A stretch of 61,332 bases of DNA from an uncultured Thermomicrobiales bacterium (GTDB lineage: Bacteria > Chloroflexota > Chloroflexia > Thermomicrobiales > UBA6265): assembly GCA_902806345.1 (NCBI GenBank), contig CADCWF010000251.1:1-61332 (forward strand). Reading direction: 5' to 3'. Below are positions 1 through 61,332 of this stretch, piece by piece. Positions within the stretch are counted from its first letter, which is position 1. Every line of letters begins with the position of its first letter. The translations under genes and the position numbers were made by a program. Below the pieces are notes generated by a model. It made no database searches. It was given only the letters and a program-made list of their open reading frames with translations, and had not been told where the DNA came from.

Positions 1-1
1 C

Positions 2-787
2 CGGCTGGAGGGCGGAGGCCTCAACTTCGTCGAGTTCAACTACCGGATCGTCCAGGCGTACGACTTCCTCCACCTCTTCCGGGCCGAGGGGTGCGCCCTC
101 CAGATGGGCGGCTCCGACCAGTGGGGCAACATCGTCGCCGGCGTCGAGCTGATCCGGAAGGCGGACGGCGGTCACGCCTTCGCCCTCGTCTGCCCGCTGC
201 TGACGACCGCCTCCGGCCAGAAGATGGGCAAGACCGAAGGCAACTCCCTCTGGCTGGACCCGGCCCTCACCAGCCCGTTCGACTTCTACCAGTATTGGGT
301 CAACGTCGACGACGCCGACGTCGAGAAACTGCTCCGCCTCTACACCTTCCTGCCGGAGCGGGAGATCGCCCGGGTGACGGCGGCGGGCGGGGCCGCCCTG
401 CGGGAGGCGAAGCGGGTGCTGGCGTTGGAGGCGACGGCGCTCACCCACGGCCGGGCCGAGTCTGGGCGGGCGGCGGCGGCGGCGGTGGCCCTATTCGGTG
501 GTGGAGCCGCCGTTGCCGGCGGCACCGACCCGGACGTCCCAGCGATTCCGACGACGGAGATCTCGGCCGCCGAGGTCTCCGCCGGGATATCCCTGGCCGA
601 CCTGTTCGTCCGGGCGGGACTGGCCTCGTCACGCGGGGAGGCTCGGCGGTTGGCGGGACAGGGCGGCCTATCGATCGACGACGCGAAGGTCGACGATGTC
701 GACGTTCGGTGGTCTCCATCCGGCGATCCCGCTGTGCTCCGCGTCGGCAAGAAGCGCTACCGGCGTGTGCTGGTCACCGAGAGCTGA
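2..787 (+). CDS. tyrS: Tyrosyl-tRNA synthetase, C-terminal part (5' truncated by window edge)
   Basis: Frame is open from position 2 (RLEGGGLNFVEFNYRIVQAYDF). Shows the QMGGSDQWGNI signature, the KMSKS-like KMGKT motif, and a C-terminal S4-like domain (SSRGEARRLAGQGGLSID...LRVGKKRY). Confidence 0.97.
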   Translation, partial: RLEGGGLNFVEFNYRIVQAYDFLHLFRAEGCALQMGGSDQWGNIVAGVELIRKADGGHAFALVCPLLTTASGQKMGKTEGNSLWLDPALTSPFDFYQYWVNVDDADVEKLLRLYTFLPEREIARVTAAGGAALREAKRVLALEATALTHGRAESGRAAAAAVALFGGGAAVAGGTDPDVPAIPTTEISAAEVSAGISLADLFVRAGLASSRGEARRLAGQGGLSIDDAKVDDVDVRWSPSGDPAVLRVGKKRYRRVLVTES

Positions 788-883
788 CCGGAAATCGGGA
801 TCGACCTCGGCGGAACGTTCTGCTCCTATCCCTCGAGAGACAAGGGGGTCCGCGCTCCGGGATCTCGGTCCGTCTTCCCCCCT

Positions 884-984
884 GGCATCCTGAACGAAGT
901 GAAGGATCTCCCTCCACAGTGACATCGATCGCACGGCGATTCTCCGGATCCGGAGAGATCCCTCAGCTTCGCCTCAGAATGACC
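884..984. repeat. REP-like palindromic element, family A, degenerate copy
   Basis: GGCATCCTGAACGAAGTGAAGGATCTC ... GAGATCCCTCAGCTTCGCCTCAGAATGACC, lying between convergent tyrS and MFS genes; same arms as the copy at 31086-31188. Confidence 0.75.
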
Positions 985-1080
985 ACGGCGGCCGGTCGAC
1001 GCGAACGACCGGGTTCGGCACGAGATTGAGGATTTACTCGGCGGAAGCGCTCGGCAAGCTTCCGGAGTTTGCCTAGCCGC

Positions 1081-2367
1081 TCAATGCCCGGACGATGGCA
1101 CCGCCGAAACCACCGGCAGCGGCCGGACAGCCATCTGCACCCCGATGCCGGCGGTGGCGATGGCGACGGCAATGGCGACCGCCACCCGCTCCACTCCAAA
1201 GGCGTCGGCGGCGATGCCGGCCAGGAGCGTCGGCACCAGGGCACCCACGTTCTGGGTCAGCGAGACGGTCGCCACCGCCTGGCCGCGCCGCCCCGGCGGC
1301 GTCCGCCCGAGCACGATCGAGCGGGCGGCGACGCCGACGATCGCGGAGCAGAACCCGGCCGGGATCGAGATCAGCATCGCCACCAGGGTCAGCGCCGGGA
1401 TCCGCAGCAGGTCCGCCGCCCGATCGAGCGGCAGCCCCAGCCCGTCGTTCAGGAACGCCCGGAAATCGACCACGAAGCCGAGGGCGCCGACGCAGAGCGC
1501 GAACCCGAGCAGGGCGCCGACGGCGACCCGCTGCTCGCCCAGCGCCGCCCCGAACCGCGGCGCCACCCGCAGCCCGAGGACGAGCCCGAGCGAGGCCGGG
1601 GCGAAGACGAAGACCGTGTTCTCGGCCGGTGTATCGAGCACCCCCCGCAGGTAGAGCGGGACGATCACCACCAGCGCGCTCATGCCGATCCCGATCAGTA
1701 CGTCGGCCGCCATTGCCCGCAGGGTGACCGGGTCACCGCGGACCGCGGCCAGCCCCTCGCCCAGTGTCGAGCGGAGCGACCGCGCCCCGAGGTGGGCGCC
1801 GCGGCGGACGTGCTCGTCCAGCGGCGGCAGGAGCAGCTCCAGCCCGGCGGCGACGAAACAGAACGCGGCGCAGACGGCGAAAAGCGCCCCGACCCCGACG
1901 GTCTTGAGCATCAGGGGGGCGAGGAAGACAAGGCCGATCAGTTGCGCCAGCGTGCCGGCGAGGTTGTAGAGCGCCTGGCCGTCGCTGAGCCGGCCGCGAG
2001 GAACGAGCCCGACCAGGGCGGCATTCTCGGTCGGCGAGTAGAACTGGAAGATCGTCCAGAGGGCGAGGGTCGCCGCGAAGATGCCGACCAGCGACGGCGG
2101 GGAGACGATCAGGAGGACGACCGCCGCGAAGCGCAGCAGGTTGAGGGCGATCAACATCCCCCGCCGCGGGAACTCGTCGACGGCGACACCGGCCGGCAGC
2201 CCGAACAGGATAGCCGGCAGGATCGAGCAGATGACGAAGAGCGAGTTGAAGGTGGCGCTGGCGGTCTGGTCGACGACCAGGAGGAGGAACGCGTAGACGA
2301 GCGCGCTTTGGGCGGCACCCGCCAGCACCCGAGCCACCAGGAAGGCACGGAACCGGTCGTCGGCCAT
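1081..2367 (-). CDS. MFS transporter
   Basis: About 12 hydrophobic segments and a motif A-like GLPAGVAVDEFPRRGML. Start placed at ATG 2367 (MADDRFRAFL); the ORF track extends to 2694 through Arg/Pro-rich sequence, so the start is uncertain. Confidence 0.85.
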   Translation of the reverse strand: MADDRFRAFLVARVLAGAAQSALVYAFLLLVVDQTASATFNSLFVICSILPAILFGLPAGVAVDEFPRRGMLIALNLLRFAAVVLLIVSPPSLVGIFAATLALWTIFQFYSPTENAALVGLVPRGRLSDGQALYNLAGTLAQLIGLVFLAPLMLKTVGVGALFAVCAAFCFVAAGLELLLPPLDEHVRRGAHLGARSLRSTLGEGLAAVRGDPVTLRAMAADVLIGIGMSALVVIVPLYLRGVLDTPAENTVFVFAPASLGLVLGLRVAPRFGAALGEQRVAVGALLGFALCVGALGFVVDFRAFLNDGLGLPLDRAADLLRIPALTLVAMLISIPAGFCSAIVGVAARSIVLGRTPPGRRGQAVATVSLTQNVGALVPTLLAGIAADAFGVERVAVAIAVAIATAGIGVQMAVRPLPVVSAVPSSGH

Positions 2368-2769
2368 GAGTGGCGGCCGGGGCTCCGGCGGCAACCGTCG
2401 CGACAGTCGGCCCAGGCGCCGCCCGCTGACGGGTGCGGCATCCGCCGCGGAGACCGGGATCACCGTCCCGCCCGAGACCGGCGTGATCGCCCGATTGCCG
2501 ACCACGGGGGGTGCCGTCGCCGCCGGAGCCTCCAAGGTGCGCAGCGCGACCCGCTGGACCGCCCGCGGGCGGACCGGTCGTCGACGTGGTGGGGGAGCGG
2601 GCGGCTGCCCCCGGAGTTCGCCCGGTGTGCTCACGGTGGCGGTCCCATCACGGTCTCGCCGGCGGGGACGGGACGCGGGGAACGGGTCCCGCAACGAGTG
2701 TATCGCGCGGCAGGTCGTTTCCGTCCCCGTAGCTCGGGGTGTTGGATCGGCCGGGTCGCGTTCGCTGGG

Positions 2770-3273
2770 CTACCCGCCGACTCCGTCGACCGGGAGTGCC
2801 TCACGGACCGCGTCCAGTGTCGGCAGGATGTCCAGCAGCGCGATCAGGAGCAGTGCGTCGCCCACGATCAGCATCCCCATCAGCGCCGCCGGCCCGGGCG
2901 GACCGACCTGGCCGGCGTAGCGGCGGAGGCCGAAGGTGTCGGTCGATACCAGCACGAAGATGAGCCAGGGCACCCCGACGAAGAGGCCACCGAGGAGGTG
3001 CAACTGGCCGTGTGGCAGCTCCCGCCAGACGAGGATGGCCAGGTTCAGCACGGCCAGGAGGAGGCCCGGCAAGAGCAGGAGCGCCACCCACGACCAGGCA
3101 CCACCGACCGCGCGGGCGCCGGGCGCCGCCCGCGCCGGCCTCCGCTGGTGGGGCCAGTAGCCGTCAACCGCCGCCTCGACCGCCTGGATGGTGTAGACGA
3201 GTGCGACGCAGAGCGCCACCAGCAGCCAGAAGCGGCCGTCGGCCGCCCGTAGCACCTCGCCAATCCGATCCAC
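2770..3273 (-). CDS. Hypothetical membrane protein (about 4 TM segments)
   Basis: Hydrophobic stretches (FWLLVALCVALVY, WSWVALLLLPGLLLAVLNLAIL, LLGGLFVGVPWLIFV, ALMGMLIVGDALLLI). Start chosen at GTG 3273. Confidence 0.65.
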   Translation of the reverse strand: MDRIGEVLRAADGRFWLLVALCVALVYTIQAVEAAVDGYWPHQRRPARAAPGARAVGGAWSWVALLLLPGLLLAVLNLAILVWRELPHGQLHLLGGLFVGVPWLIFVLVSTDTFGLRRYAGQVGPPGPAALMGMLIVGDALLLIALLDILPTLDAVREALPVDGVGG

Positions 3274-3467
3274 GCCGCCTCCCGATTCGGCCTCCCTGGC
3301 CGGCGCCGCGCGCTGCGGCGAGGGTAGCACAGGCCCGGGTTGGAAACGTCTCGGGGCGACCGCCCACCGCCCGCTCTGGTACCCTCCGGGTGGGGCTGAC
3401 TCCTGGGTCTGGCGCCAGCCCGACCGGCTTCGCCGCACGCCGCATCATCCGGGGGATCATTCCGCCG

Positions 3468-4286
3468 ATGGCCGCCGATCCCTACGCAGACCCCCTCCAT
3501 CAGCCCTTCGTGATGGCGGCCGGATCCACCCATATCCTGCTCATCCCCGGCTTCCTCGGCACCCCGAAGGAAATGCGCCCGCTGGGCGAGGCGCTCGTTG
3601 CCGCCGGCATCACCGCCCGCAGCGTCCAGCTCCCCGGCTTCGGTTCGGACTACGGCCGGCTGGCCGCGGTCGGGGCTGCGGAGTGGGTCGAGGCTGCCAC
3701 CCGCGCCTGGCTCGAAACGCGCCGCGACGCCGAGCGGACGGTCCTTCTCGGCTTCTCGATGGGAGCCGCCGTCGCCTTGAAGCTGGCCGCGCTCGCCCCG
3801 CCGGACGCCGTCATCCTGCTCGCGCCCCACTGGCGGTTGGCCGACAAGCGGGCCGTCGCCCTGCCCCTCATCAAGGGCGTCATGAAGGAGTTCCGGCCGT
3901 TCGCCAAAGCGAACTTCACCGACCCCGGCACGCGGCGGATGTTCATGGAGATGGCCCCCGAGGCCAACCTCGACGACCCCGCCGTCCAGGCCCGCCTCCG
4001 CCGGCAGACCGCCCTGCCGACCCGCACCCTCGACGAGTTGCGCCGGCTGGGGAACGCGGCCGGGGCCGCGGCTCGCCACGTCACGGCGCCGACGACCATC
4101 CTCCAGGGCCGCGACGACACCACTTCCCTGCCGTCCTACACGCGATTGCTCGGCCTGCGTCTTGGCGGCCCGCTGACGCTGCGCGAGTTCCCCGGTGGCC
4201 ACCAGCTCGTCGACCCCGCCCAGCCGACCTGGGAGACCGTCCGCGACGGCGTGGTCGGCGTCGCGTGGGGTGTGACCAGGACGTGA
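3468..4286 (+). CDS. Alpha/beta hydrolase (carboxylesterase / monoacylglycerol lipase-like)
   Basis: Oxyanion region LIPGFLG, nucleophile elbow GFSMG, then GRDD (Asp) and GGHQL (His). Its stop overlaps the next GTG start. Confidence 0.88.
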   Translation: MAADPYADPLHQPFVMAAGSTHILLIPGFLGTPKEMRPLGEALVAAGITARSVQLPGFGSDYGRLAAVGAAEWVEAATRAWLETRRDAERTVLLGFSMGAAVALKLAALAPPDAVILLAPHWRLADKRAVALPLIKGVMKEFRPFAKANFTDPGTRRMFMEMAPEANLDDPAVQARLRRQTALPTRTLDELRRLGNAAGAAARHVTAPTTILQGRDDTTSLPSYTRLLGLRLGGPLTLREFPGGHQLVDPAQPTWETVRDGVVGVAWGVTRT

Positions 4287-5431
4287 TCCGCTGGCTCTGG
4301 TTCTTCGTTGCTGCCGTCCAGGCGGCCCTCGCCCTCAGGGTCGTCGCCCGGCTGGCGCGGACGGCTCGGGGCGAGCGGATCGGGCCGGCACGGGTCGGGA
4401 TGGCCACCGAGCGGGTCTCCGTCATCGTCCCCGTGCTGGACGAGGCGGAGCGCCTCGGGCCGTGCCTCGCCGGACTCCACGCCCAAGGCGTCGAGGCGGC
4501 TGAAATCCTGGTCGTCGACGGCGGCTCGATCGATGCCACCCGCGAGCTGGTCCTCGGCTGGGCCGCTCACGACCGCCGGATCCGGCTGGTCGAGGCCGGG
4601 TCGGCTGCGGACGACGCCAACGGCAAGGTCCACAACCTCGCCGCCGGACTCGCCGTGGCGGACCCGGCCGTCCCCTGGCTGCTGACCATCGACGCCGATG
4701 TCCGGCCACGGCCGGGACTGGCCCGCGCGCTCCTTGCGTTCGCGACCGCGCGGCGGCTGGGCGCTCTGAGCGTCGCCACGCTTCAGCGCGTCTCCGGACC
4801 CGCCGAAGCACTGCTCCACCCGGCCATGCTGACGACGCTTGTCTACCGATTCGGCATCCCAGGCTCGGCGACCATCGACCCCGCACTGGTCCAGGCCAAC
4901 GGGCAGTGCATGCTGCTCCGGCGGGACCTTCTGGAAGCGGTTGGTGGCTTCACCTCCCTGGCGGGCGAGATCGTCGAGGATGTCGCCATCGCCCGCCGGC
5001 TCGCGGCGCGCGGGGAGCCGGTCGGCTTCTACGAGGCGGGCCCCCTCGTCGAGGTCGCGATGTACCGGGGCGCGGCCGAAGCCTGGCGGAACTGGACCCG
5101 CTCGCTGCCGATGCGCGATGCACGGTGGGGCTGGGCGGGCCGGATCGGGCTGCTTGAGGTCCTCCTCGTCCAGGCGCTGCCGCTGCCGCTGCTGCTCTGG
5201 CTCGCCGTCCGCGGGCGAGCGGGGACGCCGCTCGGCCGTCTGAATCTGGTCCTTGCCCTGGTCCGGATCGGGGTCCTGGCCGGCGCCGCCCGCGCCTACG
5301 TCGCGCCGCCGTTCACCTATTGGCTGTCGCCCGTGTCGGATCCGGCGGTGGCCCTTGCGTTACCCTTTCAGGCGATCCGGAGGCGGCACGTCTGGCGCGG
5401 CCGCAGCGTCGTCCGCGGAGGCTCTCGATGA
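4283..5431 (+). CDS. Family 2 glycosyltransferase, CruC/CrtQ/HpnB-like (probable carotenoid glycosyltransferase)
   Basis: N-terminal TM helix, VSVIVPVLDE, VVDGGSID, DxD motif (TIDADV), QANGQCML and EDVAIAR. Overlaps of GTGA upstream and ATGA downstream (with cruF). Confidence 0.88.
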   Translation: MIRWLWFFVAAVQAALALRVVARLARTARGERIGPARVGMATERVSVIVPVLDEAERLGPCLAGLHAQGVEAAEILVVDGGSIDATRELVLGWAAHDRRIRLVEAGSAADDANGKVHNLAAGLAVADPAVPWLLTIDADVRPRPGLARALLAFATARRLGALSVATLQRVSGPAEALLHPAMLTTLVYRFGIPGSATIDPALVQANGQCMLLRRDLLEAVGGFTSLAGEIVEDVAIARRLAARGEPVGFYEAGPLVEVAMYRGAAEAWRNWTRSLPMRDARWGWAGRIGLLEVLLVQALPLPLLLWLAVRGRAGTPLGRLNLVLALVRIGVLAGAARAYVAPPFTYWLSPVSDPAVALALPFQAIRRRHVWRGRSVVRGGSR

Positions 5432-6303
5432 AGCTCGCCCGCCTGCTCCTTGCCGCCCACCTCGGGGCGCTCATCTTCGGCTTGGCAGGGCTGCTGATCG
5501 CCCTGCCCAACCCGGGGCTCTGGCAAGGCGATCCGAGGGCGATCGGCGTCTTCGACTTCGGGATGACCTACGCCGGTTCGCTCCACATCCTCCTCGGCGC
5601 GGCGGCGATGTTCGCCTGGGGCGTGGCTGTCCTGGGTTGGCGACGGACGATGACCTTCTTCTGGTTCGCCGTCCCGATCTCGCTCTGCTCCGAGCTGCTG
5701 GGGACGACCTCCGGCTACCCGTTCGGCAACTACGCCTACACCGAGTTCCTCGGCGCCAAGGTCGCCGGCCACGTCCCCTTCTCGATTCCCCTCTCGTGGT
5801 TCTACGTCGGCTTCGCCTGCTACGTCCTCGGCGCCCTCATCGCCGACCGCTACCGCCTGACGCCGCCCTGGGCCTGGGGCGTCGGCCTCGGCGTCTGGTT
5901 CCTGACCGTCTGGGACTTGGTGCTGGACCCGGCGATGGCCCACGCCGACCTCGCGGTCAAGTTCTGGGAGTGGAGCGACACCGGCCCCTACTTCGGGATG
6001 CCGGTCCAGAACTTCGTCGGCTGGTCGGTCACTGCCCTCGTCTACATGGGTCTCAGCCGGATGGCCTGGGGGGCAGACATCGAACCAGCGCGGGAGTGGG
6101 TGCCGGCGCTCTTCCCGTTCGTCGTCTACGCCGCCAACACGGTCTTCGCCGCCGCCCTCAGCGCCTCGGTCGGACTCTGGATCCCGATCCTGCTGGCGGT
6201 CGTGCTCGGCATCATCCCGGCTACGCTCGCCCTCCGGACGCCGCCCCAACCGAGGCGGGCCCGGGCAGAGGGGCAGGCGCCATTGGCGGCGGCGTCGCGG
6301 TAA
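5428..6303 (+). CDS. cruF: Carotenoid 1,2-hydratase CruF-like membrane protein
   Basis: ELLGTTSGYPFGNYAYTEFLG, VPFSIPLSW, WDLVLDPAM and YFGMPVQNFVGW match the CruF/Caroten_synth family as I recall it. Confidence 0.85.
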   Translation: MKLARLLLAAHLGALIFGLAGLLIALPNPGLWQGDPRAIGVFDFGMTYAGSLHILLGAAAMFAWGVAVLGWRRTMTFFWFAVPISLCSELLGTTSGYPFGNYAYTEFLGAKVAGHVPFSIPLSWFYVGFACYVLGALIADRYRLTPPWAWGVGLGVWFLTVWDLVLDPAMAHADLAVKFWEWSDTGPYFGMPVQNFVGWSVTALVYMGLSRMAWGADIEPAREWVPALFPFVVYAANTVFAAALSASVGLWIPILLAVVLGIIPATLALRTPPQPRRARAEGQAPLAAASR

Positions 6304-6343
6304 CACGCTCGAACGTGGGGGCTGTCGTAGCAGAAGGCCCATA

Positions 6344-6382
6344 CTCCTCAGCCGCCTCTTCCCGGCGAGGGAGAGGGGGAGC
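6344..6382. repeat. REP-like palindrome, family B (CCCCTCTCCC..GGGAGAGGGG type), degenerate
   Basis: CTCCTCAGCCGCCTCTTCCCGGCGAGGGAGAGGGGGAGC in the gap between cruF and the acyltransferase. Confidence 0.6.
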
Positions 6383-6484
6383 ACACCGCCCGCCAGCGCT
6401 AAACGGATCGCTCGGTTTCGGAGTCGCTGCGCAACCCGACGACCATCGTCCGCCGATTGCAACTGCCCGACGCAGGTTCCGCTT

Positions 6485-7258
6485 GTGAGCGTCAACGGGG
6501 CCGCCATCTCCGCGGCCTTCGGCCGCCTCGCCATCGCGGGCGTCTGCCGTCGCTCCCTTCGGCGGGACGCCAGCCTCACGATCGAGGGCCTGGAGCACGT
6601 TCCCAGCGCCGGCGCGACGCTGCTCGTTGCCCGCCACGTCCACCACCTGTTCGACGGCTGCTCCCTGTGGACCACGCTGCCGCGGCCGTTCCGCATCCTG
6701 GTCGCGGTCGATTGGGCCGCCGGCCGAGCGTCGGGGCGGCTGCTCGACTGGGCCTGTCGGACGATGGGCTGGCCGAGGGTGCTCCGAGCCGACGCCCCTG
6801 CGGGCCCCGCCACGACCGACGCCGTCTGGTTTCGTCGACAGGCGACCGGCGAGACGGTTGCGCTGCTCCGCGCCGGGGAAGCGGTTCTCGTCTTCCCGGA
6901 AGGTTTCCCTGCCGTCGACCCGAACCCGAACCCGGCAACGCGGCGCGGTCTGGACGAGATGCTTCCGTTCCGCCCCGGATTCGCCCGCCTCGTCGCGCTC
7001 GCGGAGAAGGACCGCCGGACTCGGGTGGCGACTGTGCCGATCGGCTTCACCTACGCCGGTGGCCCGCCGTGGTCCATCGCGGTCCGCTGCGGAGCGCCGA
7101 TGTTCCTCGAAAGGGACGAGCGGCCGGGGGCGTTCGCGGCGCGGGTAGAGGCGCGGGTGCGGCTCCTTTCGGGACCGGGCGTCACGGTCCGGAGGGAGCC
7201 AGGCGAGGACCGCTCGTCGGCGATATCCCTCGATGCGGGGTACGGCGGAGACGGCTGA
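6485..7258 (+). CDS. Lysophospholipid/glycerolipid acyltransferase (PlsC-like; candidate carotenoid-glycoside acyltransferase)
   Basis: HxxxxD motif (HVHHLFD), LVFPEG motif and VATVPIG. Confidence 0.82.
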   Translation: MSVNGAAISAAFGRLAIAGVCRRSLRRDASLTIEGLEHVPSAGATLLVARHVHHLFDGCSLWTTLPRPFRILVAVDWAAGRASGRLLDWACRTMGWPRVLRADAPAGPATTDAVWFRRQATGETVALLRAGEAVLVFPEGFPAVDPNPNPATRRGLDEMLPFRPGFARLVALAEKDRRTRVATVPIGFTYAGGPPWSIAVRCGAPMFLERDERPGAFAARVEARVRLLSGPGVTVRREPGEDRSSAISLDAGYGGDG

Positions 7259-7453
7259 GCGAGCACGCGCGAAGGAGGGTCGCCGGGTCCATGACGGATC
7301 TCTGATCCTGGCGAACCGTCGGCCGCCGGAGATGACCGATGCCGAGTCCGACCAGGTGCCCGGTTTGCCCGTTCCAAGGTTGGTGCCGCGTGCAGGATCC
7401 GGCAGAAGGGCAGGAGGTGCTCCTCTGGACGTCGTTGACTTGACACTCTTCGG

Positions 7454-8881
7454 TCAGCCCGCGGTGCCCGCGTCAGCGGTCGCCGCCTGCATGGCCCGCC
7501 AAAGTGCGGCCACGTCCTCGCGCTCGGTCGGGGTGGCGCCGATGCTGACCCGGACCATCCAGCGGTCGTCCAGGACCGCCGGCGTCAGGTAGGCCGCGCC
7601 GGAGCGGTTGATCCGATCGCACCAGGCCAGCGTGTAGCGGTCCAACGCCTCGCCCCCGAGGCCCGGCGGCTCGTGTCGCAGGCAGAGCGTCTGCAGCGGC
7701 ACCGGCGCCACAACCCGCCACCCGGGCGCATTCTCCACCTGCTCGGCGAGCCATTGCGCGTTCGCCAGGTCGCGCCGCAGCCGGGCTTGCAAGCCGGCGA
7801 CCCCGTTGGCCCGGATCAGCAACCACATCTTGAGGGCGCGGAAGCGACGCCCGAGGGGGATGCCCCAGTCGCGGAGGTTAGAGACCCGGTCGTCGACCCC
7901 GCTCTGGAGGTAGCTGGGGTTGGTGCTCATCACCCGGACGAGGTGCTCGGCGTCGCGGACGTAGTAGAGCGAGCAGTCGAACGCGGCGCCGAGCCACTTG
8001 TGGGCGTTGATGACGAGCGAGTCGGCAGCTTCGACCCCGCCCCACATCCAGCGGCACTCGGGGAGGATCATCGCCGAGCCGGCCATCGCGGCGTCAACGT
8101 GGAGCCAGATGCCATGTTCCTGCGCGATCCCGGCGATGTCGGCGATCGGGTCGAGCGCGGTCGAGCCGGTGGTGCCCGTCGTCGCGACGACGGCGCAGGG
8201 TACCCGGTCCCGCGCCGTGTCGTCGGCGATCGCCGCCGCCAGCGCGTCGGGCCGCATCGCCAATGCCTCGTCCGTTTCGATCCAGCGGAGGTTGTCGCGG
8301 CCGAACCCGGCCAGGAGCGCCGCCTTCTCGACCGAGCTGTGGGCCTGGCGCGAGGCGTAGACGACAAGCGGGCGCGGCTCGCCTTGGAGGCCGCCGTGAG
8401 CGAGCGAGTAGCCGGTTGCCCGCTCGCGGGCGCAGATGAGGGCGACGAGGGCGCCCGTCGATGCGGTGTCCTCGATGACCCCGCGCCAGCCATCGGAGAG
8501 GCCGACCATCTGCCGCACCCAGTCCGTCGTCACCTCTTCCAGCTCGGTCAGCGCCGGGCTCGCCTGCCAGGAGAGGCCCAGGACGCCGAGGCCGGTTGCG
8601 AGGTAGTCGCCGAGGACGCTCTCTAGCGGCGCGTTGGCCGGGAAGTAGCCGAAGAAGCGCGGGTGCTGCCAATGGGAGAGTCCGGGCAGGATGTCCCGCT
8701 CAAGTTCGCCGATGAGCCCGCCGAGCGATTCCCCCACCTCCGGCGGGGCTTCCGGGAAGCATCGCTTGATCTCGCCGGGCGTAACGCGGGCCATCACCGG
8801 CCGTTCGGCGATCCCCTGGCGGTAGTCAGCGACCCAGTCGATCAGCTCGTGGCCCAACCGGCGGAACGCTTCGGGGTCCAA
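7454..8881 (-). CDS. ddc: Group II PLP-dependent decarboxylase (aromatic L-amino acid / DOPA decarboxylase-like)
   Basis: MDPEAFRRLGHELIDWVADY, SHWQHPRFFGYFP, WLHVDAAMAG, PLP-lysine motif NAHKWL, and DWGIPLGRRFRALK. Confidence 0.93.
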   Translation of the reverse strand: MDPEAFRRLGHELIDWVADYRQGIAERPVMARVTPGEIKRCFPEAPPEVGESLGGLIGELERDILPGLSHWQHPRFFGYFPANAPLESVLGDYLATGLGVLGLSWQASPALTELEEVTTDWVRQMVGLSDGWRGVIEDTASTGALVALICARERATGYSLAHGGLQGEPRPLVVYASRQAHSSVEKAALLAGFGRDNLRWIETDEALAMRPDALAAAIADDTARDRVPCAVVATTGTTGSTALDPIADIAGIAQEHGIWLHVDAAMAGSAMILPECRWMWGGVEAADSLVINAHKWLGAAFDCSLYYVRDAEHLVRVMSTNPSYLQSGVDDRVSNLRDWGIPLGRRFRALKMWLLIRANGVAGLQARLRRDLANAQWLAEQVENAPGWRVVAPVPLQTLCLRHEPPGLGGEALDRYTLAWCDRINRSGAAYLTPAVLDDRWMVRVSIGATPTEREDVAALWRAMQAATADAGTAG

Positions 8882-9140
8882 GGTCCAGCTCCTCGGAGGT
8901 TCGGACGGTCGTCTCGGTTGCAGCGGTCGGCCCGTCGGTCGAGTCAGAGTGCGGGGTTAGCCCGGACAACGGGGAGGACCTGTCTGCAGCGATGAAGCCC
9001 GTCCGAGACCGAGGACGCGGGGTCGACCTGGGTCGTGCCCGGTCCCGGAGGGGCATTGTCACCTCAACCGGGCCTTCAACTGCGAGCTCTGCGGCGCTGC
9101 CGCCGAACCCTGGACATCCATCAACGCCAGTTGGACCGGC

Positions 9141-10166
9141 TCAGCGGGTCTTCGTCGGGGAGCCGTCGCCCGGTCGCCGGCGGCGGGCCAGACCACCGAG
9201 GAACATCCGGCCGACGTGATCGCCGAACTTTTCGGGGGAGAGCTCATCCCCAGTGTTCTGGAGCAGTTCGCCCTCGCGGGTCGTCTGGGTCGACCAGACG
9301 GCGCGGGCGTCGCGGGCTTCGGTGAAGAAGGCCGTCAGGGCCGCTTCGGCGGTCTCGGGGTCGGCCGCCAGAGCGGCGCGGACCTCGGCCAGTTGGGCCG
9401 AGACAGCATCGACCCAGCGTGACACGGCCTCCCGGTTCGTCAGCAGGATGTCGCGGTGCATCGCCGGGCTGCCCGCCGCTAGGCGGCTGACATCGCGGAA
9501 GCCGGCCGCCGTCAGCGACTTCATGTCGCGCCACGAGGGATCTCCGCTGACCGCCCGCATCAACGCCGCCGAGAGAACGAAGGGCAGGTGGCTGACGCCT
9601 GCGACGAAGGCGTCGTGCTCACCGGGGTCGACGAAGAAGGGTTCGGCGCCGAGCGCGGAGACCATCCCCAGGACGGTCCGCACCGCCTCCTCGCTGGCGT
9701 TGAGCGACGGTGCCACGCACCAGGTCGCGCCTTTGAAGAGATCGGCGTCGGCGCCCTCGATCGACTGTGTCTTGCCGGCCATCGGGTGGCCGCCGACGAA
9801 GCCGACCGTGCGTGGCAAGAACTCCTGCCCCCAGCGCAGCACCTGGGCCTTGGTCGAGCCGACATCGGTGACGACCGCGCCGGCCTTGAGGTGGGGGGCA
9901 ATCGCCTGGAAGGCATCGGCCATCGCCGCCACCGGCGTCGCGACGACGACGAGGTCGGCGTCGGCCACAGCGCGGACGATGTCCCAGGCGGCGCGATCGA
10001 CCGCCTTCAGCTTTTGGGCGTACCCCTGGTTCTCGAGACTGGTGTCGAACCCGACGACCTGGAGGGCAGGTTTGCCGTCGGCCTGGTTGGTCACGGCCCA
10101 GCGACGAAGGCCGAGGCCGATCGAGCCGCCGATCAAGCCCAGGCCGACGATGGCGACGGTCTGCAT
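9141..10166 (-). CDS. tyrA: Prephenate/arogenate dehydrogenase
   Basis: GLGLIGGS Rossmann motif, TDVGSTK, GGHPMAG, HDAFVAGVSHLP, and AGFRDVSRLAAGSPAMHRDI. Confidence 0.93.
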   Translation of the reverse strand: MQTVAIVGLGLIGGSIGLGLRRWAVTNQADGKPALQVVGFDTSLENQGYAQKLKAVDRAAWDIVRAVADADLVVVATPVAAMADAFQAIAPHLKAGAVVTDVGSTKAQVLRWGQEFLPRTVGFVGGHPMAGKTQSIEGADADLFKGATWCVAPSLNASEEAVRTVLGMVSALGAEPFFVDPGEHDAFVAGVSHLPFVLSAALMRAVSGDPSWRDMKSLTAAGFRDVSRLAAGSPAMHRDILLTNREAVSRWVDAVSAQLAEVRAALAADPETAEAALTAFFTEARDARAVWSTQTTREGELLQNTGDELSPEKFGDHVGRMFLGGLARRRRPGDGSPTKTR

Positions 10167-10220
10167 GAACGTGGATCCCTTCGCGATGGCCGCATGCCTG
10201 CTGGGGTGGGACCGGCTGGT

Positions 10221-10799
10221 CTACGGCCGGAACGGGCTCACGAGATCCGCGCGGAGCCATCCCTCGTCGCCGTCTTCCGTTTCGAAACGCATCCACGACT
10301 GCCCGTCGGACCCGTTCCCCGATTCGTCCAGGTAGCGGAGCGGCGCCGCGATCGGGATCGCCCGGATGATTTGCCCGTTCGGTCCGCTGCGGAGATTGAC
10401 GCTTTGGAGGGCGTTGACTTGATGGGTCGGCTCGAACGCCTCCCGGGTCGGTGCCGGCGTCGGCGTCGGCATCGGCGTCGGTTCCGGCTCGGGGGTCGGG
10501 GTCGGCTCCGTCGCGCCGAGGATCGCGTCTTGTGGTTGGGCAGCGGCACCGGCGTTGGGATTCACGGGGGCCGATTGCTGGTCCACCGTCTGCGAAATCG
10601 GCGCCGGGTTGATCGCCGCCGGCGCGGCGCGCGGGGCCGCGATCGGGACGACGTCCTGGAGCACCGGCATGAGCGCCGCATAGATGAATGCGGCGGCACC
10701 GAGGCAAAGGGCGATCGTCAGGATCATCGAGAGGCCGATCGCCAGGCCGGCGCGGCGAGACTTTTGACGGAGGCGGTCGTTGAGGGCGCGGTCGGTCAT
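10221..10799 (-). CDS. Membrane-anchored protein with Pro/Thr linker and C-terminal SH3b-like domain
   Basis: N-terminal TM helix, PTPTPEPEPTP linker, then VNLRSGP...W...GW(L) SH3b-like pattern. Confidence 0.75.
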   Translation of the reverse strand: MTDRALNDRLRQKSRRAGLAIGLSMILTIALCLGAAAFIYAALMPVLQDVVPIAAPRAAPAAINPAPISQTVDQQSAPVNPNAGAAAQPQDAILGATEPTPTPEPEPTPMPTPTPAPTREAFEPTHQVNALQSVNLRSGPNGQIIRAIPIAAPLRYLDESGNGSDGQSWMRFETEDGDEGWLRADLVSPFRP

Positions 10800-10915
10800 G
10801 CCGGCTCTTGCACGCTGGAGGTCACCCGAGGAGCGACCGGCCGGGGCGGCCGGGGGCGGCGGAACGGCGCGGAGTATAGCACCGCCTCCGCCTCCCTTGA
10901 CGGCTTCCGTCCAAC

Positions 10916-10931
10916 TGGCACGCGACGTGCA
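10916..10931 (+). promoter_or_regulatory. Candidate sigma-54 (-24/-12) promoter
   Basis: TGGCACG-CGAC-GTGCA with exact GG-N10-GC spacing, about 50 nt upstream of the small ORF at 10981. Confidence 0.6.
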
Positions 10932-10980
10932 GCGTCGGTTTTCCCGCTGGTTGGCGGGAACGCCACAAGGAGGACCAACC

Positions 10981-11220
10981 GTGTCATACCCCTATCCCCA
11001 GGATCGCCACCGCGACCGCCGCGAAAAGGGCGAGACCGAGTACCGCGAGGCACGCCAGGCAATGTCCGGCGCCGAGGAGGCCCAGGCCGCCGCCGCCGAG
11101 TACGCCGGCGAGCAGCGCTCCGGAGACGAGCCTTCGATCGCCGACATCGAGGAGAACCTGGAAGAGGCCGCCCGCGAGGTCCAGCGCTCCATCGCGGAGG
11201 AGGACGAGTCCCGGCCGTGA
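10981..11220 (+). CDS. Small acidic hypothetical protein (79 aa)
   Basis: Strong SD (AAGGAGG) ahead of GTG 10981. Sequence MSYPYPQDRHRDRREKGETEYREARQAMSGAEEAQ...SIADIEENLEEAAREVQRSIAEEDESRP is Glu/Ala-rich and helical-looking. Confidence 0.75.
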   Translation: MSYPYPQDRHRDRREKGETEYREARQAMSGAEEAQAAAAEYAGEQRSGDEPSIADIEENLEEAAREVQRSIAEEDESRP

Positions 11221-11344
11221 GGACGAACGGATGCGGCGGGGACGCGACCCGGCCCGAGCGGCAACTTGCCGCCGCGCCAAGTAAGGCGCGTTCGCGAGGG
11301 TTGCCGCGTGAATCGACGTGGACCGACGATGATGGAGGAATCCG

Positions 11345-12625
11345 ATGGCGACCGATCCGGTCGAGCAGGTAACGGTCGAGACCTTTCCGGCAGTAGGGGC
11401 GGCGGAACTGCTCGTCGAGGCGAAGCGCCTCGCGGAACTCTCCCCGGGGCCGGACCTCCCCTACCTCTCGGCGACGATCGACCTGAGCCCCGAGGGCGGA
11501 AGCCCCAACCGCCGCCCCGGCCGTGAGGTGTTCGACCGGATGGTGGCCGAGCGGATCGCGGAGATGTCGGCCCACGACCCGGCCCGCCTCGGTCTGGAGG
11601 CAACACTGGGACGGGCCGCCGCGGCGCTCGATAGACTCGATCCGTCAAGCCGCGGCGCCCTCGTCGTCTGCGGCGGTCCGGACGAGGTGGCGGAGACGAT
11701 CCCGGCGTCGCTGCCGCTGCCGAACCGGCTCACCCTCGGGCCGACACCTTCCCTGCTCGATCTGGTCCGGCTGGCCGACGACGAATCGTCTTATGCCGTG
11801 GTCATCGCGGACCAGCGGGATGCTGAGATCCTCCTGGTCTCCGCCGCATCCCCCGAGCTCCAGATCTCCGTCGAAGCCAACGAGTTTCCCCGCAAGCAGA
11901 TGCAGGGCGAGTGGTCGCAGCGACGCTACCAAATGCGCGCCGACGAGCGGATCGAGGCGTTCGCTCGGACGCTGGCCCAGGAGACCCGGCGGTTGGTTGA
12001 ATCGGGCCGGGCCGCACACGTCGTGATCGCGGCGGACGAGCCGATGCGCTCGACGCTCAAGCACGAATCCCACCAGATCGTGACCAACAAGCTCGTCGGC
12101 GAGGTCGGCGTGATGCTGGGCGCGGCCCCCCAGTCGGTCGTCGAACGGACCCGACCGGTTGTCGATGCGGCGGAACGGGCGCGCGAAAGCGAAGCGGCAA
12201 AGGCGGTGCAGGACGGTGCCGGCCCCGGCGGCCGCAGCGTCACCGGGGCGGTCGAGACGTTGACCGCGCTCCAGACCGGGCAGGTCAAGACGCTGGTGAT
12301 GAACGATGACTTCCAGGCCCGCGGATGGGCCGACTTCGCGCTCGGCAGCTACGGGGTGGGTGAGCCGCCAGCCGAGCACCCGGCCGGGGGCGACGCGGTC
12401 GATCTCCGCCCGGTGGCGCTAGAGCAGGAGCTGGTCCGTCTGGCGCTGCTGACCGGGGCGGAGATCGAGATCGTCCGCACGACGGCACCGGTCGGTCCCG
12501 ACGAAGCCACGCGTGACGGCGGCGACGGCCGAACGGAGGCGGCGCGTCTCCTCGACGGGCTCGGTGGCGTCGGCGCGACGCTGCGGTTCACCCTCGCCAG
12601 CGACCGCTCGACGGCGGAGATGTAG
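11345..12625 (+). CDS. Bacterial aeRF1/Vms1-like release-factor superfamily protein (baeRF)
   Basis: RKQMQGEWSQRRYQMRADE loop (family pattern GGxSQxRY). C-terminal eRF1 domain 3-like segment (VETLTALQTGQVKTLVM...GGVGATLRF). Confidence 0.82.
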   Translation: MATDPVEQVTVETFPAVGAAELLVEAKRLAELSPGPDLPYLSATIDLSPEGGSPNRRPGREVFDRMVAERIAEMSAHDPARLGLEATLGRAAAALDRLDPSSRGALVVCGGPDEVAETIPASLPLPNRLTLGPTPSLLDLVRLADDESSYAVVIADQRDAEILLVSAASPELQISVEANEFPRKQMQGEWSQRRYQMRADERIEAFARTLAQETRRLVESGRAAHVVIAADEPMRSTLKHESHQIVTNKLVGEVGVMLGAAPQSVVERTRPVVDAAERARESEAAKAVQDGAGPGGRSVTGAVETLTALQTGQVKTLVMNDDFQARGWADFALGSYGVGEPPAEHPAGGDAVDLRPVALEQELVRLALLTGAEIEIVRTTAPVGPDEATRDGGDGRTEAARLLDGLGGVGATLRFTLASDRSTAEM

Positions 12626-12698
12626 CAACGGCTGGTGAACCCTACTCTAGGGCGCGCCTGGCCATGGGCGATCTCCGAGAGAAGCAGTCGATGGACGT

Positions 12699-12733
12699 CC
12701 TCTGTCCCAGTGGGAGAGGGGGCGGGTACAGGG
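12699..12733. repeat. REP-like palindrome, family B
   Basis: CCTCTGTCCCAGTGGGAGAGGGGGCGGGTACAGGG, between convergent baeRF and rpoN. Confidence 0.6.
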
Positions 12734-12804
12734 ACCTTCTCCGTTCGGATCCCCGCTCCTGTCGATCGAGCGCAGGTGAAGGGAGCACGCCGCGAACGCC
12801 AATG

Positions 12805-12844
12805 CCCCTCTCCCGCCGCGGCGGGAGAGGGGTTGGGGCGAGGG
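12805..12844. repeat. REP-like palindrome, family B; possible terminator role for rpoN
   Basis: CCCCTCTCCCGCCGCGGCGGGAGAGGGGTTGGGGCGAGGG, ending 2 nt from the rpoN stop codon. Confidence 0.75.
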
Positions 12845-12846
12845 CG

Positions 12847-14343
12847 TCACCGCATCGTCGAGGGCAGGATGCCGAGTTCGGCCCGGTACTTCGCGACCGT
12901 GCGGCGGGCGATTCTGATGCCGCGATCCATCAGCAGGTCGCAGATGCGGCGGTCGGTGAGGTGCTCACCCTTCTGCGTCTCCCGCTCGACCAGCTCCTTG
13001 ATCACGTCCTTGACACTCAGCGAGGGGGTGAAAAAGTCGCTGAACGGGATCACCTTGCGCGACGGCAGCATGACGTACTTGTTGGCGGTGGCGCGGCTGA
13101 CCGTGGATTCGTGGACGCCGACCTGCTGGGCAACGATGGCCCGCGTCAGCGGCTTCAACTCACGGACGCCGCCGCGGAGGAACGGCTCCTGGAGGTCACA
13201 GATGCAGCGGCTGATCTTGAGGAGCGTCTCCCGCCGCTGCTGGATGTTGGCGATGAAGAGCTTGGCGCGCGAGCTGTAGCTGCGGATGTGGTCGCGGTCC
13301 GCGGCCGAGACGCCGTTCGCCGGCGCGCCGGCGCCATGGGCGTGTCCGGTGAGATGACCGTTGGCCTTGGCGAGACCGTTGCCGTTGCCGTTGGCCGAAA
13401 CGGACCGCTTACGCCCCATCTCGCTCGCCAGCTTGTCGTACACCGGGCTCAGCTTGAGGTGGAAGTGGGAGGTGTCGACGATCTCGACGACGAGCTCGCT
13501 GTCCTTGATGGAGATCACCACGTCCGGGGCCACGTAGTGGGCGCCCGAAGGCGTGCGCCAGGAGCGGGCCTGCTGCGACTGGAGCGGGAAGGGGTTGAGG
13601 AAGGACCGGATGAAGGTCCGGGCCTCCTCGACCTCGTCCGGCGAGAGACCCAGCTCCTTGCCGATCTGGCCGAACCGGTGAGCCCCCAACTCCCCCAGGT
13701 GGCGGCCGACGATGGCCTCGACCTGGGGCGGCACGTCGATCCCGGAGCGACGCAGGTAGGCGATCTGGAGGAGCAGCGACTCCTGGAGCGAGCGGGCGCC
13801 AACGCCGACCGGGGCGACATCCTGGATGACCTCGACGATCGCGTCGATCTCCTCGATGGTGCGGCCGGTCAAGCGCGCCAGTTCGGCGAGGTCGCACGTC
13901 AGTAGGCCCCGCTCGTCGATGGCGTCGACCAGGTACTCGGCGATCGGGTACTCCTCGGGCGAGAGGACGGTGCGGGCATCGCGCAGGATCACCGCGCGGA
14001 TGTCGTCGCTGTGGGCGACCAGGGTCAAGGGGTCGAAATCGTCGCTGTCCTCCCGCGTCTGGGACAGGTTCACGAGCAGTTCCGGCATGTCCTCGTAGCG
14101 CTCGGGGTCGGCGCGGTCACGCTGGCTGACGAGGCAGATGGGGCAGAAGCTTCCTTCGAGGACGTTGCCGCAGACGGGACACGAGGGGAAGTCTTCGGCC
14201 TCAAGCGCCGGGTTGGCATCCATCTCCGCCTGGACGGCGGTTTGCAACTCCTGTCGGGAGAGGCTCAGGATGTGGTTGGCCTCGATCAGGCTCGGCGAGA
14301 CCCACGACCGCATGTCCTGCGAGAGATCGAATCCAATATCCAT
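12847..14343 (-). CDS. rpoN: RNA polymerase sigma-54 factor
   Basis: Region I ELQTAVQAEMDANPALE, VGVGARSLQESLLLQ, HTH LKPLT...VGVHESTVSRATANKY, and RpoN box IARRTVAKYRAELGI. Confidence 0.97.
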   Translation of the reverse strand: MDIGFDLSQDMRSWVSPSLIEANHILSLSRQELQTAVQAEMDANPALEAEDFPSCPVCGNVLEGSFCPICLVSQRDRADPERYEDMPELLVNLSQTREDSDDFDPLTLVAHSDDIRAVILRDARTVLSPEEYPIAEYLVDAIDERGLLTCDLAELARLTGRTIEEIDAIVEVIQDVAPVGVGARSLQESLLLQIAYLRRSGIDVPPQVEAIVGRHLGELGAHRFGQIGKELGLSPDEVEEARTFIRSFLNPFPLQSQQARSWRTPSGAHYVAPDVVISIKDSELVVEIVDTSHFHLKLSPVYDKLASEMGRKRSVSANGNGNGLAKANGHLTGHAHGAGAPANGVSAADRDHIRSYSSRAKLFIANIQQRRETLLKISRCICDLQEPFLRGGVRELKPLTRAIVAQQVGVHESTVSRATANKYVMLPSRKVIPFSDFFTPSLSVKDVIKELVERETQKGEHLTDRRICDLLMDRGIRIARRTVAKYRAELGILPSTMR

Positions 14344-14463
14344 CCGTCACCTCGGCGTGCGTGCGTTCTCCGGCATCGCTGTCGGACCGGACCAACTGGG
14401 AAGCGCTACGGCGCAGCGGCATGGCACGCCGCGAACATCCACGGCAGGAACACCTTGGCCTTC

Positions 14464-14479
14464 TGGCAGGTTTCTTGCT
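14464..14479 (+). promoter_or_regulatory. Candidate sigma-54 promoter facing the site-2 protease gene
   Basis: TGGCAGG-TTTC-TTGCT with GG-N10-GC spacing and a canonical TTGC. Confidence 0.65.
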
Positions 14480-14495
14480 AACCGCCGCCGGCAAG

Positions 14496-14511
14496 CGCAG
14501 GAACCGTGCCA
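14496..14511 (-). promoter_or_regulatory. Candidate sigma-54 site facing rpoN (autoregulation)
   Basis: Minus strand reads TGGCACG-GTTC-CTGCG: GG-N10-GC spacing with a perfect -24 element. Confidence 0.6.
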
Positions 14512-14649
14512 CAAAGACCACGGTGGGTGCCAACGCTCGCCGATATCGTCGCGCCGGAGAGACGGTCCTCGCCGTCCAACTGGTATCCTGTCGCACGTTG
14601 GCGCAAGATTTCAGGGATCGTTCGGCGGGAGGGGACTCGGACAACCAGC

Positions 14650-15804
14650 ATGCGATCCCTGACGGTCGGCCGCCTCCGCGGAATCGCCATCCGGCTCCAC
14701 CCGACGCTCGCCATCGTGCCGGTCTGGGTCGTCTTCGACTGGGACCGGGTCGGTGGGCTTGGCCCGGGCTCGGTTGTCTTCGGGCTCCTGTTCGTGGCGC
14801 TCGTCTTCGGCTGCGTGTTGCTGCACGAGCTCGGCCACGCGGTGATGGCGGCCGAGTTCGGCGTCGTCGTCCACGATGTCACGCTCTCGGTGGTCGGCGG
14901 CGTCGCCCGTATGGCCCACGTGCCGCTCTCGCCGCGGGCCGAAGCGCAGATCGCCCTCGCCGGGCCGGCGGTGAACCTGGCGCTGGTGGTGGTGCTGGCG
15001 CCGTGGCTCCTCCTGGCCGGGCTGATCGGCGGCCTCGACGGCGGCGACTTCCTGCTCGAAGTGCTCCGGCCGACGATGCCCGGTCTCCTCGCGGGGCTGA
15101 TCGTTGCGAACCTGATGCTGGTGGTCTTCAACCTCCTGCCTGCCTTCCCAATGGACGGCGGACGTGTCCTGCGGGCGGTGCTGACGCGGGGGTTTGGGCG
15201 GGAGACGGGCACGCGGGCGGCCGTCGTCGTCGGTCAGGCGCTGGCGGTCCTGATGGCAATTGCGGCGGTGTTCTGGATCAAGAGCCTGATGTTGCTGCTG
15301 ATCGCGCTCTTCGTCATCGTCGTCGCCCACGCCGAGGGGCGGGCGGTGCGCGTCGAATCGGCGCTGCGGCGGATGCGGGTCGGCCAGTTTGCCCTATGGG
15401 ACATGGGTGGCGTGGCGCCGGGGCAACCGCTCGCCTACGCCCTCCGGGGTGGCCCGCGCGATGTGGTCGTGACCGAGAATGGCCGCGTCGTCGGCATGCT
15501 CTGGCGCAACACACTGCTGAACGCGCTCGCCCAGGGAGCCTCTGGTCGCCGGATCGCCGAGGTCATGGACGGCAATGTCGCCTCGGTCGACATCGACGAC
15601 TCGGTGTACGATGTCCAGCAGCGGATGAACGACCTCCAGCGATGGGCGATCCCCGTCACCGAAGACGGCTTGTACCGGGGCGTCTTCACCGTCGACCGCC
15701 TCTCCCACGTCTACCGTCAGGTGTTGCCCGGTCCCCAGGCGATCGGCGAGCCGGCCGGGTTCGCCGGCGCCCTTACCGGCTGGCTGCGGACGCTGGCGCG
15801 GTAG
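14650..15804 (+). CDS. Site-2 protease (M50 zinc metalloprotease) with C-terminal CBS pair
   Basis: HELGH zinc motif, NLLPAFPMDGGR, and a C-terminal CBS-like region (VVVTENGRVVGML...PVTEDGLYRGVFT). Confidence 0.93.
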   Translation: MRSLTVGRLRGIAIRLHPTLAIVPVWVVFDWDRVGGLGPGSVVFGLLFVALVFGCVLLHELGHAVMAAEFGVVVHDVTLSVVGGVARMAHVPLSPRAEAQIALAGPAVNLALVVVLAPWLLLAGLIGGLDGGDFLLEVLRPTMPGLLAGLIVANLMLVVFNLLPAFPMDGGRVLRAVLTRGFGRETGTRAAVVVGQALAVLMAIAAVFWIKSLMLLLIALFVIVVAHAEGRAVRVESALRRMRVGQFALWDMGGVAPGQPLAYALRGGPRDVVVTENGRVVGMLWRNTLLNALAQGASGRRIAEVMDGNVASVDIDDSVYDVQQRMNDLQRWAIPVTEDGLYRGVFTVDRLSHVYRQVLPGPQAIGEPAGFAGALTGWLRTLAR

Positions 15805-15831
15805 GGCGGCAGCTCCCGCTCCGCTTCCAGG

Positions 15832-15860
15832 TTGACCGGTTACTGCCTGCCCGCTACAGT
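15832..15860 (+). promoter_or_regulatory. Sigma-70/sigma-A type promoter for the Rrf2-iscS operon
   Basis: TTGACC-N17-TACAGT, 40 nt upstream of ATG 15901. Confidence 0.7.
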
Positions 15861-15900
15861 GGTGTATCCGGGCTCGGTGCCCAAGTGAGGCGGCGGCGCC

Positions 15901-16359
15901 ATGAAGGTCTCCACGAGAGGCGAATATGGGATGCGGGCGATGGTCGCCCTGGCCCACCAGTACGGCAAGGGGCCGATGTCGATTGCCTCGGTCTCCCGCG
16001 CCTCAGCGATCCCGACGGCCTACCTCGAGCAGCTGATCGGTCCCCTCCGCCGGGCCGGGTTGGTCGAGAGCAAGCGTGGCGCCCAGGGCGGCTACCAGTT
16101 GACCAAGGCGCCGGACCTCGTCCGCGTCGGCGAGGTTTACCGGGTCATGGAAGGCCCGGTGGCGCCGATGGAGTGCGTCTCCGAGGACCCGAGCGAGCAG
16201 ACGTGCCCCCTGATCGAGGGGTGCGAGACCCGCCCCGTCTGGCTCAAGATGCGCGACGCCATCGTCGATTCGCTCGACTCGATGACCCTGGCCGACCTGA
16301 TCGCCCAAGGCGCTTCAAAACGACGGTCGACAACGGCCGTCCCGACCTCGACATCCTGA
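15901..16359 (+). CDS. Rrf2 family regulator (IscR/CymR-like) with three C-terminal Cys
   Basis: MKVSTRGEYGMRAMVAL, YLEQLIGPLRRAGLVESKRGAQGGYQL, and a C-x9-C-x5-C cluster. Confidence 0.93.
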   Translation: MKVSTRGEYGMRAMVALAHQYGKGPMSIASVSRASAIPTAYLEQLIGPLRRAGLVESKRGAQGGYQLTKAPDLVRVGEVYRVMEGPVAPMECVSEDPSEQTCPLIEGCETRPVWLKMRDAIVDSLDSMTLADLIAQGASKRRSTTAVPTSTS

Positions 16360-16423
16360 ACCAGCACCACCCTGCCACCCCGGATCCGGGCCAATGGCAC
16401 CGGGTGGTGGAGGGGTAGCGTCC

Positions 16424-17623
16424 TTGGGTCCCAGCGGCGACGATACGATCTACCTGGACCACGCCGCGACTACGCCCCTCGACCCCGAGGTGCTAGCGGC
16501 GATGGTGCCCTACCTCACCAGGAGTTTCGGCAACCCGTCGAGCATCTATCGGCTCGGCCAGGAAGCGCGGGCAGCGGTCGATGACGCCCGTAGCACGGTC
16601 GCCCGCGTCCTCGGCTGCAGCCCCGCCGAGATCGTTTTCACGAGCGGCGCAACCGAGTCGGACAACCTGGCGGTGAAGGGGATCGCCTGGCGACGGCGGC
16701 TGGAACGGGAGCGCGGGCGGAACGCCGCGATGCCGCACGTCGTCACCTCCGCGATCGAGCACCACGCCGTGCTGCATGCGGTGACCTCCCTGGAGCACCA
16801 GGGCTTCCCCGTGACCTACGTCCGGCCCGACCCCGAGGGAATCGTGAGCCCCGAGCAGATCGAGGCGGTGATCCGGCCGGAGACGTGCCTTGTCTCCGTC
16901 ATGTACGCCAACAACGAATCGGGAGCGATCCAGCCGGTGGCGGAGATCGGGCGGATCGCCCGGGAGCGGGGAATCCCCTTCCACGTCGACGCCGTCCAGG
17001 GCGCCGGCTTGCTGCCGCTGGGCGTCGACGACCTCGGCTGCGACCTGCTCGCCCTCTCGGCCCACAAGTTCTACGGTCCGAAGGGGGTCGGCCTGCTCTA
17101 CGTCCGCCGCGGGACGCCGATCCGTTGGCAGCAGGACGGCGGCGGCCAGGAAGGCGGCCGCCGAGGCGGCACCGAGAACGTCGTCGGCATTGTCGGGCTG
17201 GCGGCCGCACTGGCCAAGGCGGAGGCCCAGCGGCCGGGCTACGTCGACCATTGCGCCGCCCTCCGCGACCGCCTGGAAGCGGGCATCAAGGCGACGATCC
17301 CCGACGCCGTCATCAACGGCCCGAGCGACCCAGCCCGCCGGCTGCCGAACAACCTCAACGTCGCGCTCCCCGGCATTCAGGGGGAGACGGTGTTGCTCAA
17401 CCTGGACATGCAGGGCGTGGCGGCGTCGGCCGGCTCCGCCTGCACCACCGGCAACAGCGAGCCGAGCCACGTCCTGCTGGCGATGGGCCTCGGCGAAGAG
17501 CGGTGCCGGGAGAGCCTCCGCTTCACCGTTGGCCGCTCCACCACCGCCGACCAGATCGACGAGACGATCGAGATCCTGGCCGAGACGGTCGCCCGGGTCC
17601 GGGGGTTGGCCGGGGTGGCTTAA
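16424..17623 (+). CDS. iscS: Cysteine desulfurase (IscS/NifS group I)
   Basis: YLDHAATTP, HVDAVQ, PLP-lysine SAHKFYGPKG, and catalytic SAGSACTTG. Start taken at TTG 16424 after GGAGG; the ORF track starts at 16394. Confidence 0.95.
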   Translation: MGPSGDDTIYLDHAATTPLDPEVLAAMVPYLTRSFGNPSSIYRLGQEARAAVDDARSTVARVLGCSPAEIVFTSGATESDNLAVKGIAWRRRLERERGRNAAMPHVVTSAIEHHAVLHAVTSLEHQGFPVTYVRPDPEGIVSPEQIEAVIRPETCLVSVMYANNESGAIQPVAEIGRIARERGIPFHVDAVQGAGLLPLGVDDLGCDLLALSAHKFYGPKGVGLLYVRRGTPIRWQQDGGGQEGGRRGGTENVVGIVGLAAALAKAEAQRPGYVDHCAALRDRLEAGIKATIPDAVINGPSDPARRLPNNLNVALPGIQGETVLLNLDMQGVAASAGSACTTGNSEPSHVLLAMGLGEERCRESLRFTVGRSTTADQIDETIEILAETVARVRGLAGVA

Positions 17624-17645
17624 CACCATCGTGGCCGGAGAACCT

Positions 17646-18683
17646 TCACGCGGCTCGGCAGCGCCCCGGCACGAACCGCCGTTCCCGCACCTCGGCAGCG
17701 GCCATCTCGCTCATCTGGACGACGTAGGTCTTGCCGGCGACGGTCGAGACGGCAGCGGGGTTGCCGTCGCGGTCGACGGCGACGATGTTGACCTCGCTCT
17801 TGTAGGGATCGGGCAGGGCGTGCAGATCCTCGGCGGCGAGGGTCAGGGCGTCGTCGAGCGTGCGGCCGAAGCGCATCGCCATGACGACCGAGTGGGCGGT
17901 GCAGAGGCGCTGCGCCATCTCGCCCCGGCCGGTGCAGGCGGCGGCGCCGAAGCGGTCGTCGGCGTAGTTGCCAGCGCCGACGATGGGGGAGTCTCCCAGC
18001 CGGCCCGGGTACTTCCAGGCCCAGCCCGAGGTGCTGACGCCGCAGGCGAGATGTCCCGCCGCGTCGCGGGCGATGACGTTGACGGTCCCGTGGACATCGT
18101 CCGGTATCCGGAGCGGTCTTGGGGTCGGGGCGCCGGGCGGATCCGGAGGAGCGACCGAAGCCGAGGCGAGGTCGGGGGGCAGCACCGGGTCTGGATCCGG
18201 GTGCTCCGGGTCGCGTGCCAGGCCGGCGACGAGGTCGCGCACGCGCGCCAGGTAGGCCGAGTCGTCCGGCAGCCGGTCGTCCAGCCGTGAGCGCCAGATT
18301 CGCTCCGCCTCCGGCGTCAGGAGGTCGATTGGCTCCAGCCTGGCCTCGGCCGCAAGCCGCGCCGCGCCGGCACCGACGACCAGTACGTGCGGCAGCGTGT
18401 CCATGACGACGCGGGCGAGGGCGATCGCGTCCCGGTAGCCGGCGAGGGCGCCGACCGAGCCGGTGGCGAGGGTCGCACCGTCCATCAGGCTCGCGTCGAG
18501 CTCGACCTCGCCGAGGAGGTTTGGCAGGCCCCCGTAGCCGACCGAGTGGTCGTCCGGGTTCGCCTCGACGGCCGCGACCGCCGCGACGACGGCGTCCACG
18601 GCGTTGCCTCCGGCTTGGAGGAGCTCCATCGCGGGCGGGAAGCCGATCGCGGCGTTCGAGCTGCCGACGAGGAGCAGGGTCAC
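17646..18683 (-). CDS. Isoaspartyl peptidase / glycosylasparaginase (type 2 asparaginase, Ntn hydrolase)
   Basis: SVGYGGLPN, ELDASLMDG, autoprocessing HG|TVNVIARD, STSG, and GRLGDSPIVGAG. GTG start overlaps the upstream stop (GTGA). Confidence 0.9.
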   Translation of the reverse strand: MTLLLVGSSNAAIGFPPAMELLQAGGNAVDAVVAAVAAVEANPDDHSVGYGGLPNLLGEVELDASLMDGATLATGSVGALAGYRDAIALARVVMDTLPHVLVVGAGAARLAAEARLEPIDLLTPEAERIWRSRLDDRLPDDSAYLARVRDLVAGLARDPEHPDPDPVLPPDLASASVAPPDPPGAPTPRPLRIPDDVHGTVNVIARDAAGHLACGVSTSGWAWKYPGRLGDSPIVGAGNYADDRFGAAACTGRGEMAQRLCTAHSVVMAMRFGRTLDDALTLAAEDLHALPDPYKSEVNIVAVDRDGNPAAVSTVAGKTYVVQMSEMAAAEVRERRFVPGRCRAA

Positions 18684-19750
18684 GGCGTCCTCGCGGCCGC
18701 GGCGCCGGCGGACGCGGGCAACCCTTCCGCCAACGCCCGGCTGACCTCGTCGGTCGTCCACTCCGGAAGCGGTCGCCGGCCGTCGGCAGTCACGAGCACG
18801 AACCCCTCGGCCTCGGGGACGACCTCGCCGATGTCGGCGATTGGGATGCCGGCGTCGTCGGCGGCAGCGGCGAGCGTGGGCACGGCATCCGGCCGGGCCG
18901 CGACGAGCAGGGCACCGGAGGCGAGCATGCCGAGCGGGTCGAGGCCGAAGGCGGCAGCGACCGCTCGCGTCTCCGGCAGGATCGGCAGCCGGTCCTCGAA
19001 GAGGAGCGCGCCGCAGTTCGACGCGCTTCCCATTTCCCGAACACCCATCCCGAGTCCGCCCTCGGTCGGGTCGTGGAGGGCGGCGACGCCGCCGACCGGG
19101 AGGAGGACGTCGACGTCGCGGACCACCGAAATGCCGGGTTCCATGAGCAGGTGCTGGGCGCGCTGGACGGTCTCCTCGCCCAGCACGGCGGCGAGTTCGG
19201 CGGCGCTCTCCCGCGCCAGCAGGGCCGTGCCTTCGAGGGCGATCCCCTTCGTCAGGAGCAGGCGGTCGCCGGGCCGGGCGCCTCCGGGCAGGAGCAGACC
19301 GTCGTGGCTCGTGTCGCCGAGCATCATGCCGACGAGGATCGTCCGGTCCAGCCCCGCCGTCACCTCGGTGTGACCACCGACGAGGGCGATGCTTCGCGCC
19401 GCGCAGGCGGCGGCGAGCTCCGCGAACTGCGACTCGACCTCCTCGGCGCCGACGCCCTCCGGGAGCAGAGCAGTAACGAGCAGCCAGCGGGGGCGGGCGC
19501 CGAGACAGGCGAGGTCGTTGCCGTTGACGTCCACCAGGTAGGTGGCGGCATGGTCGGTGGCGAAGGTGATCGGGTCGGTCTTGGCGACCAGGATACGGTC
19601 GCCGAACGCGATAGCGGCTGCATCACGGCCGATGCCGGGGCCAACGATGACGCTGCCGTCGTGAGGCGCGTAGGTGGCCAGGAGTCGGGCCAGGAACGAC
19701 GACGGCAGCTTGCCGACCCCAAACCGCTCGCCCTGTCGTCCGTCCGTCAC
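18680..19750 (-). CDS. AIR synthase-related protein (PurM/HypE/ThiL superfamily)
   Basis: GKLP, GPGIGRDAA, KTDPITF, NDLACLGARP, GGHTEVT, PGDRLLLTK, and ALHDPTEGGL. Confidence 0.88.
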   Translation of the reverse strand: MTDGRQGERFGVGKLPSSFLARLLATYAPHDGSVIVGPGIGRDAAAIAFGDRILVAKTDPITFATDHAATYLVDVNGNDLACLGARPRWLLVTALLPEGVGAEEVESQFAELAAACAARSIALVGGHTEVTAGLDRTILVGMMLGDTSHDGLLLPGGARPGDRLLLTKGIALEGTALLARESAAELAAVLGEETVQRAQHLLMEPGISVVRDVDVLLPVGGVAALHDPTEGGLGMGVREMGSASNCGALLFEDRLPILPETRAVAAAFGLDPLGMLASGALLVAARPDAVPTLAAAADDAGIPIADIGEVVPEAEGFVLVTADGRRPLPEWTTDEVSRALAEGLPASAGAAAARTP

Positions 19751-20037
19751 GATACGATCACCTGCTCCGATAGTGGCGAGACCTCACGAATCGTCGCGCG
19801 TAGCCCGCCAGGACCACTATCGCCGTCCCGGGCCCCGTGTGGCGGCAGCCTCGCTGATGCGGCCGCCGCTCTCGGCGACGGTGACGGGGTGGCGCCTCGG
19901 GTCTTCGGTCGCCGGCCACGCCACGGCCCGTCGATGCTCCGGTCTTGCCGCCGTCGCCATGGTCCCGTGCCGCTCTGGACCCACGAGCGCCAGCGGCCAC
20001 GGCGCCGGCCTCGACCCCCTCCCCCTGGGACCACCTC

Positions 20038-20349
20038 CTAGAATGGCACCTCAGCCAGCGGCACCGCGCCGCCTGCTGGCCATTCCTCCTCACCGTCGGC
20101 GCCCGCCCGCGCCTCGGCGAACGCCTCGATCTCGGTGATCCGCAACTCCGCCTCGGCCAGGAAGCGCTCGCAGCGGTCGGCGAGGAGGACGCCGAGCTCG
20201 TAGCAGGCCACGGTCTCCGCCAGCGGCAACGAGCCGCGTTCGAGGTGGCCGACGACCGCTTCGAGGGTGGCATGGACCTCCTCGAACGTCCCCTGGTGGA
20301 GCGCCCACTCCCACTCGGCGAACGGCGTCTCCGGCACGTGCCCGTTCAT
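20038..20349 (-). CDS. xseB: Exodeoxyribonuclease VII small subunit
   Basis: TFEEVHATLEAVVGHLERGSLPLAETVACYELGVLLADRCERFLAEAELRI; ATGA overlap with the xseA stop. Confidence 0.9.
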   Translation of the reverse strand: MNGHVPETPFAEWEWALHQGTFEEVHATLEAVVGHLERGSLPLAETVACYELGVLLADRCERFLAEAELRITEIEAFAEARAGADGEEEWPAGGAVPLAEVPF

Positions 20350-21578
20350 CGAGCCGCCCCGACCTCGGCGAAAGCAACACGCTCGATCCGCCCGTCGACG
20401 GCGCCATCGGCAAGCGTGGCGACGAACGACTGCCCTGCCCGCGCGTCGGCCGCTCGGGCGATCGGCCTGCCGGACAGCGGATCGGCGAGCAGGGCGTAGC
20501 CGCGGCCGAGGGCGGAGTCCGGATCGAGCACCCGCAGCAGGTCGCGGCCGGCACCGAGGCGCGCCCGCCACTCGTCGCGGACCACCCTCACGTGCCAGGC
20601 CATCGTCGTCCGGGCGTCCTGGATGGCGTGTCGGCGGTCGGCGAGCATCTGTGACGGGTGGAGTCGGTCCAGTCGAGCCGCAAGGTGGTCGACGCGCGCG
20701 CCTTCACGCTCCAGCGCGCCTCCGCCGGCGAGGTCGAGCCGTTCCTTCGCCTGCACGATCCGCTCCTCGATCTCTGCCAGCGACGGCACGCACTGCTCCG
20801 CCGCGGCAGAGGGGGTCGGAGCGCGAAGGTCTGCGGCAAGGTCGATCAGGGTGATGTCGGTCTCGTGGCCGACGCCGGTGACGACCGGGATGCGGCAGGC
20901 GAAGACGGCGCGAACGACGGCCTCGGCGTTGAACGCCGCCAGATCCTCGGCCGAGCCACCACCACGGGCGACGATGACGACCTCGGAGCGCCCATCGGCC
21001 TGGAGCGCGTCGAGGGCGGCGACGATCGACTCCGGGGCACCGTCGCCTTGGACCTTGGCCGGGGCCAGGATCAGGTGGGTGAGGGGGTAGCGGCGGCGGA
21101 CGACGTGCTGGATGTCGTGCCAGACGGCACCGGAGGCGGAGGTGACGACGCCAACGAAGCGCGGCGCCGGCGGCAATGGCCGCTTGCGGGCCGGATCGAA
21201 GATCCCTTCCGCCTCCAACCGCTGACGCAGCCGCTCGAACTCCAGCGCCGCCAACCCGAGCCCGGTCGGCTGGACGGAGTCGACGATGACCTGGACCTCG
21301 CCGCTCCGGGCGTAGAGGTCGAAGGCGCCGTGGAGGGTGATCTGGAGACCGTTGCGGGGAAGGTGGGCCTGGCGCAGCAGTTGACCCCGGAAGAGGACGC
21401 ACTTGAGGCTCGCCTCGGCGTCGACCAGCGAGAAGTAGACGTGGCCGCTCTTGGGCTGCCGGGCGTCGACCACCTCGCCGGTCACCCAGACATCGCTGAG
21501 GAGCGGGTCGAGCGCGAGGACATCGTGCAGGTAGTCGGCGAGCTGGCCGACCGAGAGCGGCTGCGGCTGCGCGGTCAC
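20346..21578 (-). CDS. xseA: Exodeoxyribonuclease VII large subunit
   Basis: SGHVYFSL OB-fold, VVTSASGAVWHDI, VARGGGSAEDL, GVGHETD, and RAPTPSAAAE. Confidence 0.96.
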   Translation of the reverse strand: MTAQPQPLSVGQLADYLHDVLALDPLLSDVWVTGEVVDARQPKSGHVYFSLVDAEASLKCVLFRGQLLRQAHLPRNGLQITLHGAFDLYARSGEVQVIVDSVQPTGLGLAALEFERLRQRLEAEGIFDPARKRPLPPAPRFVGVVTSASGAVWHDIQHVVRRRYPLTHLILAPAKVQGDGAPESIVAALDALQADGRSEVVIVARGGGSAEDLAAFNAEAVVRAVFACRIPVVTGVGHETDITLIDLAADLRAPTPSAAAEQCVPSLAEIEERIVQAKERLDLAGGGALEREGARVDHLAARLDRLHPSQMLADRRHAIQDARTTMAWHVRVVRDEWRARLGAGRDLLRVLDPDSALGRGYALLADPLSGRPIARAADARAGQSFVATLADGAVDGRIERVAFAEVGAAR

Positions 21579-22063
21579 GGCGCGCTGCTCCGCTCGGGGC
21601 GGAGGCGGATCAACGGCGTCCCGAACTCGACCGGCTGGGCGTTCGCGACCAGCATCTCTTCCACGACACCGCCCGACTCGGCCGGGATCTCGTTCATGAT
21701 CTTCATCGCCTCGATGATCCCGATGATCTGCCCGGCGGCAACCGTGTCGCCGGTCTCGACGAAGGGCGGCGCCCCGGGCGAGGGCGAGGCGTAGAAGGTG
21801 CCGATCATCGGCGCCGTCAGGAGGTCGCCGGGAACGTCCAGGGACGTCAGCGGCTCCGGCTCGGCAGGTCCGCCGCCATCGCTCGACGCGACGGGCGCCG
21901 GACCGCCCCGCAGCCGGATCGAGACGTTGCCGAAGGCAAGGTCGAGCTCGGTCATGCCGCCGCCACGCATCATGCCGACGAGGGAGCGCACGAGCGACTC
22001 GATCTCGGCGGTCGCGGGCTCGTCCGCGGATGTCCCCGGTTGTGGCCTGCGGCCGGTCGTCAC
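21575..22063 (-). CDS. accB: Biotin carboxyl carrier protein
   Basis: TAPMIGTFYASPSPGAPPFV and biotinylation motif IEAMKIMNEI. Confidence 0.94.
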   Translation of the reverse strand: MTTGRRPQPGTSADEPATAEIESLVRSLVGMMRGGGMTELDLAFGNVSIRLRGGPAPVASSDGGGPAEPEPLTSLDVPGDLLTAPMIGTFYASPSPGAPPFVETGDTVAAGQIIGIIEAMKIMNEIPAESGGVVEEMLVANAQPVEFGTPLIRLRPERSSAP

Positions 22064-22624
22064 CTAGGAGACCCGCTCGATGTACTCGCCCGTCCGGGTG
22101 TCGACCTTGAGGACGTCGCCGGGGTTGACGAAGAGCGGCACGTTGACGACGAGACCGGTCTCCAGGGTCGCCGGCTTGGTGGCGCCGCTGGCGGTGTCGC
22201 CCTTGAGGCCCGGGTCGCTGGCGGCGACGACGAGGTTGACGGAGGTCGGCAGCTCGATGTCGATCGGCTCCTCGTCGTAGACGAGGAGATCGACGACATC
22301 GTTCTCCTTGATGAACCGGGCGGCATCGCCGACCGCCTGCCGGGTGAGGGCGATCTGGTCGTACGACTCGGTGTCCATGAAGTGGAGCTGGTCGCCGTCC
22401 GGGTAGAGGAACTGGACGTGTCGCCGCTCCAGCCGGACGGAGGTGAACCTAGCGCCGGCCTGGACCGTCTGCTGGGTCAGAGCCCCGGTCCGGAGGTCGC
22501 GCAGGGTCATCCGGAGCTGGGCCGAACCGCGGCCCTGCTTGTTGTGCGAGAAGTCGACCACCTTGACGAGCCGGCCATCGATGTCCAGCGTCGAGCCCTT
22601 GCGGATATCTCCCGTATCGATCAT
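22064..22624 (-). CDS. efp: Translation elongation factor P (KQGRG loop)
   Basis: PGLKGDTASGATKPATLETG, VNVPLFVNPGD, and KVDTRTGEYIERV. Confidence 0.97.
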   Translation of the reverse strand: MIDTGDIRKGSTLDIDGRLVKVVDFSHNKQGRGSAQLRMTLRDLRTGALTQQTVQAGARFTSVRLERRHVQFLYPDGDQLHFMDTESYDQIALTRQAVGDAARFIKENDVVDLLVYDEEPIDIELPTSVNLVVAASDPGLKGDTASGATKPATLETGLVVNVPLFVNPGDVLKVDTRTGEYIERVS

Positions 22625-22661
22625 GCCGTCAACAACTCCCGATTGGCGCCCGTGGCGTGGC

Positions 22662-23759
22662 TCACGGCGCCAGCTTCGGCGCGCCCGTCAGGATCCGCGC
22701 CCCGGTTTCTTCGATCACGACCACGTCTTCGATCCGGACCCCACCCCAGTCGGGGAGGTAGATGCCGGGCTCGATCGTGACAACGTGGCCGGTCAGCAGT
22801 TCGTCCGTGCCTTCTTTCCGCAGCGATGGTGCCTCATGCACCTTGATCCCGAGGCCGTGGCCCGTCCCGTGGGTGAACTCGTCGCCGTAGCCCGCTGCGG
22901 CGATTGGCTCGCGAGCGAGCGCGTCGGCGTCGTTGCCGCTCATCCCAACCACGAGACCAGAGGCGACCGCGGCGTTCGCGCCAAACACGATAGTGTAGAG
23001 CGTGCGCAACCTCTCCGTCGGCTCGCCGACCCAGATGGTCCTGGTCAGGTCGGCGTTGTAGCCGCGCAGACGAGCACCCATGTCGATGACGACCGGCTCG
23101 CTCTCCTCAATCTGGCGGTCGGTCGGATCGTGGTGGGGGCGGGCGGCGTGGGGGCCGGCGGCGACGATCGTGCCGAAACCGGGCCCCTCGGCGCCGAGGT
23201 CGCGCATCGCCTGATCCAGCCGCGCCGCGAGCTGTTTCTCGGTGGTCCCCGCTGCCAGGTCCGTCGTCGCCGCGACGAACGCCTCGTCGGTGATCCGGAT
23301 CGCCTCGGCAATGATGGCGAGCTCAGAAGCGTCTTTCCGGGAGCGCAACTCGTCGACCAGCCGCCCGAGGCGGACGACCTCGGTTCTCCCCTCCAGTCCC
23401 TCTTCGATCCCGGTGAGGGCGGCGACGGTGAGCGCCTCGTCCTCGATCCCGAGCTTGGCGATTCCGTCGCCCTTCAGCGCCTTGCCGAGTTCGAGCGGCC
23501 AGGGCCTTCCCCAGTCGACCGCCTCGATGCCGGCGGCCACCGCGGCAGCCGCCCACGGGAGGTTGACGATGCTGGTGAAGAAGCGTGCCCGATCGCGGTC
23601 GACGACGAGCATCCCCTCCGGTTCGTCCGGACCGTGGTCGTCGACGATGAAGCCGGAAAGGTAGCCGCGGTTCGCCGGGTGGCTGACGACGGCGGCGTCG
23701 ATGCCCTGTTCCGCCAGGGTCTCCCGCAACCGGGCGAGCCTCGGTCCAACCTCGGTCAT
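22662..23759 (-). CDS. Xaa-Pro aminopeptidase/dipeptidase (M24B)
   Basis: Creatinase N-domain, PHH, IDMG...[32 protein letters not shown], and GGVRIED. Confidence 0.94.
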
Positions 23760-24274
23760 CCCGTATCCTCCTGATGATCCAACACGACGTTCTCGAGCAG
23801 GAAGCGCAGCGCCAGCGCGTAGCCGGCAGGACCCAGCCCGGCGATCTGGCCGACGACGACCGGCGCGGTCACCGACCGGTGGCGGAACGGCTCGCGGGCG
23901 TGGACGTTCGAGAGGTGGACCTCGACCGCCGGGCTGCCGACGGCGGCGAGGGCATCCCGCAGGGCGATGCCGTAGTGGGTGAGGGCGCCCGGGTTGATGA
24001 CGATGCCGAGGGCGTCTCCGCCGTGCTCGTGGATGGCGTCGATCAGCACCCCCTCGTGGTTCGACTGGAGGCAGACTACCCGCACCACCGGCGCCAACTC
24101 GGCGGCGAGCGCCACGAGCGACGCGTCGATCTCGGCCAGGGTGACCCGGCCGTAGACTCCCGGCTCGCGGCTGCCGAGCAGGTTGAGGTTGGGTCCGTGC
24201 AGCACGAGCACGAGCGCCTCGGTCTGGCGCCCCTGGTTCGTCGCATCGTCGGAGGGCGTCGTCGGGTCCGGCAT
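23756..24274 (-). CDS. aroQ: Type II 3-dehydroquinate dehydratase
   Basis: [31 protein letters not shown], and [15 protein letters not shown]. Confidence 0.96.
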
Positions 24275-24276
24275 CC

Positions 24277-26313
24277 CTACGACGGCTGGCCGACCACCGG
24301 GTCGACCTCCATGATCCGTCGCAACTCGACGATCTGGTCGCGCAGCAGCGCCGCCTTCTCGAACTCGAGGTCGCGGGCGGCCTGTTTCATCTGCCCTTCG
24401 ACATCCTTGACCAGCCGTGCCAGTTCATCCCGCGGGATCTCGGCGATGATCCCCGGCTTGCCGTTGCCGTTGCCGTTGCCGCTCCCGACCTGGTACTCGG
24501 CGCGCTCCTCGGCGACCGCCTTGACCCGGTCGGTCAGGTCCTTGATCTCCTTGACGATGCCCCGCGGCTCGATGCCGTGGGTCTCGTTGTGGGCGAGCTG
24601 GATGGCGCGGCGGCGGTAGGTCTCGTCGATCGCGGCTTTCATCGACCGCGTCATCGTGTCGGCGTACATCACGACCTGGCCGTCGACGTGGCGGGCGGCC
24701 CGGCCGATCGTCTGGATCAGCGAGCCCTCCGAGCGGAGGAACCCTTCCTTGTCGGCGTCCAGGATCGCGACCAGCGACACCTCCGGCAGGTCGAGCCCTT
24801 CCCGCAGGAGGTTGATCCCGACGACCACGTCGTAGATGCCGAGCCGGAGATCGCGCAGGATCTCGATCCGCTCCAGGGTGTCGATCTCGGAGTGGAGATA
24901 GTGGGTGCGGACCCCCGCCTCCTTCAGGTAGTCCGCGAGGTCCTCCGCCATCCGCTTGGTGAGCGTGGTGACGAGGGCGCGGTGGCCCTGGGCGACGCGG
25001 CCATTGATCTCGCCGAGGAGGTCGTCGATCTGGCCCTTCGTCGGGCGGACCGAGATGGCCGGGTCGATCAGCCCGGTCGGCCGGATCACCTGCTGGACGG
25101 TCCGCTCGGAGTGCTCCTGCTCGTATGGCCCCGGCGTCGCCGAGACGAAGATGACCTGGTTCAGCATCCGCTCGAACTCGGCGAAGGTGAGCGGCCGGTT
25201 GTCCCGGGCCGAGGGCAGGCGGAACCCGTGCTCGACGAGGACGTCCTTGCGGGCGCGGTCGCCGGCGTACATCCCCCGCACCTGCGGCAGCGAGATGTGC
25301 GACTCGTCGACGAACATCAGGAAGTCGTCGGGAAAGTAGTCCATCAGGGTCGAGGGCTGCTCGCCCGGCTTCCGCCGCGAGAGGTGCATCGAGTAGTTCT
25401 CGACGCCGGAGCAGTAGCCGGTCTCCTGGAGCATCTCCAGGTCGTACATCGTCCGCTGCTTGAGGCGGGCGGCCTCCAACAGCTTGCCCTGGGCCTCGAA
25501 CTCGGCCAGCCGCTCAGCCAGCTCCCCCTCGATGTCGCCGATGGCCTCCTTCAGCTTGCTCTCGGAGGTCACGAAGTGCTTGGCCGGGAAGATCTCGATC
25601 TCCATCCGCTCGACCAGCAACTCGCCAGTCAAGGGGTCGACCTCGACGATCCGCTCGACCTCGTCACCGAAGAACTCGACCCGGACCGCGATCTCCTCGT
25701 AGGCCGGGTAGATCTCCAGGGTGTCGCCGCGGACCCGGAACGAGCCGCGGACGAGCGTCATGTCGTTGCGGTCGTACTGGATGTCGATCAGGTGGCGGAC
25801 GACCTTGTCGCGGCGGGTCTGGCCGCCGCGGCGGAGGGAGACAACCGTCTTGGCGTACTCCTCGGGTGAACCGAGGCCGTAGATGCAGGAGACGGAGGCG
25901 ACGATGATCACGTCGCGCCGGGTCAGCAGGGCCCGGGTCGCGGCGTGGCGGAGCTTGTCGATCTCCTCGTTGATGTCGGAATCTTTCTCGATGAAGGTGT
26001 CGGTCCGGGGAACGTAGGCCTCAGGCTGGTAGTAGTCGTAGTAGGAGACGAAGTACTCGACCGCGTTCTGGGGGAAGAACTCCTTGAACTCGGAGTAGAG
26101 CTGGGCGGCCAGGGTCTTGTTGTGGGCGAGGACGATGGTCGGCCGGTTGGTCCGCTCGATCACGTTGGCCATCGTGAAGGTCTTGCCGGAGCCGGTGACG
26201 CCGAGCAGGGTCTGGTTCTTGTACGTGTTGTCGAGCCCCTCGACAAGACCCTCGATCGCGGCCGGCTGGTCGCCCGTCGGTCGGAGGTCGGAGACGATCT
26301 TGAAATCGGGCAT
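24277..26313 (-). CDS. uvrB: Excinuclease ABC subunit B
   Basis: [40 protein letters not shown], and a C-terminal UVR domain. Start at ATG 26313 (MPDFKIVS). Confidence 0.98.
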
Positions 26314-26406
26314 CAGTCGGCGCTCCGGACGCAATCACGGCCCGCGCCAAAAAGCGGGGCCGGAACGAGAAGTATACCCCGGACCGGTCGACCGAGGCCG
26401 ACGGAA

Positions 26407-26868
26407 TCAGGTCAGCCGGTAGAACTCCGCGTCGGGCCCGCCGAGGCCGATCACTTCGTCGATGTGGCGGACCGCCCACCGCTGGCCGGACCAGAGGAGG
26501 CGCGCGGTCGCTTCCTCCCGCTCGCACCAGGCGTGGTCGCTGAAGGCCTCGCCGAGGATGACTTGGGAGCGCGGCGGCACCGCGAAGGCGAAGACCGGGG
26601 CCAGCACGATCGCATCCCGGGTGTGGTCGTAGACCTGATTGACGTAGTCGGCCGAGAACGCCTCGGCGGGGGCCAACCCGGTGGCGTCGAGGACGGCGCG
26701 GCTGGCCGCCTCGAAGGCGGTCTCGGCCGGGTCGATCGTCTCGTGGACTGCCTGCCAGGTGTTGCCGAGCGGGGCGTCCGGCCGCCGCAGCAGGAGGAGG
26801 AACTGGAGGCGGGCGTGCATTCGGCGGAAGACGTAGGCGTCGACCAGGTCGGAGACGATCGTCGGCAT
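26407..26868 (-). CDS. NUDIX-fold protein (NudB-like) with degenerate Nudix box
   Basis: FLLLLRR...WQAVHETIDPAETAFEAASRAVLDATGL, and a C-terminal HxxxxW-like segment (FSDHAWC). Confidence 0.8.
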   Translation of the reverse strand: MPTIVSDLVDAYVFRRMHARLQFLLLLRRPDAPLGNTWQAVHETIDPAETAFEAASRAVLDATGLAPAEAFSADYVNQVYDHTRDAIVLAPVFAFAVPPRSQVILGEAFSDHAWCEREEATARLLWSGQRWAVRHIDEVIGLGGPDAEFYRLT

Positions 26869-26983
26869 CGGGGCGCTCCCGGCGGGGCGAACGGCGGGCG
26901 GCGCCGGCCGCGGCGCGAGGGTGTTCGCGTCCGGGCCGGCGGACTGTAGCACAGGGCGGCGGCGCTCCCGCCGCCCGAGCTCG

Positions 26984-27412
26984 TCAGCGCCGTGGCGGCC
27001 CGGGGCGACGGAAGGGGGTGGGTGGGCGTCCCGGCAGGTCGCCGAGGTCGCGACCGCGCCAGCGGTTGCCAGTGCCGGGGCCGGTCGAGGGGGCGAACCA
27101 GAGCGAGCAGAACACGGCGAACGCGAAGACGCCGAGCAGCGACGCCGCGAGCGGCGAGACGCCCCGCACCAGCGACCCGAGGAGGGCGAGAGCAACGGCA
27201 CCGAGCAGAGGAGCGAGGGGGCCGCGGAGGTCGAACCGGCCCTGGTGGGCCGCCGCCCGTCCGAGGCTCACCTTGCCCTCGCGTGCCTTGGATCGCACCT
27301 GATCGGCGACCGTCGGCGGGCGGTCGGCTTTCTGCAAGATTTCCAGGACCTCGTCCTCGACCCGGCTCCGCCTCGGCGGTTCGCCCTGAGGGGGGTGGTC
27401 TTGCACATCCAT
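26984..27412 (-). CDS. Hypothetical membrane protein
   Basis: Charged N-terminus (RVEDEVLEILQKAD), two hydrophobic helices, and a C-terminal RWRGRDL motif. Confidence 0.7.
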   Translation of the reverse strand: MDVQDHPPQGEPPRRSRVEDEVLEILQKADRPPTVADQVRSKAREGKVSLGRAAAHQGRFDLRGPLAPLLGAVALALLGSLVRGVSPLAASLLGVFAFAVFCSLWFAPSTGPGTGNRWRGRDLGDLPGRPPTPFRRPGPPRR

Positions 27413-27597
27413 CGAGCACCGTCCTGTTGTCGGGGGTCGGGGTGTCGGGGGTGGCTACGCCCCGGTCGGGGCGTTCGCCCATGGTACAGTCAGCGCCGCA
27501 TCCGTGTCGGGGTCTGCGCCACCCGGATGCCGAACCCCCGCCGCCTCTACGCCGCCGTTGCGACTCCGCTCGCCGGACCGCCGCCACGGGATCCCCC

Positions 27598-28053
27598 ATG
27601 CCGTCGTCCTTCCGATTCACGATCGTCGATGCCGACGGGGCGGTCAGCTTCGTCGCCCCAGCCTACGCCTTGAAGATGATCGCCGCCGCCTGTGGCAAGG
27701 GCGCGCAGCGGGTGGACGATCTGCTCCAGGGAGTGGGCGAGTTCGACCCCGCCCTGGCGACCGAGTTGCGGGATGGTCTGGCTCGGTTCGACGCAGGCGG
27801 CTCGGCGGGGAACGAACCGCTCGACCGCACCGGTCCCTTCCGAATCGGCGACGAGGCGACCCGGGCGGCGGCGCAGGAACCGGCCGCCTCCGGCCTGATC
27901 GTCGTCAACCTGCCGGAAAAGCGGATCGTCCAGGTCCAGAACAGCTACGCCGACCTCAAGCGGACCGACCGTGGCCGGTTGCGCCGCAACGGCCGCCCGG
28001 TCCAGCTCCTCTACCGCTACGACCTGCCGGATGAGTGGCGGATCGTGCCCTGA
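27598..28053 (+). CDS. Conserved-looking hypothetical cytoplasmic protein (151 aa)
   Basis: Globular composition, unlike the Arg/Pro-rich shadow frames: MPSSFRFTIVDADGAVSFVAP...GLIVVNLPEKRIVQVQNSY...YRYDLPDEWRIVP. Confidence 0.75.
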   Translation: MPSSFRFTIVDADGAVSFVAPAYALKMIAAACGKGAQRVDDLLQGVGEFDPALATELRDGLARFDAGGSAGNEPLDRTGPFRIGDEATRAAAQEPAASGLIVVNLPEKRIVQVQNSYADLKRTDRGRLRRNGRPVQLLYRYDLPDEWRIVP

Positions 28054-28112
28054 CGAGCGTCCACTCGTCGTGGACACACACCGGGCCGGTCGGATCGAGC
28101 GCGCCGTGATCG

Positions 28113-29024
28113 TCAACCCTTGACAGCGCCCATGGTGAAGCCGGCGATGAAGCGGTCGAGGAAGGCGTTGTAGAGCAGCGCGATCGGGATCGCGACCAAG
28201 GCCGCCGCCGCCATCAGCGACTGCCAGAAGTAGACATCGCCGCGGATCAGCTCCGTCGTCACCCCGATGCTGACCGTCTTCTGCGCCGATGACGTCACGA
28301 AAGCCAGGGCGTAGACGAACTCGTGCATCGTCAGCGCGAAGGAGAAGACGACCACCGTCAGCAGCCCGGGGATCGAGATCGGCAGCACCGTCCGCCAGAT
28401 CGCCCCGATGCGGGAGTAGCCGTCGATCATCGCCTGCTCCTCGATGTCCCAGGGGATCGACTTGAAGAAGCCCATCAGGAGCCAGGTGCAGAACGGGATC
28501 GTGAACGAGGGGTAGACCACCACCAGCGACCAGACCGAGTTCCGCAGGCCGAGGTCGGCCACCACCCGCGACAAGGGGATGAAGAGCAGGGTCGGCGGCA
28601 CGAGGTAGACGAGGAAGATGGCGATCCCCAAGCTCTCGCCCCAGCGGCCCGCCAGCCTGGTCAGGCTGTAGGCGGCCGGCACCGCCGCGAGCAGGGTGAT
28701 GACGACCACGAGCACCGCCACCAGCAGCGTGTTGCGGATGAAGGTGGCGTACTCCGTCTGGGCGAAGAGGTAGCCGATGTTCTGGAGGGTCGGCGGGTCG
28801 TTGTAGAGGAACGGGTTGAGGTTCGGGTCGTAGAGGTCGCTGTTCTGCTTGAAGACCGTCAGCAGCATCCAGGCGAAGGGAAGCGCGGCGAAGAGGGCGA
28901 AGGCCGTGGCCGCGAGGTAGAGCGCCCCCCGGCCGCCGATCCGGCCGCGCTTTTCCCGGCGGACATCGCGTGCAATTTCGGCGTCGGTAGGCATCGGTGG
29001 GGCCTGGTAGACGGGCGCCGCCAT
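28113..29024 (-). CDS. Carbohydrate ABC transporter permease (MalG-like)
   Basis: EAA loop FFKSIPWDIEEQAMIDG; start overlaps the upstream stop. Confidence 0.93.
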   Translation of the reverse strand: MAAPVYQAPPMPTDAEIARDVRREKRGRIGGRGALYLAATAFALFAALPFAWMLLTVFKQNSDLYDPNLNPFLYNDPPTLQNIGYLFAQTEYATFIRNTLLVAVLVVVITLLAAVPAAYSLTRLAGRWGESLGIAIFLVYLVPPTLLFIPLSRVVADLGLRNSVWSLVVVYPSFTIPFCTWLLMGFFKSIPWDIEEQAMIDGYSRIGAIWRTVLPISIPGLLTVVVFSFALTMHEFVYALAFVTSSAQKTVSIGVTTELIRGDVYFWQSLMAAAALVAIPIALLYNAFLDRFIAGFTMGAVKG

Positions 29025-29986
29025 CAGACCGTCTCCGTGCGGCGGGCAAGGCGGAGCATCATCGCGGCGACGCCGACCAGGACCGGGAACAGGAAGAGCG
29101 CGATCGCCGCCCCCTGGCCGAGGCTGCCGCCCTCGATCCCCCGGAAGTAGGCCCAACTCGCCAGTACCTGGGTCGAGTCGACCGGGCCGCCGCGGGTGAC
29201 GATGAAGACGACGGTCATGTCGGTGAAGGTGAAGACGATCCCGTAGAGGACTGCGACCGCCATGATCGGCAGCAGGAGCGGGATCCGGATCCAGACGAGC
29301 TGGCGGAAGAATCCGGCTCCGTCGACGTTGGCGGCGTCCTTGACGTCCTGCGGGATCGCGGTCAATCCGGCCAGGAGGATCACGGTCGCGAGCGGGAGCG
29401 TCCGCCAGACGTGGACCGTCAGGACCGTCAACTGGGCAAGGTCGGGCCAAGCCAGCCAGAGCGCGTTCGTGCCCTCCCAGCGCTGCCCGAGCGGGGAGCC
29501 GATGCCGAGCAGGCCGAGCCGCCGGAGCACGAAGTCGATCGGGCTGTAGACGTTGTCGAGGGTCCAGAGCCAGCCGAGGGCGCCGAGCGCGATCGGGGTC
29601 GTCCACGGCAGGAGGACGAGGAAGCGGACGAGCCGCTTGCCCTTGAAATCGGCCGAGAGGACAAGAGCCAGGATGTTCGCCAGGACGAGAACCGCGACCT
29701 GGGATACGAGGGTGAAGACGAACGTGTTCCGCAACGCCTGCCGGAACGTCGCGTTGCCGATGGCGTCCCCGAAGTTGCGGAGACCGACGAAGTCGAGGCT
29801 CTGGTCGCCGACGGTGACGTCGCTCAGGCTGTAGAGGATCGCCAGCACCAGCGGCACCCCGACCAGGGCGACGATGTAGACGACGGTCGGCAGCAGCAGC
29901 AGCGGCCCGAGGACGCCGGCCCGATCGAGCAGGTAGCGGCTCGGCCGCTGCTCGACAAGGTCGACGGCGGGGGTGCCGGCGGTCAC
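29024..29986 (-). CDS. Carbohydrate ABC transporter permease (MalF-like)
   Basis: FVGLRNF, LAGLTAIPQDVKDAANVDGA, and TRGGP. Confidence 0.93.
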   Translation of the reverse strand: MTAGTPAVDLVEQRPSRYLLDRAGVLGPLLLLPTVVYIVALVGVPLVLAILYSLSDVTVGDQSLDFVGLRNFGDAIGNATFRQALRNTFVFTLVSQVAVLVLANILALVLSADFKGKRLVRFLVLLPWTTPIALGALGWLWTLDNVYSPIDFVLRRLGLLGIGSPLGQRWEGTNALWLAWPDLAQLTVLTVHVWRTLPLATVILLAGLTAIPQDVKDAANVDGAGFFRQLVWIRIPLLLPIMAVAVLYGIVFTFTDMTVVFIVTRGGPVDSTQVLASWAYFRGIEGGSLGQGAAIALFLFPVLVGVAAMMLRLARRTETV

Positions 29987-31014
29987 GAGACGCTCCTGGC
30001 CGGGCGCCGCAGGCCCGTCTTGGCGTCGAACCGCTTCAAGTGCCTGAGGGGGACCGCAAACTCCGCGGTTGCCCCAGGTTCGACCGGGATCGGCACCGTG
30101 ACCGGGAAGCGGGCGATGACCTTCGCCTCCCCGACTTCGCCGTAGAGCAGCCGCTCCGCCCCCAGGTACTCCATCCTATGGACGTGGAACGGGAAGCGGG
30201 CGGCCCCGTTCACGCCGTCGGCGGCGGCCGGCTGGAAATGCTCCGGTCTGAAGCCGAGCAGGTCGCCCGCGGCCGGGTCCGGCACCAGGTTCATCGGCGG
30301 CGAGCCGACGAAGGTGGCGACGAAGGTGTCGGCCGGCTCGTCGTAGATCTCCTGCGGCGGTCCGAGCTGCCGGATGTGGCCCTGCTCCATGACCGCGATC
30401 CGGTCGCCCATCCCCATCGCCTCGACCTGGTCGTGGGTAACGTAGATGGTGGTCGTCGCGACCCGCCGCTGGAACTGCTGGAGCTCGTCGCGGGCGGAGG
30501 CGCGACGCTGGGCGTCCAGGTTCGAGAGGGGCTCGTCGAGGAGGAAGACGTTGGGCTCGCGGACGAGCGCCCGTGCCAGGGCCACCCGCTGCCGCTGGCC
30601 GCCGGAGAGCTGCCGCGGTTTCCGTCCCAGCAAGTGGTCGATGCCGAGGATGCCGGCGGCCCAGGCAATCCGCTCCTGCTGGGCGGCCTTCGGCATGTTG
30701 GCGGCCTTGAGCGGGAAGGCAATGTTGTCCTTGACGGACATGTGGGGGTAGAGCGCGTAGCTCTGGAAGACCATCGCGATCTGGCGAGCCCGTGGCGGCA
30801 AATCGGTGACGACCCGGCCTCCGATCAGGATGTCGCCGGCGGTCGGCGGCTCAAGACCGCCGATCATCCGCAGCAGGGTCGTCTTGCCGCAGCCCGACGG
30901 TCCAAGGAGGACGAGGAACTCCCCGTCGCGCGAGGCGATGTCGATCCCGTCGACGGCGGCCGCGCCCGTACCGTCGAACCGCTTCGTCAGCCCGCGGACC
31001 TCAACGACGGCCAT
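29983..31014 (-). CDS. Carbohydrate ABC transporter ATP-binding protein (MalK/MsiK-like)
   Basis: GPSGCGKT, VFQSYALYPHM, LSGGQRQRVALARAL, LLDEPLSNLDA, and YVTHDQVEAM. Start at ATG 31014. Confidence 0.95.
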   Translation of the reverse strand: MAVVEVRGLTKRFDGTGAAAVDGIDIASRDGEFLVLLGPSGCGKTTLLRMIGGLEPPTAGDILIGGRVVTDLPPRARQIAMVFQSYALYPHMSVKDNIAFPLKAANMPKAAQQERIAWAAGILGIDHLLGRKPRQLSGGQRQRVALARALVREPNVFLLDEPLSNLDAQRRASARDELQQFQRRVATTTIYVTHDQVEAMGMGDRIAVMEQGHIRQLGPPQEIYDEPADTFVATFVGSPPMNLVPDPAAGDLLGFRPEHFQPAAADGVNGAARFPFHVHRMEYLGAERLLYGEVGEAKVIARFPVTVPIPVEPGATAEFAVPLRHLKRFDAKTGLRRPARSVS

Positions 31015-31085
31015 TGCGGTCCCGCTGCCGAGGAGACGAGGGCATGGAACGACGCGGGAACGCGTTCGCCGGGCATACGCCACCG

Positions 31086-31188
31086 CCGTCATCCTGAGCG
31101 AAGCGAAGGATCTCTCTCCGACGCTCGACACCGCCGCTCGATCGACGCCGACACGCCAGGAGAGCCTTCGCTTCGCTCAGGATGACGG
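31086..31188. repeat. REP-like palindromic element, family A (best copy; 24-bp perfect inverted repeat)
   Basis: CCGTCATCCTGAGCGAAGCGAAGG (31086-31109) and its exact reverse complement (31165-31188), between the SBP and ATPase genes. Confidence 0.9.
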
Positions 31189-31271
31189 GCGGCGGCGATT
31201 GCCGACTCGTCGGGGCAAAGCAGCGGGGCACCGCTCCCTCGTCTCCTCGTCTTCCCGTCTCCACGTCTCGC

Positions 31272-32690
31272 CTACGCCCCGCCGCCGATCAGCCCTTCGC
31301 CGCGCCACTTGGCGAAGATCTCGTTGACCTCCTGTTCGGCCTGGGCCACGGAGTCCTGGGCGGACTGCTGGCCCTGGGCGGCGCGGGCCATCATGTTCGG
31401 CAGGATCGGCAGGGCAAAGATCTCGCCCATCGCGGCGTTGGCGGGGCCGGGGTGACCGAGATTGGTCGTCCAGTCATTGGCGGTCTGCAGCACCGCCAGC
31501 TTGTCGGCCGGCTCCGAGCCGAAGGGGTCTTCCGTCAGCCAACCCTCCAACTCCGGCACGGTCGAGGTCCAGGCCGGGAAGTTGTAGAGCTCGCTCTCCT
31601 CGCAGGCAGCGGCGTAGTTGCCGACCAGGTGGAGGAGGAACTCCTTGGCGGTGTCGGGGTATTGGGCGTAGTTGGGGATCATCGAGACGAAGACGGCGTG
31701 GCCGTGGGCGAGCGCCGCCTCCTCGCCGGCGGGGCCGACGATCGGCCGGGTGAAGAAGATGTCGGCGCCCGTCTCCGGCTGGTCGCGCTGGGCGGTGCGG
31801 TAGGCCGAGATGGAGTTGAGGATGTAGGAGGCGCGACCGGCGACGAGCAGTTGGTTGTTGCTGGCGGCGTTCCAGCCGAACACCTCGGGGGTCATCGCCT
31901 GCTGGTACAGCTGGGCCATGTACTCGACGGCGGCGAGCGTCTCCGGCGAGTTGATGACGACGTTTTCGTTCTCGTCCTGGACGGCGGCGCCGTAGGCCCA
32001 CATCAGGGACTGGGCCGCCATCCTGGAGTCGATCTCGTTCGACATCCCGAGGCCCATCTGGACCCCCTGGTCGGCCTTGATCGCAGCGCCGCCGGTGAGG
32101 AGGGTCTCCCAGGAGTCGGGGCCGGCCTCCATCCCGGCGGTCTCCCAGAGGCTGCGTCGGTAGTTGCCCGGGTCGGGCGCGTAGCCGTGGCAGAAGCCGT
32201 AGTAGACCTCCGTCGTCGGGTTGAAGGAGTTGCGGCGGGCCATCGGCAGTTGCTCGCCGTGGCGGGCGGTCGCCTCGTCGACGAGGTCGGTCAGATCGAG
32301 CACGCTCTTTTCGTACTGAGCGAGGGAGGCGATGTGCTCGACGATGTCGTGGCCCTGACCGGCGCCGATCTCAGCGGCGATGGCGGCCGGGATGTCGGCG
32401 GTGTTGATGTGGTCGACCTGGACGGTGACCCCGTTCGCCTCGCCCCACTCGGCGACGAACTGGTCGAACCAGACATCATGCCGAGGCACAAAGTGGCTCC
32501 AAAGGAGGATGCTGAGGTTGGTGCCCTCGATGTTCCGGGTGGTCGGCGTCTGGCGCAGCGTAGCGGCCCCAGCACCGGTCCGGAAGAAGGGGGTCGAGGC
32601 GGCGAGGAGGGCCGAAGCGCCCGCGCCCTGGAGGACACGGCGGCGGCTGGCCGGGCGGGCAATCATCGAGCGCAGGCGGTCGTCCCGCAT
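31272..32690 (-). CDS. ABC carbohydrate solute-binding protein with Tat-type signal
   Basis: SD AAAGGAG. Signal ASRRRVLQG...AGAA with no lipobox Cys; SBP_bac_1-like body. Confidence 0.9.
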   Translation of the reverse strand: MRDDRLRSMIARPASRRRVLQGAGASALLAASTPFFRTGAGAATLRQTPTTRNIEGTNLSILLWSHFVPRHDVWFDQFVAEWGEANGVTVQVDHINTADIPAAIAAEIGAGQGHDIVEHIASLAQYEKSVLDLTDLVDEATARHGEQLPMARRNSFNPTTEVYYGFCHGYAPDPGNYRRSLWETAGMEAGPDSWETLLTGGAAIKADQGVQMGLGMSNEIDSRMAAQSLMWAYGAAVQDENENVVINSPETLAAVEYMAQLYQQAMTPEVFGWNAASNNQLLVAGRASYILNSISAYRTAQRDQPETGADIFFTRPIVGPAGEEAALAHGHAVFVSMIPNYAQYPDTAKEFLLHLVGNYAAACEESELYNFPAWTSTVPELEGWLTEDPFGSEPADKLAVLQTANDWTTNLGHPGPANAAMGEIFALPILPNMMARAAQGQQSAQDSVAQAEQEVNEIFAKWRGEGLIGGGA

Positions 32691-32776
32691 AGCGTCGCTC
32701 CTTTGTATCCCACGGCGGATGATTCCCAGGCGGCAATACCTGGGGCTGCGCACTCAACCATCCTTGCGACGACCTG

Positions 32777-34390
32777 TCAAGGGACCGCGGGCAGCGGGAG
32801 GTCGAGGGGGGCATCCTCAACGGTCCGACACGTCGTTCCAGCGCAGGTCGTCAGTCGCTCGAGGCGCTCCGTCAGGTGGGCCTGGAGATCCGGGTCGAGG
32901 GCCATGATGGTGTTGTCCAGCTGGGCCGGGTCCGTCCGCAGGTCGTAGAACTCTCGCTCCCCGGTTCCGTACTCGACGTAGAGCAGGTCGGCCGTCCGCA
33001 CCGCCCGGTACGGAGGAACCTCCGATGCCCCCGCTCCCGACTCACCCGAGTCGCCCGGCGCCGACCCCCCGTCGTTCGCTTTGATCGGGCTGAAGAGCTC
33101 GCCCAGGAACGCCTGCCGCCAAGCCGCCGGCTGCTCCCCCCGCAGCTGGGGCACCAGCGAGCGGCCATCGACGAAGTCGGGCGGGGTCACCCCCGCCAAG
33201 TCCGCAATCGTTGGCGCCAGGTCGACGTTGAGGGCCAAGGCCGCCACCGAGTGCTTGGCCGCGATCCCCGGCCCTCGCACCAACAACGGCACCCGGATCG
33301 CCTCTTCGTAGGGCGCCTGCTTGCCGGCCGCCAGCCGGTGCTCGCCCGCGAACGACCCGTTGTCCGACGTGACCAGGAGAACGGTGTTCTCCAACCCGCC
33401 GCCAATCTCCAGGGTTTCGACCAAAGTCGCAACCATCTCGTCGACCGCTTGGAGGGAGCGGATCCGCTGGCGGTACTGCGCGTCGATCTCGAGGATCTGA
33501 TCGTCGCTGAGTTCCGGTGTTTCGCGGACCCACTGGGGCTTGTCACCGGTGTCGGTCTCGTTGAAGGAGGGCGACCGGGGCGCCGGCTCGTCGACAAACC
33601 GCTCGGCGTGCCGGGGGGCCGGAACAGCCGGCCAATGGGGTGCCAACGGGGCCACGCAGGCGAAGAAGGGGTTGCCAGTCGCCAAAGTTCGGCGGACGAA
33701 GTCGCTGACCTTCCCCGCCAGGACGTCGGTCGAGTAGTCCTCGACGTCTTGGCCGTAGGCGACCAGCCGACCGTTCTCGTTCAACTCGTAGTCGAAATAG
33801 GACGGTTGCTTACTCGCCAGGCCGAACCACTCCACCCAGCCCGGGGGCACGTCTCGGGCTCCCACACCCTTTGGGAACCCATTGAGGTATTTGCCGAAGT
33901 AGGCGGTCCGGTAGCCAGCCGCCTCGAGCCAGACGGCTACCGTGGACGCTTGGCGGCCGAGGCGGTGGAACGTCGAGAAACCGCCATTCGCGCCAGTGTT
34001 CGCCTGCATGCCGTGGTTATGGGCGTACTGACCGCGCAAGAGCGACGCCCGGGCGGGGCCGCAGACGGGGGTGGTCACGAAGAAGTTGGCGAAGCTCGTC
34101 CCCCGCTCCTCGAGGAGCGCACGGACGGAGGGCATGTGCGCAACCCCCTCCGCGTCGAGGTCGTCCAACAGGATCAGGACGATGTTCGGCCGAGTCCCTG
34201 AGGACGCTTCGCCGCCCTGGGCGACCCCCGGCGCAGCCGTCCGCAGTGGGGTACCCCAGGATTGAGCGGCGGCCATCGCCGGTGCGAATCGATGCCCAGC
34301 GGCGGTGCCCAGAATGCCTGCCAGGAGGCCGCGTCTCGTCGCGACGGGCCGCGGCGACGGCGCCGAGGCAACGCTCGTGTCGAGGGACAT
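32777..34390 (-). CDS. Cys-type sulfatase (N-acetylglucosamine-6-sulfatase-like) with Tat-type signal
   Basis: ATG at 34390 on the minus strand. ATRRGLL signal, PNIVLILLDD, CxPxR motif (CGPARASLLRGQYAHNHG), YFGKY, TSDNG, and KQAPYEE. The ORF track lists this frame as '+', but the translation reads from the minus strand. Confidence 0.93.
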   Translation of the reverse strand: MSLDTSVASAPSPRPVATRRGLLAGILGTAAGHRFAPAMAAAQSWGTPLRTAAPGVAQGGEASSGTRPNIVLILLDDLDAEGVAHMPSVRALLEERGTSFANFFVTTPVCGPARASLLRGQYAHNHGMQANTGANGGFSTFHRLGRQASTVAVWLEAAGYRTAYFGKYLNGFPKGVGARDVPPGWVEWFGLASKQPSYFDYELNENGRLVAYGQDVEDYSTDVLAGKVSDFVRRTLATGNPFFACVAPLAPHWPAVPAPRHAERFVDEPAPRSPSFNETDTGDKPQWVRETPELSDDQILEIDAQYRQRIRSLQAVDEMVATLVETLEIGGGLENTVLLVTSDNGSFAGEHRLAAGKQAPYEEAIRVPLLVRGPGIAAKHSVAALALNVDLAPTIADLAGVTPPDFVDGRSLVPQLRGEQPAAWRQAFLGELFSPIKANDGGSAPGDSGESGAGASEVPPYRAVRTADLLYVEYGTGEREFYDLRTDPAQLDNTIMALDPDLQAHLTERLERLTTCAGTTCRTVEDAPLDLPLPAVP

Positions 34391-34485
34391 CGTCGTTCGT
34401 CTCCTCGGTGACCTACAGTGACTGCGGACGGAGACCGGCCTGCCCCGCCGTGCCATGCCGAACCGCCTTGGATTGCCGGAGTGCG

Positions 34486-35457
34486 TCAGTCGGCCGGGAC
34501 GGCGACCGTACGGCGGACCGGTGTCAGCAGGTGGCGGTAACCGTCGTGCCTGCCGCGGACGGTGTCGTAGAAGATGCGGGAGATCTCGGCCGTGACCGGC
34601 CCTGGAATGCCCTCGCCGATCGGGCGGCCGTCGATCGTCGAGATCGGGGCGACCTGGACGCCGGTGCCGCAGAAGAACGCCTCCTCGGCCAGGTAGAGTT
34701 CCGAGCGGTCGATCTCGCGCTCGGCGACGGCGACGCCGGCGTCGCGGGCGAACTCGATCACGGTCCGCCGGGTGATCCCCTCGAGGATGTCGCCCGTGAT
34801 CGGGGTCGTCGTCAGCACGCCGTCGCGGACGAGGAAGAGGTTGCAGGCGCTGCCCTCGGCGACGTGGCCGTGGGAATCGAGCAGGATCGCCTCGTCGACG
34901 CCCTTCTCTTCCGCTTCGTCCTTGGCGAGGGCGGCGTTGACGTAGGAGCCGGAGAGCTTGCCGCGGCCGGGGATGGCCTGGTCCGGGACGCGGACCCACG
35001 ACGAGACGGCGGCCGTGACCCCGCGGGTGTCGAGGTAGTCGCCGAGGGCGAGCATGTAGATCGCCAGCTCGTCGTCGAGCCCCTTCAGGCGCGGCGTCAG
35101 TTGGATGGACGATTTGTAGACGAAGGGCCGGATGTAGACGTCGCCGCGCGGGGCGTTGCGCTCGACCAACTCGACGATCGTCTCGGCCAGCGTCTCCCGT
35201 GTGAACGGAAGGCGGGCCCGCAGCAGCTTCGCCGAGTTGAGCAGGCGCTTGCAGTGCTCGGGGAGGCGGAAGATGTTGATCGTCTCGCCATCGGCGTCCA
35301 GGTAGCCGCGGATCCCGGCGAACGCCCCCGTGCCGTACTGGACGGCGTGGGTGCCGACGCTGATCTTCGCCTCGGCGAAGGGGACGAAGCGCCCCTCGAA
35401 GAACGCGGTCTCCAGCATCGGCGAATCGGGCTGCTGCTCGGACGGCGAGGCGGACAT
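34486..35457 (-). CDS. ilvE: Branched-chain amino acid aminotransferase (PLP fold IV)
   Basis: HAVQYGTGAFAGIR, IFRLPEH, GDVYIRP, KLSGSYVN, EGSACNLF, ILEGITR, and EEAFFCGT. Confidence 0.93.
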   Translation of the reverse strand: MSASPSEQQPDSPMLETAFFEGRFVPFAEAKISVGTHAVQYGTGAFAGIRGYLDADGETINIFRLPEHCKRLLNSAKLLRARLPFTRETLAETIVELVERNAPRGDVYIRPFVYKSSIQLTPRLKGLDDELAIYMLALGDYLDTRGVTAAVSSWVRVPDQAIPGRGKLSGSYVNAALAKDEAEEKGVDEAILLDSHGHVAEGSACNLFLVRDGVLTTTPITGDILEGITRRTVIEFARDAGVAVAEREIDRSELYLAEEAFFCGTGVQVAPISTIDGRPIGEGIPGPVTAEISRIFYDTVRGRHDGYRHLLTPVRRTVAVPAD

Positions 35458-35558
35458 CGGGCGTCGTCTCCGGGGAAGCACCGCGGCATCGGATGGCCCG
35501 GCGCGAAGGGGGTCGGCGGCGAGAAGTATGGCACAGCGCCGGTGGCGTTCTCGGCCGT

Positions 35559-35574
35559 TGGCGCGGCGATTGCA
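35559..35574 (+). promoter_or_regulatory. Candidate sigma-54 promoter (best match in window)
   Basis: TGGCGCG-GCGA-TTGCA with GG-N10-GC spacing, about 110 nt upstream of ATG 35688. Confidence 0.7.
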
Positions 35575-35687
35575 TCGTCCACGACGAGCGAGCGGGCGGC
35601 GTCGCGGCACCAAGACTGAGGGCCGACGACGACGGTGGGGAATGTCTGGGGGTACCGGTGTCGCAACGGGAACGGACCACGTACCAC

Positions 35688-36632
35688 ATGGCGGAGCAGC
35701 GGGCGGCGGCCCTGCTCGGCCCGATCGAAGAGGCTGTACGCGATCTTCAGGATCGGACCGCGCACTACCTGGAGCGGCTGGATCTGGGGACCGATGCCAA
35801 CGCCGAGGCATTGCGGGAGGCGGGCGAAGCGCTCCGACTCGCGGCGGGGCGCATCGCGGCCGCGGCGGCCACGCCTGAAGCCGGCGTCCACCCGGCGACG
35901 ACGGGATCAAATGGTCGGAAGCGGATCCTCATCACCGGCGCCGGCGGCGGAATCGGCCAGGATCTGGCCGAGCGGCTCAAGGAGCGCTACGACCTGCGCC
36001 TCATGTACCGCAGCTCGGTGCCGGATGCGCCTCCGTCCCCCGATTTGGTGACCGCGGACATCGCGGACCTCAAGGCGGTCCTGCCGGCGATGGAGGGGAT
36101 CGACGCGGTCGTCCACCTCGCCGGCGAACCGGACCCGCGGGCCTCCTGGGAGGCGGTCCACGAGGCCAACATCATCGGCACCCGCAACGTGCTGGAGGCT
36201 GCTCGCCAGGCCGGCGTTGCGCGTGTCGTCTTCGCCTCGACCAACCACGTGATGGGCATGTACGACCGGGACCGACAGTGGCCCATCTATGCCGGACAAC
36301 CGGTCCGCCCCGACTCCCTCTACGGCGTCTCCAAGGCGTTCGGCGAGGCGCTCGGTCGCTACTACGCCGACCAATACGGCCTCGACGTTGTCTGCCTCCG
36401 CATCGGCTGGTTCTTGCCGGAGCCGAAGGACGAGATCTCTCGGTGGATGTGGCTGAGCCCGCGCGACTGCGCGCAAGTCGTTTGGCGAGCGATCGAGGCC
36501 GATGTCCGCTTCGGGATCTTCTACGCGATTTCCGCCAACGGCGGCCGCCACTGGGACATCACGGACACGATCGAGGTGCTCGGCTACCGACCGGAGGACG
36601 ACGCGGAGCGGTTCTTCGCCGAGCGTGGGTAG
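35688..36632 (+). CDS. NAD-dependent epimerase/dehydratase (uronate dehydrogenase-like extended SDR) with N-terminal helical extension
   Basis: ILITGAGGGIG, VVHLAG, FASTNHVMG, YxxxK (LYGVSK), and VCLRIGW. Confidence 0.88.
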   Translation: MAEQRAAALLGPIEEAVRDLQDRTAHYLERLDLGTDANAEALREAGEALRLAAGRIAAAAATPEAGVHPATTGSNGRKRILITGAGGGIGQDLAERLKERYDLRLMYRSSVPDAPPSPDLVTADIADLKAVLPAMEGIDAVVHLAGEPDPRASWEAVHEANIIGTRNVLEAARQAGVARVVFASTNHVMGMYDRDRQWPIYAGQPVRPDSLYGVSKAFGEALGRYYADQYGLDVVCLRIGWFLPEPKDEISRWMWLSPRDCAQVVWRAIEADVRFGIFYAISANGGRHWDITDTIEVLGYRPEDDAERFFAERG

Positions 36633-36674
36633 CAACGCGCCCTTGTGGTTCCGAAGCAAGCCGCCACCACCCGC

Positions 36675-36776
36675 GTCATCCCGAGCCCGCAGGCGAAGGA
36701 TTTCTTTCCCATTCGGCTTACCACGCACGAAAAAACACTGCTGCGACGGGGGATCTTTCGCTTCGCTCAGGATGAC
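36675..36776. repeat. REP-like palindromic element, family A
   Basis: GTCATCCCGAGCCCGCAGGCGAAGGATTTC ... GGATCTTTCGCTTCGCTCAGGATGAC, between convergent genes. Confidence 0.85.
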
Positions 36777-36960
36777 AAGGACAGGGGCGGGCGGGACGTT
36801 CGGCTCACGCGGAGTCCGTCTGGACAGTTCCGGTATTCGGCGCCGAGCCCCCACCCCCAGCTCTCCCTGAGCCCACCTCGGATCCCCGCGCTGGACCTTC
36901 TCCAGGCAGGGGAGGAGGCACCGCCGGGGCGTTGGACGAATCAACCACCTGGGATTGGAA

Positions 36961-37911
36961 TCAGGGACGGATCACGGCCTTGACGAAGCCGGGCGGCTTG
37001 TCGCGGAGATCGGCGTAGGCGCGGTCGACTTCGTCGAGGGCGTAGCGGTGGCTGACGAGGGACCCGAGGTCGATCAACCCCTTCGCCTCGAGCTCGAGAC
37101 CGATCCGCATGCTCTCCAGGAGGTCGGCCCGGCGGCGGACGTGGGCGTTGACGACGTCGATTGCCTTCCAGTTCCACATCCCGACATCGACTTGGCGGGG
37201 GCCGCCCTGGTGATAGCCGAGGATCGAGAGGACTCCGTGGGCGCGGACGAGCTTGCCGGCGAGGTCCAGCCCCGGCTGGGTGCCCGAGGCCTCGACGACC
37301 ACGTCGAACCCGCGGTCGCTCTGCCAGTGCCGGAACTCGGTCAGCGCGTACTCGGGCGGCAGGTCGGCCGGGTGGCAGGCCTCGTCGGCGCCGAGCGCCA
37401 GCGCCCGCTGCCGGGTCTCCTCCCGGACGTCAATGGCAACGATCCGGCTCGGCCCCCGCAGCTTGAGGAGCTGGAGCAGGCCGAGGCCCATGTAGCCCAG
37501 GCCGACAAGCGCTACCCGGTCGGCCAGTTCGATCGGCGTCCGCCGCTGGGCGTTGACGAGGCAGGCGAGGGGCTCGCCGAGGGCATTCTCATCGGCGACG
37601 TCGTCCGGGATCGGCAGCAGGAGCGTCGCATCGGCGAGGCAGAGGTCGGCGTAGGCGCGGTTGAAGAGCCCGGTCACTCGGTCGCCCTCGCGGAGCCGTT
37701 CCACCCCTGGACCGACCGCGACCACGACGCCGGCAGGCTCGTGCCCGAACCGGTGCGGGTAGCTGGCCACGCCGTCCGCCCACGGATGGAGCTCCGAGGC
37801 GCAGACGCCGCAGACGCCGAGCCGCACCAGCACCTCGCCCGGTCCCGGGTCCGGGGTGGGCAGATCGACCATCTCCGAGCGCTGGGGGGCAACCAGTTGA
37901 CTTGCACGCAT
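36961..37911 (-). CDS. Zinc-binding (MDR) sugar/polyol dehydrogenase
   Basis: GVCGVCASELH, GHEPAG, ENALGEPL, GLGYMG, and VVEASG. No structural-zinc Cys4 lobe. Confidence 0.9.
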   Translation of the reverse strand: MRASQLVAPQRSEMVDLPTPDPGPGEVLVRLGVCGVCASELHPWADGVASYPHRFGHEPAGVVVAVGPGVERLREGDRVTGLFNRAYADLCLADATLLLPIPDDVADENALGEPLACLVNAQRRTPIELADRVALVGLGYMGLGLLQLLKLRGPSRIVAIDVREETRQRALALGADEACHPADLPPEYALTEFRHWQSDRGFDVVVEASGTQPGLDLAGKLVRAHGVLSILGYHQGGPRQVDVGMWNWKAIDVVNAHVRRRADLLESMRIGLELEAKGLIDLGSLVSHRYALDEVDRAYADLRDKPPGFVKAVIRP

Positions 37912-37933
37912 TTCGGGTGAACCTCCGGCCTGT

Positions 37934-37978
37934 GCTCCCCCTCTCCCGATGCGCGGGAGAGGGGGCGGGGGGTGCGGG
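37934..37978. repeat. REP-like palindrome, family B
   Basis: 37934-37965 is identical over 32 nt to 40147-40178 (GCTCCCCCTCTCCCGATGCGCGGGAGAGGGGG). Confidence 0.85.
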
Positions 37979-38084
37979 CTCGGCGTCGGACGGCCGAGTT
38001 CCCGAAAACCTTCCATTGGCAGCCGTACTCGGGAGAGGGGTCTTTTCGGGGACCCCGAGGAGGGCGAGGTAAGCCTCCTCCGTC

Positions 38085-38951
38085 CTATCCCTTCAGCGCG
38101 CCCGATGCGAGCCCCTTGACGAAGTCGCGCTGGAAAACCAGGAACAGGACCGTCACCGGCAGCGACAGGATCAGGACGCCGGCCGTCATCAGCCCATGGT
38201 CGATGGCGAACCGGCCCTGGAAGAAGAGGATCCCGACCGGGAGCGTCCGCAGGTCGTCGGTGACGAGGAAGACGAGCGGCAGCAGGAGATCGTTCCAGCT
38301 CCAGAGGAACTCCAGCAAGGCGACCGTCACCAGGCCGGGGCGGGCGAGCGGGAGCATGATCTGCCAGAAGATCTGGAACTCGGAGGCGCCGTCGACCCGG
38401 GCCGCGTCGTCGAGCTCTCGCGGCAGATCCTTGAAGAAGGCGCGCATGATGAAGACGAAGATCGGGGCGGCGAGGGCGATGTCGGCGACGATGACGGAGG
38501 CGAGGCTGTCCAGCAGCCGGAAATCCCGCATCGTCACGTAGAGCGGGATGATGATCGCCGCGACCGGGATCGTCAGGCCGATCAGGAGGGCGTAGAGCAG
38601 GATCTTCTGGCCGGGGAAGCGGAGGCGACCGAAGGCGTAGCCGGCGAGCGAGGCGACGACGACCATGCCGACGACATCCACCACGGAGATGATCAGGCTG
38701 TTCTTGAAGTAGACCCCGAAGCGGCCGACCGTCCAGGCCTCGATCAGATTGTCGAGCGTCGGCGGGATCGGGGGCAGGAACGGGGACTGGATGATCTGGT
38801 CGCCGCTCTTGAAAGCGGTGAACCAGGCCAGCACTAGCGGCGCCACGGCGAAGACGAGCAGGATCGTCAGCGGCACGTAGACGAGCCACGAGCCGACGCC
38901 GAGCCGACCACGGCGGACGCCCGATGGGGCAACGATCGCGGGACTAGTCAT
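38085..38951 (-). CDS. Carbohydrate ABC permease (MalG-like)
   Basis: RAFFKDLPRELDDAARVDGA and WSWNDLLLPL. Confidence 0.93.
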   Translation of the reverse strand: MTSPAIVAPSGVRRGRLGVGSWLVYVPLTILLVFAVAPLVLAWFTAFKSGDQIIQSPFLPPIPPTLDNLIEAWTVGRFGVYFKNSLIISVVDVVGMVVVASLAGYAFGRLRFPGQKILLYALLIGLTIPVAAIIIPLYVTMRDFRLLDSLASVIVADIALAAPIFVFIMRAFFKDLPRELDDAARVDGASEFQIFWQIMLPLARPGLVTVALLEFLWSWNDLLLPLVFLVTDDLRTLPVGILFFQGRFAIDHGLMTAGVLILSLPVTVLFLVFQRDFVKGLASGALKG

Positions 38952-39885
38952 CGCCGCGCTCCCGGAGGGTGACGTTGACGACGGACGTGACGAGGATGAT
39001 CAGCGCCAGGGCGACCGCGATCGCCGAGCCGTAGCCGTACTGGTTCTTCTGGAACCCCTCCTTGAACATGTAGGTCGCCAGCACCTCGGTCGCCCGGATC
39101 GGGCCGCCCTGGGTCGTCGCCCAGATGATGTCGAAAACCTTGAAGGCGTCGAGCAGCGAGAGCAGCACGACGATGGTGATCGTGTTCCGCAGCGACGGGA
39201 TCGTGATGTCGAGGAAGGTCCGGCGACGGCCAGCGCCGTCGACCCGGGCCGCGTCGTAGAGAGTCGGGTCGATCCCCTGCATCCCGGCCAGGAGGATAAC
39301 GATGCTGAGGCCGAAGGTCATCCAGCTCGAGGCGACCGCCAGGGCCGGGAGGACGACGGCGAAGTCGCCGAGCCAGCCCCGCGCCAGGAAGCCGAGACCG
39401 ACGGCGTCGAGCGACGTGTTGAGGATCCCGGTCGGGGCGTAGATCCAGCGCCAGATCATGGCGGTGACGATCGAGGCCTGGACGACCGGCAGGAAGTAGC
39501 CGAGGCGGAAGAGGAGGCGGCCGCGGATATTCCCGGAGAGGAGTGCCGCCGCCACGAGCCCGACGACGAGGTTGAAGACCACGACGACGACCGTCCAGAG
39601 CAGGCTGTGCCGGAGCGCCTGCCAGAAGATCGGGTCGTCGATCAGGCGGCGGAAGTTGCCCAGACCGACCCACTCGCGCTCGACCGAGATCCCGTTCCAC
39701 TCGTAGAACGCCAGCCAGAACGTCTGCAGCGTCGGCCGCAGCACGAAGACGGCGTAGAGCAGGAAGACGGGCAGGATAAAGAGGTAGGCGGCGGCGTACC
39801 GCCGCAGCACGTAGCCGCGGACGTGCAACCGGCCGCGACCGGAAGACGCGGCGTCGATGCGTTGAGGGAACGGCCGGACCGCCAT
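38944..39885 (-). CDS. Carbohydrate ABC permease (MalF-like)
   Basis: WVGLGNF, LAGMQGIDPTLYDAARVDGA, and TQGGP. Confidence 0.93.
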   Translation of the reverse strand: MAVRPFPQRIDAASSGRGRLHVRGYVLRRYAAAYLFILPVFLLYAVFVLRPTLQTFWLAFYEWNGISVEREWVGLGNFRRLIDDPIFWQALRHSLLWTVVVVVFNLVVGLVAAALLSGNIRGRLLFRLGYFLPVVQASIVTAMIWRWIYAPTGILNTSLDAVGLGFLARGWLGDFAVVLPALAVASSWMTFGLSIVILLAGMQGIDPTLYDAARVDGAGRRRTFLDITIPSLRNTITIVVLLSLLDAFKVFDIIWATTQGGPIRATEVLATYMFKEGFQKNQYGYGSAIAVALALIILVTSVVNVTLRERGDD

Positions 39886-39939
39886 GGCGGAGGTCTCCTT
39901 GCGCCGGTTCGCGTCGATTCTCTCGGGCTTACCGGAGAG

Positions 39940-40192
39940 CCCTCACCCCTACTCGGGAACCCGAGGAGAGAGGGGAGCCCATCGGTCTTTGATTGCTGCC
40001 TCCACCTCCCTGGCCTTCGTCGTCCTGAGCGAAGCCAAGGATCTCTCCTTGGGGACCCGCCGCAGCGGCGTTCTTCGTCCGCCAATTGCCCGAGTCGGAG
40101 AGTGATCCTTCGGTTCGCTCAGGATGACGGGGTAGCTGGCCGGCCTGCTCCCCCTCTCCCGATGCGCGGGAGAGGGGGTTGGGGGGTGAGGG
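39940..40192. repeat. Mosaic repeat element: family B (39940-39979) + family A (40019-40128) + family B (40147-40192)
   Basis: Three palindromic units fill the 333-nt gap between the SBP and the first permease gene. Confidence 0.82.
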
Positions 40193-40218
40193 CTTTCCCG
40201 GACCGGCGAGCGCCGGGT

Positions 40219-41601
40219 CTACGCCCCGCAGGTCACCCCGCCCGGCTGGAGGTGGAGGTTCTCCGCCTTGGCCGCTTCCCAGGCCGCCTGGACCGCGGCG
40301 TTGAACTCCTCCGGCGACATCTGGCCGGCGAGCAGCGCCTGCAGGCCGTCGTAGGTGACGTCGGTCATCGTGGCCGGGGTGACGGTGTCGAGGAACGCGT
40401 GGATGGTGCCGTTTTCGCGGTGCTCGTTGCTGAGGGCGAACGCCTCTTCCAGCAGCGTCGGCAGCTCGATCTCGGTCAGGTCGATCTCGCCGACGGGGAC
40501 GCTGTCGCCGCTCTCCAGCAGCATCCGGCGGCTCTCGTCGCGGAAGAGCATGAAGTTCAGGACGTCCGCTGCCACGTCCGGCGCCGCCGTCTGGCTGTTG
40601 ATGTACCAGCCGGTGCCGATGTCCTCGGTCGGGTAAATCGGCGTGCCCTCAACCGGCGACGGCACCGCGAAGACGCTGAACTTGGCGATCTCGTCGCCGA
40701 GGTCGCGCTCGGCGTCGGCGATGATCCAGGGGCCGGTGTAGATCATCGGCACGTCGCCCCGCCAGAACTGGGCGACGACGTCGTCCTGGAGCTCGGCCAG
40801 GGGGTTGGGACCGAAGCAGCCGGCGTCGGCGAGCTCCTTCAGCTTGGCGGACGCCTGGACGAAGGGTTCCTCGTCCCAGCGGCCCTCGCCGAACATCACG
40901 TTGTCGACGCCTTCGGGGCCGGCGTACCGCCCCCAAAGCATCGACTGCCAGTGCGAGATCGGCCACTTGTCGGCGCCGCCGAGGCCGATCGGCATCGCGA
41001 AGCCGGCCTGGCTAAGGGTATCGCAGGCGGCCATCAGGTCGGCCCAGGTGGCGGGGATCTCGATGCCGTTCTCGGCGAACACGTCCTTGTTGTAGAACAT
41101 CAAGGTGGTCTCGACGCTGTCGCCGACCGCCCACAGCTTGCCGCCGGACGAGGTGTAGTTGACGATCGTCTCCGGGATGGTCTCGTTCCAGCCGAGTCCG
41201 CAGAAGTAGGGCGTCAGGTCGAGGGCGTGGCCGGCGGCGACGAGGGCCGCCGGTTGACCGGGTCCCGTGCCGCCCATCCAGATGTCCGGCCCCTCGCCGG
41301 CGTTGAGGGCCGGCAGCAGGGTCGGATTGAAGAGGCTGCTGCCGACGAAGGTGGACTCGATGGCCACGTTCGGGTGTTCCGCCATGTACTGCGCGTAGAT
41401 CTCGGTCAGGGCGTTGGTCGTCCCCGGCTCACCGTTGAGCCAAACCGTCAGTGAGACCGGCTCACCCGACTCCTGGGCGGCCGCTCGCCGCGTGCCGGCG
41501 AGTCCGGCGCCGGCTGTTGCCGCGAGACCGAGCGCGGTGCCGTGCTTGAGGATCGTGCGGCGGCTGATCGCGGCTCGCCCCTCCGGATTCTGATCGGACA
41601 T
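40219..41601 (-). CDS. ABC carbohydrate solute-binding protein with Tat-type signal
   Basis: SD AAGGAGG about 9 nt before ATG 41601. Signal ISRRTILK...RRAAAQ with no lipobox; MFYNKDVF...EIPATWADL. Confidence 0.92.
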   Translation of the reverse strand: MSDQNPEGRAAISRRTILKHGTALGLAATAGAGLAGTRRAAAQESGEPVSLTVWLNGEPGTTNALTEIYAQYMAEHPNVAIESTFVGSSLFNPTLLPALNAGEGPDIWMGGTGPGQPAALVAAGHALDLTPYFCGLGWNETIPETIVNYTSSGGKLWAVGDSVETTLMFYNKDVFAENGIEIPATWADLMAACDTLSQAGFAMPIGLGGADKWPISHWQSMLWGRYAGPEGVDNVMFGEGRWDEEPFVQASAKLKELADAGCFGPNPLAELQDDVVAQFWRGDVPMIYTGPWIIADAERDLGDEIAKFSVFAVPSPVEGTPIYPTEDIGTGWYINSQTAAPDVAADVLNFMLFRDESRRMLLESGDSVPVGEIDLTEIELPTLLEEAFALSNEHRENGTIHAFLDTVTPATMTDVTYDGLQALLAGQMSPEEFNAAVQAAWEAAKAENLHLQPGGVTCGA

Positions 41602-41770
41602 CGTCTCCATCCTCCTTGATGTGAAGTCGTGGCTCACCAATCGGAACCGCGACGCGTGATCGGCCTCCAGCGGCCACCAGTGGCTGTGCGAGCCCCGAGG
41701 CCAATAGAGCCGGCAGTGCCTCCTTCCATGCACCGCGTCCTCCGCCTAACGGTATCGGTCCCCGGCGGCC

Positions 41771-42802
41771 CTACGCCGAGTCCCGGACGATCAGCTCGTA
41801 GGGCATCTCGACGCGCCGCCCTTCGCCGACGACGGTGCCGGCGAGCCGCTCGAAGAGCATCTCGGCGGCGCGTCGGCCGAGGCGCTCCGGGAACTGGGCG
41901 ACGGTCGTCAGGGACGGGTTGGCAAGGCGGGCCACGGTGATGTCGTCGTAGCCGGCGAGGGCGATATCGGCCGGCACCCGCAGCCCGGCTTCGCGGATCG
42001 CGACGAGGGCGCCGAGGGCCATCATGTCGTTGGCGGCGAAGACCGCCCGTGGTCGGGGCGAGCGGGCCAGCAACTCCTTCATCGCGGCGTAGCCTCCCGC
42101 CTCGGTCGGATCGTTGCCGAAGGCCAGCATCTCCGCCTGGCCCTCGCCGCGCTCCGCCAGCAGCCGGCGGTAGGCGACTATCCGACCCTCCCGCCGGTGA
42201 TGGTTGTCGGCGGCGGCCACCATCCCGAGCGGGGCGTACCCCCGGTCGATCAGGTGCTCGACCAACCGGCCGGCGGCGGCCTCGTCGTTCAGGAAAATGG
42301 CGTCGAACCGGGGCGCCGTCGTCGGCTCGGCAAACTCGCCGAAGACCACGACCGGGACGCCGTCGGCGAGGAGGGGGGCGAAGTCGTCGGCCTTGAGCTG
42401 GAACGGGGTGGCGATTATGCCGTCGACCCGCGCCCGCTGGACCGCCCGCAGGGCGCGCAGCTCCTTGGCGCGGAGGCCGTCGGTGTTGTAGGCGACGAGG
42501 TCGTAGCCGCGATCGTCGGCGATGTCCTGGATCCCCCGCTCGAAGGCGGGGTAGAAGGGGTTGGTGATGTCCGGGATCAGGCTGGCGACGAGCAGGGACT
42601 TGCCGGTCCGCAGGCTGCGGGCGGCCCCGTCGGCGACGTAGCCGAGGTCGGCGATGGCCGCCTGGACGCGCTCGCGGGTGGCCTCCGAGACGGCGACGAG
42701 GGCGCGATCGTTGAGGACCAGGGAGACGACCGTCTGCGAGACGCCGGCGGCGCGGGCGACATCGGCCTGAGTCGGTCGCTTCCGTGTCGACGCGCCGGTC
42801 AT
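41771..42802 (-). CDS. LacI family transcriptional regulator
   Basis: PTQADVARAAGVSQTVVSLVLN HTH, AARSLR hinge, FAANDMMALG, and GYDDI. Confidence 0.96.
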   Translation of the reverse strand: MTGASTRKRPTQADVARAAGVSQTVVSLVLNDRALVAVSEATRERVQAAIADLGYVADGAARSLRTGKSLLVASLIPDITNPFYPAFERGIQDIADDRGYDLVAYNTDGLRAKELRALRAVQRARVDGIIATPFQLKADDFAPLLADGVPVVVFGEFAEPTTAPRFDAIFLNDEAAAGRLVEHLIDRGYAPLGMVAAADNHHRREGRIVAYRRLLAERGEGQAEMLAFGNDPTEAGGYAAMKELLARSPRPRAVFAANDMMALGALVAIREAGLRVPADIALAGYDDITVARLANPSLTTVAQFPERLGRRAAEMLFERLAGTVVGEGRRVEMPYELIVRDSA

Positions 42803-42845
42803 CGCCCCGCCTCGCCCGTCGAGAGATTCCGCCGGTAGGGATTGC

Positions 42846-42894
42846 TACGTATTAGCGTTACGTATTAGTATCCCGCGTAACAGTTCTTTGTCAA
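42846..42894 (-). promoter_or_regulatory. Sigma-A promoter of the lacI-like gene with tandem operator-like sites
   Basis: Minus-strand TTGACA (42894-42889), then 16 nt, then GATACT. TACGTATTAG repeats directly at 42846-42855 and 42859-42868, each with a TACGTA palindromic core. Confidence 0.65.
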
Positions 42895-42985
42895 TCCGCC
42901 GGCTCGGCCGGGGGATGGGACGCGGCGGCGGCCGAACGGGTTTCGGGACAGACGCAAAGGGCAGGGGGAGGCGGGGTTGGAGACG

Positions 42986-44047
42986 ATGCGGATTGGCATT
43001 GTCGGCGCGGGTTGGATGGGCCACGAGCACACCACGGCCTGGCGGAACAACGCGCCGCGAGGCACGGTCGTCGCCGTCGCCGACGCCTCCTCCGAGCGCG
43101 CACGCCACCTGGCCGGAACGCTGCCGGACGCCGATGTCCGCACCTTCGCGGACCTCCCGGCGATGCTCTCCGACGGCGAGATCGATGCCGTCGACATCTG
43201 CCTGCCCCACCACCTCCACACCCAGGCCATCCTCCAGGCCGCCCGCGCCGGCGTGGCGATCCTCTGCGAGAAGCCGGTCTGCACGACGCTCGACGACGCG
43301 GCGACCATCGGGGCGACGCTGGCCGAGACCGGCGTCACCTTCATGGCCGCCCACAACCAGCTCTTCCAGCCCAGCCTGGTCGAAGCCAAGCGGCTGCTCG
43401 CCAGCGGCGCGCTCGGCCGTCCGTTCGTGATCCGCTCGATCGAGGCGGTCCAGAACCGTGGCTTCGTCACCGGCAAGGTGCCGATCGACCTCGGCGGCGG
43501 CGAGAGCCCCTGGGCCTGGCGGGCGGACAAGGCGAAGATGGGCGGCGGCGAGGTGCTCGACACCGGCTGGCACGCCACCTACCGCCTGCTGGCGCTCGCC
43601 GACGAGCGGCCGATCGAGGTCGTCGCGATGACCGACCGCTTCCACGTCAAACAGCTCGACGTCGAGGACACCGGGGTGGTCATGGTCCGCTTCGCCTCCG
43701 GCGCGATTGGCGAGATTCTGACCAGTTGGGCGTTCGCCCCGGTCGGTGGCTGGCACTTCGAAGTCGGCGCCCAGCACGGCAGCCTGGCCGGCTCGCGAAC
43801 CCGCCTCGTCCACCAGTTGCACGGCTGGACGGAGGCGGTCGAGATCGCGAACGAACCGGCGCACACCTTCACCGACGAGGTCGCCCATTTCCTCGATGTC
43901 GTCCAGCGCGGCGCCCCCTCGCAGGCGACCTTCGCCGACGCGGCGCGGGTGCTCCAGGTGACGATGGCCATCTATGCCTCGGCCGAGCAGAAGCGGATCA
44001 TCGCGCTCCCCGAGGACCCGGTCGTGCCAGGCGAGCCGGTGGCGTAG
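42986..44047 (+). CDS. Gfo/Idh/MocA family oxidoreductase
   Basis: IGIVGAGWMG, DAVDICLPHHLH, ILCEKP, MAAHNQLF, and GGGEVLDTGWH. Confidence 0.94.
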   Translation: MRIGIVGAGWMGHEHTTAWRNNAPRGTVVAVADASSERARHLAGTLPDADVRTFADLPAMLSDGEIDAVDICLPHHLHTQAILQAARAGVAILCEKPVCTTLDDAATIGATLAETGVTFMAAHNQLFQPSLVEAKRLLASGALGRPFVIRSIEAVQNRGFVTGKVPIDLGGGESPWAWRADKAKMGGGEVLDTGWHATYRLLALADERPIEVVAMTDRFHVKQLDVEDTGVVMVRFASGAIGEILTSWAFAPVGGWHFEVGAQHGSLAGSRTRLVHQLHGWTEAVEIANEPAHTFTDEVAHFLDVVQRGAPSQATFADAARVLQVTMAIYASAEQKRIIALPEDPVVPGEPVA

Positions 44048-44125
44048 GAAACCTGGATCGACGCTCGCTGGCGCAGGGGCGCGGCGGAGGGAGCACGGCG
44101 AACCGGAAGCGGTCACGGGGGGACG

Positions 44126-45019
44126 ATGTACTCGACGCTGGGACCGGAGGCGCTCGGGATCCGCGGGCTATCGCTGGAGGAGGCGATCGACCTCGCCCAG
44201 GCGGCGGGGTTCACCGGGCTTGCCTTCGACGTCAAGGTCGCTGCCGCACTCGCCGACGAGCACGGCGTCGCCTACGTCCGGGATCTCTTTGATCGGGCGG
44301 GCGTCCGGCCGGGGCACTGGAACCTGCCGGTCAACTGGCGGCAGGAGGAGGGGTGGGAGGCCGAACTCGGCGAACTACCGCGGCTGGCGTCGGTCGCCGC
44401 GGCGCTCGGGGCGCCCAGGACGGCGACCTTCATGCCCTCCGGCTCGAACACGCGGGCCTACGAGGAGAACGTCGAGTGGCACGTCGCCCGGCTGCGCCCG
44501 ATTGCCGAGGCGTTGCGGATCGAGGGGTGCCGGTTCGGGATCGAATACATCGGGCCGAAGACGTTCCGGGACCAGTTCGCCCACGCGTTCGTCCACACCC
44601 TCGCCGGCACCCGGGAGCTGATCGCGGCGATCGGCGGCGACAACGTCGGCCTGATGCTCGACGCATGGCATCTCTACACCGCTGGCGAGACGGCCGCCGA
44701 CCTCGCCGGTCTGACGAACGACGACGTCGTCGTCGTCCACGTCAACGACGCCCCGGCCGGGGTAACGCGGGACGAGCAGATCGACACCGTCCGCGCCCTA
44801 CCGGGGGAGACGGGGGTCATCGACCTGGGGTCGTTCATGGCCAAGCTCTCGGCGATCGACTACGACGGCCCGGTCATGCCGGAGCCCTTCAGCCAGCGGC
44901 TGGTCGATCGCGCGGCGACCGACCCGGCCGGGGCGGCCGCCGAGGCGGCGGGGTCGATGCGAACGCTTTGGCGGGCCGCCGGCTTGGCCCAGGGGGAGCA
45001 GGTTCGCGCCGGAGGCTGA
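44126..45019 (+). CDS. Sugar-phosphate isomerase/epimerase TIM barrel (AP_endonuc_2 / IolE-IolI-like)
   Basis: FGIEYIG, LMLDAWHL, VHVNDA, RALPGETGVIDL, and PEPF metal-binding pattern. Confidence 0.9.
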   Translation: MYSTLGPEALGIRGLSLEEAIDLAQAAGFTGLAFDVKVAAALADEHGVAYVRDLFDRAGVRPGHWNLPVNWRQEEGWEAELGELPRLASVAAALGAPRTATFMPSGSNTRAYEENVEWHVARLRPIAEALRIEGCRFGIEYIGPKTFRDQFAHAFVHTLAGTRELIAAIGGDNVGLMLDAWHLYTAGETAADLAGLTNDDVVVVHVNDAPAGVTRDEQIDTVRALPGETGVIDLGSFMAKLSAIDYDGPVMPEPFSQRLVDRAATDPAGAAAEAAGSMRTLWRAAGLAQGEQVRAGG

Positions 45020-45071
45020 ATTCCCCCGCAGGACGCCGCGCAGACGCGCTTTGCTCGAAGGGAGGTTCTCG

Positions 45072-46460
45072 ATGCCCGTCGTCGACCGCCGCGAGTTCGG
45101 AGGACGCTTCTCCGTCAAGGAGAACTCCCAGCGGCTCGCGAACTACCGCTACCTCGAGATCCAACTGATGGAGATGATCGGCGGCTGGTGCCACACCATG
45201 CCCCAGCTCGCGGTCAAGGCCACCTTCGGCTACCACGTCTACGACCACGCCCAGGCAGCCGACCTCCTGAGCGAACGGCTCGAGCAGTTGCGGGCGGCCC
45301 GGACGAGCCAGGAGCCGGCGACCGACGCCTTCGCAGAGTTGTGCGAGTACGTCTGGCTGCTCGACTCGACGATCGACCGCCTGGTCGCGGTCTACCGGGT
45401 GCTGGAGCCGCACCTGGTCAGCTCTTACGTCTACCACGCCGACGCCACCGACCCCCTCAGCGACGCCCCGACGGTGCGGCTGCTCCGCCAGTTGGCGGCG
45501 ATGGGGCAATCCCACGTCGCCTGGGGCCAGGCGGTGCTCGACGGACTGACGCGGAGCCCGGACGAGCGGCGGCGGGCGCTGGAGGTGCAGGCCGACATCG
45601 AAGCCCGGCTGGTCGCGTGCGGCGGGGTGACGGGGCAGGGGATCGAGTCCCACTGGCTGACGTTCCACAGCGCCAAAGAGGAGGAGAAGTCGCCGGCCCG
45701 TGTCAAGCGGGGCCGTGGCGGCTACAAGTTCCGCAAGCAGTGCGCGCCGCTCGATCACCCGGTCGTCGAGGCGCCCTTCTGGTTCTCCGGCGACCCGGAC
45801 GACTTCAAGGTCTACCAGGCTGACGACGAGTGGTCGCTGGAGGGGTTCCGCCACAAATTCCACCAGTTGCTCTATGGCGAGGTCGAGACGACCGACCGGA
45901 TGGGCAAGATGCTCGCCGAGTTCCCCGACCTCCCCTGGGAGATGCGGATGGAACTCGCCCACCAGATGTGGGACGAGGCCCGCCACATCGAGATCGTCGC
46001 CAAAGTCGTCGAAGACGAGTTGGGCGGCGAGCTGGGCTACGGCCCGTGGACGCTGGTCTGGTGGTGGATGCAGAACGAAGCCGACCCCCTGCGGCGGATC
46101 GCGGTCACCAACTCCTGGGCCGAAGCGAACCTGATGCACACCCTGCGGGAGTGGCGGGAGAAGGCCGAGGCGCGCGGCTTAACCCGGATCGCCGAGCTGT
46201 CCGACTACCTCCAGGCGGACGAGCGGACCCACGTCCGGTTGGCCACCGACTGGATCCGGGCCCTGACCGAAGAGGACCCCTCCAAGCGGGACGACCTCGT
46301 CCACTGGGGCCGCGAGGCGATCGCCCGCATCCAAAACTTCAACGCCCGCCGCGACGGCGAGATCGTCACAAAGACGGCCGGGGCCGACGCCCGCTTCACC
46401 TTTCAGAAACCGGGCGACGCCTCGCTCGTGGGGGCGGTCGCGGAGGTCGCGGGCGACTGA
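45072..46460 (+). CDS. Tandem ferritin-like domain protein (DUF455-like di-iron C-domain, degenerate N-domain)
   Basis: SD GGAGG. C-domain ligand set HQLLYGE ... WDEARH ... AEAN ... ADERTH. The N-domain echoes it as YLE ... YDHAQA ... LEPHL ... GQSHV. Confidence 0.8.
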   Translation: MPVVDRREFGGRFSVKENSQRLANYRYLEIQLMEMIGGWCHTMPQLAVKATFGYHVYDHAQAADLLSERLEQLRAARTSQEPATDAFAELCEYVWLLDSTIDRLVAVYRVLEPHLVSSYVYHADATDPLSDAPTVRLLRQLAAMGQSHVAWGQAVLDGLTRSPDERRRALEVQADIEARLVACGGVTGQGIESHWLTFHSAKEEEKSPARVKRGRGGYKFRKQCAPLDHPVVEAPFWFSGDPDDFKVYQADDEWSLEGFRHKFHQLLYGEVETTDRMGKMLAEFPDLPWEMRMELAHQMWDEARHIEIVAKVVEDELGGELGYGPWTLVWWWMQNEADPLRRIAVTNSWAEANLMHTLREWREKAEARGLTRIAELSDYLQADERTHVRLATDWIRALTEEDPSKRDDLVHWGREAIARIQNFNARRDGEIVTKTAGADARFTFQKPGDASLVGAVAEVAGD

Positions 46461-46612
46461 GGTACGGACTGAGCGAGGTCCGCCCCCCAAGGAAGGAGGT
46501 GGTGTCGCCGAAACGAATGGATCGACGAGTCGGCCGCGCCGGAGAGGCGCCGACGCGATCCCCAGGACCGGTTGACCCCAGCTGGGTAACCGGCGAGACG
46601 AGGAGGTCGAAG

Positions 46613-47905
46613 GTGAGAACGGAGACGAGGATCCGCACCGTCGGGCTGGTGCTCGCCCTGGTGGCGATGCTCGCGCCGGCGTTGCTGGCGCGCACGTCCG
46701 AACCGGTCGCGGCCCAGGCATCCGGTGAGGTGGCGCTCTGGACGGAGTTCACCGCCGGCGGCGAGAAGACCGGCATCGAGCGGTTGATCGAGGACTGGAA
46801 CGCCCAGGGCAACGGGGTCACGATCAGCCACCGGCCGATCGGCAACGAGCAGTTCTTCACCGTCATCCGGACGGCGCTCGCCGGCGGCCAGCCGCCGGAT
46901 CTGCTGCAGTACGAGGGGTACCAGCAGACCCGGGACTTCGCCGGGGCCGGCCACCTGACCGACCTGACGGAGTGGTGGACCGCGAACAGCGAGAACTTCG
47001 TGCTGCCGGAGGCGGGCGCTCGGGCCTGCACCTTCGAGGGCAAGATCTACTGCGTCCCGTTCACCTACCAGACCGGCTGGCAGATCTACTACAACCCCGA
47101 GATCCTGGAGGCGAACGGGATCGAGGTGCCGCAGACCTACGAAGAGTTCCTGGCCGCCGCCGAGACGCTCAAGGCCGCCGGGGTGACCCCGATCTCGCTG
47201 GGCGCCAAGGACGGTTGGCCGTCGACCCACTGGTACATGGCCTTCCTGGTCCAGCGCTGCGGCGTCGAGACGGTCTACCAGGCGATCGAACGGAACGGCG
47301 CCAGCTTCACGGACGAGTGCTTCGTCCAGGCCGCCACCGACCTCCAGAGCCTGGCCCAGGCGGGTCACTTCTCGCCGGGCATGGTCAGCGACGACTTCGG
47401 CACCGCCGAGGCGCTCTTCCTCGCCGGGCGGGCCGCTTTCTTCCAGACCGGCAGTTGGTTCGCCTCGGGCTGGGAGGAAACCCCACCCAATTTCGAGGTC
47501 GGGATCATGCCGTTCCCGAGGCTGACCGACGCCGTCAACACCGAGGACATCACCGGCGCCGTGACCCACGTCCTGGCGATCCCGGCCGCGGCGGCGAACC
47601 CGGAGGCGGCGATGGACGTCCTGGAATGGATGTCCAGCGAGGAGGCCGCGAACACCTGGGCCGCCAACGGCAACATCTCCATGTACGAGGGCGCCGTCGA
47701 AGCCAGCGCGCCGCAGGTCATCAAGGATCTGTGGGCGACCGTGCAGGAGGCGGAGCGGGCCCTCCCGTGGATCGAGAACGAGCTGCCGCCGGGCGTCGGT
47801 GAGGACAAGGTCTACACCGGCACCGTCGCCTTGCTCAGTGGCTCGTTGACGCCAGAGGCGTTCTCTCAGGCGATCCAGGACGCACTCGAAGCGTCGGCCG
47901 AGTAG
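46613..47905 (+). CDS. ABC carbohydrate solute-binding protein (Sec-type signal)
   Basis: SD AGGAGG then GTG 46613. Hydrophobic signal ending VAAQ; IYYNPEIL...EVPQTYEEF and AAFFQTGSW. Confidence 0.92.
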   Translation: MRTETRIRTVGLVLALVAMLAPALLARTSEPVAAQASGEVALWTEFTAGGEKTGIERLIEDWNAQGNGVTISHRPIGNEQFFTVIRTALAGGQPPDLLQYEGYQQTRDFAGAGHLTDLTEWWTANSENFVLPEAGARACTFEGKIYCVPFTYQTGWQIYYNPEILEANGIEVPQTYEEFLAAAETLKAAGVTPISLGAKDGWPSTHWYMAFLVQRCGVETVYQAIERNGASFTDECFVQAATDLQSLAQAGHFSPGMVSDDFGTAEALFLAGRAAFFQTGSWFASGWEETPPNFEVGIMPFPRLTDAVNTEDITGAVTHVLAIPAAAANPEAAMDVLEWMSSEEAANTWAANGNISMYEGAVEASAPQVIKDLWATVQEAERALPWIENELPPGVGEDKVYTGTVALLSGSLTPEAFSQAIQDALEASAE

Positions 47906-47938
47906 GCAAACGGCGGCGCTGGTGAATCCGCGCCGGAT

Positions 47939-47976
47939 GGAAGGGGAGGCCGGCCGAGCGGCGGGCCTCCCCCTCC
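47939..47976 (+). other. Intergenic stem-loop after the SBP gene
   Basis: GGAAGGGGAGGCC (47939-47951) pairs with GGCCTCCCCCTCC (47964-47976) at 12 of 13 positions. Confidence 0.7.
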
Positions 47977-47992
47977 GAACCGAGACGAAGGG

Positions 47993-48955
47993 ATGCGATC
48001 CATGAGCACGCAGGTCGCCCCCGTAACCAGCGCCGGGGCCGCGGTGCCGGCGGCGAGGCTCGCAACGCGGACGCGGTCGGTGCCGAGACACTGGCTCCTG
48101 GCGCTGCCGTTCCTGCTGCCGGCGCTGGTCTTCTACGTCGTCTTCCTGCTGGTGCCGCTGCTCGGCACGCTCGCCCTCAGCCTGACGGAGTGGACCGGGT
48201 TCAACTTCGCCGACATCCGCTTCGTCGGCTCCGACAACTTCCGGGCCATGGGTCAGGACCCCGTCTTCTGGCAGTCGCTCCGGCACAACGTCGGCTTCCT
48301 CGGCGGGTCGGTCGTCTTGAAGACGGTCGTCGCCCTCTTGCTGGCCCTGGCGCTCGACCAGCGGTTGCCCTTCAGCAACTTGTTTCGCGGGGTCTACCTG
48401 ATGCCGGCCGTCATCTCGCTGGTCGTCGTCGGCGTCGTCTTCACGCTGCTCTTCAGCCCCTCGCTCGGGCTGGTCAACCCGTTCCTGACCGCGATCGGGC
48501 TCGGCCGCTTCGCCGGGGCCTGGCTGGGCGACCCGGCCCTGGCGCTCCCGATCCTGATCGTGATCGACGCCTGGCACGGCTTCGGGCTCTACATGTTCCT
48601 CTTCATCTCCCGCCTGATCGCCATCCCCCAGGATCTCCACGACGCCGCCCACGTCGACGGCGCCGGCGGCTGGCAGGCGATCCGCGACGTCACCCTGCCG
48701 CTGATGAAGAGCATGGTCGCGATGGTCGTCCTGCTGGCGGCGATCGAGAGCTTGAAAATGTTCTCGCTCGTCTACGTGATGACCAAGGGCGGCCCCAGCC
48801 ACGCCACGGAGGTGCTCTCGACCTGGGCCTACTTCCAGGCCTTCACCGCCAACAAGATCGGCTACGGCAGCGCGATCCTGGTCGTCTTGCTGATCATCAC
48901 CTTCGTCCTGGCCTACATCCAGGTGACCCGGTTCCAGTTCGCCGACGAGGCGTAG
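47993..48955 (+). CDS. Carbohydrate ABC permease (MalF-like)
   Basis: FVGSDNF, IAIPQDLHDAAHVDGA, and TKGGP. Confidence 0.93.
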   Translation: MRSMSTQVAPVTSAGAAVPAARLATRTRSVPRHWLLALPFLLPALVFYVVFLLVPLLGTLALSLTEWTGFNFADIRFVGSDNFRAMGQDPVFWQSLRHNVGFLGGSVVLKTVVALLLALALDQRLPFSNLFRGVYLMPAVISLVVVGVVFTLLFSPSLGLVNPFLTAIGLGRFAGAWLGDPALALPILIVIDAWHGFGLYMFLFISRLIAIPQDLHDAAHVDGAGGWQAIRDVTLPLMKSMVAMVVLLAAIESLKMFSLVYVMTKGGPSHATEVLSTWAYFQAFTANKIGYGSAILVVLLIITFVLAYIQVTRFQFADEA

Positions 48956-49012
48956 AGCGGCCACCGGGAGCGGCCCCTGTCGCGACCGGACGACCGCAGG
49001 GAGGAGGAACGC

Positions 49013-49840
49013 ATGCGCCGCGGGACCGCGATCAAGATGGCGATTTTCTACCCGTTCTTCCTGCTGATCTCGGCGGTCATCCTCTACCCGTTGGTGTGGA
49101 TGGTCTACAGCTCGTTCAAGAGCAACGACGACATCTTCTCCGATGTCTTCGCCTTGCCGCAGGTGCTCTATCTGGGCAACTACCAGACGGTCTTTTCCGA
49201 AGGCGCAATGGGGACCTACTTCAAGAACAGCCTCCTCATCTCGGTCGTCTCGGTTGCCGGGTTGCTGGCCTTTTCGGCGCTGGCCGCGTATGCCTTCGCC
49301 ACCTTCGAGTTCCGCGCCAAGAACGTGCTCTTCGTCGTCTTCCTCCTCGGCCTGATGGTGCCCCCGCAGGCGCTGATCATCTCCGGCTTCAAGCTGATGT
49401 CAATCCTCCGGTTGATCGACACCTACTGGGCGCTGATCTTCACCTACTTCGGCTGGACCTCGTTCGGCATCCTGGTGCTGCGTAACTTCTTCCAGTCGGT
49501 GCCGCAGGAGATCCGCGACGCGGCCAAGGTCGACGGCGCCGGCCACTGGCAGCTCTTCACCCGGATCATGCTGCCGCTGGCCCGGCCGTCGCTGGCGACG
49601 ATCGCGATCTTCAACTTCATGTGGGTCTGGAACGAGTTCATCTACCCGCTCGTCTACACGCAGTCGAACGACAAGTACACCGTGCCCCTGGGCGTCCTCT
49701 TCCTCAACAGCCAGTACAACATCGAGTGGGGCCTCCAGATGACCGGCCTGACGGTGGCGACGCTGGTGCCGCTCCTCGTCTACCTGATCTTCCAGCGGCA
49801 GTTCGTCCGCGGCATCATGGCCGGCGCGCTCAAGGGGTAG
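49013..49840 (+). CDS. Carbohydrate ABC permease (MalG-like)
   Basis: RNFFQSVPQEIRDAAKVDGA and WVWNEF. Confidence 0.93.
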   Translation: MRRGTAIKMAIFYPFFLLISAVILYPLVWMVYSSFKSNDDIFSDVFALPQVLYLGNYQTVFSEGAMGTYFKNSLLISVVSVAGLLAFSALAAYAFATFEFRAKNVLFVVFLLGLMVPPQALIISGFKLMSILRLIDTYWALIFTYFGWTSFGILVLRNFFQSVPQEIRDAAKVDGAGHWQLFTRIMLPLARPSLATIAIFNFMWVWNEFIYPLVYTQSNDKYTVPLGVLFLNSQYNIEWGLQMTGLTVATLVPLLVYLIFQRQFVRGIMAGALKG

Positions 49841-49849
49841 GGCGCCGAC

Positions 49850-50110
49850 GTGATTGACCCAGCGGGAAAGCCGATCCGGCTCTCTGGACACGACGCAAGC
49901 TACCAGGAGCGGCGCGGCTTCGTGCCAGAGGAGGTGGAGGCGGCGATTCGGGGCAGCGATTGGCAGCCGGCCTGTGGGGACCGACTCGAAGGGTCGATCG
50001 ACCTGCCGTTCGACGCAGTTGTCCAACCACCCGATCGCGGCCGAGGCATAGGACAACGTTCCCGACTGCCGATGTCAGGGTCGGGAGGCGGATGCGGTGA
50101 TCGACTCCGA
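49850..50110 (+). pseudogene. Probable decayed DUF4258-like (RelE/colicin-D-like toxin) gene
   Basis: KPIRLSGHDASYQERRGFVPEEVEAAIRGSDWQPACGDRLEGSIDLPFDA resembles the DUF4258 N-half as I recall it (xSxHAxxxxxxRGIxxEEVxxAI). Similarity then breaks down and the frame runs into the convergent gene. Confidence 0.45.
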
Positions 50111-50133
50111 TCGGAAGCAGCCGATCGAAGGCT

Positions 50134-50967
50134 TCAGTCCAGCTTGAAGTACTTGAACGTCTCGGCGTACTCACCATGGTCCGGGAAGCGTTCGGCATCC
50201 TCCCTGGCCCACTTGCGGATCTCCGGCTCCGGGTCCCACTCGCCCATCTGGCTCTTGTGGCAGCGGAGCGCCGCCAGCTTCGTCTCCATGTAGGCGGTGA
50301 TGTCGATCGCTACGTCGGGCGCGTTCGCCCCGGCCAGATAGACCTCGCGCACCTTGTGCGGCTCCAGCCCCTCGGCCAGCAGCTCGGGGAAGGTCATCCG
50401 GTCGCGGGCGGCGGGGTAGACCGCATCCAGGGTTGCCTCGCCGGCGGCGCGGTGGTCGGGGTGGTTCAGGTAGTTCTGGCCAACGAAGCGGACGGTCGGG
50501 TCCTGGCAGACGACGACGTCCGGCCGCAGCGTCCGGATCACCCGCACGAGCTCCTTCCGCATCGCCAGGTCCGGCACCAGCATCGCGTCGGCGTAGCCGA
50601 GGAACTGGACCTCCTGGACGCCGAGGACGGCGCAGGCGTCGCGCTGCTCGGCGGTCCGGGTGGCGACCAGCGCCTCCGGCGTCACCGCCGGATCCTCGCT
50701 CCCCTTGTCGCCGGAGGTGAGCAGGACGTACGTGACGTGGTGTCCCTCCGCCACCCAGCGGGCGACGGCACCGGCGCAGATGAACTCGGCGTCGTCCGGG
50801 TGGGCGAAGATGACCGCGATCCGGTTGGGACCGGACGGGTCCGGGTGGCGCTGGGCGTCTTCGGCGGCCTCGAACGACTCCGCGTCGACTGCCGCCGACA
50901 GGCGCGCGTCCTCGTCGCCCTCCGGCTCTCCGCTCGGCCCGTGGTCCTGTGCCGCCATCCCTGCCAA
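50134..50967 (-). CDS. PIG-L/LmbE family deacetylase (MshB/Mca/BshB-like)
   Basis: AHPDDAE and HPDH zinc motifs, and KLAALRCHKSQ. Confidence 0.92.
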   Translation of the reverse strand: MAGMAAQDHGPSGEPEGDEDARLSAAVDAESFEAAEDAQRHPDPSGPNRIAVIFAHPDDAEFICAGAVARWVAEGHHVTYVLLTSGDKGSEDPAVTPEALVATRTAEQRDACAVLGVQEVQFLGYADAMLVPDLAMRKELVRVIRTLRPDVVVCQDPTVRFVGQNYLNHPDHRAAGEATLDAVYPAARDRMTFPELLAEGLEPHKVREVYLAGANAPDVAIDITAYMETKLAALRCHKSQMGEWDPEPEIRKWAREDAERFPDHGEYAETFKYFKLD

Positions 50968-51208
50968 ACCCTCCCGGTCGGTGCGCCCATCCTGCCGGGC
51001 AGATCATAGACGAGGCGCGTCCCGGCGCGGTGCCGCGGCGCGACCGGACGGCGTCGGTAAGCCATTGCGTCCGGCGCGTGACCAGTTCGGACCGTGCCCG
51101 ACGTACCCGTGGCGGCCGACCAGTCGTGGCGCCCCGCGGGGCGCCGTCCAGCCACTATAGTTGGCGGGTCCACCATTGCCGGCCTCCCCGCGCTCGCCCC
51201 AGGTGCCG

Positions 51209-51694
51209 ATGACCCCCGACCAGCCGCCCCCGAACAACCTCGATCCCCGCGCGGTCGCGCTCTGGCGGATCAACGCCGCACTCGGGGCGTTGCCGCCGCT
51301 GGCGGGCGCCGCGTTCGCCGCGTTCCTGCTCGGCCGGATCGACCGGCTGCCAGCCTGGGTCGGACCGACCTTGGTCGGGTTGGCCGTGGTCTGGGCCGTC
51401 TGGGAGGTCGGGCCGATGCCGGCGCTGCGCTGGCGGACCTGGCGCTATGGCATCGGCGAGCGGGAGGTCGACCTCCAGCGGGGCTGGTGGACCCGGACCC
51501 GGACGCTCGTGCCGATGGCCCGCATCCAGCACGTCGACACCGCCCGCGGTCCCCTCCAGCGCCGCTTCGGGCTCGCAAGCGTGGTGCTCTATACGGCCGC
51601 CGGGGCGAACGAGATCCCCGCCCTGGACGAGGCGACCGCCGCCGCCGCCCGGGAACGGATCGCCTCGCTGGCGAACGTCCGCGAGGACCTGTAG
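51209..51694 (+). CDS. YdbS-like membrane protein with bacterial PH domain
   Basis: Two TM helices, then WRYGIG...QRGWWTRTRTLVPMARIQHVDTARGPLQRRFGLASV. Confidence 0.88.
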   Translation: MTPDQPPPNNLDPRAVALWRINAALGALPPLAGAAFAAFLLGRIDRLPAWVGPTLVGLAVVWAVWEVGPMPALRWRTWRYGIGEREVDLQRGWWTRTRTLVPMARIQHVDTARGPLQRRFGLASVVLYTAAGANEIPALDEATAAAARERIASLANVREDL

Positions 51695-53488
51695 GTGGGC
51701 GACCGCGAGCCGGCGCCCCCCACCGATCCTGCCCGGGTGACGGAACCGCACCGTCCGAAGGGACATCCGGTTGCCGGAGGAGCCGACCGATCGGAAACCA
51801 CGGCGCCGACTGCGGCGGCGGACCGCCCCCGGGACGAGGTTCCCGAGATGGCAGTCGGGCTGCCCTCGATCGCGGCGTCCGAACCGGGACCGGACCGGGG
51901 TGACGTGCCGCCGCGGCGCCAGCATCCGGCCTGGATCGCGATCAGCGCGGTGCGGCAACTCCGCGGATTCGCGGTGCCGATCCTCGTCCTGGTCGCGTCG
52001 CGGGGCCGGGACGGCGATACCAGGATGCTGGTGCCCCTGATCGTGCTCGCGCTCGCGTCCGTGGTCTGGCAGGCCGTTGCCTGGCGGTTCCTCAGCTACG
52101 CCGTCGAGGGCGGCCGCCTGAAGGTCCAGTCCGGGGTGTTCGCCCGGCGGGAGCGGTTCGTCCCGGTCGAGCGGATCCAGGCGGTCGACCTGGGCGAGAC
52201 TCCCCTGCAGCGCCTCTTCGGCGTCGTTGGGGTTCGGATCGAAACCGCCGCTGGTGGTTCGGGCCAGGCCGACGTCGTGCTGCCGGCGGTCCGCCGGGCG
52301 GAAGCCGATGCGCTGCGACGGCGGTTGCTCCAGGACCGCGGGCCTTTGAGCGTCGGCTCGGCGGCCGCGCTGACAGCGGACGGTGCCCGCCCGGGAGCGG
52401 AAGCGACCGCCGAGGACGGCGAACTCCTGCGGCGGCTGAGCCCGCGGGACGTGTTGGTCGCGGGCGCCACCGCCGGCCGGATCGGGCCGGCCCTGGCGGC
52501 CGTCTCGTTCGGGTTCCAGTTTCTGGACGACCTCCTGCCGGAGTCGGCCTGGCGGGCGGTTACGCTCCAGGCTCCTGGCTACGGCGTTCGCGGGCTCGTC
52601 CTTGCGGTCGCCGTCGGGGCCGTCGTCGCCTGGGGGTTGTCGATCGCCGGGGCGGTGCTGACCTGGAGCAACTTCGAGCTCCGCCGCGACGGCGACCGGC
52701 TGCTGATCGCCCACGGTCTGCTCGACCGCCGCCGGCGTTCGGTGCCGCTGACCCGCCTGCAAGCCGTGTCCGTCGGCGAGTCGCCGCTGCGGCGGCTGTT
52801 CGGCCTGGCCGAGGTGCGGTTCGAGAGCGCCGGGTTCGCCGGCGCCTCCGGGGAGGCGGGCGTGCTCGTTCCGTTGCTGCCGCTGGCCGAGGCGCGGGCC
52901 TTCGTCACTGCCGCGACGCCGGGGTTTTCCCCACCGTCCGTGCCGGCGCTCTCCGCCCCGCCGCCGCGCGCGCGGGGTCGCTACCTGGGGGACGCGCTGC
53001 GGCCGATGGTCGGTCTGCTCGCGGTCGCCCTCGTCGCCGCCGCGCTGCTCCCTGCCGTGCGCTGGTGGTGGGGCGCCGCCGTGCTGGTGCTCTTCCCGCT
53101 CGCCGTCTGGGACGGCCTGCTCGCCTTCCGGGAGGCGGGCTGGACGATCGACGACGGGCGCTTCATCCTCCGTGAAGGCGGGCTCTCCCGCCGCACGATC
53201 GTCGCCCCGGTGCGGCGGCTCCAGTGGCGGACGGTGGTGCAGACGCCGTTCGCCCGGCGGGCGCAGCTGGCGACGACGGAGGCGGCGGTTGCCTCCGGTG
53301 GCGAGGGGGGTAGTCTGCGCCTCCGCCACCTCGACGAAGGGGTCGCCTTCGGCCTGCTCGCGCTCCTCGCATCGCCGCCGAGGTCCGACGACGCCAGACC
53401 TCACCCGCCGGACAGTGCGTCGGTACCGCAATCGCCGGGGTTCGGCGGGGCGGCGGACGAGGCGGTGCCCGCCGCTGGGTACACTTAG
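51695..53488 (+). CDS. YdbT-like membrane protein with three bacterial PH domains
   Basis: Repeated bPH motifs (VPVERIQAVDL..PLQRLFG; VPLTRLQAVSV..PLRRLFG; APVRRLQW..QTPFARR); starts directly after the ydbS-like stop. Confidence 0.88.
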   Translation: MGDREPAPPTDPARVTEPHRPKGHPVAGGADRSETTAPTAAADRPRDEVPEMAVGLPSIAASEPGPDRGDVPPRRQHPAWIAISAVRQLRGFAVPILVLVASRGRDGDTRMLVPLIVLALASVVWQAVAWRFLSYAVEGGRLKVQSGVFARRERFVPVERIQAVDLGETPLQRLFGVVGVRIETAAGGSGQADVVLPAVRRAEADALRRRLLQDRGPLSVGSAAALTADGARPGAEATAEDGELLRRLSPRDVLVAGATAGRIGPALAAVSFGFQFLDDLLPESAWRAVTLQAPGYGVRGLVLAVAVGAVVAWGLSIAGAVLTWSNFELRRDGDRLLIAHGLLDRRRRSVPLTRLQAVSVGESPLRRLFGLAEVRFESAGFAGASGEAGVLVPLLPLAEARAFVTAATPGFSPPSVPALSAPPPRARGRYLGDALRPMVGLLAVALVAAALLPAVRWWWGAAVLVLFPLAVWDGLLAFREAGWTIDDGRFILREGGLSRRTIVAPVRRLQWRTVVQTPFARRAQLATTEAAVASGGEGGSLRLRHLDEGVAFGLLALLASPPRSDDARPHPPDSASVPQSPGFGGAADEAVPAAGYT

Positions 53489-53549
53489 GGCATATCGTCA
53501 CCCGCCTCCGAGGTAACCCGCGCATCCGCCCACCCGAAGGACCGCCACC

Positions 53550-54674
53550 ATGTCCGCCACGACCCAGTTGACGAAGGAGCGCGTGCTCGAATCACTCTCG
53601 GCCGTGATCGAGCCGGAAGTGCTCAAGCCGCTGACCGAACTGAAGATGATCCTCGCCGTCGAGATCGCCGAGGCTACGGTGAAGGTGACGGCCGAGCTGC
53701 TCTACCCGAACGCGCCCTACAAGGATCGGCTCGAGGAGGAGATCCGAGCGGCCGTCGCCGGGTTGCCCGATGTCGCCGAGGTCGAGGTGATTTGGCACAA
53801 CCGGGTCCGCGCCAGCGGCCGGGGCAAGGCCGACGCCGAGCCGATCAAGGGGGTCAAGAACACGATCGCCGTGGCCTCCGGCAAGGGCGGCGTCGGCAAG
53901 AGCACGGTGGCGGTCAACCTCGCCGTCGCGCTGGCCCGGAGCGGGGCCAGGGTCGGCCTGCTCGACACCGACGTCTACGGGCCGAGCATCCCGCTGATGA
54001 TGGGGGAGACGGCGAAGCCGGCGGTGACCCAGATGGCGACGCCGGCCGGCCCGAAGAACATGATCGTGCCGCTGGAAGCGCACGGCGTCAAGGTGATGAG
54101 CATCGGCTTCCTGCTCGACCCGAACAAGGCGCTGATCTGGCGGGGGCCGCTCGTCGCCCAGCTCATCAACCAGTTCCTCAACGACGTGCTCTGGGGCGAA
54201 CTCGACTACCTGGTGATGGACCTGCCGCCGGGGACCGGCGACGTCCAGTTGACCCTGACTCAGAAAATCCCGATCGCTGGCGGCGTCATCGTCACCACCC
54301 CCCAGGACGTGGCGCTGGCCGACGCCCTGAAGGGGCTGCGGATGTTCGAGGACGTCAAGACGCCGGTAATGGGCATCGTCGAGAACATGAGCGGCTTCGT
54401 CTGCCCCTGCTGTGGGGAGCGGACCGACATCTTCGGCGAGGGCGGCGGCAAGCGGCTGGCGGCGGCCCAGGGCGTCGAGCTGCTCGGCCAGGTGCCGATC
54501 GAGCCGGCGGTGCGGGCGGGCGGCGACAGTGGCGTGCCGGTCGTCGTCGGCCACCCGGAGTCGGAGACGGCCAAGGCGTTCTTCCTGCTCGCCGAACGCG
54601 TCGCCGCCAAGCTGGCGAAGGACGCCGTCGAGCGGCCCCGCAAGGCGACGATCAAGCTGATGCAAGCGCGGTAG
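53550..54674 (+). CDS. mrp: Mrp/ApbC (Nbp35-like) Fe-S carrier ATPase with N-terminal DUF59-like domain
   Basis: SGKGGVGKST, DTDVYGPS, WRGP, DLPPGTGD, and ENMSGFVCPCCG. Confidence 0.95.
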   Translation: MSATTQLTKERVLESLSAVIEPEVLKPLTELKMILAVEIAEATVKVTAELLYPNAPYKDRLEEEIRAAVAGLPDVAEVEVIWHNRVRASGRGKADAEPIKGVKNTIAVASGKGGVGKSTVAVNLAVALARSGARVGLLDTDVYGPSIPLMMGETAKPAVTQMATPAGPKNMIVPLEAHGVKVMSIGFLLDPNKALIWRGPLVAQLINQFLNDVLWGELDYLVMDLPPGTGDVQLTLTQKIPIAGGVIVTTPQDVALADALKGLRMFEDVKTPVMGIVENMSGFVCPCCGERTDIFGEGGGKRLAAAQGVELLGQVPIEPAVRAGGDSGVPVVVGHPESETAKAFFLLAERVAAKLAKDAVERPRKATIKLMQAR

Positions 54675-54992
54675 CCAAGACGCGCCGTGCCCCTGCCGTT
54701 CTCAACCACGATCGAGGCTGAGTAAACGTTCAAGGTCGCCGTTAGCCAAAATGTCGCGAAGGAAAGCTGATAGTAGTACCCATCTTGTTTGGAGGTGGCG
54801 ACCATCAGTCCCGTGTCGGTGTGGCCGTTTGTGGGCGACCACCGGTCAAACACCCTATCATAACCGCCGCCATCACGCCCATATGGTACATGTGTTGCAC
54901 TCGTTCGGCCAGAACACCGCACAACACTAGGAGGCGCGTTCCCCCAGCAGCCATTCCAGTGCTACCCCGTATCTACTGGACAGCAATTTCGA

Positions 54993-56267
54993 TCAATCGT
55001 CGACCGGTCCCGCCTCGTCCACCGGCGTCGCCAGGGCCGCCGCCTCGGCCTGGAGGCGGCCGGGGTTGTTCTTCTCGCCAGCGGTGAACGGGTTGGCCCA
55101 GGCGGGACCAGCGGCGCCGTGGAAGCGGTCGGGCCGGAACGGCTCGAGGTCGCAGCCGGGGTCGCGGCCGGCGAGGAGGTCGGCCACGACGAGGCCGACG
55201 GCGGCGCCCCACGAGAAACCGCCGCCGTTGAAACCGGCCGCCAGCGTCAGGCCCGGCGCGGGGGCGTAGCGGCCGATCAAGGGCAACCCGTCGGCGGTGA
55301 ACCCCATGATGCCCGACCAAGCCCGGACCACGTTGACACCGCCGCCGCGCAGCGCCGGGAAGAGCCGGCCCAGGCAGCGGGCGATGCCGGAGAGCACGGG
55401 CGCGGTCACCCGCTCCTCGTACGTGCCGAGTCCCTCGGCCTCGTCGAGCCGGCGGTAGCCGCCGCAGAGGATCTGGCCTCCCGTGGTCTGCCGGCCGTAC
55501 TCCTTGTCGAAGTTGGTGCCGAAGGGTAGGGGGAGGAACGGCGCCACCGGCTCCGTCACCAGGATCTGGCCGCGCGCCGGGACGATCGCTCCCGGCGGCA
55601 GCTCCGGCAGCAGCTCCGGCGCGTAGGCATTGGTCGCCAGCACCACGTCCCCGGCCGGGATCGCCTCGCCGCCGGCGACCACCCCGACGACCCGCTCGTC
55701 GTCTCGAAGGAGCCCGTCGACAGAGGTCCAGGTGCGGATGTCGGCGCCGTGGCGGCGGGCGGCATCGGCGAAGCCGTTGACGAGCGCGAAGGGCCAGAGG
55801 TGGCCGCGGCCGGGCGCGTAGGCGGCGCCGAGGATGTCGGGCGCGAGCGCCGGCATCAGCGTCCGCGTCTCCCGTGGGTCGAGCAGTTGGACCGGGATGC
55901 CGGCAGCGCGCTGTTCGGCGACCGACTCCGCCAGGTGGGCATGCTGCTCCGGTGTGGTGATGACGTCGAGGGAGCCGGGCAGCCGGAGCTGGAAATCACA
56001 CCCGAGCTCGAGCTCCAGTCCGCGGAGCAGATCCAGGTTGCGCGTTGTCAGGGCGTAGACGGCGCGACCGGCGGCCGACCGGGCATGCATCGAGGAGCCG
56101 GCGCCGGTCATCCCGCCGTTGCGGCCGGAGGCGCCGGAGCAGACGCCGCGCCGCTCCAACAGCAGCACCCGACGCCCCTCGGCGGCGAGGCGGTAGGCGA
56201 TCGAGCAGCCGATGACGCCGGCGCCGACGACGACGACATCCGGGGAAGGGGAGACGGGGGCTGCCAT
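54993..56267 (-). CDS. FAD-dependent oxidoreductase (DAO / glycine-sarcosine oxidase family)
   Basis: VVVVGAGVIG, ASGRNGG, VVLATNAY, PARGQILVTE, RAWSG, and GFNGGGF. Confidence 0.92.
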   Translation of the reverse strand: MAAPVSPSPDVVVVGAGVIGCSIAYRLAAEGRRVLLLERRGVCSGASGRNGGMTGAGSSMHARSAAGRAVYALTTRNLDLLRGLELELGCDFQLRLPGSLDVITTPEQHAHLAESVAEQRAAGIPVQLLDPRETRTLMPALAPDILGAAYAPGRGHLWPFALVNGFADAARRHGADIRTWTSVDGLLRDDERVVGVVAGGEAIPAGDVVLATNAYAPELLPELPPGAIVPARGQILVTEPVAPFLPLPFGTNFDKEYGRQTTGGQILCGGYRRLDEAEGLGTYEERVTAPVLSGIARCLGRLFPALRGGGVNVVRAWSGIMGFTADGLPLIGRYAPAPGLTLAAGFNGGGFSWGAAVGLVVADLLAGRDPGCDLEPFRPDRFHGAAGPAWANPFTAGEKNNPGRLQAEAAALATPVDEAGPVDD

Positions 56268-56344
56268 TCGTCACCTGTCGGAGCATTCTCGCCAGCAACC
56301 GTCGCCGTCGGAAGCGATCGGACAGTCCACAAGCCGCCGCGTCC

Positions 56345-56373
56345 GTCATCCCGAGCGGAGCAGAGAATCTCCC
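56345..56373. repeat. Family A repeat, single degenerate arm
   Basis: GTCATCCCGAGCGGAGCAGAGAATCTCCC between serA and the oxidoreductase; no clear partner arm. Confidence 0.5.
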
Positions 56374-56416
56374 GTCGCAGCCGCGTCGGTCGCCTGATTG
56401 TTTCCCGGCTCCTCGC

Positions 56417-58666
56417 TTACGGCGCCGCCATCGCCATCACCGGTTCGGCTGGGGCTGGGTGGGGGAGGGAGACGACGTAGGCCGTCTCGATGCCGGAGAC
56501 GGCGCCGATCTCGGCGAGCGCCGGGGCCGGGATCTCGTCGTCGACGTTGAGGACCATGATCGAGGCGCCGCCGCGCAGCCGCTCCCGGCGGCCGACCTGC
56601 ATCCCGGCGATGTTGACGTCGTAGCGGCCGAGGATGGTGCCGATCTGGCCGATCATCCCTGGCTGATCGCGGTGGTGGGTGATCAGGACGTCGCCGGCGA
56701 GGGGGCTGTTCAAGCCAAAGCCGTCGACCTCGACGATGCCGGCTTCCCGCCGGTCCCAGCGGACGACGACGTGGTGGGCCGGCTCGGCCTCGCCACGGAG
56801 GGTAACCTCGAACGAGAACGCGGGCACGGTCTCCGGGTTGGGGTCGTCCTGGCTGACGCCGACGGCAATTTCCGCCTCCGCCGCCACCAGTCGGGCGTTG
56901 ACCGGGGTGACCCGGCGGTCCGTCCAGCGGCCGAGCGCCTCGGCCAAGGCGGCGCCGAGGACGTGCTCCACGATGTCGCTCTGGACCAGACCGTCGACGG
57001 TGACGCCAAAGCGCGAGGCGCGCTCGGGCGCGAGGACGGCCAGGAGGCGGCCGGCGGCGGCGGCGACGGACGTCAGCGCCTGGAGCTGGCGGGTCCGGAG
57101 CGACGACGCCGGCAGATTGACCGCGTTCGGCACCGCCTCACCCCGAAGTGCGGCCAGGGTGCTGGTGCTGATCACCTCGCCGACGGCGGCCAGGGCTTCG
57201 GCGCTTGAGCCCCCGGTGTGGGGGGTGACGACGACGTTCGGCAGCGCGAAGAGGGGGCTCCCGGTGCACGGCTCGTGGGGGAAGACGTCGACCCCGGCAC
57301 CGGCGACCCGGCCGGAACGGAGCGCCTCGGCCAGCGCCTCCTGGTCGACGACTTCGCCGCGGGCCGCGTTGATGACGATGGCGCCCGGCTTGAGCAGCGC
57401 GAGGGTCCGCTCGTCGAGCATGTGGGTGGTCTCGGCGGTGGCCGGCACGTGGAAGGTGACCACGTCGCTGTTCGCCAGCAGGGTCGGGTAGTCGACCGGC
57501 GCGGCGCCGATCTCGGTGAAGCGAGCGGCGGTGATGTAGGGGTCGTAGGCGATGGTCTTCATCTCGAAGGCGCGCAGCCGCTGGGCCACCCGGGAGCCGA
57601 CCCGGCCGAGGCCGACGACGCCGACGGTGCGGCCCCGGAGGTCGACCGGCGTCATCCGCTTGCGCTCCCAGCGGCCCGCCTTGGTCGAGGCATCGGCGAA
57701 TGGGATCTGGCGGGTCACGGCGAGGAGCAGGGCGATGGTGTGCTCGGCCGCGGAGACGGCGTTGGCGCCCGGCGCGTTGAGGACGAGGACGCCGGCCCGC
57801 GTCGCCGCGGCGAGGTCGATGTTGTCCACCCCGACGCCCGCCCGGGCGACGACCCGCAGCCGCGGAGCGGCGCGCAGCACCTCCTCGTCCACCTGCGTCT
57901 CGCTGCGGACCACCAGCGCGTCGACCTCCCCGATTGCGGCCAGGAGCGCGGCGCGGTCGGTGCCGTCGACGTCGACGACCCTCGCCTCGCGCTCGAAGCG
58001 GGTCCGGGCGATGGGGTGGACGGCATCGCTGATCACGATCCGCGGCCGGTCTGGAGCGTGGCCGTTCGGCGACGCGGCGGTGTCACCGGCCGACGGGGCG
58101 GCGAGACGGCGGCGCAGGAGCGGCACCACCCCCAGGAGGGTCGCGACCTGGACGATGGAGCCGTCGGCGGGTGGTGGCGCGTCCTCGCCGCTCTTGACGA
58201 GGAAGCAGGTGACCCCGGCCGCCGCGTAGTTGCGGGCGTGGCGGAGGCTGTCCTCGACCGCGTAGCCGATGCCGTGGCGGAGGGCGACGGCGGCCTTGAG
58301 GTCGGCGTAGAGCACCTCGCAGGGCGGAAAGCCGTGCCGCTCCAGCCAGCCGACGGTCATCCGCGCCGCATGCTCGGGGCGGGCGGTGACGATCTTGACG
58401 TTGTCGGGGCCGCAGAGGTCGATCATCGCCCGGAGGAAGGCGGGTCCGTCGGGATCCGGGGCCAGCTTCGCGGCGGGGCCGTCCGGGGCGTAGACCCAGT
58501 CGCGGACCTCGACCGGCACGTTCAGCCCCGCCGAATCGACGAACGCGCTCTCCGGCAGTTCGCGCTCGAAGCGGGCCGAGGCCGCCCGGGCGAGCGGCCG
58601 GGGGTGCTCCGTCAGCACCCCGTCGAGGTCGACCGCCAGCCGCACCGGATCCGTCCCCACACCCAT
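56417..58666 (-). CDS. serA: Fusion of an N-terminal HAD-superfamily domain with D-3-phosphoglycerate dehydrogenase (ASB + ACT domains)
   Basis: HAD motifs: DLDGVL (I), IVTAR (II), K (III), VEDS (IV). PGDH motifs: RAGVGVDNID, GVVGLGRVG, INAARG, DVFPHEP, TPHTGGS. ACT motif: HRDQPGMIGQIGTILGRYDVNIAGM. Confidence 0.92.
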   Translation of the reverse strand: MGVGTDPVRLAVDLDGVLTEHPRPLARAASARFERELPESAFVDSAGLNVPVEVRDWVYAPDGPAAKLAPDPDGPAFLRAMIDLCGPDNVKIVTARPEHAARMTVGWLERHGFPPCEVLYADLKAAVALRHGIGYAVEDSLRHARNYAAAGVTCFLVKSGEDAPPPADGSIVQVATLLGVVPLLRRRLAAPSAGDTAASPNGHAPDRPRIVISDAVHPIARTRFEREARVVDVDGTDRAALLAAIGEVDALVVRSETQVDEEVLRAAPRLRVVARAGVGVDNIDLAAATRAGVLVLNAPGANAVSAAEHTIALLLAVTRQIPFADASTKAGRWERKRMTPVDLRGRTVGVVGLGRVGSRVAQRLRAFEMKTIAYDPYITAARFTEIGAAPVDYPTLLANSDVVTFHVPATAETTHMLDERTLALLKPGAIVINAARGEVVDQEALAEALRSGRVAGAGVDVFPHEPCTGSPLFALPNVVVTPHTGGSSAEALAAVGEVISTSTLAALRGEAVPNAVNLPASSLRTRQLQALTSVAAAAGRLLAVLAPERASRFGVTVDGLVQSDIVEHVLGAALAEALGRWTDRRVTPVNARLVAAEAEIAVGVSQDDPNPETVPAFSFEVTLRGEAEPAHHVVVRWDRREAGIVEVDGFGLNSPLAGDVLITHHRDQPGMIGQIGTILGRYDVNIAGMQVGRRERLRGGASIMVLNVDDEIPAPALAEIGAVSGIETAYVVSLPHPAPAEPVMAMAAP

Positions 58667-58859
58667 GCCCCCCCGCTTGCTCGTCCGGATTCAACGCCCG
58701 CCCTGCGGCTCGATTCGGCGGGCCGAACGACCGCGCAATCGACTGGCGAGCGGCACGCCATGGAGCGGCCGACGCGGCGGCCGGGTCAACCCGCGGAGCG
58801 TAGCACCCAGCGGAGCGCCGGTTCAACGCGCGGCGACGCCGCGGGTGGTGGCCGGCGAC

Positions 58860-59507
58860 TCAGGCGCGGTGTCCCTCCGCCGCCTCTTTGGTGATCTTCA
58901 AGTGGACCCGGTCCGTCCCGAAATCGGCCACCTCGGCGACGGGGATGCGCAAATCATGGCGGAAGAGGAACCCGGCCTTGACGACCAAGGCGTCGACGGT
59001 CCCGAGCTCGCCGACAACCGCCTCGTCGAGGGTGCCGATCTTGTGGCCGTCGCTCGAGACCACGTCGCTGCCGTGGTGGAGGACCGCCTCCGAGAAGAGC
59101 AGGTTGGACTCGACCTGGACGGTCGGCGGATCGATCGGGGCGACGTCGAAGAAGTCGCCGCCGGGGTAGCCGGGACCGCCGGCTGACGCATCGGTGAGGA
59201 CCGGGCCGCCGACCCCGCCGGTCGGGATGATCGTCGGGAAATCGGGGACGCGCGGCTCGCTCGCGATCTCCCGGCTGTCGAGCATTGGCATCGCCTCGTA
59301 CGACTGCCGCGAGAGGTCGAGGGCAATCCCGTCTCCACCCGAGGTATTCACGGCCGAGACATCGACGAGCCGAGGCGGCTCACCTCGCCCGCGGCCGACG
59401 AGGACGCGGGTGACTTCGAAGGTGCCGCCGTTGACCACCACCCCGACGACGGAGCCGACCGCCTCACCGTCGCTCGCCCGAACCTCCTGTCCGAAGTCGA
59501 TCTTCAC
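58860..59507 (-). CDS. Tandem PRC-barrel domain protein
   Basis: SD GGGAGG then GTG. Two PRC-like units (GQEVRASDGEAVGSV; GSDVVSSDGHKIGTLDE...GFLFRHDLRIPV). Confidence 0.85.
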   Translation of the reverse strand: MKIDFGQEVRASDGEAVGSVVGVVVNGGTFEVTRVLVGRGRGEPPRLVDVSAVNTSGGDGIALDLSRQSYEAMPMLDSREIASEPRVPDFPTIIPTGGVGGPVLTDASAGGPGYPGGDFFDVAPIDPPTVQVESNLLFSEAVLHHGSDVVSSDGHKIGTLDEAVVGELGTVDALVVKAGFLFRHDLRIPVAEVADFGTDRVHLKITKEAAEGHRA

Positions 59508-59808
59508 GGCTTGCCTCCCTTTCAGATAACCCGTACGTTCGATGTGCTCAGCGGCGAAACGCCGCCGCCGTGGCGCTCGTTGAAGCAGCGGGCGACCCGT
59601 GAGGGGGACGCCGCCCTCGGCGTGGCGCGAGTGCGTCACTCTTTCGCACACCGCGGCGTGCTGCGCAAGACGGGCCGGGCCCGTCATCGGCGGCCATCGA
59701 GCCGTGGCGGTGGATGCATCTTGGGTCGGACCGGCGACGTAGCTTGAACGACGCCCGAAGGGAACCGCGACGCCGCGGGCGACACGACCGGACGGGGAGG
59801 GGACGCCA

Positions 59809-60519
59809 GTGGACGGCCAGGGATTCGATCGGCTTACGCGACGGCTGGCGGGAACCATCGGGCGGCGCGGCGCGCTGCGGTCGCTGGTCGGGGTGGCTGG
59901 GCTCGCGGTCGCCGGTTCGGCTGCGGTGCGAATCCGGGCCCAGGACGCGTGCCCCGAGGGATGCGGACGCAATCGGCGCTGCGTCGACGGCGCCTGCGTC
60001 CGCGCCTGCCAGGGCGACGGCGACTGCCGCGACGGCGACGACGCCTGCATCGGCGGCCGCTGCCGCGACGGCGTCTGCTCCCAGTTCGCGGCCCGCTGCG
60101 AGGCGGGCTACGTCTGCTGCGGCAACGGCGAGTGCTGCGGCCAGAGCTGCCGGCTCGACCTCGACTGCTTCGTCGCCGATCCGTGCGTCACCGGCCGCTG
60201 CGCCGACGCCACCTGCGAGTTCACCCGGCGCGATCCGTGCGTGGTCTGCGCGGCCGACGCCGACTGCGCCGAAACCGGCGGCACGTGCTGCGGCGGCGCC
60301 TGCATCTCGCCCTGCCCCGAGGGGTCGGTTCTGAGCAAGGGGTGCGAGTGTCGGGTGACCGCCCTCGACGGCGTCATCATCGCCGGCAACGCGGCCACCG
60401 ACGACGCCAGCGGGGCGGACGGCGAGCGCGACGTGCCGCCGACGCCTCAGCCGACGGCGCCGCCGGAACCGACCGTCGCGCCGACGGCCGTCCCCGTGTC
60501 GGGGACGCCGGCAGCGTAG
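59809..60519 (+). CDS. Secreted cysteine-rich protein with Tat-like leader
   Basis: Leader MDGQGFDRLTRRLAGTIGRRGALR...RAQD, 28 Cys in about 135 residues, and a Pro/Thr-rich tail. Confidence 0.82.
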   Translation: MDGQGFDRLTRRLAGTIGRRGALRSLVGVAGLAVAGSAAVRIRAQDACPEGCGRNRRCVDGACVRACQGDGDCRDGDDACIGGRCRDGVCSQFAARCEAGYVCCGNGECCGQSCRLDLDCFVADPCVTGRCADATCEFTRRDPCVVCAADADCAETGGTCCGGACISPCPEGSVLSKGCECRVTALDGVIIAGNAATDDASGADGERDVPPTPQPTAPPEPTVAPTAVPVSGTPAA

Positions 60520-60688
60520 GCCAGCGGCGCGATCCCGCGCACCTGCTTCCAGGGGTTCGTGCTCGACCCCGCTCCCGAATCTCGGGAGCGGGGTTCACCG
60601 TCTGTAGCCGCATCGCGCGGACAGCCTGCCCGGAGCGGCCGACTCGGCAATCCTGCCTACCCGCCGGCCGACCTCGGCTCCCGCCGGA

Positions 60689-60706
60689 ATCGGCAAGCTT
60701 GCCGAT
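60689..60706. promoter_or_regulatory. Perfect 18-bp palindrome, candidate operator
   Basis: ATCGGCAAGCTTGCCGAT equals its own reverse complement; intergenic, about 110 nt upstream of ORF 60819. Confidence 0.5.
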
Positions 60707-60818
60707 GCCCCGGCCCTGCCCATCTGCCAGGTTGGGGGCAAGCCGGATGGGGTCCTCCCGCCCACGGGCTCGAGCGAATCGGAGCCCCGGCTCCCGACAT
60801 CGCACGAGGGAGGCAGTC

Positions 60819-61106
60819 ATGATTCCCCACCCCAGCACGATGATCGCGGTCCAGGAATCTCGCACCCGCGAGTTGAACGCGGAGGTCGCCAGGGATCGCC
60901 GCGCGACGCCCGCCCTCGGCGTGGGGTCCTCGACGGCCGCCACCGGGACGTCCGGGTTGGGTCGACCGTTCGCGGCGTTCGGAGGGCGGCTCCGATCCCT
61001 GTCCGGGCCGGGTTGGGCGACCCGGCAGCGTATTGACCGGGATGGCGGCGCGCTTCGCCTGTCCCCCTTCGCTCCGCGCGTCCCCCGATCCCGCGGCGAA
61101 CCGTAG
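60819..61106 (+). CDS. Small hypothetical protein (95 aa)
   Basis: SD GGGAGG then ATG; MIPHPSTMIAVQESRTRELNAEVARDRRA. Confidence 0.6.
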   Translation: MIPHPSTMIAVQESRTRELNAEVARDRRATPALGVGSSTAATGTSGLGRPFAAFGGRLRSLSGPGWATRQRIDRDGGALRLSPFAPRVPRSRGEP

Positions 61107-61283
61107 GCCCGGCGGTTGGCCGAAGCCACAGCCAACGCCTCATTGGCAGGTTTCTGCCATTCCCCTCGCCAGACGACTCCCCTACGCTCGGACATCGAGA
61201 CCACCTGGTGCCGGAGGCGGGAGACGCCCGTTAGCGTTCGGTCGCGTCGCTCGACTTCGTGCCCGTATCGGGGAGGTGCTGTC

Positions 61284-61332
61284 ATGGTCCGCCGCGTCGT
61301 CGCGGTCGTCTCTCGTGTCGGCCAGGGAGCCC
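61284..61332 (+). CDS. Start of a CDS truncated by the window end
   Basis: SD GGGGAGG, then ATG GTC CGC (MVRRVVAVVSRVGQGA). Confidence 0.5.
   Translation, partial: MVRRVVAVVSRVGQGA

Follow-up and report, generated by a model that had tools for sequence, protein, structure and literature searches.

In a Thermomicrobiales bacterium from biocrust, we identified a two-gene operon that is likely to be sigma-54-dependent, and we hold this explanation, together with the regulon and the functional roles that we assign below, to be likely as a whole. The operon lies in a window of 61,332 nt (the whole stretch of DNA that was analysed), where it converges on the gene for sigma-54 itself (Table 1). A sequence-only reading of this DNA had proposed a promoter box, an AAGGAGG, a small open reading frame (ORF), a baeRF gene and a convergent rpoN, and each of these elements is present where that reading had placed it. 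The 79-aa ORF is nested in frame within a 146-aa ORF that begins with TTG (10780-11220).

Table 1. Coordinates of the operon and of its convergent neighbour in the window.
Feature	Position	Strand	Remarks
Sigma-54 (-24/-12) promoter, TGGCACGCGACGTGCA	10916-10931	+	GG at 10917-10918, GC at 10929-10930
Predicted 5' UTR	10942-10980	+	Start near 10942 predicted from the -12 position; RNA contigs from 10955-10956
Shine-Dalgarno sequence AAGGAGG	10967-10973	+	7 nt ahead of the GTG at 10981
Small-protein gene, GTG start, 79 aa	10981-11220	+	Acidic, strongly hydrophilic; Thermomicrobiales-restricted new family
Intra-operon spacer, 124 nt	11221-11344	+	GGAGGA at 11334-11339
baeRF family 10 gene, 426 aa	11345-12625	+	GGAGGA upstream; Pfam matches
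Perfect 13-bp GC-rich hairpin	12804-12833	.	Separates baeRF from the convergent rpoN
rpoN (sigma-54)	12847-14343	-	Three sigma-54 Pfam domains; tail-to-tail with the operon

The promoter sequence, TGGCACGCGACGTGCA, differs at one position from TGGCACG-N4-TTGCW and has the correct spacing, one helical turn, between GG and GC. Matches with at most one mismatch occur three times in the window, compared with 0.30 expected from shuffles (1 of 100 shuffles reached three). A lone box of this kind is weak evidence, and the decisive support was therefore taken from comparison between genomes and from RNA. In the small-protein family, equivalent GG-N10-GC boxes lie 53 to 83 nt upstream of the start codon at 26 of 28 loci, a set that covers many Thermomicrobiales genera and distant metagenomic members and in which the flanking DNA is otherwise unrelated. 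These 26 are made up of 21 of the 22 distinct family loci, the locus in G014 and four of the five informative distant metagenomic members, whose boxes are TGGTAC or TGGCAC variants. By comparison, the pattern GGCA[CT]N5[CGT]TGC occurs at a rate of 3.2e-5 per position in the genome, so that about 0.005 matches would be expected per 160-nt upstream region. GGCA and TGC are invariant across all 21 aligned family boxes, and TGGCACGCGACGTGCA has the top score genome-wide for the corresponding position weight matrix (PWM), though it is itself within the training set of that matrix. A k-mer search of the 220 nt upstream of 21 boxes for an activator-binding motif returned GC-rich background only, and consensus scans of 10700-12900 found no sigma-70-type promoter or intrinsic terminator.

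The core of the box, GCACG-N3-CGTGC, is a perfect inverted repeat here and in several orthologues, as would also suit a 16-bp palindromic operator bound by a dimeric transcription factor, with no sigma-54 promoter involved. However, the boxes of many family members are not palindromic (for example, GGGCACATATTCTGCA, CGGCATGGTTCTTGCC and TGGTACTGGGATTGCG), GG and GC are invariant and their spacing is fixed throughout, and nothing in the palindrome mirrors the conserved 5' T/GG. With boxes among the relatives limited to rpoN-positive genomes, and with RNA starting just 3' of the element, we assign the operator next to no probability.

Public metatranscriptomes show natural expression of the operon. 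In eight of ten biocrust or soil metatranscriptomes, RNA contigs start within 10955-11010 and the stretch immediately before them is covered sparsely or not at all, although these contigs are unstranded and the data are neither strand-specific nor 5'-end-specific. The individual 5' ends are 10955 (X3 and X11), 10956 (X14), 10960 (X18), 10966 (X4), 10979 (X2), 10989 (X15) and 11010 (X16), and in three of the runs (X11, X14 and X16) coverage is zero over roughly 100 nt upstream of the contig start; the box itself is covered in two runs (X9 from 10909, and X10 continuously from 10768). Sigma-54 promoters initiate transcription about 11 to 13 nt downstream of the GC, and the exact start predicted from the -12 position would be 10942. 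A start near this position, as proposed earlier, is compatible with the contig ends but not proven by them, the earliest recurrent ends being 10955 (13 nt beyond the predicted +1) and 10956. Contigs also span the spacer unbroken into the baeRF gene (X2, 10979-12354; X4, 10966-11823; X3, 10955-11433), which shows that the small gene and baeRF are co-transcribed. Neither a hairpin in the 5' UTR (10941-10960) nor the 124-nt spacer folds better than shuffled sequence. The promoter of the divergent SH3 gene, with its conserved GAGTATAGCA (reverse complement TGCTATACT, an extended -10), was considered as a yardstick for the loss of contig 5' ends and was dropped because the contig of one run extends to 10881, past the predicted start of that promoter.

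Only one strong PF00158 protein is encoded in the genome (C116:15176-16549). It is an NtrC-type response regulator with REC, AAA+ and HTH domains, the AAA+ domain carrying GAFTGA within the motif GHEKGAFTGA, and the operon would depend on it for activation. Its orthologue is single-copy in relatives, where it co-occurs with rpoN and often adjoins it; there is no adjacent kinase gene beside the activator. Sigma-54 control of the operon, which the sequence-only reading had suggested, is thus strongly supported by the box at 26 of 28 loci, by RNA ends just 3' of the box, by the presence of both rpoN and a GAFTGA activator in the genome and by the way that boxes track rpoN in relatives. The small gene is present in 10 of 28 rpoN-positive relatives and in none of 13 that are rpoN-negative. 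Orthologues and paralogues of the DUF892 gene likewise have boxes at about 18 loci of rpoN-positive genomes, with no DUF892 box found in the rpoN-negative genomes G006, G008, G026 and G030. The box is also conserved, though only in part, at the C371 family and at Mn catalase, and two genomes (G007 and G020) have boxes of their own at baeRF genes that lack the small gene.

Across the genome, 64% of PWM matches fall in non-coding DNA, compared with about 37% for shuffled matrices, and 50 non-coding matches score at least 13, against 25-57 for the shuffled ones. As this absolute count is barely above that of shuffled matrices, regulon calls from a single genome are uncertain, and as the genome-wide scan by itself discriminates weakly, we relied on conservation among orthologues instead. 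The operon, DUF892 (YciE/F-like) and an uncharacterised 160-aa family form a conserved sigma-54/NtrC-type regulon. No target in it is more constant than the small protein, and probable further members are Mn catalase, DUF2795 and a sigma-70-family factor. With targets of this kind, the regulon resembles a programme for general stress, desiccation or dormancy. The canonical long HPF gene of this genome, which is located elsewhere, has no box, and HPF is therefore placed outside the regulon.

Expression from a sigma-54 promoter requires RpoN together with an upstream-bound activator that hydrolyses ATP. Classical NtrC-type sigma-54 regulons combine TGGCAC-N5-TTGCW promoters with REC-AAA+-HTH activators. 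The system described here shares with them the -24/-12 architecture, the RpoN box and the GAFTGA activator, but its -12 element is mostly (G/C)TGC(A/G) rather than TTGCW, a single activator apparently serves the whole order Thermomicrobiales, and its targets look like general-stress genes (DUF892, Mn catalase, DUF2795 and the Balon-like factor) rather than nitrogen, flagellar or transport genes. Sigma-54 is usually tied to nitrogen, flagella, transport and envelope functions, and the general-stress sets of E. coli, Salmonella and Bacillus belong to sigma-S or sigma-B. A whole bacterial order seems to run a general stress or dormancy set, including a Balon-like factor, through one pair of sigma-54 and activator, and the analysis supplies a concrete promoter, one candidate activator and a list of targets for organisms that dominate desiccation-prone soil crusts.

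The rpoN product has all three sigma-54 Pfam domains and the RpoN box ARRTVAKYR. Convergence of the small gene on rpoN, with or without baeRF, recurs in four other genomes (G005, L042, L039 and L038). The hairpin that separates the convergent genes in the window has a folding energy of -43.1 kcal/mol, with z-scores of -5.1 (plus strand) and -3.9 (minus strand), and is probably a terminator or insulator that acts both ways. Most RNA contigs break within 12674-12762, and those of X3, X4 and X9 do so within 12674-12841. The sole Rfam match was a chance, sub-threshold score on this terminator hairpin. A layout kept in five genomes might instead serve antisense control, with sigma-54-driven transcription running through baeRF into the 3' end of rpoN and damping it, and one RNA contig (X2, 12422-13059) does bridge the gap between the genes. 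Given that this highly stable 13-bp hairpin stands between them, that the three contigs named above break there and that the contigs carry no strand information, antisense control appears highly improbable.

The retention of the small gene beside rpoN would also be explained if its product regulated sigma-54 or the activator by feedback. The convergence holds across the five genomes even where RpoN identities fall to 42%, and the small gene is the top-scoring and most constant sigma-54 target. However, in most genomes the small gene lies away from rpoN, its linkage to baeRF is commoner than its linkage to rpoN, and the protein has no similarity to known anti-sigma or anti-activator proteins. 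We regard such feedback as improbable, if a little less so than antisense control.

A conserved association of rpoN with an adjoining ribosome-silencing gene is familiar from the rpoN-hpf pair of Proteobacteria, in which hpf is also known as yhbH or 'sigma-54 modulation protein' (Francke et al. 2011, PMC3162934). The arrangement in the window resembles that pair in this respect but differs from it in that the neighbour of rpoN is a Balon-like factor with a small protein, is convergent rather than co-directional and is itself sigma-54-dependent, while the long HPF gene of this genome lies elsewhere without a box. A minus-strand box at rpoN is conserved in about 10 relatives; in this genome, rpoN RNA contigs extend only to 14394-14406 and miss the start that this box predicts by about 80 nt, which leaves autoregulation of rpoN unproven here.

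The baeRF product passes the gathering thresholds of two Pfam models, baeRF_family10 (PF18854; 54.4 bits against 27.1) and baeRF_family2 (49.9 against 26.9). It also matches all three NCBIfam models of ribosome hibernation factors (RHF), those of the Rv2629, MSMEG_1130 and Balon families. The three scores, 60.1, 44.6 and 35.3 bits against cut-offs of 320, 480 and 330, place it outside all characterised hibernation-factor subfamilies. Its best PDB match is aRF1 (3agk), followed by Balon (8v9j), and the alignments span residues 58-332 of the protein for aRF1 and 101-381 for Msmeg1130. At the position of GGQ, the window baeRF has GEW and its relatives GGW. HMMER aligns Trp with the glutamine of GGQ, a site at which other members have P, L, M, F or N, and neighbouring glutamines are conserved. 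The loop as a whole reads KQMQGEWSQRRY in the window baeRF and QQGGWSQRRY in relatives. Judged by these alignments, the protein is a three-domain aeRF1 homologue without GGQ and a distant relative of Balon.

Balon of P. urativorans, Msmeg1130 of M. smegmatis and Rv2629 of M. tuberculosis are ribosome hibernation factors, which occupy the ribosomal A site with EF-Tu, irrespective of mRNA, and inhibit translation (Helena-Bueno et al. 2024, PMC10901736). Burroughs and Aravind (2019, PMC6514570) described the baeRF-1 clade, to which the factors of the Balon family belong. Those authors considered family 10 possibly catalytic, with the conserved glutamine kept (PMC6514570), and the subgroup to which the window baeRF belongs may consist of either catalytic rescue factors or passive hibernation factors. 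Rather than a passive, Balon-like hibernation factor, the protein could accordingly be an active rescue or release factor that hydrolyses peptidyl-tRNA on stalled ribosomes. Its best Pfam match is to the family singled out for that glutamine (PMC6514570), conservation is high in the loop region (YPRKQQQGGWSQRRYQ), with SQRRY identical to archaeal aRF1 and conserved glutamines close by, and aRF1 outranks Balon among the PDB matches. We nevertheless consider catalysis unlikely, as it is Trp that aligns with the GGQ glutamine and the position varies among other members, as all three hibernation-factor models are matched, and as the gene lies within a stress-type regulon; other Balon homologues are also found in stress-type gene contexts (PMC10901736).

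Under the preferred reading of the protein as Balon-like, it shares with Balon, Msmeg1130 and Rv2629 the three-domain aeRF1-like build, the lack of GGQ, a stress-type operon, more than one copy per genome and the matches to the three RHF models and to 8v9j. It differs from them in its assignment to Pfam family 10 and in a GGW/GEW-SQRRY loop nearer to that of archaeal aRF1, as well as in having a sigma-54 promoter and a dedicated small protein, neither of which is among the Balon neighbours (RaiA, Hsp20, RtcB, sigma-70 factors and others; PMC10901736). The translation-stress or dormancy module that the sequence-only reading had envisaged is plausible in view of the distant relationship to Balon and the stress-type co-regulated genes; the dormancy role, ribosome binding and the inducing signal are what we infer.

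The small protein begins with (M)SYPYPQDRHRDR and belongs to a narrow, unnamed family of 66 clusters, in which the N-terminal 30 residues are strongly conserved and M1, S2, P4, P6, R9 and Y21 are invariant. With homologues across this family, the small ORF is a conserved, real gene, as had been suspected, but it is not generally unannotated, since gene callers report close homologues elsewhere as 'hypothetical protein'. Searches against Pfam, NCBIfam and PDB sequences returned no matches, nor did Foldseek match any PDB entry to the AF2 model, which consists of two helices (mean pLDDT 81). The protein has a GRAVY of -1.52, a pI of 4.45 and 5.1% glycine, close to the family medians of -1.5, about 4.7 and about 5%, respectively. 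Hydrophilins are classically defined by high hydrophilicity and glycine above 6%; the small protein is hydrophilic enough for the hydrophilin/LEA group, but its glycine content is too low.

Small ribosome-silencing proteins include RMF, Sra, Stm1/SERBP1 and Dap1b, of which RMF and Stm1 are basic. Like these and like hydrophilins and LEA proteins, the small protein is small, highly charged, helical or disordered and co-expressed with dormancy genes, but it has no detectable relationship to any of them in sequence or fold, is net acidic, unlike RMF and Stm1, and has a sharply conserved N-terminal motif. Nor does any result here favour the earlier idea that it could act as an RNA mimic.

The small gene lies directly upstream of a family-10 baeRF gene at 11 loci, and the two are separated by -11 to 124 nt. 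Among these loci are distant members, one pair whose ORFs overlap and, in this genome, two paralogous pairs, the second of which (C89) has no box. Divergence of the small gene is correlated with that of baeRF across the pairs (Mantel r 0.45, p 0.012). The two genes are unlinked in at least 10 genomes, one genome (G015) has the small gene without baeRF, and rpoN-negative genomes have baeRF without the small gene, so the partnership is not obligate. What supports the earlier suggestion of a possible partnership between the small protein and the release factor is genomic linkage, in 11 adjacent pairs, and any physical contact between the two proteins would go further than that.

These exceptions also bear on a different role, that of a stand-alone hydrophilin- or LEA-like stress protectant (for example, against desiccation), which would share the baeRF promoter incidentally and interact specifically with neither baeRF nor the ribosome. 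The extreme composition and the long helices predicted for the family would fit such a role, as would the biocrust habitat, the many genomes in which the small gene is monocistronic and distant from any baeRF, the state of G015 and the regulation shared with typical general-stress proteins, namely DUF892, Mn catalase and DUF2795. On the other hand, strong conservation of the N-terminal 30 residues is unusual in a bulk protectant, the median glycine content is under the classical hydrophilin value, and adjacency to family 10 at 11 loci extends to the most divergent members and to the overlapping pair. A protectant role is possible and, of the alternatives weighed here, the one we take most seriously, though we think it rather less probable than not. 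Joint action with baeRF remains our preferred reading, and a small protein family genetically tied to family-10 aeRF1-like factors provides a candidate partner of a kind that would be new to the Balon field.

Collectively, we propose that sigma-54 RNA polymerase, with its sigma factor encoded convergently next door, would bind the box at 10916-10931 and fire only once the single NtrC-type enhancer-binding regulator of the genome (C116) is activated, with transcription starting no more than about 25 nt past the box. The predicted products would be a two-helix, acidic, hydrophilic protein of 79 aa and a three-domain, aeRF1-like baeRF with GEW in place of GGQ. By analogy with Balon, Msmeg1130 and Rv2629, the latter would most likely occupy the A site of idle ribosomes, parking them rather than releasing peptide, and the small protein would probably act with it on or near the ribosome. 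A more ambitious model, which we put forward only tentatively and judge to be doubtful as a whole, would make the SYPYP small protein a dedicated stoichiometric partner of family-10 (GGW-loop) factors in a two-protein system that parks or rescues ribosomes. This system would form the core of a sigma-54 general stress or desiccation regulon under a single NtrC-type regulator, in which sigma-54 fills the role of sigma-S or sigma-B and rpoN is positively autoregulated through a sigma-54 box in many relatives.

The sequence-only reading had placed a sigma-54 box, an AAGGAGG motif, a small acidic ORF and an aeRF1-like (baeRF) gene on one strand, with rpoN on the other, and all of these elements were found where it had put them. 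The 426-aa product matches the Pfam families baeRF_family10 and family2, while RpoN carries all three sigma-54 domains (Pfam) and the ARRTVAKYR box. The genome to which the window belongs as contig C251 (G000) is a metagenome-assembled genome of 5.08 Mb and 71% G+C.

Features of the small gene-baeRF locus and of the sigma-54 activator
Feature	Position	Strand	Basis or remark
Sigma-54 (-24/-12) box TGGCACGCGACGTGCA	10916-10931	+	sequence
AAGGAGG	10967-10973	+	sequence
Small gene, 79 codons, GTG start	10981-11220	+	in frame within a longer 146-aa TTG ORF
baeRF gene, 426 codons, ATG start, GGAGGA before the start	11345-12625	+	ORF and Pfam
13-bp hairpin between the convergent units (small gene/baeRF and rpoN)	12804-12833
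rpoN	12847-14343	-	ORF and Pfam
Orphan NtrC-type response regulator (sigma-54 activator)	G000 contig C116:15176-16549		only clear one in the genome

The pattern TGGCACG-N4-TTGCW, with at most one mismatch, occurs three times in the window against 0.30 expected. We compared the upstream DNA of all distinct small-gene loci for boxes: 21 of the 22 carry GGCA(C/T)-N5-(C/G/T)TGC 53 to 83 nt ahead of the start codon, a pattern found in G000 at 3.2e-5 per position (about 0.005 expected per upstream region), and the flanking DNA and upstream genes vary between these boxed loci. A divergent copy in the relative G014 has the box as well, as do four of five informative distant family members found by profile search, which come from genomes with 55-65% G+C and carry TGGTAC or TGGCAC variants. 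The proposed promoter is borne out by conservation in 26 of 28 family loci. A matrix derived from the first 21 boxes gives the window site its top score in G000. We are confident that this sigma-54 promoter is real. The third near-consensus box in the window (TGGCGCGGCGATTGCA, 35559-35574, one mismatch) receives a low family-matrix score owing to its GGCG.

The locus originates from biocrust and was found in biocrust and soil metatranscriptomes of several studies. RNA contigs bridge the small ORF and the baeRF gene without a gap (10979-12354 is one example), and the two genes are therefore co-transcribed; we are confident that they form a real two-gene operon. The contigs begin at 10955, 10955, 10956, 10960, 10966, 10979, 10989 and 11010 in 8 of 10 runs, several of which have zero coverage for about 100 nt before these positions, and cover the box itself in the other two (X9 and X10). 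These starts are compatible with the predicted transcription start near 10942, but the contigs are strandless and have lost transcript ends, and so do not prove it.

The small gene lies immediately upstream of a family-10 baeRF gene at 11 loci (gaps of -11 to 124 nt), which include two paralogous pairs in G000 and the most divergent members of the small-protein family, one of them in the order DUF892, small gene, baeRF. Across pairs, the divergence of one gene correlates with that of the other (Mantel r 0.45, p 0.012), as would be expected if they duplicate together. Many genomes nevertheless keep them unlinked, one has the small gene and lacks baeRF, and rpoN-negative genomes have baeRF without the small gene. 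We reason that the small protein and baeRF may be partners. In five genomes the small gene converges on rpoN, either together with baeRF or alone. The second G000 pair (locus L035, contig C89:10247-11890, minus strand, 36-nt gap) is closest to the pairs of G009, L046 and L042; no sigma-54 box was found upstream of it, so it is presumably regulated differently from the window pair. A third G000 copy (L033, contig C344:10110-10453) encodes 87 aa and is not followed by a baeRF gene; a box of its own, CGGCACACGGCGTGCG, stands at -80. Six solo small-gene loci (L024, L026, L027, L040, L045 and L047) share a conserved neighbourhood: a PDZ/S41-like protease gene upstream and, downstream, a convergent ORF of about 90 aa (containing ITGEQAAEQLQQAARR), followed by GtrA-like and large membrane glycosyltransferase-like genes (protease, GtrA-like and glycosyltransferase-like genes named by reading the sequence).

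Homologues of the small protein occur in nine related genera; the wider family does not extend beyond Thermomicrobiales and Chloroflexota MAGs and comprises only 66 clusters at 50% identity among 1.84 billion representatives. Pfam, NCBIfam, PDB sequences and Foldseek all gave no match for the small protein. It is acidic and strongly hydrophilic, with a sharply conserved N-terminus (MSYPYPQDRHRDRxEKGEQPYKDA) and two predicted helices (6-46 and 53-76, mean pLDDT 81).

The best PDB alignment of the baeRF protein is to archaeal aRF1 (3agk), the second to the Balon homologue Msmeg1130 (8v9j); it also matches three NCBIfam hibernation-factor families, at scores far under the cut-offs. In its catalytic loop the glutamine of GGQ is replaced (GEW in the window protein, GGW in most relatives), and the SQRRY that follows is identical in aRF1. 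Since family 10 has been marked as potentially catalytic (PMC6514570), the protein is possibly catalytic. Balon homologues bind to idle ribosomes at the A site and are encoded in stress operons (PMC10901736), and we reason that baeRF probably has a role in hibernation.

The small gene was found only in rpoN-positive relatives. G000 encodes one strong PF00158 protein, the C116 REC-AAA+-HTH response regulator with GAFTGA; its stop codon overlaps the start of a glycerol kinase gene, and no kinase gene for this regulator was found beside it in G000. Its orthologue (54-85% identity) is single-copy, co-occurs with rpoN across 41 relatives and often adjoins it (G016, G017, G018, G023, G028, G032 and G036).

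In G000, 64% of matrix matches are non-coding, whereas column-shuffled matrices give about 37%; in absolute numbers the excess is modest, and regulon candidates were therefore tested by conservation among orthologues. In rpoN-positive relatives, about 18 DUF892 (YciE/F-like) loci have boxes, at -55 to -116; genes of this family have none in the rpoN-negative G006, G008, G026 and G030. An uncharacterised 160-aa family has two paralogues in G000, both boxed, with boxes kept in about 10 relatives, and the Mn catalase box is kept in 3-4 of 6. Further candidates include an SDR-DUF892 fusion, a Ferritin_2 protein, DUF2795 and a sigma-70-family factor; where baeRF stands without the small gene, in G007 and G020, it is itself boxed, and no box was found upstream of the G000 HPF gene. 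In its make-up the predicted sigma-54 target set is similar to the sigma-S- or sigma-B-dependent general stress regulons of model bacteria. Known parallels are the rpoN-hpf neighbourhood of Proteobacteria (PMC3162934), Balon genes within stress operons and ordinary NtrC-type promoters; our literature search found no paper tying Balon to sigma-54. Three things are new here: conservation of the sigma-54 control, a stress-type regulon of sigma-54 apparently run by a single activator, and a small protein, not described before, that is tied to aeRF1-like factors of family 10.

In one relative, a tandem DUF892 pair (L078/L090, G022:C99:37219-38582) has a sigma-54 box at -116 for each gene. The sigma-70-family factor (regions 1.2, 2, 3 and 4) has the high-scoring box CGGCATGTGACGTGCA (G000 contig C365:6007, plus strand, score 18.4) 88 nt upstream, a hint that sigma-54 may act through this factor in a cascade. 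RpoN itself has a zinc-ribbon-like CPVC-x8-CPIC insertion directly past region I (14134-14181, residues ~55-70), and a similar CPVC...C stretch is present in RpoN of a distant relative (L039). Two sigma-54-like boxes stand face to face at 14464-14511, between rpoN and an M50/CBS protease gene. The plus-strand box TGGCAGGTTTCTTGCT predicts a start near 14490, consistent with protease-side RNA contigs starting at 14494-14522; the minus-strand box TGGCACGGTTCCTGCG lies 168 nt ahead of the rpoN start, and in about 10 relatives a same-strand counterpart precedes rpoN, but rpoN-side contigs stop at 14394-14406, short of the start that this box predicts. On the other side of the operon, an extended -10 look-alike (TGCTATACT, 10871-10879, minus strand) faces a divergent SH3-domain gene (10221-10799), whose RNA contigs extend to 10854-10881, and the motif GAGTATAGCA is kept at the equivalent place in G002, G005 and L042.

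Follow-up and report, generated by a model that had tools for sequence, protein, structure and literature searches.

The window, by which we mean the whole 61,332-nucleotide stretch of DNA that was analysed, belongs to a soil Thermomicrobiales bacterium whose assembly (5.08 Mb, 71% G+C, 377 contigs) is 90% complete. It contains two divergent genes separated by a spacer of 306 bp: rpoN, which encodes sigma-54 (12847-14343, minus strand), and a site-2 protease (S2P) gene (14650-15804, plus strand). A sequence-only reading of the same DNA had named both genes, and Pfam matches bear out the assignments. RpoN (498 aa; Sigma54_AID, Sigma54_CBD and Sigma54_DBD) is intact, with Region I, the core-binding domain and a DNA-binding domain that includes the RpoN box ARRTVAKYR, as judged from Pfam and the translation, and its ATG at 14343 is kept in all aligned relatives. 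The protease combines Peptidase_M50 with C-terminal CBS domains, and its catalytic motifs HELGH (HExxH) and NLLPAFPMDG (NxxPxxxxDG) are intact in the translation. Downstream of the S2P gene are an Rrf2 regulator and then a class-V aminotransferase (Pfam). The translation of RpoN also has a Cys4 motif, CPVC-x8-CPIC, straight after Region I (window 14134-14181, residues about 55-70), and a Gly/Asn/His-rich insert that precedes the DNA-binding domain. To our knowledge, a zinc-ribbon-like module is unusual for sigma-54.

This rpoN is the sole sigma-54 gene of the genome: a search of the whole genome, at 90% completeness, returned one match and no second copy. The genome likewise encodes a single true enhancer-binding protein, with REC, sigma-54 AAA+ and HTH_8 domains (G000:C116:15176-16552; one strong PF00158 match). 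Neither a sigma-54 box nor an obvious partner kinase gene adjoins the gene for this activator. In two other genomes, an orthologue of the activator is the divergent neighbour of rpoN (G017 and G018; 71% and 66% identity, respectively). The spacer between rpoN and the activator gene holds back-to-back sigma-54 boxes in G017 and only a box aimed at rpoN in G018.

Within the spacer between rpoN and S2P, two sigma-54 boxes face each other. Box 1 (14464-14479, plus strand; TGGCAGGTTTCTTGCT) agrees with TGGCACN5TTGCW at 11 of 12 positions (one mismatch) and points from rpoN toward S2P, and box 2 (14496-14511, minus strand; TGGCACGGTTCCTGCG) agrees at 10 of 12 (two mismatches) and is aimed at rpoN. 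The GG and GC doublets are exactly 10 bp apart in both. With the C of the GC doublet set as −12, the predicted starts are at 14490 (+) for box 1 and 14485 (−) for box 2, both inside the 16 bp that separate the boxes (14480-14495), and each box occupies +7 to +22 relative to the predicted start of the opposite box. The predicted 5′ untranslated regions (UTRs) are about 141 nt from the box 2 start to the rpoN ATG and, in the window, 160 nt from the box 1 start to S2P. All of this agrees with the sequence-only reading, which had placed both boxes at these positions, 16 bp apart, and predicted the same two starts. Its expectation that the two complexes would exclude each other also holds up, because the interlocked geometry makes simultaneous productive use implausible. 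A 16-bp gap would make productive use of both boxes impossible, and two closed complexes would probably clash sterically, because the footprint of the sigma-54 holoenzyme extends from about −34 to −5.

A lone box is not above chance. The window contains 18 matches with at most two mismatches (12.5 expected), and the genome contains 273 sites that match at 10 or more of the 12 positions when the GG and GC doublets are required. The pair is another matter: nowhere else in the 5.08-Mb genome do two boxes of 10/12 or better face each other across 40 bp or less, and 0.15 such pairs would be expected. A third minus-strand match at 14517-14532 (TGGCACCCACCGTGGT) was rejected because it has no GC doublet and lacks conservation.

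Divergent pairing of rpoN and S2P was found at 45 loci, all in Thermomicrobiales, which provide 39 distinct spacers. Box 1 is present in every one of these 39 spacers and is always directed away from rpoN (consensus TGGCAAGATTCTTGCT); its TGG and TTGC columns are invariant in the alignments. No other part of the spacers is strongly conserved, the one further recurring signal being a weaker −10-like motif upstream of box 1. Box 2, with a gap of 16–18 bp, was found in the window, in six other spacers (L002, L003, L007, L008, L035 and L039) and in a contig-end fragment of G004. These eight genomes form a clade that is monophyletic in the RpoN tree (SH-aLRT 94) and nested among lineages that have box 1 only. 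Conservation of the boxes in orthologous intergenic regions had been put forward as a check by the sequence-only reading: box 1 passes it in 39 of 39 spacers, and box 2 only within the eight-genome clade. The distribution points to box 1 as an ancestral, order-wide element and to box 2 as one derived in a single clade.

Within the face-to-face clade, box 1 has a column identity of 0.875 and box 2 one of 0.866, compared with 0.51–0.56 for the rest of the spacer; both boxes also exceed the first 30 coding bases of rpoN or S2P. The sequence between the boxes is not conserved (column identity 0.56), and the length of this gap is kept at 16–18 bp across the clade. In the clade alignment, conservation is confined to box 1, box 2 and a short block close to S2P, and the remaining spacer cannot be aligned. 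No further conserved block that might serve as an enhancer was found in this alignment upstream of either box. The clade consensus of box 2 (TGGCACGGTTCTTGCG) is nearer than box 1 to the canonical promoter (TGGCACG...TTGC), and the box invariably points toward rpoN. There is no covariation between the variable positions of the two boxes, and the sigma-54 consensus thus seems to constrain each box independently. Both are very probably real sites for the sigma-54 holoenzyme, as judged from these patterns.

Outside the clade, boxes aimed at rpoN appear to have arisen repeatedly and independently. In some lineages, about 70 bp separate box 1 from a far box 2 (L057-L061 and L064-L067); others have only boxes directed toward rpoN, with matches of up to 12/12 (L013, L015, L016, L018 and L025-L028); and the face-to-face layout reappears in L026 and in the Anaerolineae (L077/L078). 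Inspection by eye found no motif common to the toward-rpoN promoters of these other lineages. In the Anaerolineae metagenome-assembled genomes (L077, L078 and L080), the region upstream of rpoN reads TGGCATATTTCTTGCT, followed by a gap of 22–23 bp and then AGGCACGCTTCGTGCT on the opposite strand, and a receiver-only response regulator is encoded divergently next to rpoN. This Anaerolineae pair seems to be independent of the pair in the Thermomicrobiales clade. In total, conserved sigma-54 sites are present at the sigma-54 gene itself in more than 60 Chloroflexota genomes.

The surroundings of box 1 in the relatives suggest what it may originally have done. In 29 of 34 distinct regions that have an away-pointing box and a TATA element, the rpoN strand reads TTGCCA-N17/18-TATA[C/A]T, and a (C/G)AGTATAG motif is found just upstream of box 1 in most other genera. 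Read as its reverse complement, the −24 element of box 1 supplies the −35 hexamer TTGCCA in most relatives. By its sequence, TTGCCA-N17/18-TATACT would there be a textbook housekeeping (sigma-A) promoter for rpoN. Because box 1 overlaps this promoter, the sigma-54 and sigma-A polymerases would be mutually exclusive there, and the overlap implies that rpoN is probably repressed by occlusion in most relatives. Three loci offer a related arrangement, in which a −10-like hexamer (TATGAT or TATAGC) is found on the strand opposite to a sigma-54 box (box 1 in L023 and L066, the far box 2 in L067). The hexamer is only 4 nt past the TGG end of the box, so the box would lie over both the spacer and the −35 region of that promoter; for the far box 2 of L067, the promoter concerned would belong to S2P.

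The window and its clade depart from the ancestral layout. Box 1 of the window reads CTGCCA on the rpoN strand, where its likeness to a −35 hexamer is gone, and the TATACT element is absent from the box 2 clade. A consensus scan found no sigma-A promoter on the rpoN strand of the window spacer, and the same strand of seven clade spacers contained no TTGnnn-N16-19-TAnnnT, no TGnTAnnnT and no TAnWMT. A sigma-54 site thus lies over a housekeeping promoter in the relatives, whereas in the window and its clade it does not. Because the upstream gene is divergent, a promoter for rpoN is needed within the spacer, and box 2 is the only candidate. The window's clade therefore seems to have lost the sigma-A promoter and to have gained box 2 as the only recognizable promoter of rpoN; for box 1, we infer its present role in this clade from conservation alone. 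This evolutionary context, with an ancestral box 1 over a sigma-A promoter and a clade-derived box 2, was absent from the sequence-only reading.

That reading had proposed a switch that links rpoN autoregulation to the neighbouring protease. In such a switch, box 1 would be an active promoter of S2P (perhaps of an S2P–Rrf2–cysteine desulfurase unit) and box 2 the promoter of rpoN, and mutual exclusion would couple the two. Several observations are consistent with this idea: box 1 is always directed at S2P wherever S2P adjoins (39 of 39 linked spacers), and this gene pairing is itself widespread; the predicted 160-nt 5′ UTR is within the normal range; and box 1 is still conserved in the window's clade even though its −35 role is gone. 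In addition, one genome with no detectable rpoN (G006, 96% complete) has TGGCGCGGCACTTGCT (11/12) about 69 nt upstream of S2P (L094, G006:C84), which could be a relic or a chance match, unless rpoN is missing from the assembly. We nevertheless consider a promoter role of this kind unlikely, because box 1 stays with rpoN when the protease is elsewhere. The away-pointing box and the TATACT element are both kept at rpoN genes that have no S2P neighbour (L009, L019-L022, L042, L053, L054, L060 and L079). The divergent gene is moeA at two of these loci (L020 and L022), and at two others (L021 and L053) an alpha/beta hydrolase gene lies upstream and co-directional with rpoN, such that the box 1 orthologue points into the 3′ end of the hydrolase gene.

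The converse comparison gives the same picture. We examined 20 S2P upstream regions from genomes in which S2P is unlinked or rpoN is absent. The region from G004, at the end of a contig, turned out to carry the face-to-face pair of the clade itself; of the 19 that remain, which are unlinked, 18 had no sigma-54 box upstream of S2P, the exception being G006. The protease also has a probable housekeeping promoter of its own, predicted from an extended −10-like element (TGGTATCCT; 14581-14589, plus strand) about 60 nt upstream of its ATG, which corresponds to the short conserved block of the clade alignment. The pattern TGnTAnnnT occurs in 16 of the 39 linked spacers, compared with 2.5 expected from shuffles, and also in four unlinked S2P upstream regions. 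Nor is the stretch between box 1 and the S2P start conserved. A short palindrome (GCTCGCCGATATCGTCGCGC; 14535-14554) between box 2 and the S2P −10 element is likewise not conserved in the clade alignment. A regulatory link between S2P and the sigma factor that is independent of adjacency is thus not supported by either set of genomes. Taken together, these patterns indicate that box 1 follows rpoN and not the protease, and S2P is probably a bystander neighbour outside the circuit; the switch link to the protease is the one part of the sequence-only reading that we set aside.

Another possibility is that both boxes are pure operators on which the polymerase parks and never fires, with rpoN transcribed from a non-canonical promoter in the spacer and autoregulated only negatively. 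The holoenzyme is able to bind stably without an activator, and many of its sites are transcriptionally inactive (PMC4591121). The presumed ancestral role of box 1 in occlusion and the failure to find an enhancer in the clade alignment would fit as well, and a sole rpoN controlled in this way would avoid the restart problem of one that depends on its own product. However, this arrangement is rather improbable given that the relatives use textbook sigma-A promoters and that the rpoN strand of the seven clade spacers has no sigma-A-like element. The closeness of box 2 to the promoter consensus and its constant orientation toward rpoN also argue against a purely blocking role, as do the stand-alone toward-rpoN boxes of other lineages, with matches of up to 12/12. 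Moreover, repression by a sigma-54 roadblock was not seen at intragenic sites in Escherichia coli (PMC4591121).

It is highly improbable that the sigma-54 likeness is coincidental and that the 48 bp are instead an inverted repeat serving as the operator of a dimeric regulator, the enhancer of the activator or an RNA or DNA hairpin: the boxes do form an imperfect inverted repeat with a stable predicted RNA fold (−27.7 kcal/mol, z = −2.55), and the box 1 consensus includes the palindrome GCAAGAnTCTTGC, but the two arms show no covariation (at variable positions, identity is 4.25 within genomes and 4.45 between genomes), the invariant TGG falls outside the palindrome, lineages with TGGCGCG, TGGCTCG or TGGTCTG lose both the palindrome and the −35 likeness while keeping GG-N10-GC, box 1 stands alone in most genomes, the gap to box 2 ranges from 16 to about 70 bp, and the spacer has no Rfam match at E ≤ 1. 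The hairpin and the dimeric operator were therefore rejected, the fold being stable but its arms neither co-varying nor staying together in relatives.

On balance, we favour a model in which both boxes are sigma-54 polymerase sites that jointly autoregulate rpoN, with interlocked positive and negative effects. Autoregulation of rpoN had also been suggested by the sequence-only reading, and it is the best reading of the locus, because the boxes are conserved, box 1 tracks rpoN and box 2 is aimed at rpoN. In this model, box 1 would be a high-affinity site, antiparallel to rpoN, that holds the holoenzyme as a parked closed complex. In the ancestral state, sigma-54 polymerase on box 1 would keep the housekeeping polymerase off the rpoN promoter, which would amount to negative feedback. 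In the window's clade, box 2 would replace the lost sigma-A promoter, and sigma-54 would transcribe its own gene in a positive feedback loop, with the single NtrC-type activator of the genome assisting or gating transcription from box 2. Occupying +7 to +22 of the box 2 promoter, a polymerase held on box 1 would block or compete with this transcription and thereby limit the loop. S2P would be expressed from its own promoter, to which box 1 would add a little sigma-54-dependent transcription at most. What the comparison shows directly is the sequence, its conservation, its phylogenetic distribution and the overlap with sigma-A promoters in relatives; holoenzyme binding, the two starts, the need for the activator and the direction of the control are deduced from these.

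Two properties of the favoured model bear on how it might operate. As the same holoenzyme would occupy both sites, competition alone would give no concentration-dependent negative feedback. In addition, a sole rpoN that relies on its own product would have no obvious way to restart after loss of sigma-54, and a basal promoter of a kind that we did not recognize may exist. A bolder version, in which rpoN in the clade is transcribed solely by sigma-54 polymerase, would make sigma-54 an inducible, self-amplifying and self-limiting factor, gated by the single NtrC-type activator, that could act as a bistable on/off switch for a whole regulon; this we put forward tentatively, as more doubtful than the autoregulation itself.

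If sigma-54 controls a regulon in this genome, its candidate members include an operon for Balon-like ribosome hibernation as well as genes of envelope or glycosyltransferase type. A near-consensus sigma-54 box (TGGCACGCGACGTGCA; window 10916-10931, plus strand) is located about 430 nt upstream of an aeRF1/Balon-like gene (11345-12625) that is convergent on rpoN, and a similar box (TGGCACGCTGCGTGCA) is found 371 nt upstream of the aeRF1/Balon-like orthologue at L032. Elsewhere in the genome, divergent (back-to-back) pairs of good sigma-54 boxes at G000:C41:5323-5442 and G000:C300:26314-26439 precede glycosyltransferase-like (MLVCFSHLRW...), SDR and membrane-protein genes, and another box, at C204:16203, is found in front of a paralogue of the C41 gene. 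These C41, C300 and C204 sites may mark envelope or exopolysaccharide targets of the regulon. Our genome-wide regulon call, which used a GC3-based gene caller, was too noisy to classify the 273 matches, and these sites serve as leads only.

Elements of the favoured model have precedents. The sigma-54 holoenzyme is described as binding promoters in an inactive state (PMC4591121) and as repressing where its site overlaps another promoter (PMC4591121, citing Zafar et al. 2014). The single rpoN of Rhizobium leguminosarum is negatively autoregulated, as cited in PMC3538637, and the same paper describes rpoN2 of Rhizobium etli and Mesorhizobium loti within prxS-rpoN2, an operon that depends on NifA and sigma-54. 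The locus studied here resembles the R. leguminosarum case in having a sigma-54 site in the control region of rpoN itself, and it resembles overlapping sigma-54/sigma-70 promoters in that the −24 element on one strand is, in the relatives, the −35 hexamer on the other, which brings in the same logic of occlusion. It differs from both in its phylum, the Chloroflexota, and in a site that is antiparallel to rpoN. Unlike the occlusion cases, moreover, the window has no housekeeping promoter to occlude, and a second, opposed sigma-54 site is interlocked with the first instead.

The likeness to prxS-rpoN2 lies in a −24/−12 promoter (here predicted) that is aimed at an rpoN gene, such that sigma-54 would drive sigma-54. 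There, however, a constitutive rpoN1 supplies the first sigma-54, whereas here there is one rpoN and one activator, an opposed sigma-54 site lies 16 bp away and no enhancer was identified. The layout also recalls convergent or overlapping promoter pairs subject to transcriptional interference, in which promoters face each other, their starts cross and a polymerase must traverse the site of the other; in contrast to such pairs, both promoters here would use the same activator-dependent sigma factor, which is the product of one of the target genes. Our literature search found no description of such an opposed sigma-54 layout and no paper that deals with sigma-54 promoters or the control of rpoN in Chloroflexota, and rpoN autoregulation was not found in the Geobacter regulon papers. 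Autoregulation of rpoN and sigma-54-dependent rpoN copies are already known in Proteobacteria (PMC3538637), and occlusion by sigma-54 has been described as well (PMC4591121). What appears to be new is the phylum, the antiparallel overlap of −24 and −35 elements that is conserved across an order, and the interlocked pair of predicted sites at a sole rpoN with no recognizable housekeeping promoter.

Sigma-54 is usually treated as constitutive, with its regulon controlled only through activators, and we know of nothing that has been established about this sigma factor in Chloroflexota. The comparative series presented here outlines a possible evolutionary route, from a sigma-A promoter occluded by a sigma-54 site to a sigma-54 promoter interlocked with a sigma-54 site. 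It also corrects the tempting, unsupported idea that the adjacent intramembrane protease is a member of the circuit. The locus offers a compact natural case in which two convergent promoters, as predicted, would use the same activator-dependent polymerase. If the favoured model is true, the amount of sigma-54 would itself be a regulated variable in Chloroflexota.

Follow-up and report, generated by a model that had tools for sequence, protein, structure and literature searches.

The window analysed here is a stretch of 61,332 nucleotides from an uncultured Thermomicrobiales bacterium. Reading frames and genes were mapped in 35688–50967 by GC3 frame analysis and Pfam/NCBIfam scans, and every gene listed in a first-pass annotation of this DNA was recovered. 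The functional unit is narrower than this interval: it covers 36961–49840 and is a divergon with two arms centred on a LacI-family repressor. The minus arm carries the genes of LacI, SBP-A, two permeases and a Zn-dependent medium-chain dehydrogenase (Zn-ADH), and the plus arm those of a Gfo/Idh/MocA protein, an AP_endonuc_2 protein, a 462-aa DUF455-like protein with a predicted di-iron site (the di-iron protein below), SBP-B and a further two permeases.

35688–36632, plus strand: SDR (Epimerase family; Pfam/NCBIfam)
36961–37911, minus strand: Zn-ADH, last gene of the minus operon (ADH_N and ADH_zinc_N)
38085–38951, minus strand: permease A2, CUT1-type ABC (BPD_transp_1)
38944–39885, minus strand: permease A1, CUT1-type ABC, overlapping A2 (BPD_transp_1)
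40219–41733, minus strand: SBP-A, CUT1 (SBP_bac_1, SBP_bac_8)
41771–42802, minus strand: LacI-family repressor, first gene of the minus operon (LacI HTH and Peripla_BP_3)
42803–42976: non-coding divergent control region between LacI and Gfo/Idh/MocA
42977–44047, plus strand: Gfo/Idh/MocA (GFO_IDH_MocA with C-terminal domains)
44126–45019, plus strand: AP_endonuc_2 (PF01261, 95.7 bits)
45072–46460, plus strand: DUF455-like di-iron protein, 462 aa (PF04305, 41.2 bits against a cut-off of 34.3)
46499 or 46613 (start approximate) to 47905, plus strand: SBP-B, CUT1 (SBP_bac_1, 135.6 bits)
47993–48955, plus strand: permease B1, CUT1 ABC (BPD_transp_1)
49013–49840, plus strand: permease B2, CUT1 ABC, last gene of the plus operon (BPD_transp_1)
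50134–50967, minus strand: PIG-L family deacetylase (BshB-like)

The Zn-ADH start (ATG 37911) is preceded by GGAGG, and the alternative SBP-B start (GTG 46613) lies directly ahead of the signal peptide. Gfo/Idh/MocA probably starts at ATG 42986, and the true start of SBP-A is probably downstream of 41733. Neither the domain scans nor the frame analysis gave a glycoside hydrolase or sugar kinase in 35688–50967, and since all non-coding gaps are at most 340 bp, the interval leaves no room for an overlooked one. Both importers lack an ATPase gene of their own at the locus. The sole nearby ATPase gene (29983–31131) belongs to a third, upstream importer that goes unmentioned in the first-pass annotation and that also has a sulfatase (32777 to about 34200).

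The control region contains two direct repeats, TACGTATTAG, at 42846–42855 and 42859–42868. A promoter scan returned a plus-strand TTGCTA box within 42803–42976 and a minus-strand promoter-like site (TTGACA-16-GATACT, 42894–42867), the latter overlapping an operator-like motif, TTGCTACGTATTAG..ACG[T/A]ATTAGTAT..TGTCAAT, that is conserved in the window and in loci L002, L005 and L046. In a whole-genome scan, ACG[AT]ATTAG occurred in the control region and at one unrelated site, and nowhere else. We infer that LacI binds the TACGTATTAG repeats, from which the substrate or an intermediate would release it.

Transcription and conservation of the two arms

Four metatranscriptomes from biocrust and soil were compared with three DNA runs. 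RNA contigs bridge each junction of the plus operon from Gfo/Idh/MocA to permease B2: Gfo/Idh/MocA to AP_endonuc_2 (43576–44791), AP_endonuc_2 to the DUF455-like gene (44080–45163), the latter to SBP-B (46198–46884), and SBP-B through B1 to B2 (47252–49650; X2). In the minus arm, LacI and SBP-A are bridged by contigs 41378–42415 (X3) and 41380–42116 (X2). Both arms are thus transcribed as operons in the field, which supports the first-pass annotation in so far as the genes make up a redox locus under common regulation that acts on a sugar-like compound. The RNA contigs were assembled from mixed strains without strand information, and contig depth measures expression poorly; with this reservation, mean depth was 20–60 on the enzyme genes, 10–41 for SBP-A (over 40010–41211) and 29–181, mostly 90–180, for SBP-B, the highest in the locus. 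Depth drops to at most 8 past 49625 and is at most 9 in the flanking bins 34000–35802 and 50828–52000, placing the plus operon at 5–30 times its flanks, while the three DNA runs are flat (depth 3–39).

The suspicion that the outer SDR and deacetylase genes do not belong to the locus proved well founded: both are separate units outside 36961–49840. The SDR resembles Azf and uronate dehydrogenases (closest to Azf in NCBIfam, 213 bits; cut-off, 400) and is extended at its N-terminus by about 75 aa. Its gene is convergent with that of Zn-ADH, has an RNA depth of 0.65–8.6 and has no counterpart in the flanks of L001, L002, L005 and L046. PIG-L (BshB-like, 111.7 bits against an NCBIfam cut-off of 182.5) is convergent with permease B2, has an RNA depth of 0.05–11 and is absent from the syntenic loci.

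A comparison across genomes, suggested as a check in the first-pass annotation, showed that L002, L005 and L046 share the entire gene series from Zn-ADH to permease B2 in unchanged order, and L001 a part of it (63–83% identity). Zn-ADH orthologues (72–76% identity) occupy the same position in all four, and those of permeases A1 and A2 (78–83%) are present in the first three. Three to four related genomes of Chloroflexota thus share the gene order and the operator-like motif. The conserved order, together with transcription as operons, shows that the arrangement is no chance juxtaposition. Each arm could have a substrate of its own. It is possible, if somewhat unlikely, that the locus is a mosaic in which two independent modules have nothing but the regulator in common and form no single pathway, the minus strand providing polyol or oligosaccharide uptake with Zn-ADH and the plus strand a Gfo/Idh/MocA–AP_endonuc_2–di-iron route with its own importer. 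SBP-A and SBP-B are only 29% identical, and the arms differ several-fold in expression. SBP-B orthologues (62–72% identity) adjoin the di-iron gene in L002, L005 and L046 and also in L004, L006, L030, L037 and L041, where the di-iron gene pairs with SBP-B alone; elsewhere it pairs with a different SBP. Against such a mosaic, the whole block is kept in order in three to four genomes, and in other arrangements the gene most often found next to the di-iron gene is that of Zn-ADH, a tie between a minus-arm enzyme and a plus-arm one.

Enzymes of the locus and a two-lobed di-iron protein

Pairs of Gfo/Idh/MocA and AP_endonuc_2 proteins define the myo-inositol (iol), levoglucosan (lgd) and 3-keto-glycoside or C-glycoside cleavage pathways, and the locus might be an ordinary instance of one of these. 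[quoted passage not shown] However, it falls below every equivalog cut-off (IolG, 124.5 against 355; levoglucosan dehydrogenase, 92 against 650; BT_2159 family, 26.6 against 650). The AP_endonuc_2 protein, a xylose-isomerase-like TIM barrel and a candidate isomerase, dehydratase or lyase, has no NCBIfam equivalog and no paralogue in the genome; its only PDB sequence relatives are the unannotated 3u0h (E 5e-29) and IolI (E 6e-8), with no solved relative among the deglycosidases. Zn-ADH resembles polyol, sorbitol or threonine dehydrogenases, its best NCBIfam matches (IolM, 98 bits against 450; Tdh) lying far under the cut-offs. No enzyme of the locus thus attains a curated NCBIfam pathway cut-off; a mapping of all genes to a fully known pathway would have spoken against the first-pass annotation. 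A canonical iolB/iolD cluster is present on another contig of the genome, and we know of no ferritin-like di-iron enzyme in any of these pathways, so that an ordinary known route seems very improbable. The nearest solved relatives of the SBPs bind xylo-oligosaccharides (SBP-B, E 1e-37 to 1e-32) or xylo- and chitin-oligosaccharides (SBP-A, E 1e-30 to 1e-20); the resemblance of both is distant, which weakens the reading that we favour below.

The most unusual part of the locus, and a strongly conserved one, is the di-iron protein. The PF04305 match covers residues 263–410, and the C-lobe holds a complete set of di-iron ligands (E270, E302, H305, E351, E384 and H387), invariant or near-invariant in alignment A1. 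An AF2 model (pLDDT 89.4, pTM 0.89) has helical bundles at 15–182 and 242–427, and the two halves match each other in hhalign (probability 97.6%, E 4e-12). The protein is a duplicated ferritin fold, in which the N-lobe is a degenerate duplicate. It has no PDB relative by sequence and more than 450 homologues at 70–92% identity, none of them named. Foldseek returned only generic ferritin, Dps, bacterioferritin and TenA-like folds, all at E of at least 0.18, as would suit an iron-storage or oxidative-stress protein of ferritin or rubrerythrin type riding in the operon in a non-catabolic role. This is hard to reconcile with co-transcription of its gene with an enzyme gene ahead of it and an SBP gene behind it, with a 462-aa two-lobed architecture unlike that of storage ferritins, and with 70–90% identity across phyla in a family always found in sugar clusters; we regard it as highly unlikely. 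Distant two-lobed relatives (29–44% identity) are likewise embedded in sugar operons, beside, e.g., PfkB and DeoC; Fe-ADH and an MFS sugar transporter; or GH38, Gfo/Idh/MocA, SDR and MFS genes.

An unlinked di-iron gene in relatives would have spoken against the first-pass annotation; sugar genes accompany the family in about 50 further loci. Its commonest neighbour is Zn-ADH (17 of 24 loci, often directly upstream), followed by a GH42/GH96-like protein, which is new (16/24), GH106-like (12/24) and GH13 (10/24) proteins; cupins also occur. GH106-like and GH13 genes adjoin the di-iron gene in most other lineages. A corrinoid-methyltransferase module is often found beside it: a URO-D-like gene with an HLHVCG motif is adjacent in 8 of the 24 loci (15 of 56 overall), with a B12-binding protein in 4. 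The description of the locus as hydrolase-free therefore stands for 35688–50967 and fails for the system, as the same operon in L005 runs on into GH42/GH96-like and GH13 genes; the missing hydrolase is a local accident of gene order.

A proposed redox route and related systems

Our main reading, to which we give a probability of about 0.6, is that 36961–49840 forms a single divergon under LacI control, by which a Chloroflexota bacterium of the biocrust imports and redox-converts a neutral sugar-like compound, or two related ones. Uptake would be through the two CUT1 ABC importers; Gfo/Idh/MocA and Zn-ADH would oxidise or reduce ring hydroxyls or ketones; and the AP_endonuc_2 enzyme would isomerise, dehydrate or eliminate. 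Judging from its ligand pattern, the DUF455-like protein may add an O2-dependent step beyond the ordinary sugar enzymes. In the window genome, the GH13 and GH42/GH96-like genes lie on contig C349 under a different LacI, which suggests that the substrate of the locus is probably an already released, mono- or disaccharide-sized molecule. RNA depth on C349 is much lower than on the divergon in these metatranscriptomes, a contrast that supports transcription of the divergon in the field; that the companion operon has its own operator and is not co-expressed with the divergon counts, however, against the main reading.

One possibility for the di-iron step is a four-electron oxidation like that of MIOX, cleaving a C-C bond of a keto-cyclitol or keto-sugar supplied by Gfo/Idh/MocA and AP_endonuc_2, so that the ring would be opened or a glycosidic link broken with all electrons coming from the substrate. 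No reductase or ferredoxin partner is conserved near the di-iron family in any of about 56 loci, which fits such an oxidase and is a difficulty for a monooxygenase in our main reading. Gfo/Idh/MocA recurs beside close and distant di-iron relatives, and Zn-ADH is weakly IolM-like. However, the inositol oxygenase known to cleave the ring has an HD domain and not a ferritin fold, the genome has the hydrolytic iolD/iolB route, and ring cleavage would leave the cupin isomerases and methyltransferase module of relatives unexplained. We consider it unlikely.

The likeliest single guess, still a tentative one, is hydroxylation of a carbon adjoining an ether oxygen, i.e. either the O-demethylation of a methylated sugar or cyclitol or the hydroxylation of an anhydro-alditol at C-1. 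The product would then be an ordinary sugar usable by central metabolism. An O2-dependent step sits uneasily with the Anaerolineales, some of which may be anaerobic and which carry the family beside the corrinoid methyltransferase module, a module that could demethylate alone.

Known systems offer parallels for such a route. In aerobic soil bacteria the enzyme for C-1 hydroxylation of 1,5-anhydromannitol is still unidentified (PMC12441222, section 5.1). The sugar O-demethylase P450 has a conserved and required Zn-ADH neighbour (PMC10033563). The rhizopine moc genes, as outlined in PMC10107442 (citing Bahar 1998), combine a MocA dehydrogenase and an oxygenase complex with the inositol pathway.

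A LacI divergon with a proposed role in sugar oxidation and uptake

The locus is a LacI-controlled sugar-oxidation and uptake divergon that runs from a Zn-ADH gene to the second permease gene of the opposite arm (36961-49840). Reading frames were picked by third-position G+C in this stretch of ~70% G+C and named with Pfam and NCBIfam. All genes listed in the first-pass annotation were recovered in their places:

35688-36632, plus strand: SDR
36961-37911, minus strand: Zn-ADH
38085-39885, minus strand: two permeases
40219-41733, minus strand: SBP-A, the solute-binding protein of the minus arm
41771-42802, minus strand: LacI
42977-44047, plus strand: Gfo/Idh/MocA protein
44126-45019, plus strand: AP_endonuc_2 protein
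45072-46460, plus strand: DUF455-like protein, the di-iron protein discussed below
about 46499 or 46613 to 47905, plus strand: SBP-B, the solute-binding protein of the plus arm
47993-49840, plus strand: permeases B1 and B2
50134-50967, minus strand: PIG-L protein

Among the frames named by Pfam or NCBIfam in 36961-49840, none encodes a glycoside hydrolase (GH), and the block is thus not a GH cluster. Since the intergenic gaps are at most 340 bp, no glycoside hydrolase or kinase is hidden in the locus.

When 56 loci from relatives were compared by tblastn, the block from Zn-ADH to B2 was found whole and with its gene order kept in L002, L005 and L046 (63-83% identity); L001 has part of it. The SDR and PIG-L genes are both convergent with the ends of the block and are absent beside it in these four loci; the initial suspicion that the SDR and the deacetylase do not belong was right. 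The SDR carries ~75 extra N-terminal residues (35688-35910) before the Rossmann fold, and its Pfam match begins at residue 145 of a long ORF starting at 35493. Further upstream lies a third ABC importer (29024-34200, minus strand) with a permease, an ATPase with a TOBE domain and an SBP_bac_8/1 protein, followed by a sulfatase (32777 to ~34200) that has at least four more paralogues elsewhere in the genome. The first-pass annotation does not name this importer, the sulfatase or an IlvE gene that is also upstream, and the importer is not syntenic with the block. The sulfatase and IlvE were considered as members of the unit and rejected, because neither is syntenic with the block in relatives and IlvE is a housekeeping equivalog (352.5 bits against a cut-off of 279).

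The intergenic region between LacI and Gfo/Idh/MocA holds two TACGTATTAG repeats, with a TTGCTA box on the plus strand to one side and a promoter-like site, TTGACA-16-GATACT, on the minus strand to the other. The window shares the repeat motif with L002, L005 and L046; in the whole genome it is unique, and the promoter-like site of the divergent region overlaps it. LacI presumably binds these repeats. With a LacI HTH and sugar-binding domain, SBP_bac_1, two BPD_transp_1 proteins and a candidate operator, the locus has the make-up of a LacI-regulated CUT1 ABC sugar-uptake operon. As here, the ATPase of CUT1 systems is often encoded outside the locus. No riboswitch or other RNA family turned up in an Rfam scan of 34-52 kb.

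The stretch is contained in public sequencing runs from biocrust and soil, both metagenomes and metatranscriptomes. Assembled contigs of four metatranscriptomes were placed on 34-52 kb, with the following result:

RNA depth over the locus (contigs are strandless and stem from a mixture of strains at 95-100% identity; their depth gauges expression only crudely)
SDR: 0.65-8.6
SBP-A: 10-41
Gfo/Idh/MocA, AP_endonuc_2 and di-iron genes: 20-60
SBP-B: 90-180 in most runs
Permease B1: 20-90
After 49625: 8 or less
PIG-L: 0.05-11

Over 34-52 kb the depth of three DNA runs is flat, and in these RNA runs another contig of the genome, C349, has far lower depth; expression, and not DNA carry-over, therefore explains the profile. 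Single RNA contigs bridge the plus-arm junctions from Gfo/Idh/MocA to AP_endonuc_2, from AP_endonuc_2 to the di-iron gene, from there to SBP-B, and from SBP-B through B1 to B2, as well as the minus-arm junction from LacI to SBP-A. A lack of co-regulation, one of the outcomes that the first-pass annotation had named as speaking against it, was not seen. In three of the four RNA runs one base is missing relative to the window at position 46483, in the spacer between the di-iron gene and SBP-B; either the strains differ here or the assembly is wrong at this non-coding position.

The two-lobed DUF455-like protein

The interest of the locus lies in one strongly conserved, in situ expressed and uncharacterised protein that its sequence and structural model present as a putative di-iron enzyme. 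Its gene is among the better expressed genes of the host in biocrust and soil metatranscriptomes. The protein matches PF04305 (DUF455) above the curated cut-off (41.2 bits against 34.3), at residues 263-410 only, and precomputed data show the same domain in all homologues. The profile has 247 positions and the protein 462 residues, being a fused tandem duplicate. Its AlphaFold model (pLDDT 89.4, pTM 0.89) consists of two helical bundles with a disordered linker between them, and profile comparison finds the N- and C-terminal halves homologous (probability 97.6%, E 4e-12). In 47 sequences reaching down to 23% identity, six residues (E270, E302, H305, E351, E384 and H387) are invariant or show conservation of 90% or more. 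They sit on helices 256-283, 289-316, 339-367 and 371-398, so that alignment and model agree on an E/ExxH/E/ExxH ligand set on a four-helix bundle. The ExxH ligands are lost from the N-terminal half in the family of this protein. A complete di-iron site is accordingly predicted in the C-terminal half, and it would bind two iron (or Mn/Fe) ions and react with O2.

The ligand set and the helical bundle are shared with the ferritin-like di-iron carboxylate superfamily (MiaE, AurF, acyl-ACP desaturase, PaaA/PaaC, toluene monooxygenase), from which the protein differs as a fused 462-aa duplicate without a solved relative: a PDB search returned none by sequence, and Foldseek against the PDB matched only generic ferritin, TenA, PqqC, desaturase, PaaA/C and toluene-monooxygenase folds (E at least 0.18). 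In joining a catalytic lobe to a degenerate one, the protein is reminiscent of PaaA/PaaC and of the alpha and beta subunits in multicomponent monooxygenases, which are among these weak matches. Our literature search for DUF455 (COG2833, PF04305, IPR007402) returned no functional study.

A library-wide search found more than 450 homologues at 70-92% identity, all unnamed; no public contig held an exact match to the protein of the window. In a library clustered at 50%, the family makes up a single compact cluster, beyond which come full-length relatives of 29-44% identity. In public genomes, the nearest relatives of the di-iron protein belong to metagenome-assembled Chloroflexota (Chloroflexia, Thermomicrobiales, Anaerolineales) and Actinomycetota (Thermoleophilia, Gaiellales). 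Its occurrence is rare and patchy: 3 of 401 sampled genomes of the phylum carry the family, as do 4 of 31 near relatives, and the cluster genes are 65-80% identical throughout between phyla. This rarity and high identity are consistent with an accessory catabolic trait that has spread horizontally among soil bacteria. Across the two phyla the di-iron protein keeps 70-90% identity, and in both its gene is always found in sugar clusters. To our knowledge, di-iron carboxylate oxygenases are no part of textbook sugar catabolism.

Neighbours of the di-iron gene and the question of hydrolases

In most other lineages the di-iron gene lies in a recurrent cluster. This usually opens with LacI, an SBP, a pair of permeases and one or two genes of GH13, followed by Zn-ADH, a GH106-like protein of 1,133 aa, a cupin resembling ureidoglycolate lyase and the DUF455-like gene itself. 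Next come a URO-D-like or AP_endonuc_2 gene, a ~710-aa protein, a cupin resembling lyxose isomerase, a protein resembling nucleoside hydrolase and a B12-binding protein. Sugar genes adjoin more distant two-lobed relatives too.

Neighbours of the di-iron gene in the 24 loci whose flanks are long enough
Zn-ADH: 17/24
~710-aa protein without a Pfam domain: 16/24
GH106-like: 12/24
GH13: 10/24
Ureidoglycolate-lyase-like cupin: 10/24
URO-D-like: 8/24
AP_endonuc_2: 7/24
Gfo/Idh/MocA: 6/24
SBP-B: 6/24

More than 1,900 homologues of the ~710-aa protein, none of them named, are identical to it at 65% or above, and the family has an invariant GGCFCxxC motif; searches gave no Pfam or NCBIfam match. Orthologues are present in L001, L005, L007, L009, L012-L016 and others, and the genome of the window has its own copy on contig C349 (C349:3537-5666, minus strand, region L067). 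An AF2 model (pLDDT 76, pTM 0.84) matches the alpha-agarase of GH96 at E 2e-20, together with GH42, GH151 and GH106 enzymes, and on this model the protein is probably a glycosidase of an undescribed family. The analysis thus brings to light a candidate new glycosidase family (GH42/GH96-like) of more than 1,900 members.

The di-iron enzyme family as a whole belongs to glycoside-degrading systems. In L005, an operon of the window type runs straight into a GH42/GH96-like gene and a GH13 gene. In the genome of the window these two genes are on C349, with a second LacI, an SBP and two permeases, and a Gfo/Idh/MocA gene is divergent from all of these. Just upstream of the GH13 gene, in the region divergent to the Gfo/Idh/MocA gene (C349:12911-13458, L067), is the palindrome TGCAATCGTTTGCA, which differs from the motif of the window and is likely the operator of the second LacI. 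A regulon common to the window and C349 was considered and rejected, as the operator differs and RNA depth is much lower on C349. The assembly of this genome (377 contigs, 90% complete) yielded no GH106-like protein, neither of the two cupins and no methyltransferase module. With the C349 hydrolases under another LacI and much less expressed, and the other partners not found, the locus appears to work, and to be induced, without a linked hydrolase. The earlier description of the locus as hydrolase-free thus holds for 36961-49840; it does not extend to the system, in which the di-iron family adjoins GH genes elsewhere and the genome has its own on C349.

The URO-D-like protein (389 aa) is encoded directly downstream of the di-iron gene in 15 loci (L011, L013, L014, L016, L017, L021, L022, L024, L026, L030, L034, L035, L037, L041 and L048). 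It has further invariant cysteines besides an invariant HLHVCG motif, which we take to be the zinc site of MtaA-type corrinoid methyltransferases. An MtaC-like B12-binding protein is encoded nearby in 5-6 of the 15 loci, and the two genes (e.g., L016:11549-12718 and 16393-17085) look like a corrinoid methyltransferase module within the glycoside cluster. Two differently arranged loci (L046:15113-17975 and L055:20845-21371) have, downstream of the di-iron cluster, genes for 2Fe-2S and molybdopterin-binding subunits of the aldehyde-oxidase/xanthine-dehydrogenase type, which may be coincidence.

Possible chemistry and relation to known systems

In the mechanism that we propose, the Gfo/Idh/MocA protein and Zn-ADH would oxidise or reduce the imported compound at ring positions, the TIM-barrel enzyme (AP_endonuc_2) would rearrange it, and the di-iron protein would supply O2-dependent chemistry at one step. 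The likeliest reading, to which we give roughly one chance in three, is that this step is the hydroxylation of a carbon beside an ether oxygen, leading either to O-demethylation of a methyl sugar or cyclitol or to C-1 hydroxylation of an anhydro-alditol. The idea stems in part from the neighbours of the family, namely the corrinoid-methyltransferase module adjoining it in 15 loci and the mannose/lyxose-isomerase-like cupins carried by relatives. It also draws on precedents: the Zn-ADH partner parallels a pair from marine Flavobacteriia, in which 6-O-methyl-D-galactose is demethylated by a P450 with redox partners and the adjacent Zn-ADH is required for growth on the methyl sugar (PMC10033563); in the model of rhizopine use by the moc genes, an oxygenase step readies the O-methylated cyclitol (rhizopine, 3-O-methyl-scyllo-inosamine) for the inositol pathway (PMC10107442, citing Bahar 1998); and in the aerobic 1,5-anhydro-D-fructose route of Sinorhizobium morelense the AFR reductase is followed by O2-dependent C-1 hydroxylation of 1,5-anhydromannitol to mannose by an enzyme that a 2025 review lists as still unidentified, the published guess being a P450-like enzyme (PMC12441222). 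Ether-adjacent hydroxylation is weakened by the methyltransferase module, which could demethylate unaided, by the occurrence of the family in Anaerolineales, and by the lack of a conserved reductase partner. The absent reductase would be better explained if the protein were a MIOX-like enzyme of C-C cleavage, which we consider quite unlikely.

The first-pass interpretation, a redox route for an unusual sugar, cyclitol or glycoside with an oxygen-dependent step, is supported in part, and the observation behind it is confirmed. Returning to ether-adjacent hydroxylation, a wider and doubtful proposal is that two-lobed DUF455-like proteins form a new family of soluble di-iron oxygenases with carbohydrates as their direct substrates, which would convert O-methyl sugars and cyclitols, or 1,5-anhydro-alditols, to ordinary sugars in this way. 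If true, this would supply either an O-demethylase of sugars that is not a P450 or the aerobic C-1 hydroxylase of anhydro-alditols that has long been missing, and one at work in situ in desert soil crusts. Such an enzyme could fill a gap in the P450-free removal of sugar methyl ethers by aerobes, or in the aerobic opening of anhydro-alditols, e.g. 1,5-anhydroglucitol and 1,5-anhydromannitol. The reaction, once found, would in any case give DUF455-type proteins a function.

No enzyme of the locus reaches the curated equivalog cut-off of any pathway; they are of the same enzyme families, and the locus is not a member of these pathways.

Scores of locus enzymes against curated equivalogs
IolG (TIGR04380): 124.5 bits, cut-off 355
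Levoglucosan dehydrogenase (NF052479): 92.3 bits, cut-off 650
BT_2159 family: 26.6 bits, cut-off 650
IolM, for Zn-ADH: 98 bits, cut-off 450

In the PDB, the Gfo/Idh/MocA protein has family-level matches only (E ~1e-19 to 1e-20), including 1,5-anhydro-D-fructose reductase, aldose-aldose oxidoreductase and scyllo-inositol dehydrogenase, with DgpA at E 2e-18; the AP_endonuc_2 protein matches only 3u0h (unannotated) and, weakly, IolI. The locus does not fit the myo-inositol pathway, with IolG below its cut-off and no IolE match of the AP_endonuc_2 protein. Canonical iolB (310.7 bits against 205) and iolD (876 against 715) lie side by side on another contig of the genome (C89:31426-34120, regions L060 and L062), so the standard myo-inositol ring-opening route is encoded away from the window. 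It does not fit levoglucosan use (LgdA/B/C), the dehydrogenase being below cut-off, nor 3-keto-glycoside/C-glycoside cleavage (BT2158/2159, DgpA-C, CarA-C), for which there was no equivalog and no deglycosidase-type AP_endonuc_2 protein. Gfo/Idh/MocA and AP_endonuc_2 proteins are shared with the inositol (Bacillus IolG/IolE), 3-keto-glycoside and levoglucosan routes (DgpA-C, LgdA-C, BT2157-2160), which, unlike the locus of the window, have no di-iron enzyme. The Thermotoga IolG/IolM/IolO inositol pathway also uses a Zn-ADH.

The likeness to the moc genes of Rhizobiaceae (MocA, MocB, MocC, MocDEF, MocR) would be functional only. They have in common with the locus a Gfo/Idh/MocA dehydrogenase, an SBP importer and an oxygenase step, which is predicted here; they employ a MocDEF ferredoxin-oxygenase complex and a MocR-type regulator, whereas the window has a single soluble two-lobed ferritin-fold protein and LacI. 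MocC is an AP_endonuc_2/IolE-like protein. In 35-51 kb there is no gene for a Rieske protein, ferredoxin, reductase or MocR/GntR-type regulator.

The marine P450 demethylase locus likewise places an oxygenase beside a conserved Zn-ADH in a glycan locus, and no neighbour accompanies the di-iron family more often than Zn-ADH, whose representative in the window is similar to polyol and threonine dehydrogenases. It differs in having a P450 and redox partner genes, where the window has a ferritin-like di-iron protein without such genes. The AFR of S. morelense is a Gfo/Idh/MocA reductase, and the structures 2glx and 4koa are among the best PDB matches of the Gfo/Idh/MocA protein of the window, at the level of the family (E 1e-19) and not above other Gfo enzymes. 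A tblastn search of 72,556 plasmids for a link to Sinorhizobium found no DUF455-like gene on rhizobial plasmids (one weak Geobacillus DUF455 match). The S. morelense route, a tentative lead, yields mannose, and lyxose/mannose-isomerase-like cupins accompany the relatives of the window locus.

Follow-up and report, generated by a model that had tools for sequence, protein, structure and literature searches.

Which reaction would be catalysed by a HAD phosphatase domain that is attached to the N-terminus of D-3-phosphoglycerate dehydrogenase (SerA)? The question is raised by a gene in the window, the whole stretch of 61,332 nucleotides analysed here, whose host is a soil-type Chloroflexota of the order Thermomicrobiales. 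Phosphoserine phosphatase is among the steps most often missing in the reconstruction of amino-acid pathways, and has been replaced independently several times. Non-orthologous phosphoserine phosphatases are numerous and SerB is a frequent gap (PMC13759103, PMC9026213, bioRxiv 10.1101/2023.03.10.532031); even in GapMind 2026 it is missing in 8% of prototrophs (PMC13759103). The fusion is a concrete candidate for a further, evolutionarily independent enzyme of this kind. No description of a fusion between SerA and an NT5C-type HAD domain was found in the literature searched, and the fusion is currently annotated as "phosphoglycerate dehydrogenase" alone.

Architecture of the fusion protein

The protein is encoded by a single open reading frame of 749 residues (Table 1). 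Because just eight in-frame sense codons precede the ATG (the open frame is 757 residues long), the HAD domain is the true N-terminus. The GC content at third codon positions is equal across the two halves of the gene (0.94 in the HAD part vs 0.95 in the SerA part). The linker between the halves is variable and about 18 residues long. Residues 161-208 share a mean pairwise identity of 25% among homologues, and the pLDDT of the AlphaFold model drops to 66 at residues 191-200. No riboswitch, leader or promoter could be recognised in the upstream intergenic region.

Table 1. Features of the fusion gene and their positions in the window
Feature	Positions	Strand	Basis
HAD phosphatase, linker and type I SerA open reading frame	56417..58666	(-)	GC1/GC2/GC3 0.77/0.51/0.94, typical of coding DNA
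N-terminal HAD phosphatase domain, NT5C-like, helical cap, residues 8-190	58097..58645	(-)	profile against PDB, AF2, Foldseek
HAD motif I, D13-L-D15-G-V-L-T19 (nucleophile Asp, Asp+2 acid/base)	58610..58630	(-)	sequence
HAD motif II, I92-V-T94-A-R96	58379..58393	(-)	T94 and R96 invariant in 115 fused homologues
HAD motif III, Lys124	58295..58297	(-)	invariant in fused homologues
HAD motif IV, Glu138-Asp139	58250..58255	(-)	invariant in fused homologues
Inter-domain linker, residues ~191-208, Ala/Pro/Ser/Gly low-complexity	58043..58096	(-)	low identity, pLDDT dip
Type I D-3-phosphoglycerate dehydrogenase, residues 209-734	56465..58042	(-)	TIGR01327
NAD-binding domain, residues 311-485	57212..57736	(-)	PF02826, E 9.2e-62
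Intervening (ASB) domain, residues ~532-608	56843..57073	(-)	PF19304 weak (E 0.04); inside full-length TIGR01327 match
C-terminal ACT domain, residues 661-723	56498..56686	(-)	PF01842, E 7.7e-11, 42 bits, cut-off 27
Upstream intergenic region, G-rich stretch just before ATG	58667..58859	(-)	sequence

The dehydrogenase half matches the TIGR01327 model from end to end (510 bits, with the cut-off at 454, over model positions 1-525 of 525), and the Pfam models 2-Hacid_dh (PF00389), 2-Hacid_dh_C (PF02826) and ACT (PF01842) are all matched. The GxGxxG motif (GLGRVG) and the catalytic Arg (AARGE), Glu (FPHEP) and His (TPHTGG) can be read directly in the sequence. Like the known type I dehydrogenases of the TIGR01327 family, for example SerA1 of Mycobacterium tuberculosis, this half consists of the catalytic domains, ASB and ACT. 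However, the known enzymes start at the substrate-binding domain, whereas the protein described here carries about 208 additional N-terminal residues. The sequence-only reading had recognised a HAD domain with all four motifs, a linker and a full type I SerA in one frame, and the open reading frame, the motifs and the TIGR01327 match agree with it. The C-terminal 540 residues are an ordinary type I SerA, the enzyme converting 3-phosphoglycerate to 3-phosphohydroxypyruvate. The ACT domain is presumed to be the site of feedback by L-serine, and this half is probably regulated by the end product.

Conservation of the fusion in Thermomicrobiales

Nearly all of the best 120 matches to the HAD part are proteins of about 745-780 residues with SerA domains. 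The fusion is present in 60 of the 64 sampled Thermomicrobiales genomes, mostly as open frames of about 720-910 residues, and in three families of the order (f1-f3) almost all of the genomes sampled have a homologue of about 750 residues. Among 80 named loci, nearly all complete ones are fused. The related loci were retrieved with a narrower alignment (A2), the broad alignment (A1) being too little conserved. A read-through or mis-assembly artefact was considered and rejected because single open reading frames are found in hundreds of independent assemblies. The earlier concern that homologues might always be two separate genes was likewise not borne out, as they are almost always one gene. 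The genes that look split at G174, G178, L050, L089 and L108 owe this to frameshifts, most of which are in metagenome-assembled genomes from long reads. At L128, a locus on a short contig, an in-frame TAG is directly followed by a serA ATG; this lone observation may represent a genuine gene fission. Taken together, the sequences indicate a genuine fusion of old origin.

The mean pairwise identities are 73-79% for the HAD, dehydrogenase and ACT domains (73% for HAD vs 77% for the dehydrogenase) and 64% for ASB, and the divergences of the HAD and dehydrogenase parts correlate (Spearman 0.82). The HAD domain is therefore as constrained as its fusion partner, and under strong purifying selection. 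The neighbourhood of the fusion is not conserved in this way: at the related loci there are no conserved operon partners, and serC, glyA, DAO and other serine genes are unlinked. The serine/glycine theme that had been read from a downstream DAO-family oxidase finds no support, because a homologue of this oxidase lies near the fusion at just 2 of the 80 related loci.

Relationships of the HAD domain

The domain has the features of an Asp-nucleophile HAD phosphatase, namely a motif I of the form DxDx(T/V), motifs II, III and IV, and a Rossmannoid core with a cap. D13, D15, T94, K124, E138 and D139 are unchanged across 115 full-length fused homologues. In alignment A1 (45 rows), which takes in stand-alone relatives besides fused proteins, D13, D15, R96 and D139 are invariant and T94 is nearly invariant. 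From these motifs the N-terminal 190 residues are predicted to be catalytically competent. Alternatively, the domain might be a non-catalytic ligand sensor or an oligomerisation module for SerA, given that its partner is an allosteric enzyme and that N-terminal additions can change how tetramers behave. However, pseudo-enzymes normally lose catalytic residues, and here all of them, including the Asp+2 acid/base, are kept in every one of the 115 homologues. We regard such a role as very improbable.

The alignment-based AlphaFold (AF2) model, used in place of a single-sequence model with a pLDDT of 46, reaches a pLDDT of 93 and has a HAD fold. Compared with the PDB, it gave 146 matches at E<=0.001, and all of the 50 listed have the HAD fold; the best Foldseek matches are 3bwv and 2i7d, with a TM of about 0.6. 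At the sequence level phmmer found no match to the HAD domain in the PDB and a profile search was required, which retrieved the deoxyribonucleotidase-like protein 3bwv (E 1.9e-14) and cdN/mdN (about 1e-10). The Pfam model NT5C (PF06941) matches 34 of the 45 family members (best E 5.9e-19), although the window's protein itself stays below the cut-off of 24.8 bits, scoring 14.4 bits as a whole and 18.3 when the domain is taken alone. cdN, mdN and 3bwv, as best sequence and structure matches, share the fold, the cap type and the four motifs with the domain. In addition to the low NT5C score and TM value, the fusion to SerA and the residues at two active-site positions set it apart from them. Phe18 and the Gly-Phe-Phe segment of cdN, which we take to be the aromatics sandwiching the nucleobase, align with His21 and Gly63-Pro64-Ala65, which vary little or not at all within the fused clade. 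As far as can be judged from the alignment, these replacements argue against a nucleotide substrate.

Concerning the known phosphoserine phosphatases, the model of SerB, the type 1 enzyme with a HAD-IB domain, is missing among the best 25 of the 30 NCBIfam matches of the protein. The N-terminal domain gave nothing in blastp against E. coli SerB, a chance match only against MJ1594 (E 58), and only chance matches (E>4) against the type 2 and type 3 enzymes Caur_0633, HTH_0103, TT_C1695, K649_13560 and BSU28940. By blastp it thus resembles none of the three known types. The assignment to the 5'(3')-nucleotidase type, as opposed to SerB, had already been made in the sequence-only reading and is strengthened by the 3bwv and NT5C matches. 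On these comparisons the HAD domain is a divergent relative of the 5'(3')-deoxyribonucleotidases within the NT5C branch, and something other than SerB. It would have descended from this branch and then been re-specialised. Whichever its substrate, a family model for the unannotated 190-residue domain is warranted. With such a model, the Thermomicrobiales (relatives of Thermomicrobium, Sphaerobacter and Nitrolancea) would neither be classed as serine auxotrophs nor show a gap without explanation.

Substrate of the phosphatase domain

We tentatively favour a non-orthologous phosphoserine phosphatase in a bifunctional protein of the HisB kind, and consider this quite possible. E. coli HisB is a bifunctional histidinol-phosphate phosphatase and imidazoleglycerol-phosphate dehydratase of proven activity. 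In both proteins an N-terminal HAD phosphatase is joined to an enzyme that makes a keto-phosphate, while the aminotransferase acting between them is encoded separately. The two differ in that HisB has a HAD domain of subfamily IIIA, another partner enzyme and another pathway, and in that the activity of the protein described here is predicted. The likeliest phosphatase reaction is the final step of serine synthesis, hydrolysis of O-phospho-L-serine. One protein would then provide steps 1 and 3, and step 2 would fall to an AGXT-type class V aminotransferase whose gene lies elsewhere. If true, serine synthesis would be a second amino-acid pathway with a HisB-like design. Indirect support for phosphoserine comes from the attachment to SerA, from the lack of SerB and from the occurrence of HAD+ASB+ACT variants; the fusion by itself leaves the substrate unfixed.

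These variants form a conserved related clade of proteins of about 380 residues, which have lost the dehydrogenase core and kept the HAD, ASB and ACT domains. One of them is encoded on contig L127. Because the three domains are kept although the core is lost, the phosphatase stays tied to a serine- and substrate-sensing module. The layout is of the same kind as that of SerB2 of M. tuberculosis (ACT-ACT-HAD-IB), in which a HAD phosphatase acting in serine synthesis carries serine-binding ACT domains (PMC10564941). SerB2 differs in its HAD subfamily (IB), in its domain order, and in lacking a dehydrogenase.

The domain could also act one step earlier, hydrolysing the SerA product 3-phosphohydroxypyruvate to hydroxypyruvate, which an AGXT-type aminotransferase (serine:pyruvate- or serine:glyoxylate-like) would convert to serine. 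Such a route would be free of phosphoserine and could do without canonical SerC and SerB, the fused domains would catalyse consecutive steps, and the hydrolysis would pull the unfavourable equilibrium of the dehydrogenase. The HAD domain travels with ASB, which binds 3-phosphohydroxypyruvate in the dehydrogenase of M. tuberculosis. Canonical SerC (TIGR01364/TIGR01366) was not found in the fusion-bearing families f1-f3, and f4, the sole Thermomicrobiales family with canonical SerC, lacks the fusion in the one genome that represented it in the HAD domain search. The best candidates for the step 2 aminotransferase in the window's own genome belong to the AGXT family (C332 and C12). However, we know of no serine pathway in which dephosphorylation precedes transamination, and HisB exemplifies a phosphatase fused to a non-adjacent step. 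In addition, cyanobacteria and many Firmicutes have accepted phosphoserine aminotransferases of the AGXT type (PMC9026213), which explains the absence of canonical SerC without any reordering. Hydrolysis of 3-phosphohydroxypyruvate is therefore rather improbable in our view. The full scheme of dehydrogenation, dephosphorylation and AGXT-type transamination in the three families, with the fusion as a two-step channel making the SerA reaction irreversible, is slightly less probable again. If 3-phosphohydroxypyruvate were the substrate, the steps of serine synthesis would follow a new order.

For phosphoserine as the substrate, the other phosphatases of these genomes have to be considered. Neither the own genome nor any of the Thermomicrobiales genomes sampled has a SerB (TIGR00338) match above the cut-off, in line with the expectation that a recognisable serB is missing, while two further families of the class do have one. 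The argument that the genome has no other phosphoserine phosphatase failed, however. The type 3 phosphoserine phosphatase characterised in Thermus has a HAD-IA counterpart in the own genome (C227:4801-5550), with 37% identity over 167 residues and a matching NCBIfam score profile, and in nearly all relatives, too, a HAD-IA protein shares about 37-41% identity with the Thermus enzyme. Full-length homologues of C227 or TT_C1695 are present in nearly all fusion-bearing genomes and absent in only one (g6) of the genera checked; in three genera seemingly without a C227-type protein (g3, g7 and g9), a homologue closer still to TT_C1695 is present. The type 3 enzymes (TT_C1695 of Thermus, YsaA/BSU28940 of B. 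subtilis) are HAD enzymes that replace SerB (bioRxiv 10.1101/2023.03.10.532031) and have no BLAST similarity to the N-terminal domain; C227 is the main rival for the activity. Because the same genomes carry a homologue of the type 3 enzymes, the gap-filling argument is not clean. Canonical SerB is indeed absent, but the step may, by sequence similarity, already be covered, which weakens the reasoning from its absence.

The type 3-like enzyme would then hydrolyse phosphoserine, and the fused domain might be a nucleotidase, a housekeeping or a metabolite-repair phosphatase unrelated to serine, the fusion being kept for expression or stability. This would fit the almost universal presence of the type 3-like candidate, the deoxyribonucleotidases as nearest solved relatives, and stand-alone relatives of the HAD domain (27-35% identity) in unrelated gene contexts. 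However, other residues stand where the nucleoside-stacking aromatics would align, the domain stays with ASB and ACT even in proteins that have lost the dehydrogenase core, and a conservation as tight as that of SerA over three families is unexpected for an accidental passenger. A function outside serine synthesis is therefore unlikely, though it deserves to be weighed seriously against a phosphoserine phosphatase. The own genome also encodes a His-phosphatase (C273) with 31% identity to PspA, though it is more CobC-like.

Structure and conservation of the HAD-SerA fusion

The sequence-only reading had described one uninterrupted frame with four HAD motifs and a full type I SerA, which is confirmed by the open frame, the motifs, and the NCBIfam phosphoglycerate dehydrogenase equivalog TIGR01327. 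The open frame of HAD-SerA reaches just eight codons upstream of the ATG (757 aa in total), and the choice of start codon therefore cannot account for the N-terminal domain. GC3 is 0.94 in residues 1-190 and 0.95 in residues 209-749, and in both halves the codon-position GC is alike and as expected for a coding region. Residues 8-190 hold the four HAD motifs (D13-x-D15-G-V-L-T, T94, K124, and E138-D139). TIGR01327 is matched over the whole model by residues 209-734 (510 bits, cut-off 454), Pfam detects the catalytic, NAD-binding, and ACT domains of the SerA half, and its GxGxxG loop and Arg/Glu/His catalytic set are evident from the sequence.

Location of the fused gene, its neighbours, and related or competing genes
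Feature	Location	Strand	Basis
HAD-SerA, 749 aa, single frame	56417-58666	-	ORF reading
DAO-family FAD oxidoreductase, downstream of the fusion	54993-56267	-	PF01266, E 6.6e-72
PRC-barrel gene, upstream of the fusion	58860-60050	-	PF05239 at the C-terminus, E 4e-10
Cys-rich protein, 236 aa	59809-60519	+	
Mrp/NUBPL-type Fe-S cluster carrier ATPase	53550-54674	+	PF10609, E 6e-101
NifS/IscS-like class V aminotransferase	16394-17623	+	PF00266, 258 bits
HAD-IA protein, type 3-like	own genome, C227:4801-5550	+	37% identity over 167 residues to Thermus TT_C1695
Histidine-phosphatase family protein	own genome, C273:150-752	-	31% identity to type 2 phosphoserine phosphatase PspA
HAD gene abutting serA	L128:363-1286		
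HAD+ASB+ACT protein P0134	L127:8001-9149		
HAD+ASB+ACT protein P0129	L110:1670-2941		
HAD+ASB+ACT protein	G245:C5:4716-5945		
SerA-like dehydrogenase, 328 aa	G245:C44:4894-5841		

The fusion is real and conserved. A protein search limited to residues 1-200 returned 348 proteins, the best 120 of which are nearly all 745-780 aa long with SerA domains (a few are shorter or longer); the named ones are "phosphoglycerate dehydrogenase" of Thermomicrobiales, Chloroflexia, or Chloroflexota MAGs. In an even sample of the class (201 genomes, 64 from the window's order), 60 of these 64 show a strong HAD-domain match, usually within an open frame of ~720-910 aa; genomes from outside the order yield only weak matches (E 1e-6 to 1e-24), located in short ORFs of ~150-260 aa. 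Scanning species-representative genomes gave 130 loci, of which 80 were kept. Except for one Actinomycetes-labelled bin these are titled Thermomicrobiales, Sphaerobacterales, Chloroflexia, Chloroflexota, or uncultured bacterium, and nearly all complete loci encode the fused protein. The concern that homologues might always be two separate genes, joined here by a read-through artefact, is refuted by these single frames. Split HAD and serA genes in genomes G174 and G178 and loci L050, L089, and L108 were dismissed as frameshifts, most of them in genomes assembled from long reads. On a 1.3-kb metagenome contig (L128), the HAD gene stops at an in-frame TAG and the serA ATG follows immediately in the same frame (caaaccTAGATGaca). 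This single observation may represent a natural split into two adjoining genes or a nonsense mutation.

Over 115 full-length fused homologues, the mean pairwise identity is 73% for the HAD domain, 77% for the dehydrogenase core, 64% for the ASB domain, 79% for the ACT domain, and 25% for the linker, and the divergences of HAD domain and dehydrogenase correlate (Spearman 0.82). Both halves have co-evolved within a single gene and under purifying selection of comparable strength, a history that predates the split of the three fusion-bearing Thermomicrobiales families.

Relationship of the N-terminal domain

Taken alone, the N-domain matches Pfam NT5C weakly (18.3 bits, cut-off 24.8) and finds no match in the PDB with phmmer. 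The family is small: phmmer, run exhaustively against 1.84 billion representative proteins, gave 88 matches at E<=0.001, which are high-identity fragments and fusions together with stand-alone proteins of ~165-220 aa and 27-35% identity. A profile of 45 fused and stand-alone members, in which D13, D15, R96, W107, and D139 are invariant, matches the deoxyribonucleotidase-like protein 3bwv (E 1.9e-14) and human and mouse cdN/mdN (E ~1e-10) in the PDB, and Pfam NT5C is recognised in 34 of the members. The AlphaFold model based on this alignment is confident (pLDDT 93, pTM 0.89), and its best PDB structure matches are 3bwv and cdN (TM ~0.6), with further capped HAD enzymes next in rank. Profile, Pfam, and model matches together show that, within the HAD superfamily, the N-domain is a diverged line of the NT5C branch and not SerB-type (HAD-IB), in line with the nucleotidase type proposed earlier. 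When it was compared by BLAST with characterised members of the three known types of phosphoserine phosphatase, whose sequences were taken from the bioRxiv 10.1101/2023.03.10.532031 supplement, only chance matches resulted.

In the profile alignment, His21 aligns with Phe18 of cdN and Gly63-Pro64-Ala65 with its Gly-Phe-Phe segment. These cdN residues line the nucleoside pocket. The replacing residues are shared by 99-100% of the fused homologues, which argues that the substrate is no longer a nucleotide.

Candidate roles in serine synthesis

In the own genome, a 5.08-Mb MAG of 90% completeness, the HAD-SerA gene is the single type I SerA. As anticipated, no recognisable SerB was found above the TIGR00338 cut-off in this genome or in any Thermomicrobiales genome of the class sample; SerB2-like proteins of ~400-460 aa are present in two other families of the class (f6 and f11). 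Canonical SerC (TIGR01364, TIGR01366) is absent from the fusion-bearing families and within the order confined to a fourth family, whose sole genome sampled for the HAD domain is without the fusion. The pathway aminotransferases of the own genome are likely the AGXT-family class V enzymes on contigs C332 and C12; in cyanobacteria and many Firmicutes, enzymes of this type are recognised phosphoserine aminotransferases (PMC9026213).

The likeliest reading, at somewhat less than an even chance, is that the HAD domain hydrolyses phosphoserine made by a separate aminotransferase that acts after SerA. The SerA half would oxidise 3-phosphoglycerate, the AGXT-type enzyme would provide phosphoserine, and the HAD domain would hydrolyse it via the usual aspartyl-phosphate mechanism with D13 as nucleophile and D15 as acid/base. 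Serine bound at the ACT domain would throttle the protein. The fusion itself, as a Rosetta-stone argument, would favour a serine-pathway role. HisB has the same layout, an N-terminal HAD phosphatase fused to a keto-phosphate-making enzyme, and there too the aminotransferase for the intervening step is encoded separately. Canonical SerC and SerB are both missing from exactly those families that carry the fusion, which fits, but does not demonstrate, dephosphorylation of 3-phosphohydroxypyruvate by the HAD domain. In that case the two fused halves would act one directly after the other and the transamination would fall on hydroxypyruvate, a reading that we regard as improbable. A non-catalytic domain is hardly credible given that all catalytic HAD residues are invariant.

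A serine-pathway phosphatase would also be favoured by a conserved clade of ~380-420 aa proteins, in which the same HAD domain runs straight into SerA's ASB and ACT domains and the dehydrogenase core is absent. The clade shares the cap signature GVLTEHPR...PE.AF.D.AGL...VR.WVY...GPA, and comprises ~24 clusters (74-100% identity), with contigs as long as 1.54 Mb, and a more distant member (46% identity). One such genome, G245, also encodes a separate SerA-like dehydrogenase. Keeping the phosphatase on the serine-sensing module while dropping the dehydrogenase would be sensible for a serine-pathway phosphatase but would make little sense for a nucleotidase. SerB2, a phosphatase that likewise carries ACT domains, is a comparable case (PMC10564941).

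From a missing SerB it does not follow that the fused domain takes its place, because other candidate phosphatases are present. The HAD-IA protein on contig C227 has the same motif pattern and NCBIfam score profile as the Thermus type 3 phosphoserine phosphatase TT_C1695, and full-length homologues of the C227 protein exist in most genomes of the fusion-bearing families. Three genera (g3, g7, and g9) seemingly without this type have a closer full-length TT_C1695 homologue (37-41% identity), and the two forms look mutually exclusive. The histidine-phosphatase family protein reaches 130 bits as alpha-ribazole phosphatase CobC but 72 bits as PspA, whereas the validated Chloroflexus enzyme ranks the other way round. 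The fused HAD domain is one of two serious candidates for the phosphoserine phosphatase. That it is instead an unrelated or repair phosphatase, with the type 3-like enzyme performing the phosphoserine step, seems unlikely but deserves consideration. HAD-SerA would represent a HAD phosphatase putatively recruited to an amino-acid pathway through fusion, with a conventional rival enzyme in the same genome. Full-text literature searches found no description of this architecture, and recent gap-filling work names DUF1015 and IMPase-like replacements and types 1-3, HAD-SerA not being among them (PMC13759103; bioRxiv 10.1101/2023.03.10.532031; PMC9026213). Database names of the fusion proteins reflect the SerA part only and leave the N-domain without annotation.

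Surroundings of the fused gene

The downstream oxidoreductase had been taken as glycine/sarcosine-oxidase-like and as support for a serine/glycine theme. This is not borne out: its product does not reach the ThiO, SoxB, or D-amino-acid dehydrogenase cut-offs, and since a homologue lies near the fusion in just 2 of 80 related loci, the gene is uninformative on function. The upstream PRC-barrel gene adjoins the fusion in 11 of the 80; the first ~170 residues of its ORF are low-complexity, and its true start is therefore probably later than listed. Around the HAD-SerA gene, searches revealed no Rfam family, no promoter, and no convincing terminator. The Cys-rich protein has a twin-arginine-like signal (RRGALRSLVGVAGLAVAGSAAV), a Pro/Thr-rich tail, and no Pfam match, and relatives are found near the fused gene in 13 of the 80 loci. 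The Mrp/NUBPL-type ATPase and the NifS/IscS-like aminotransferase are ordinary Fe-S assembly genes.
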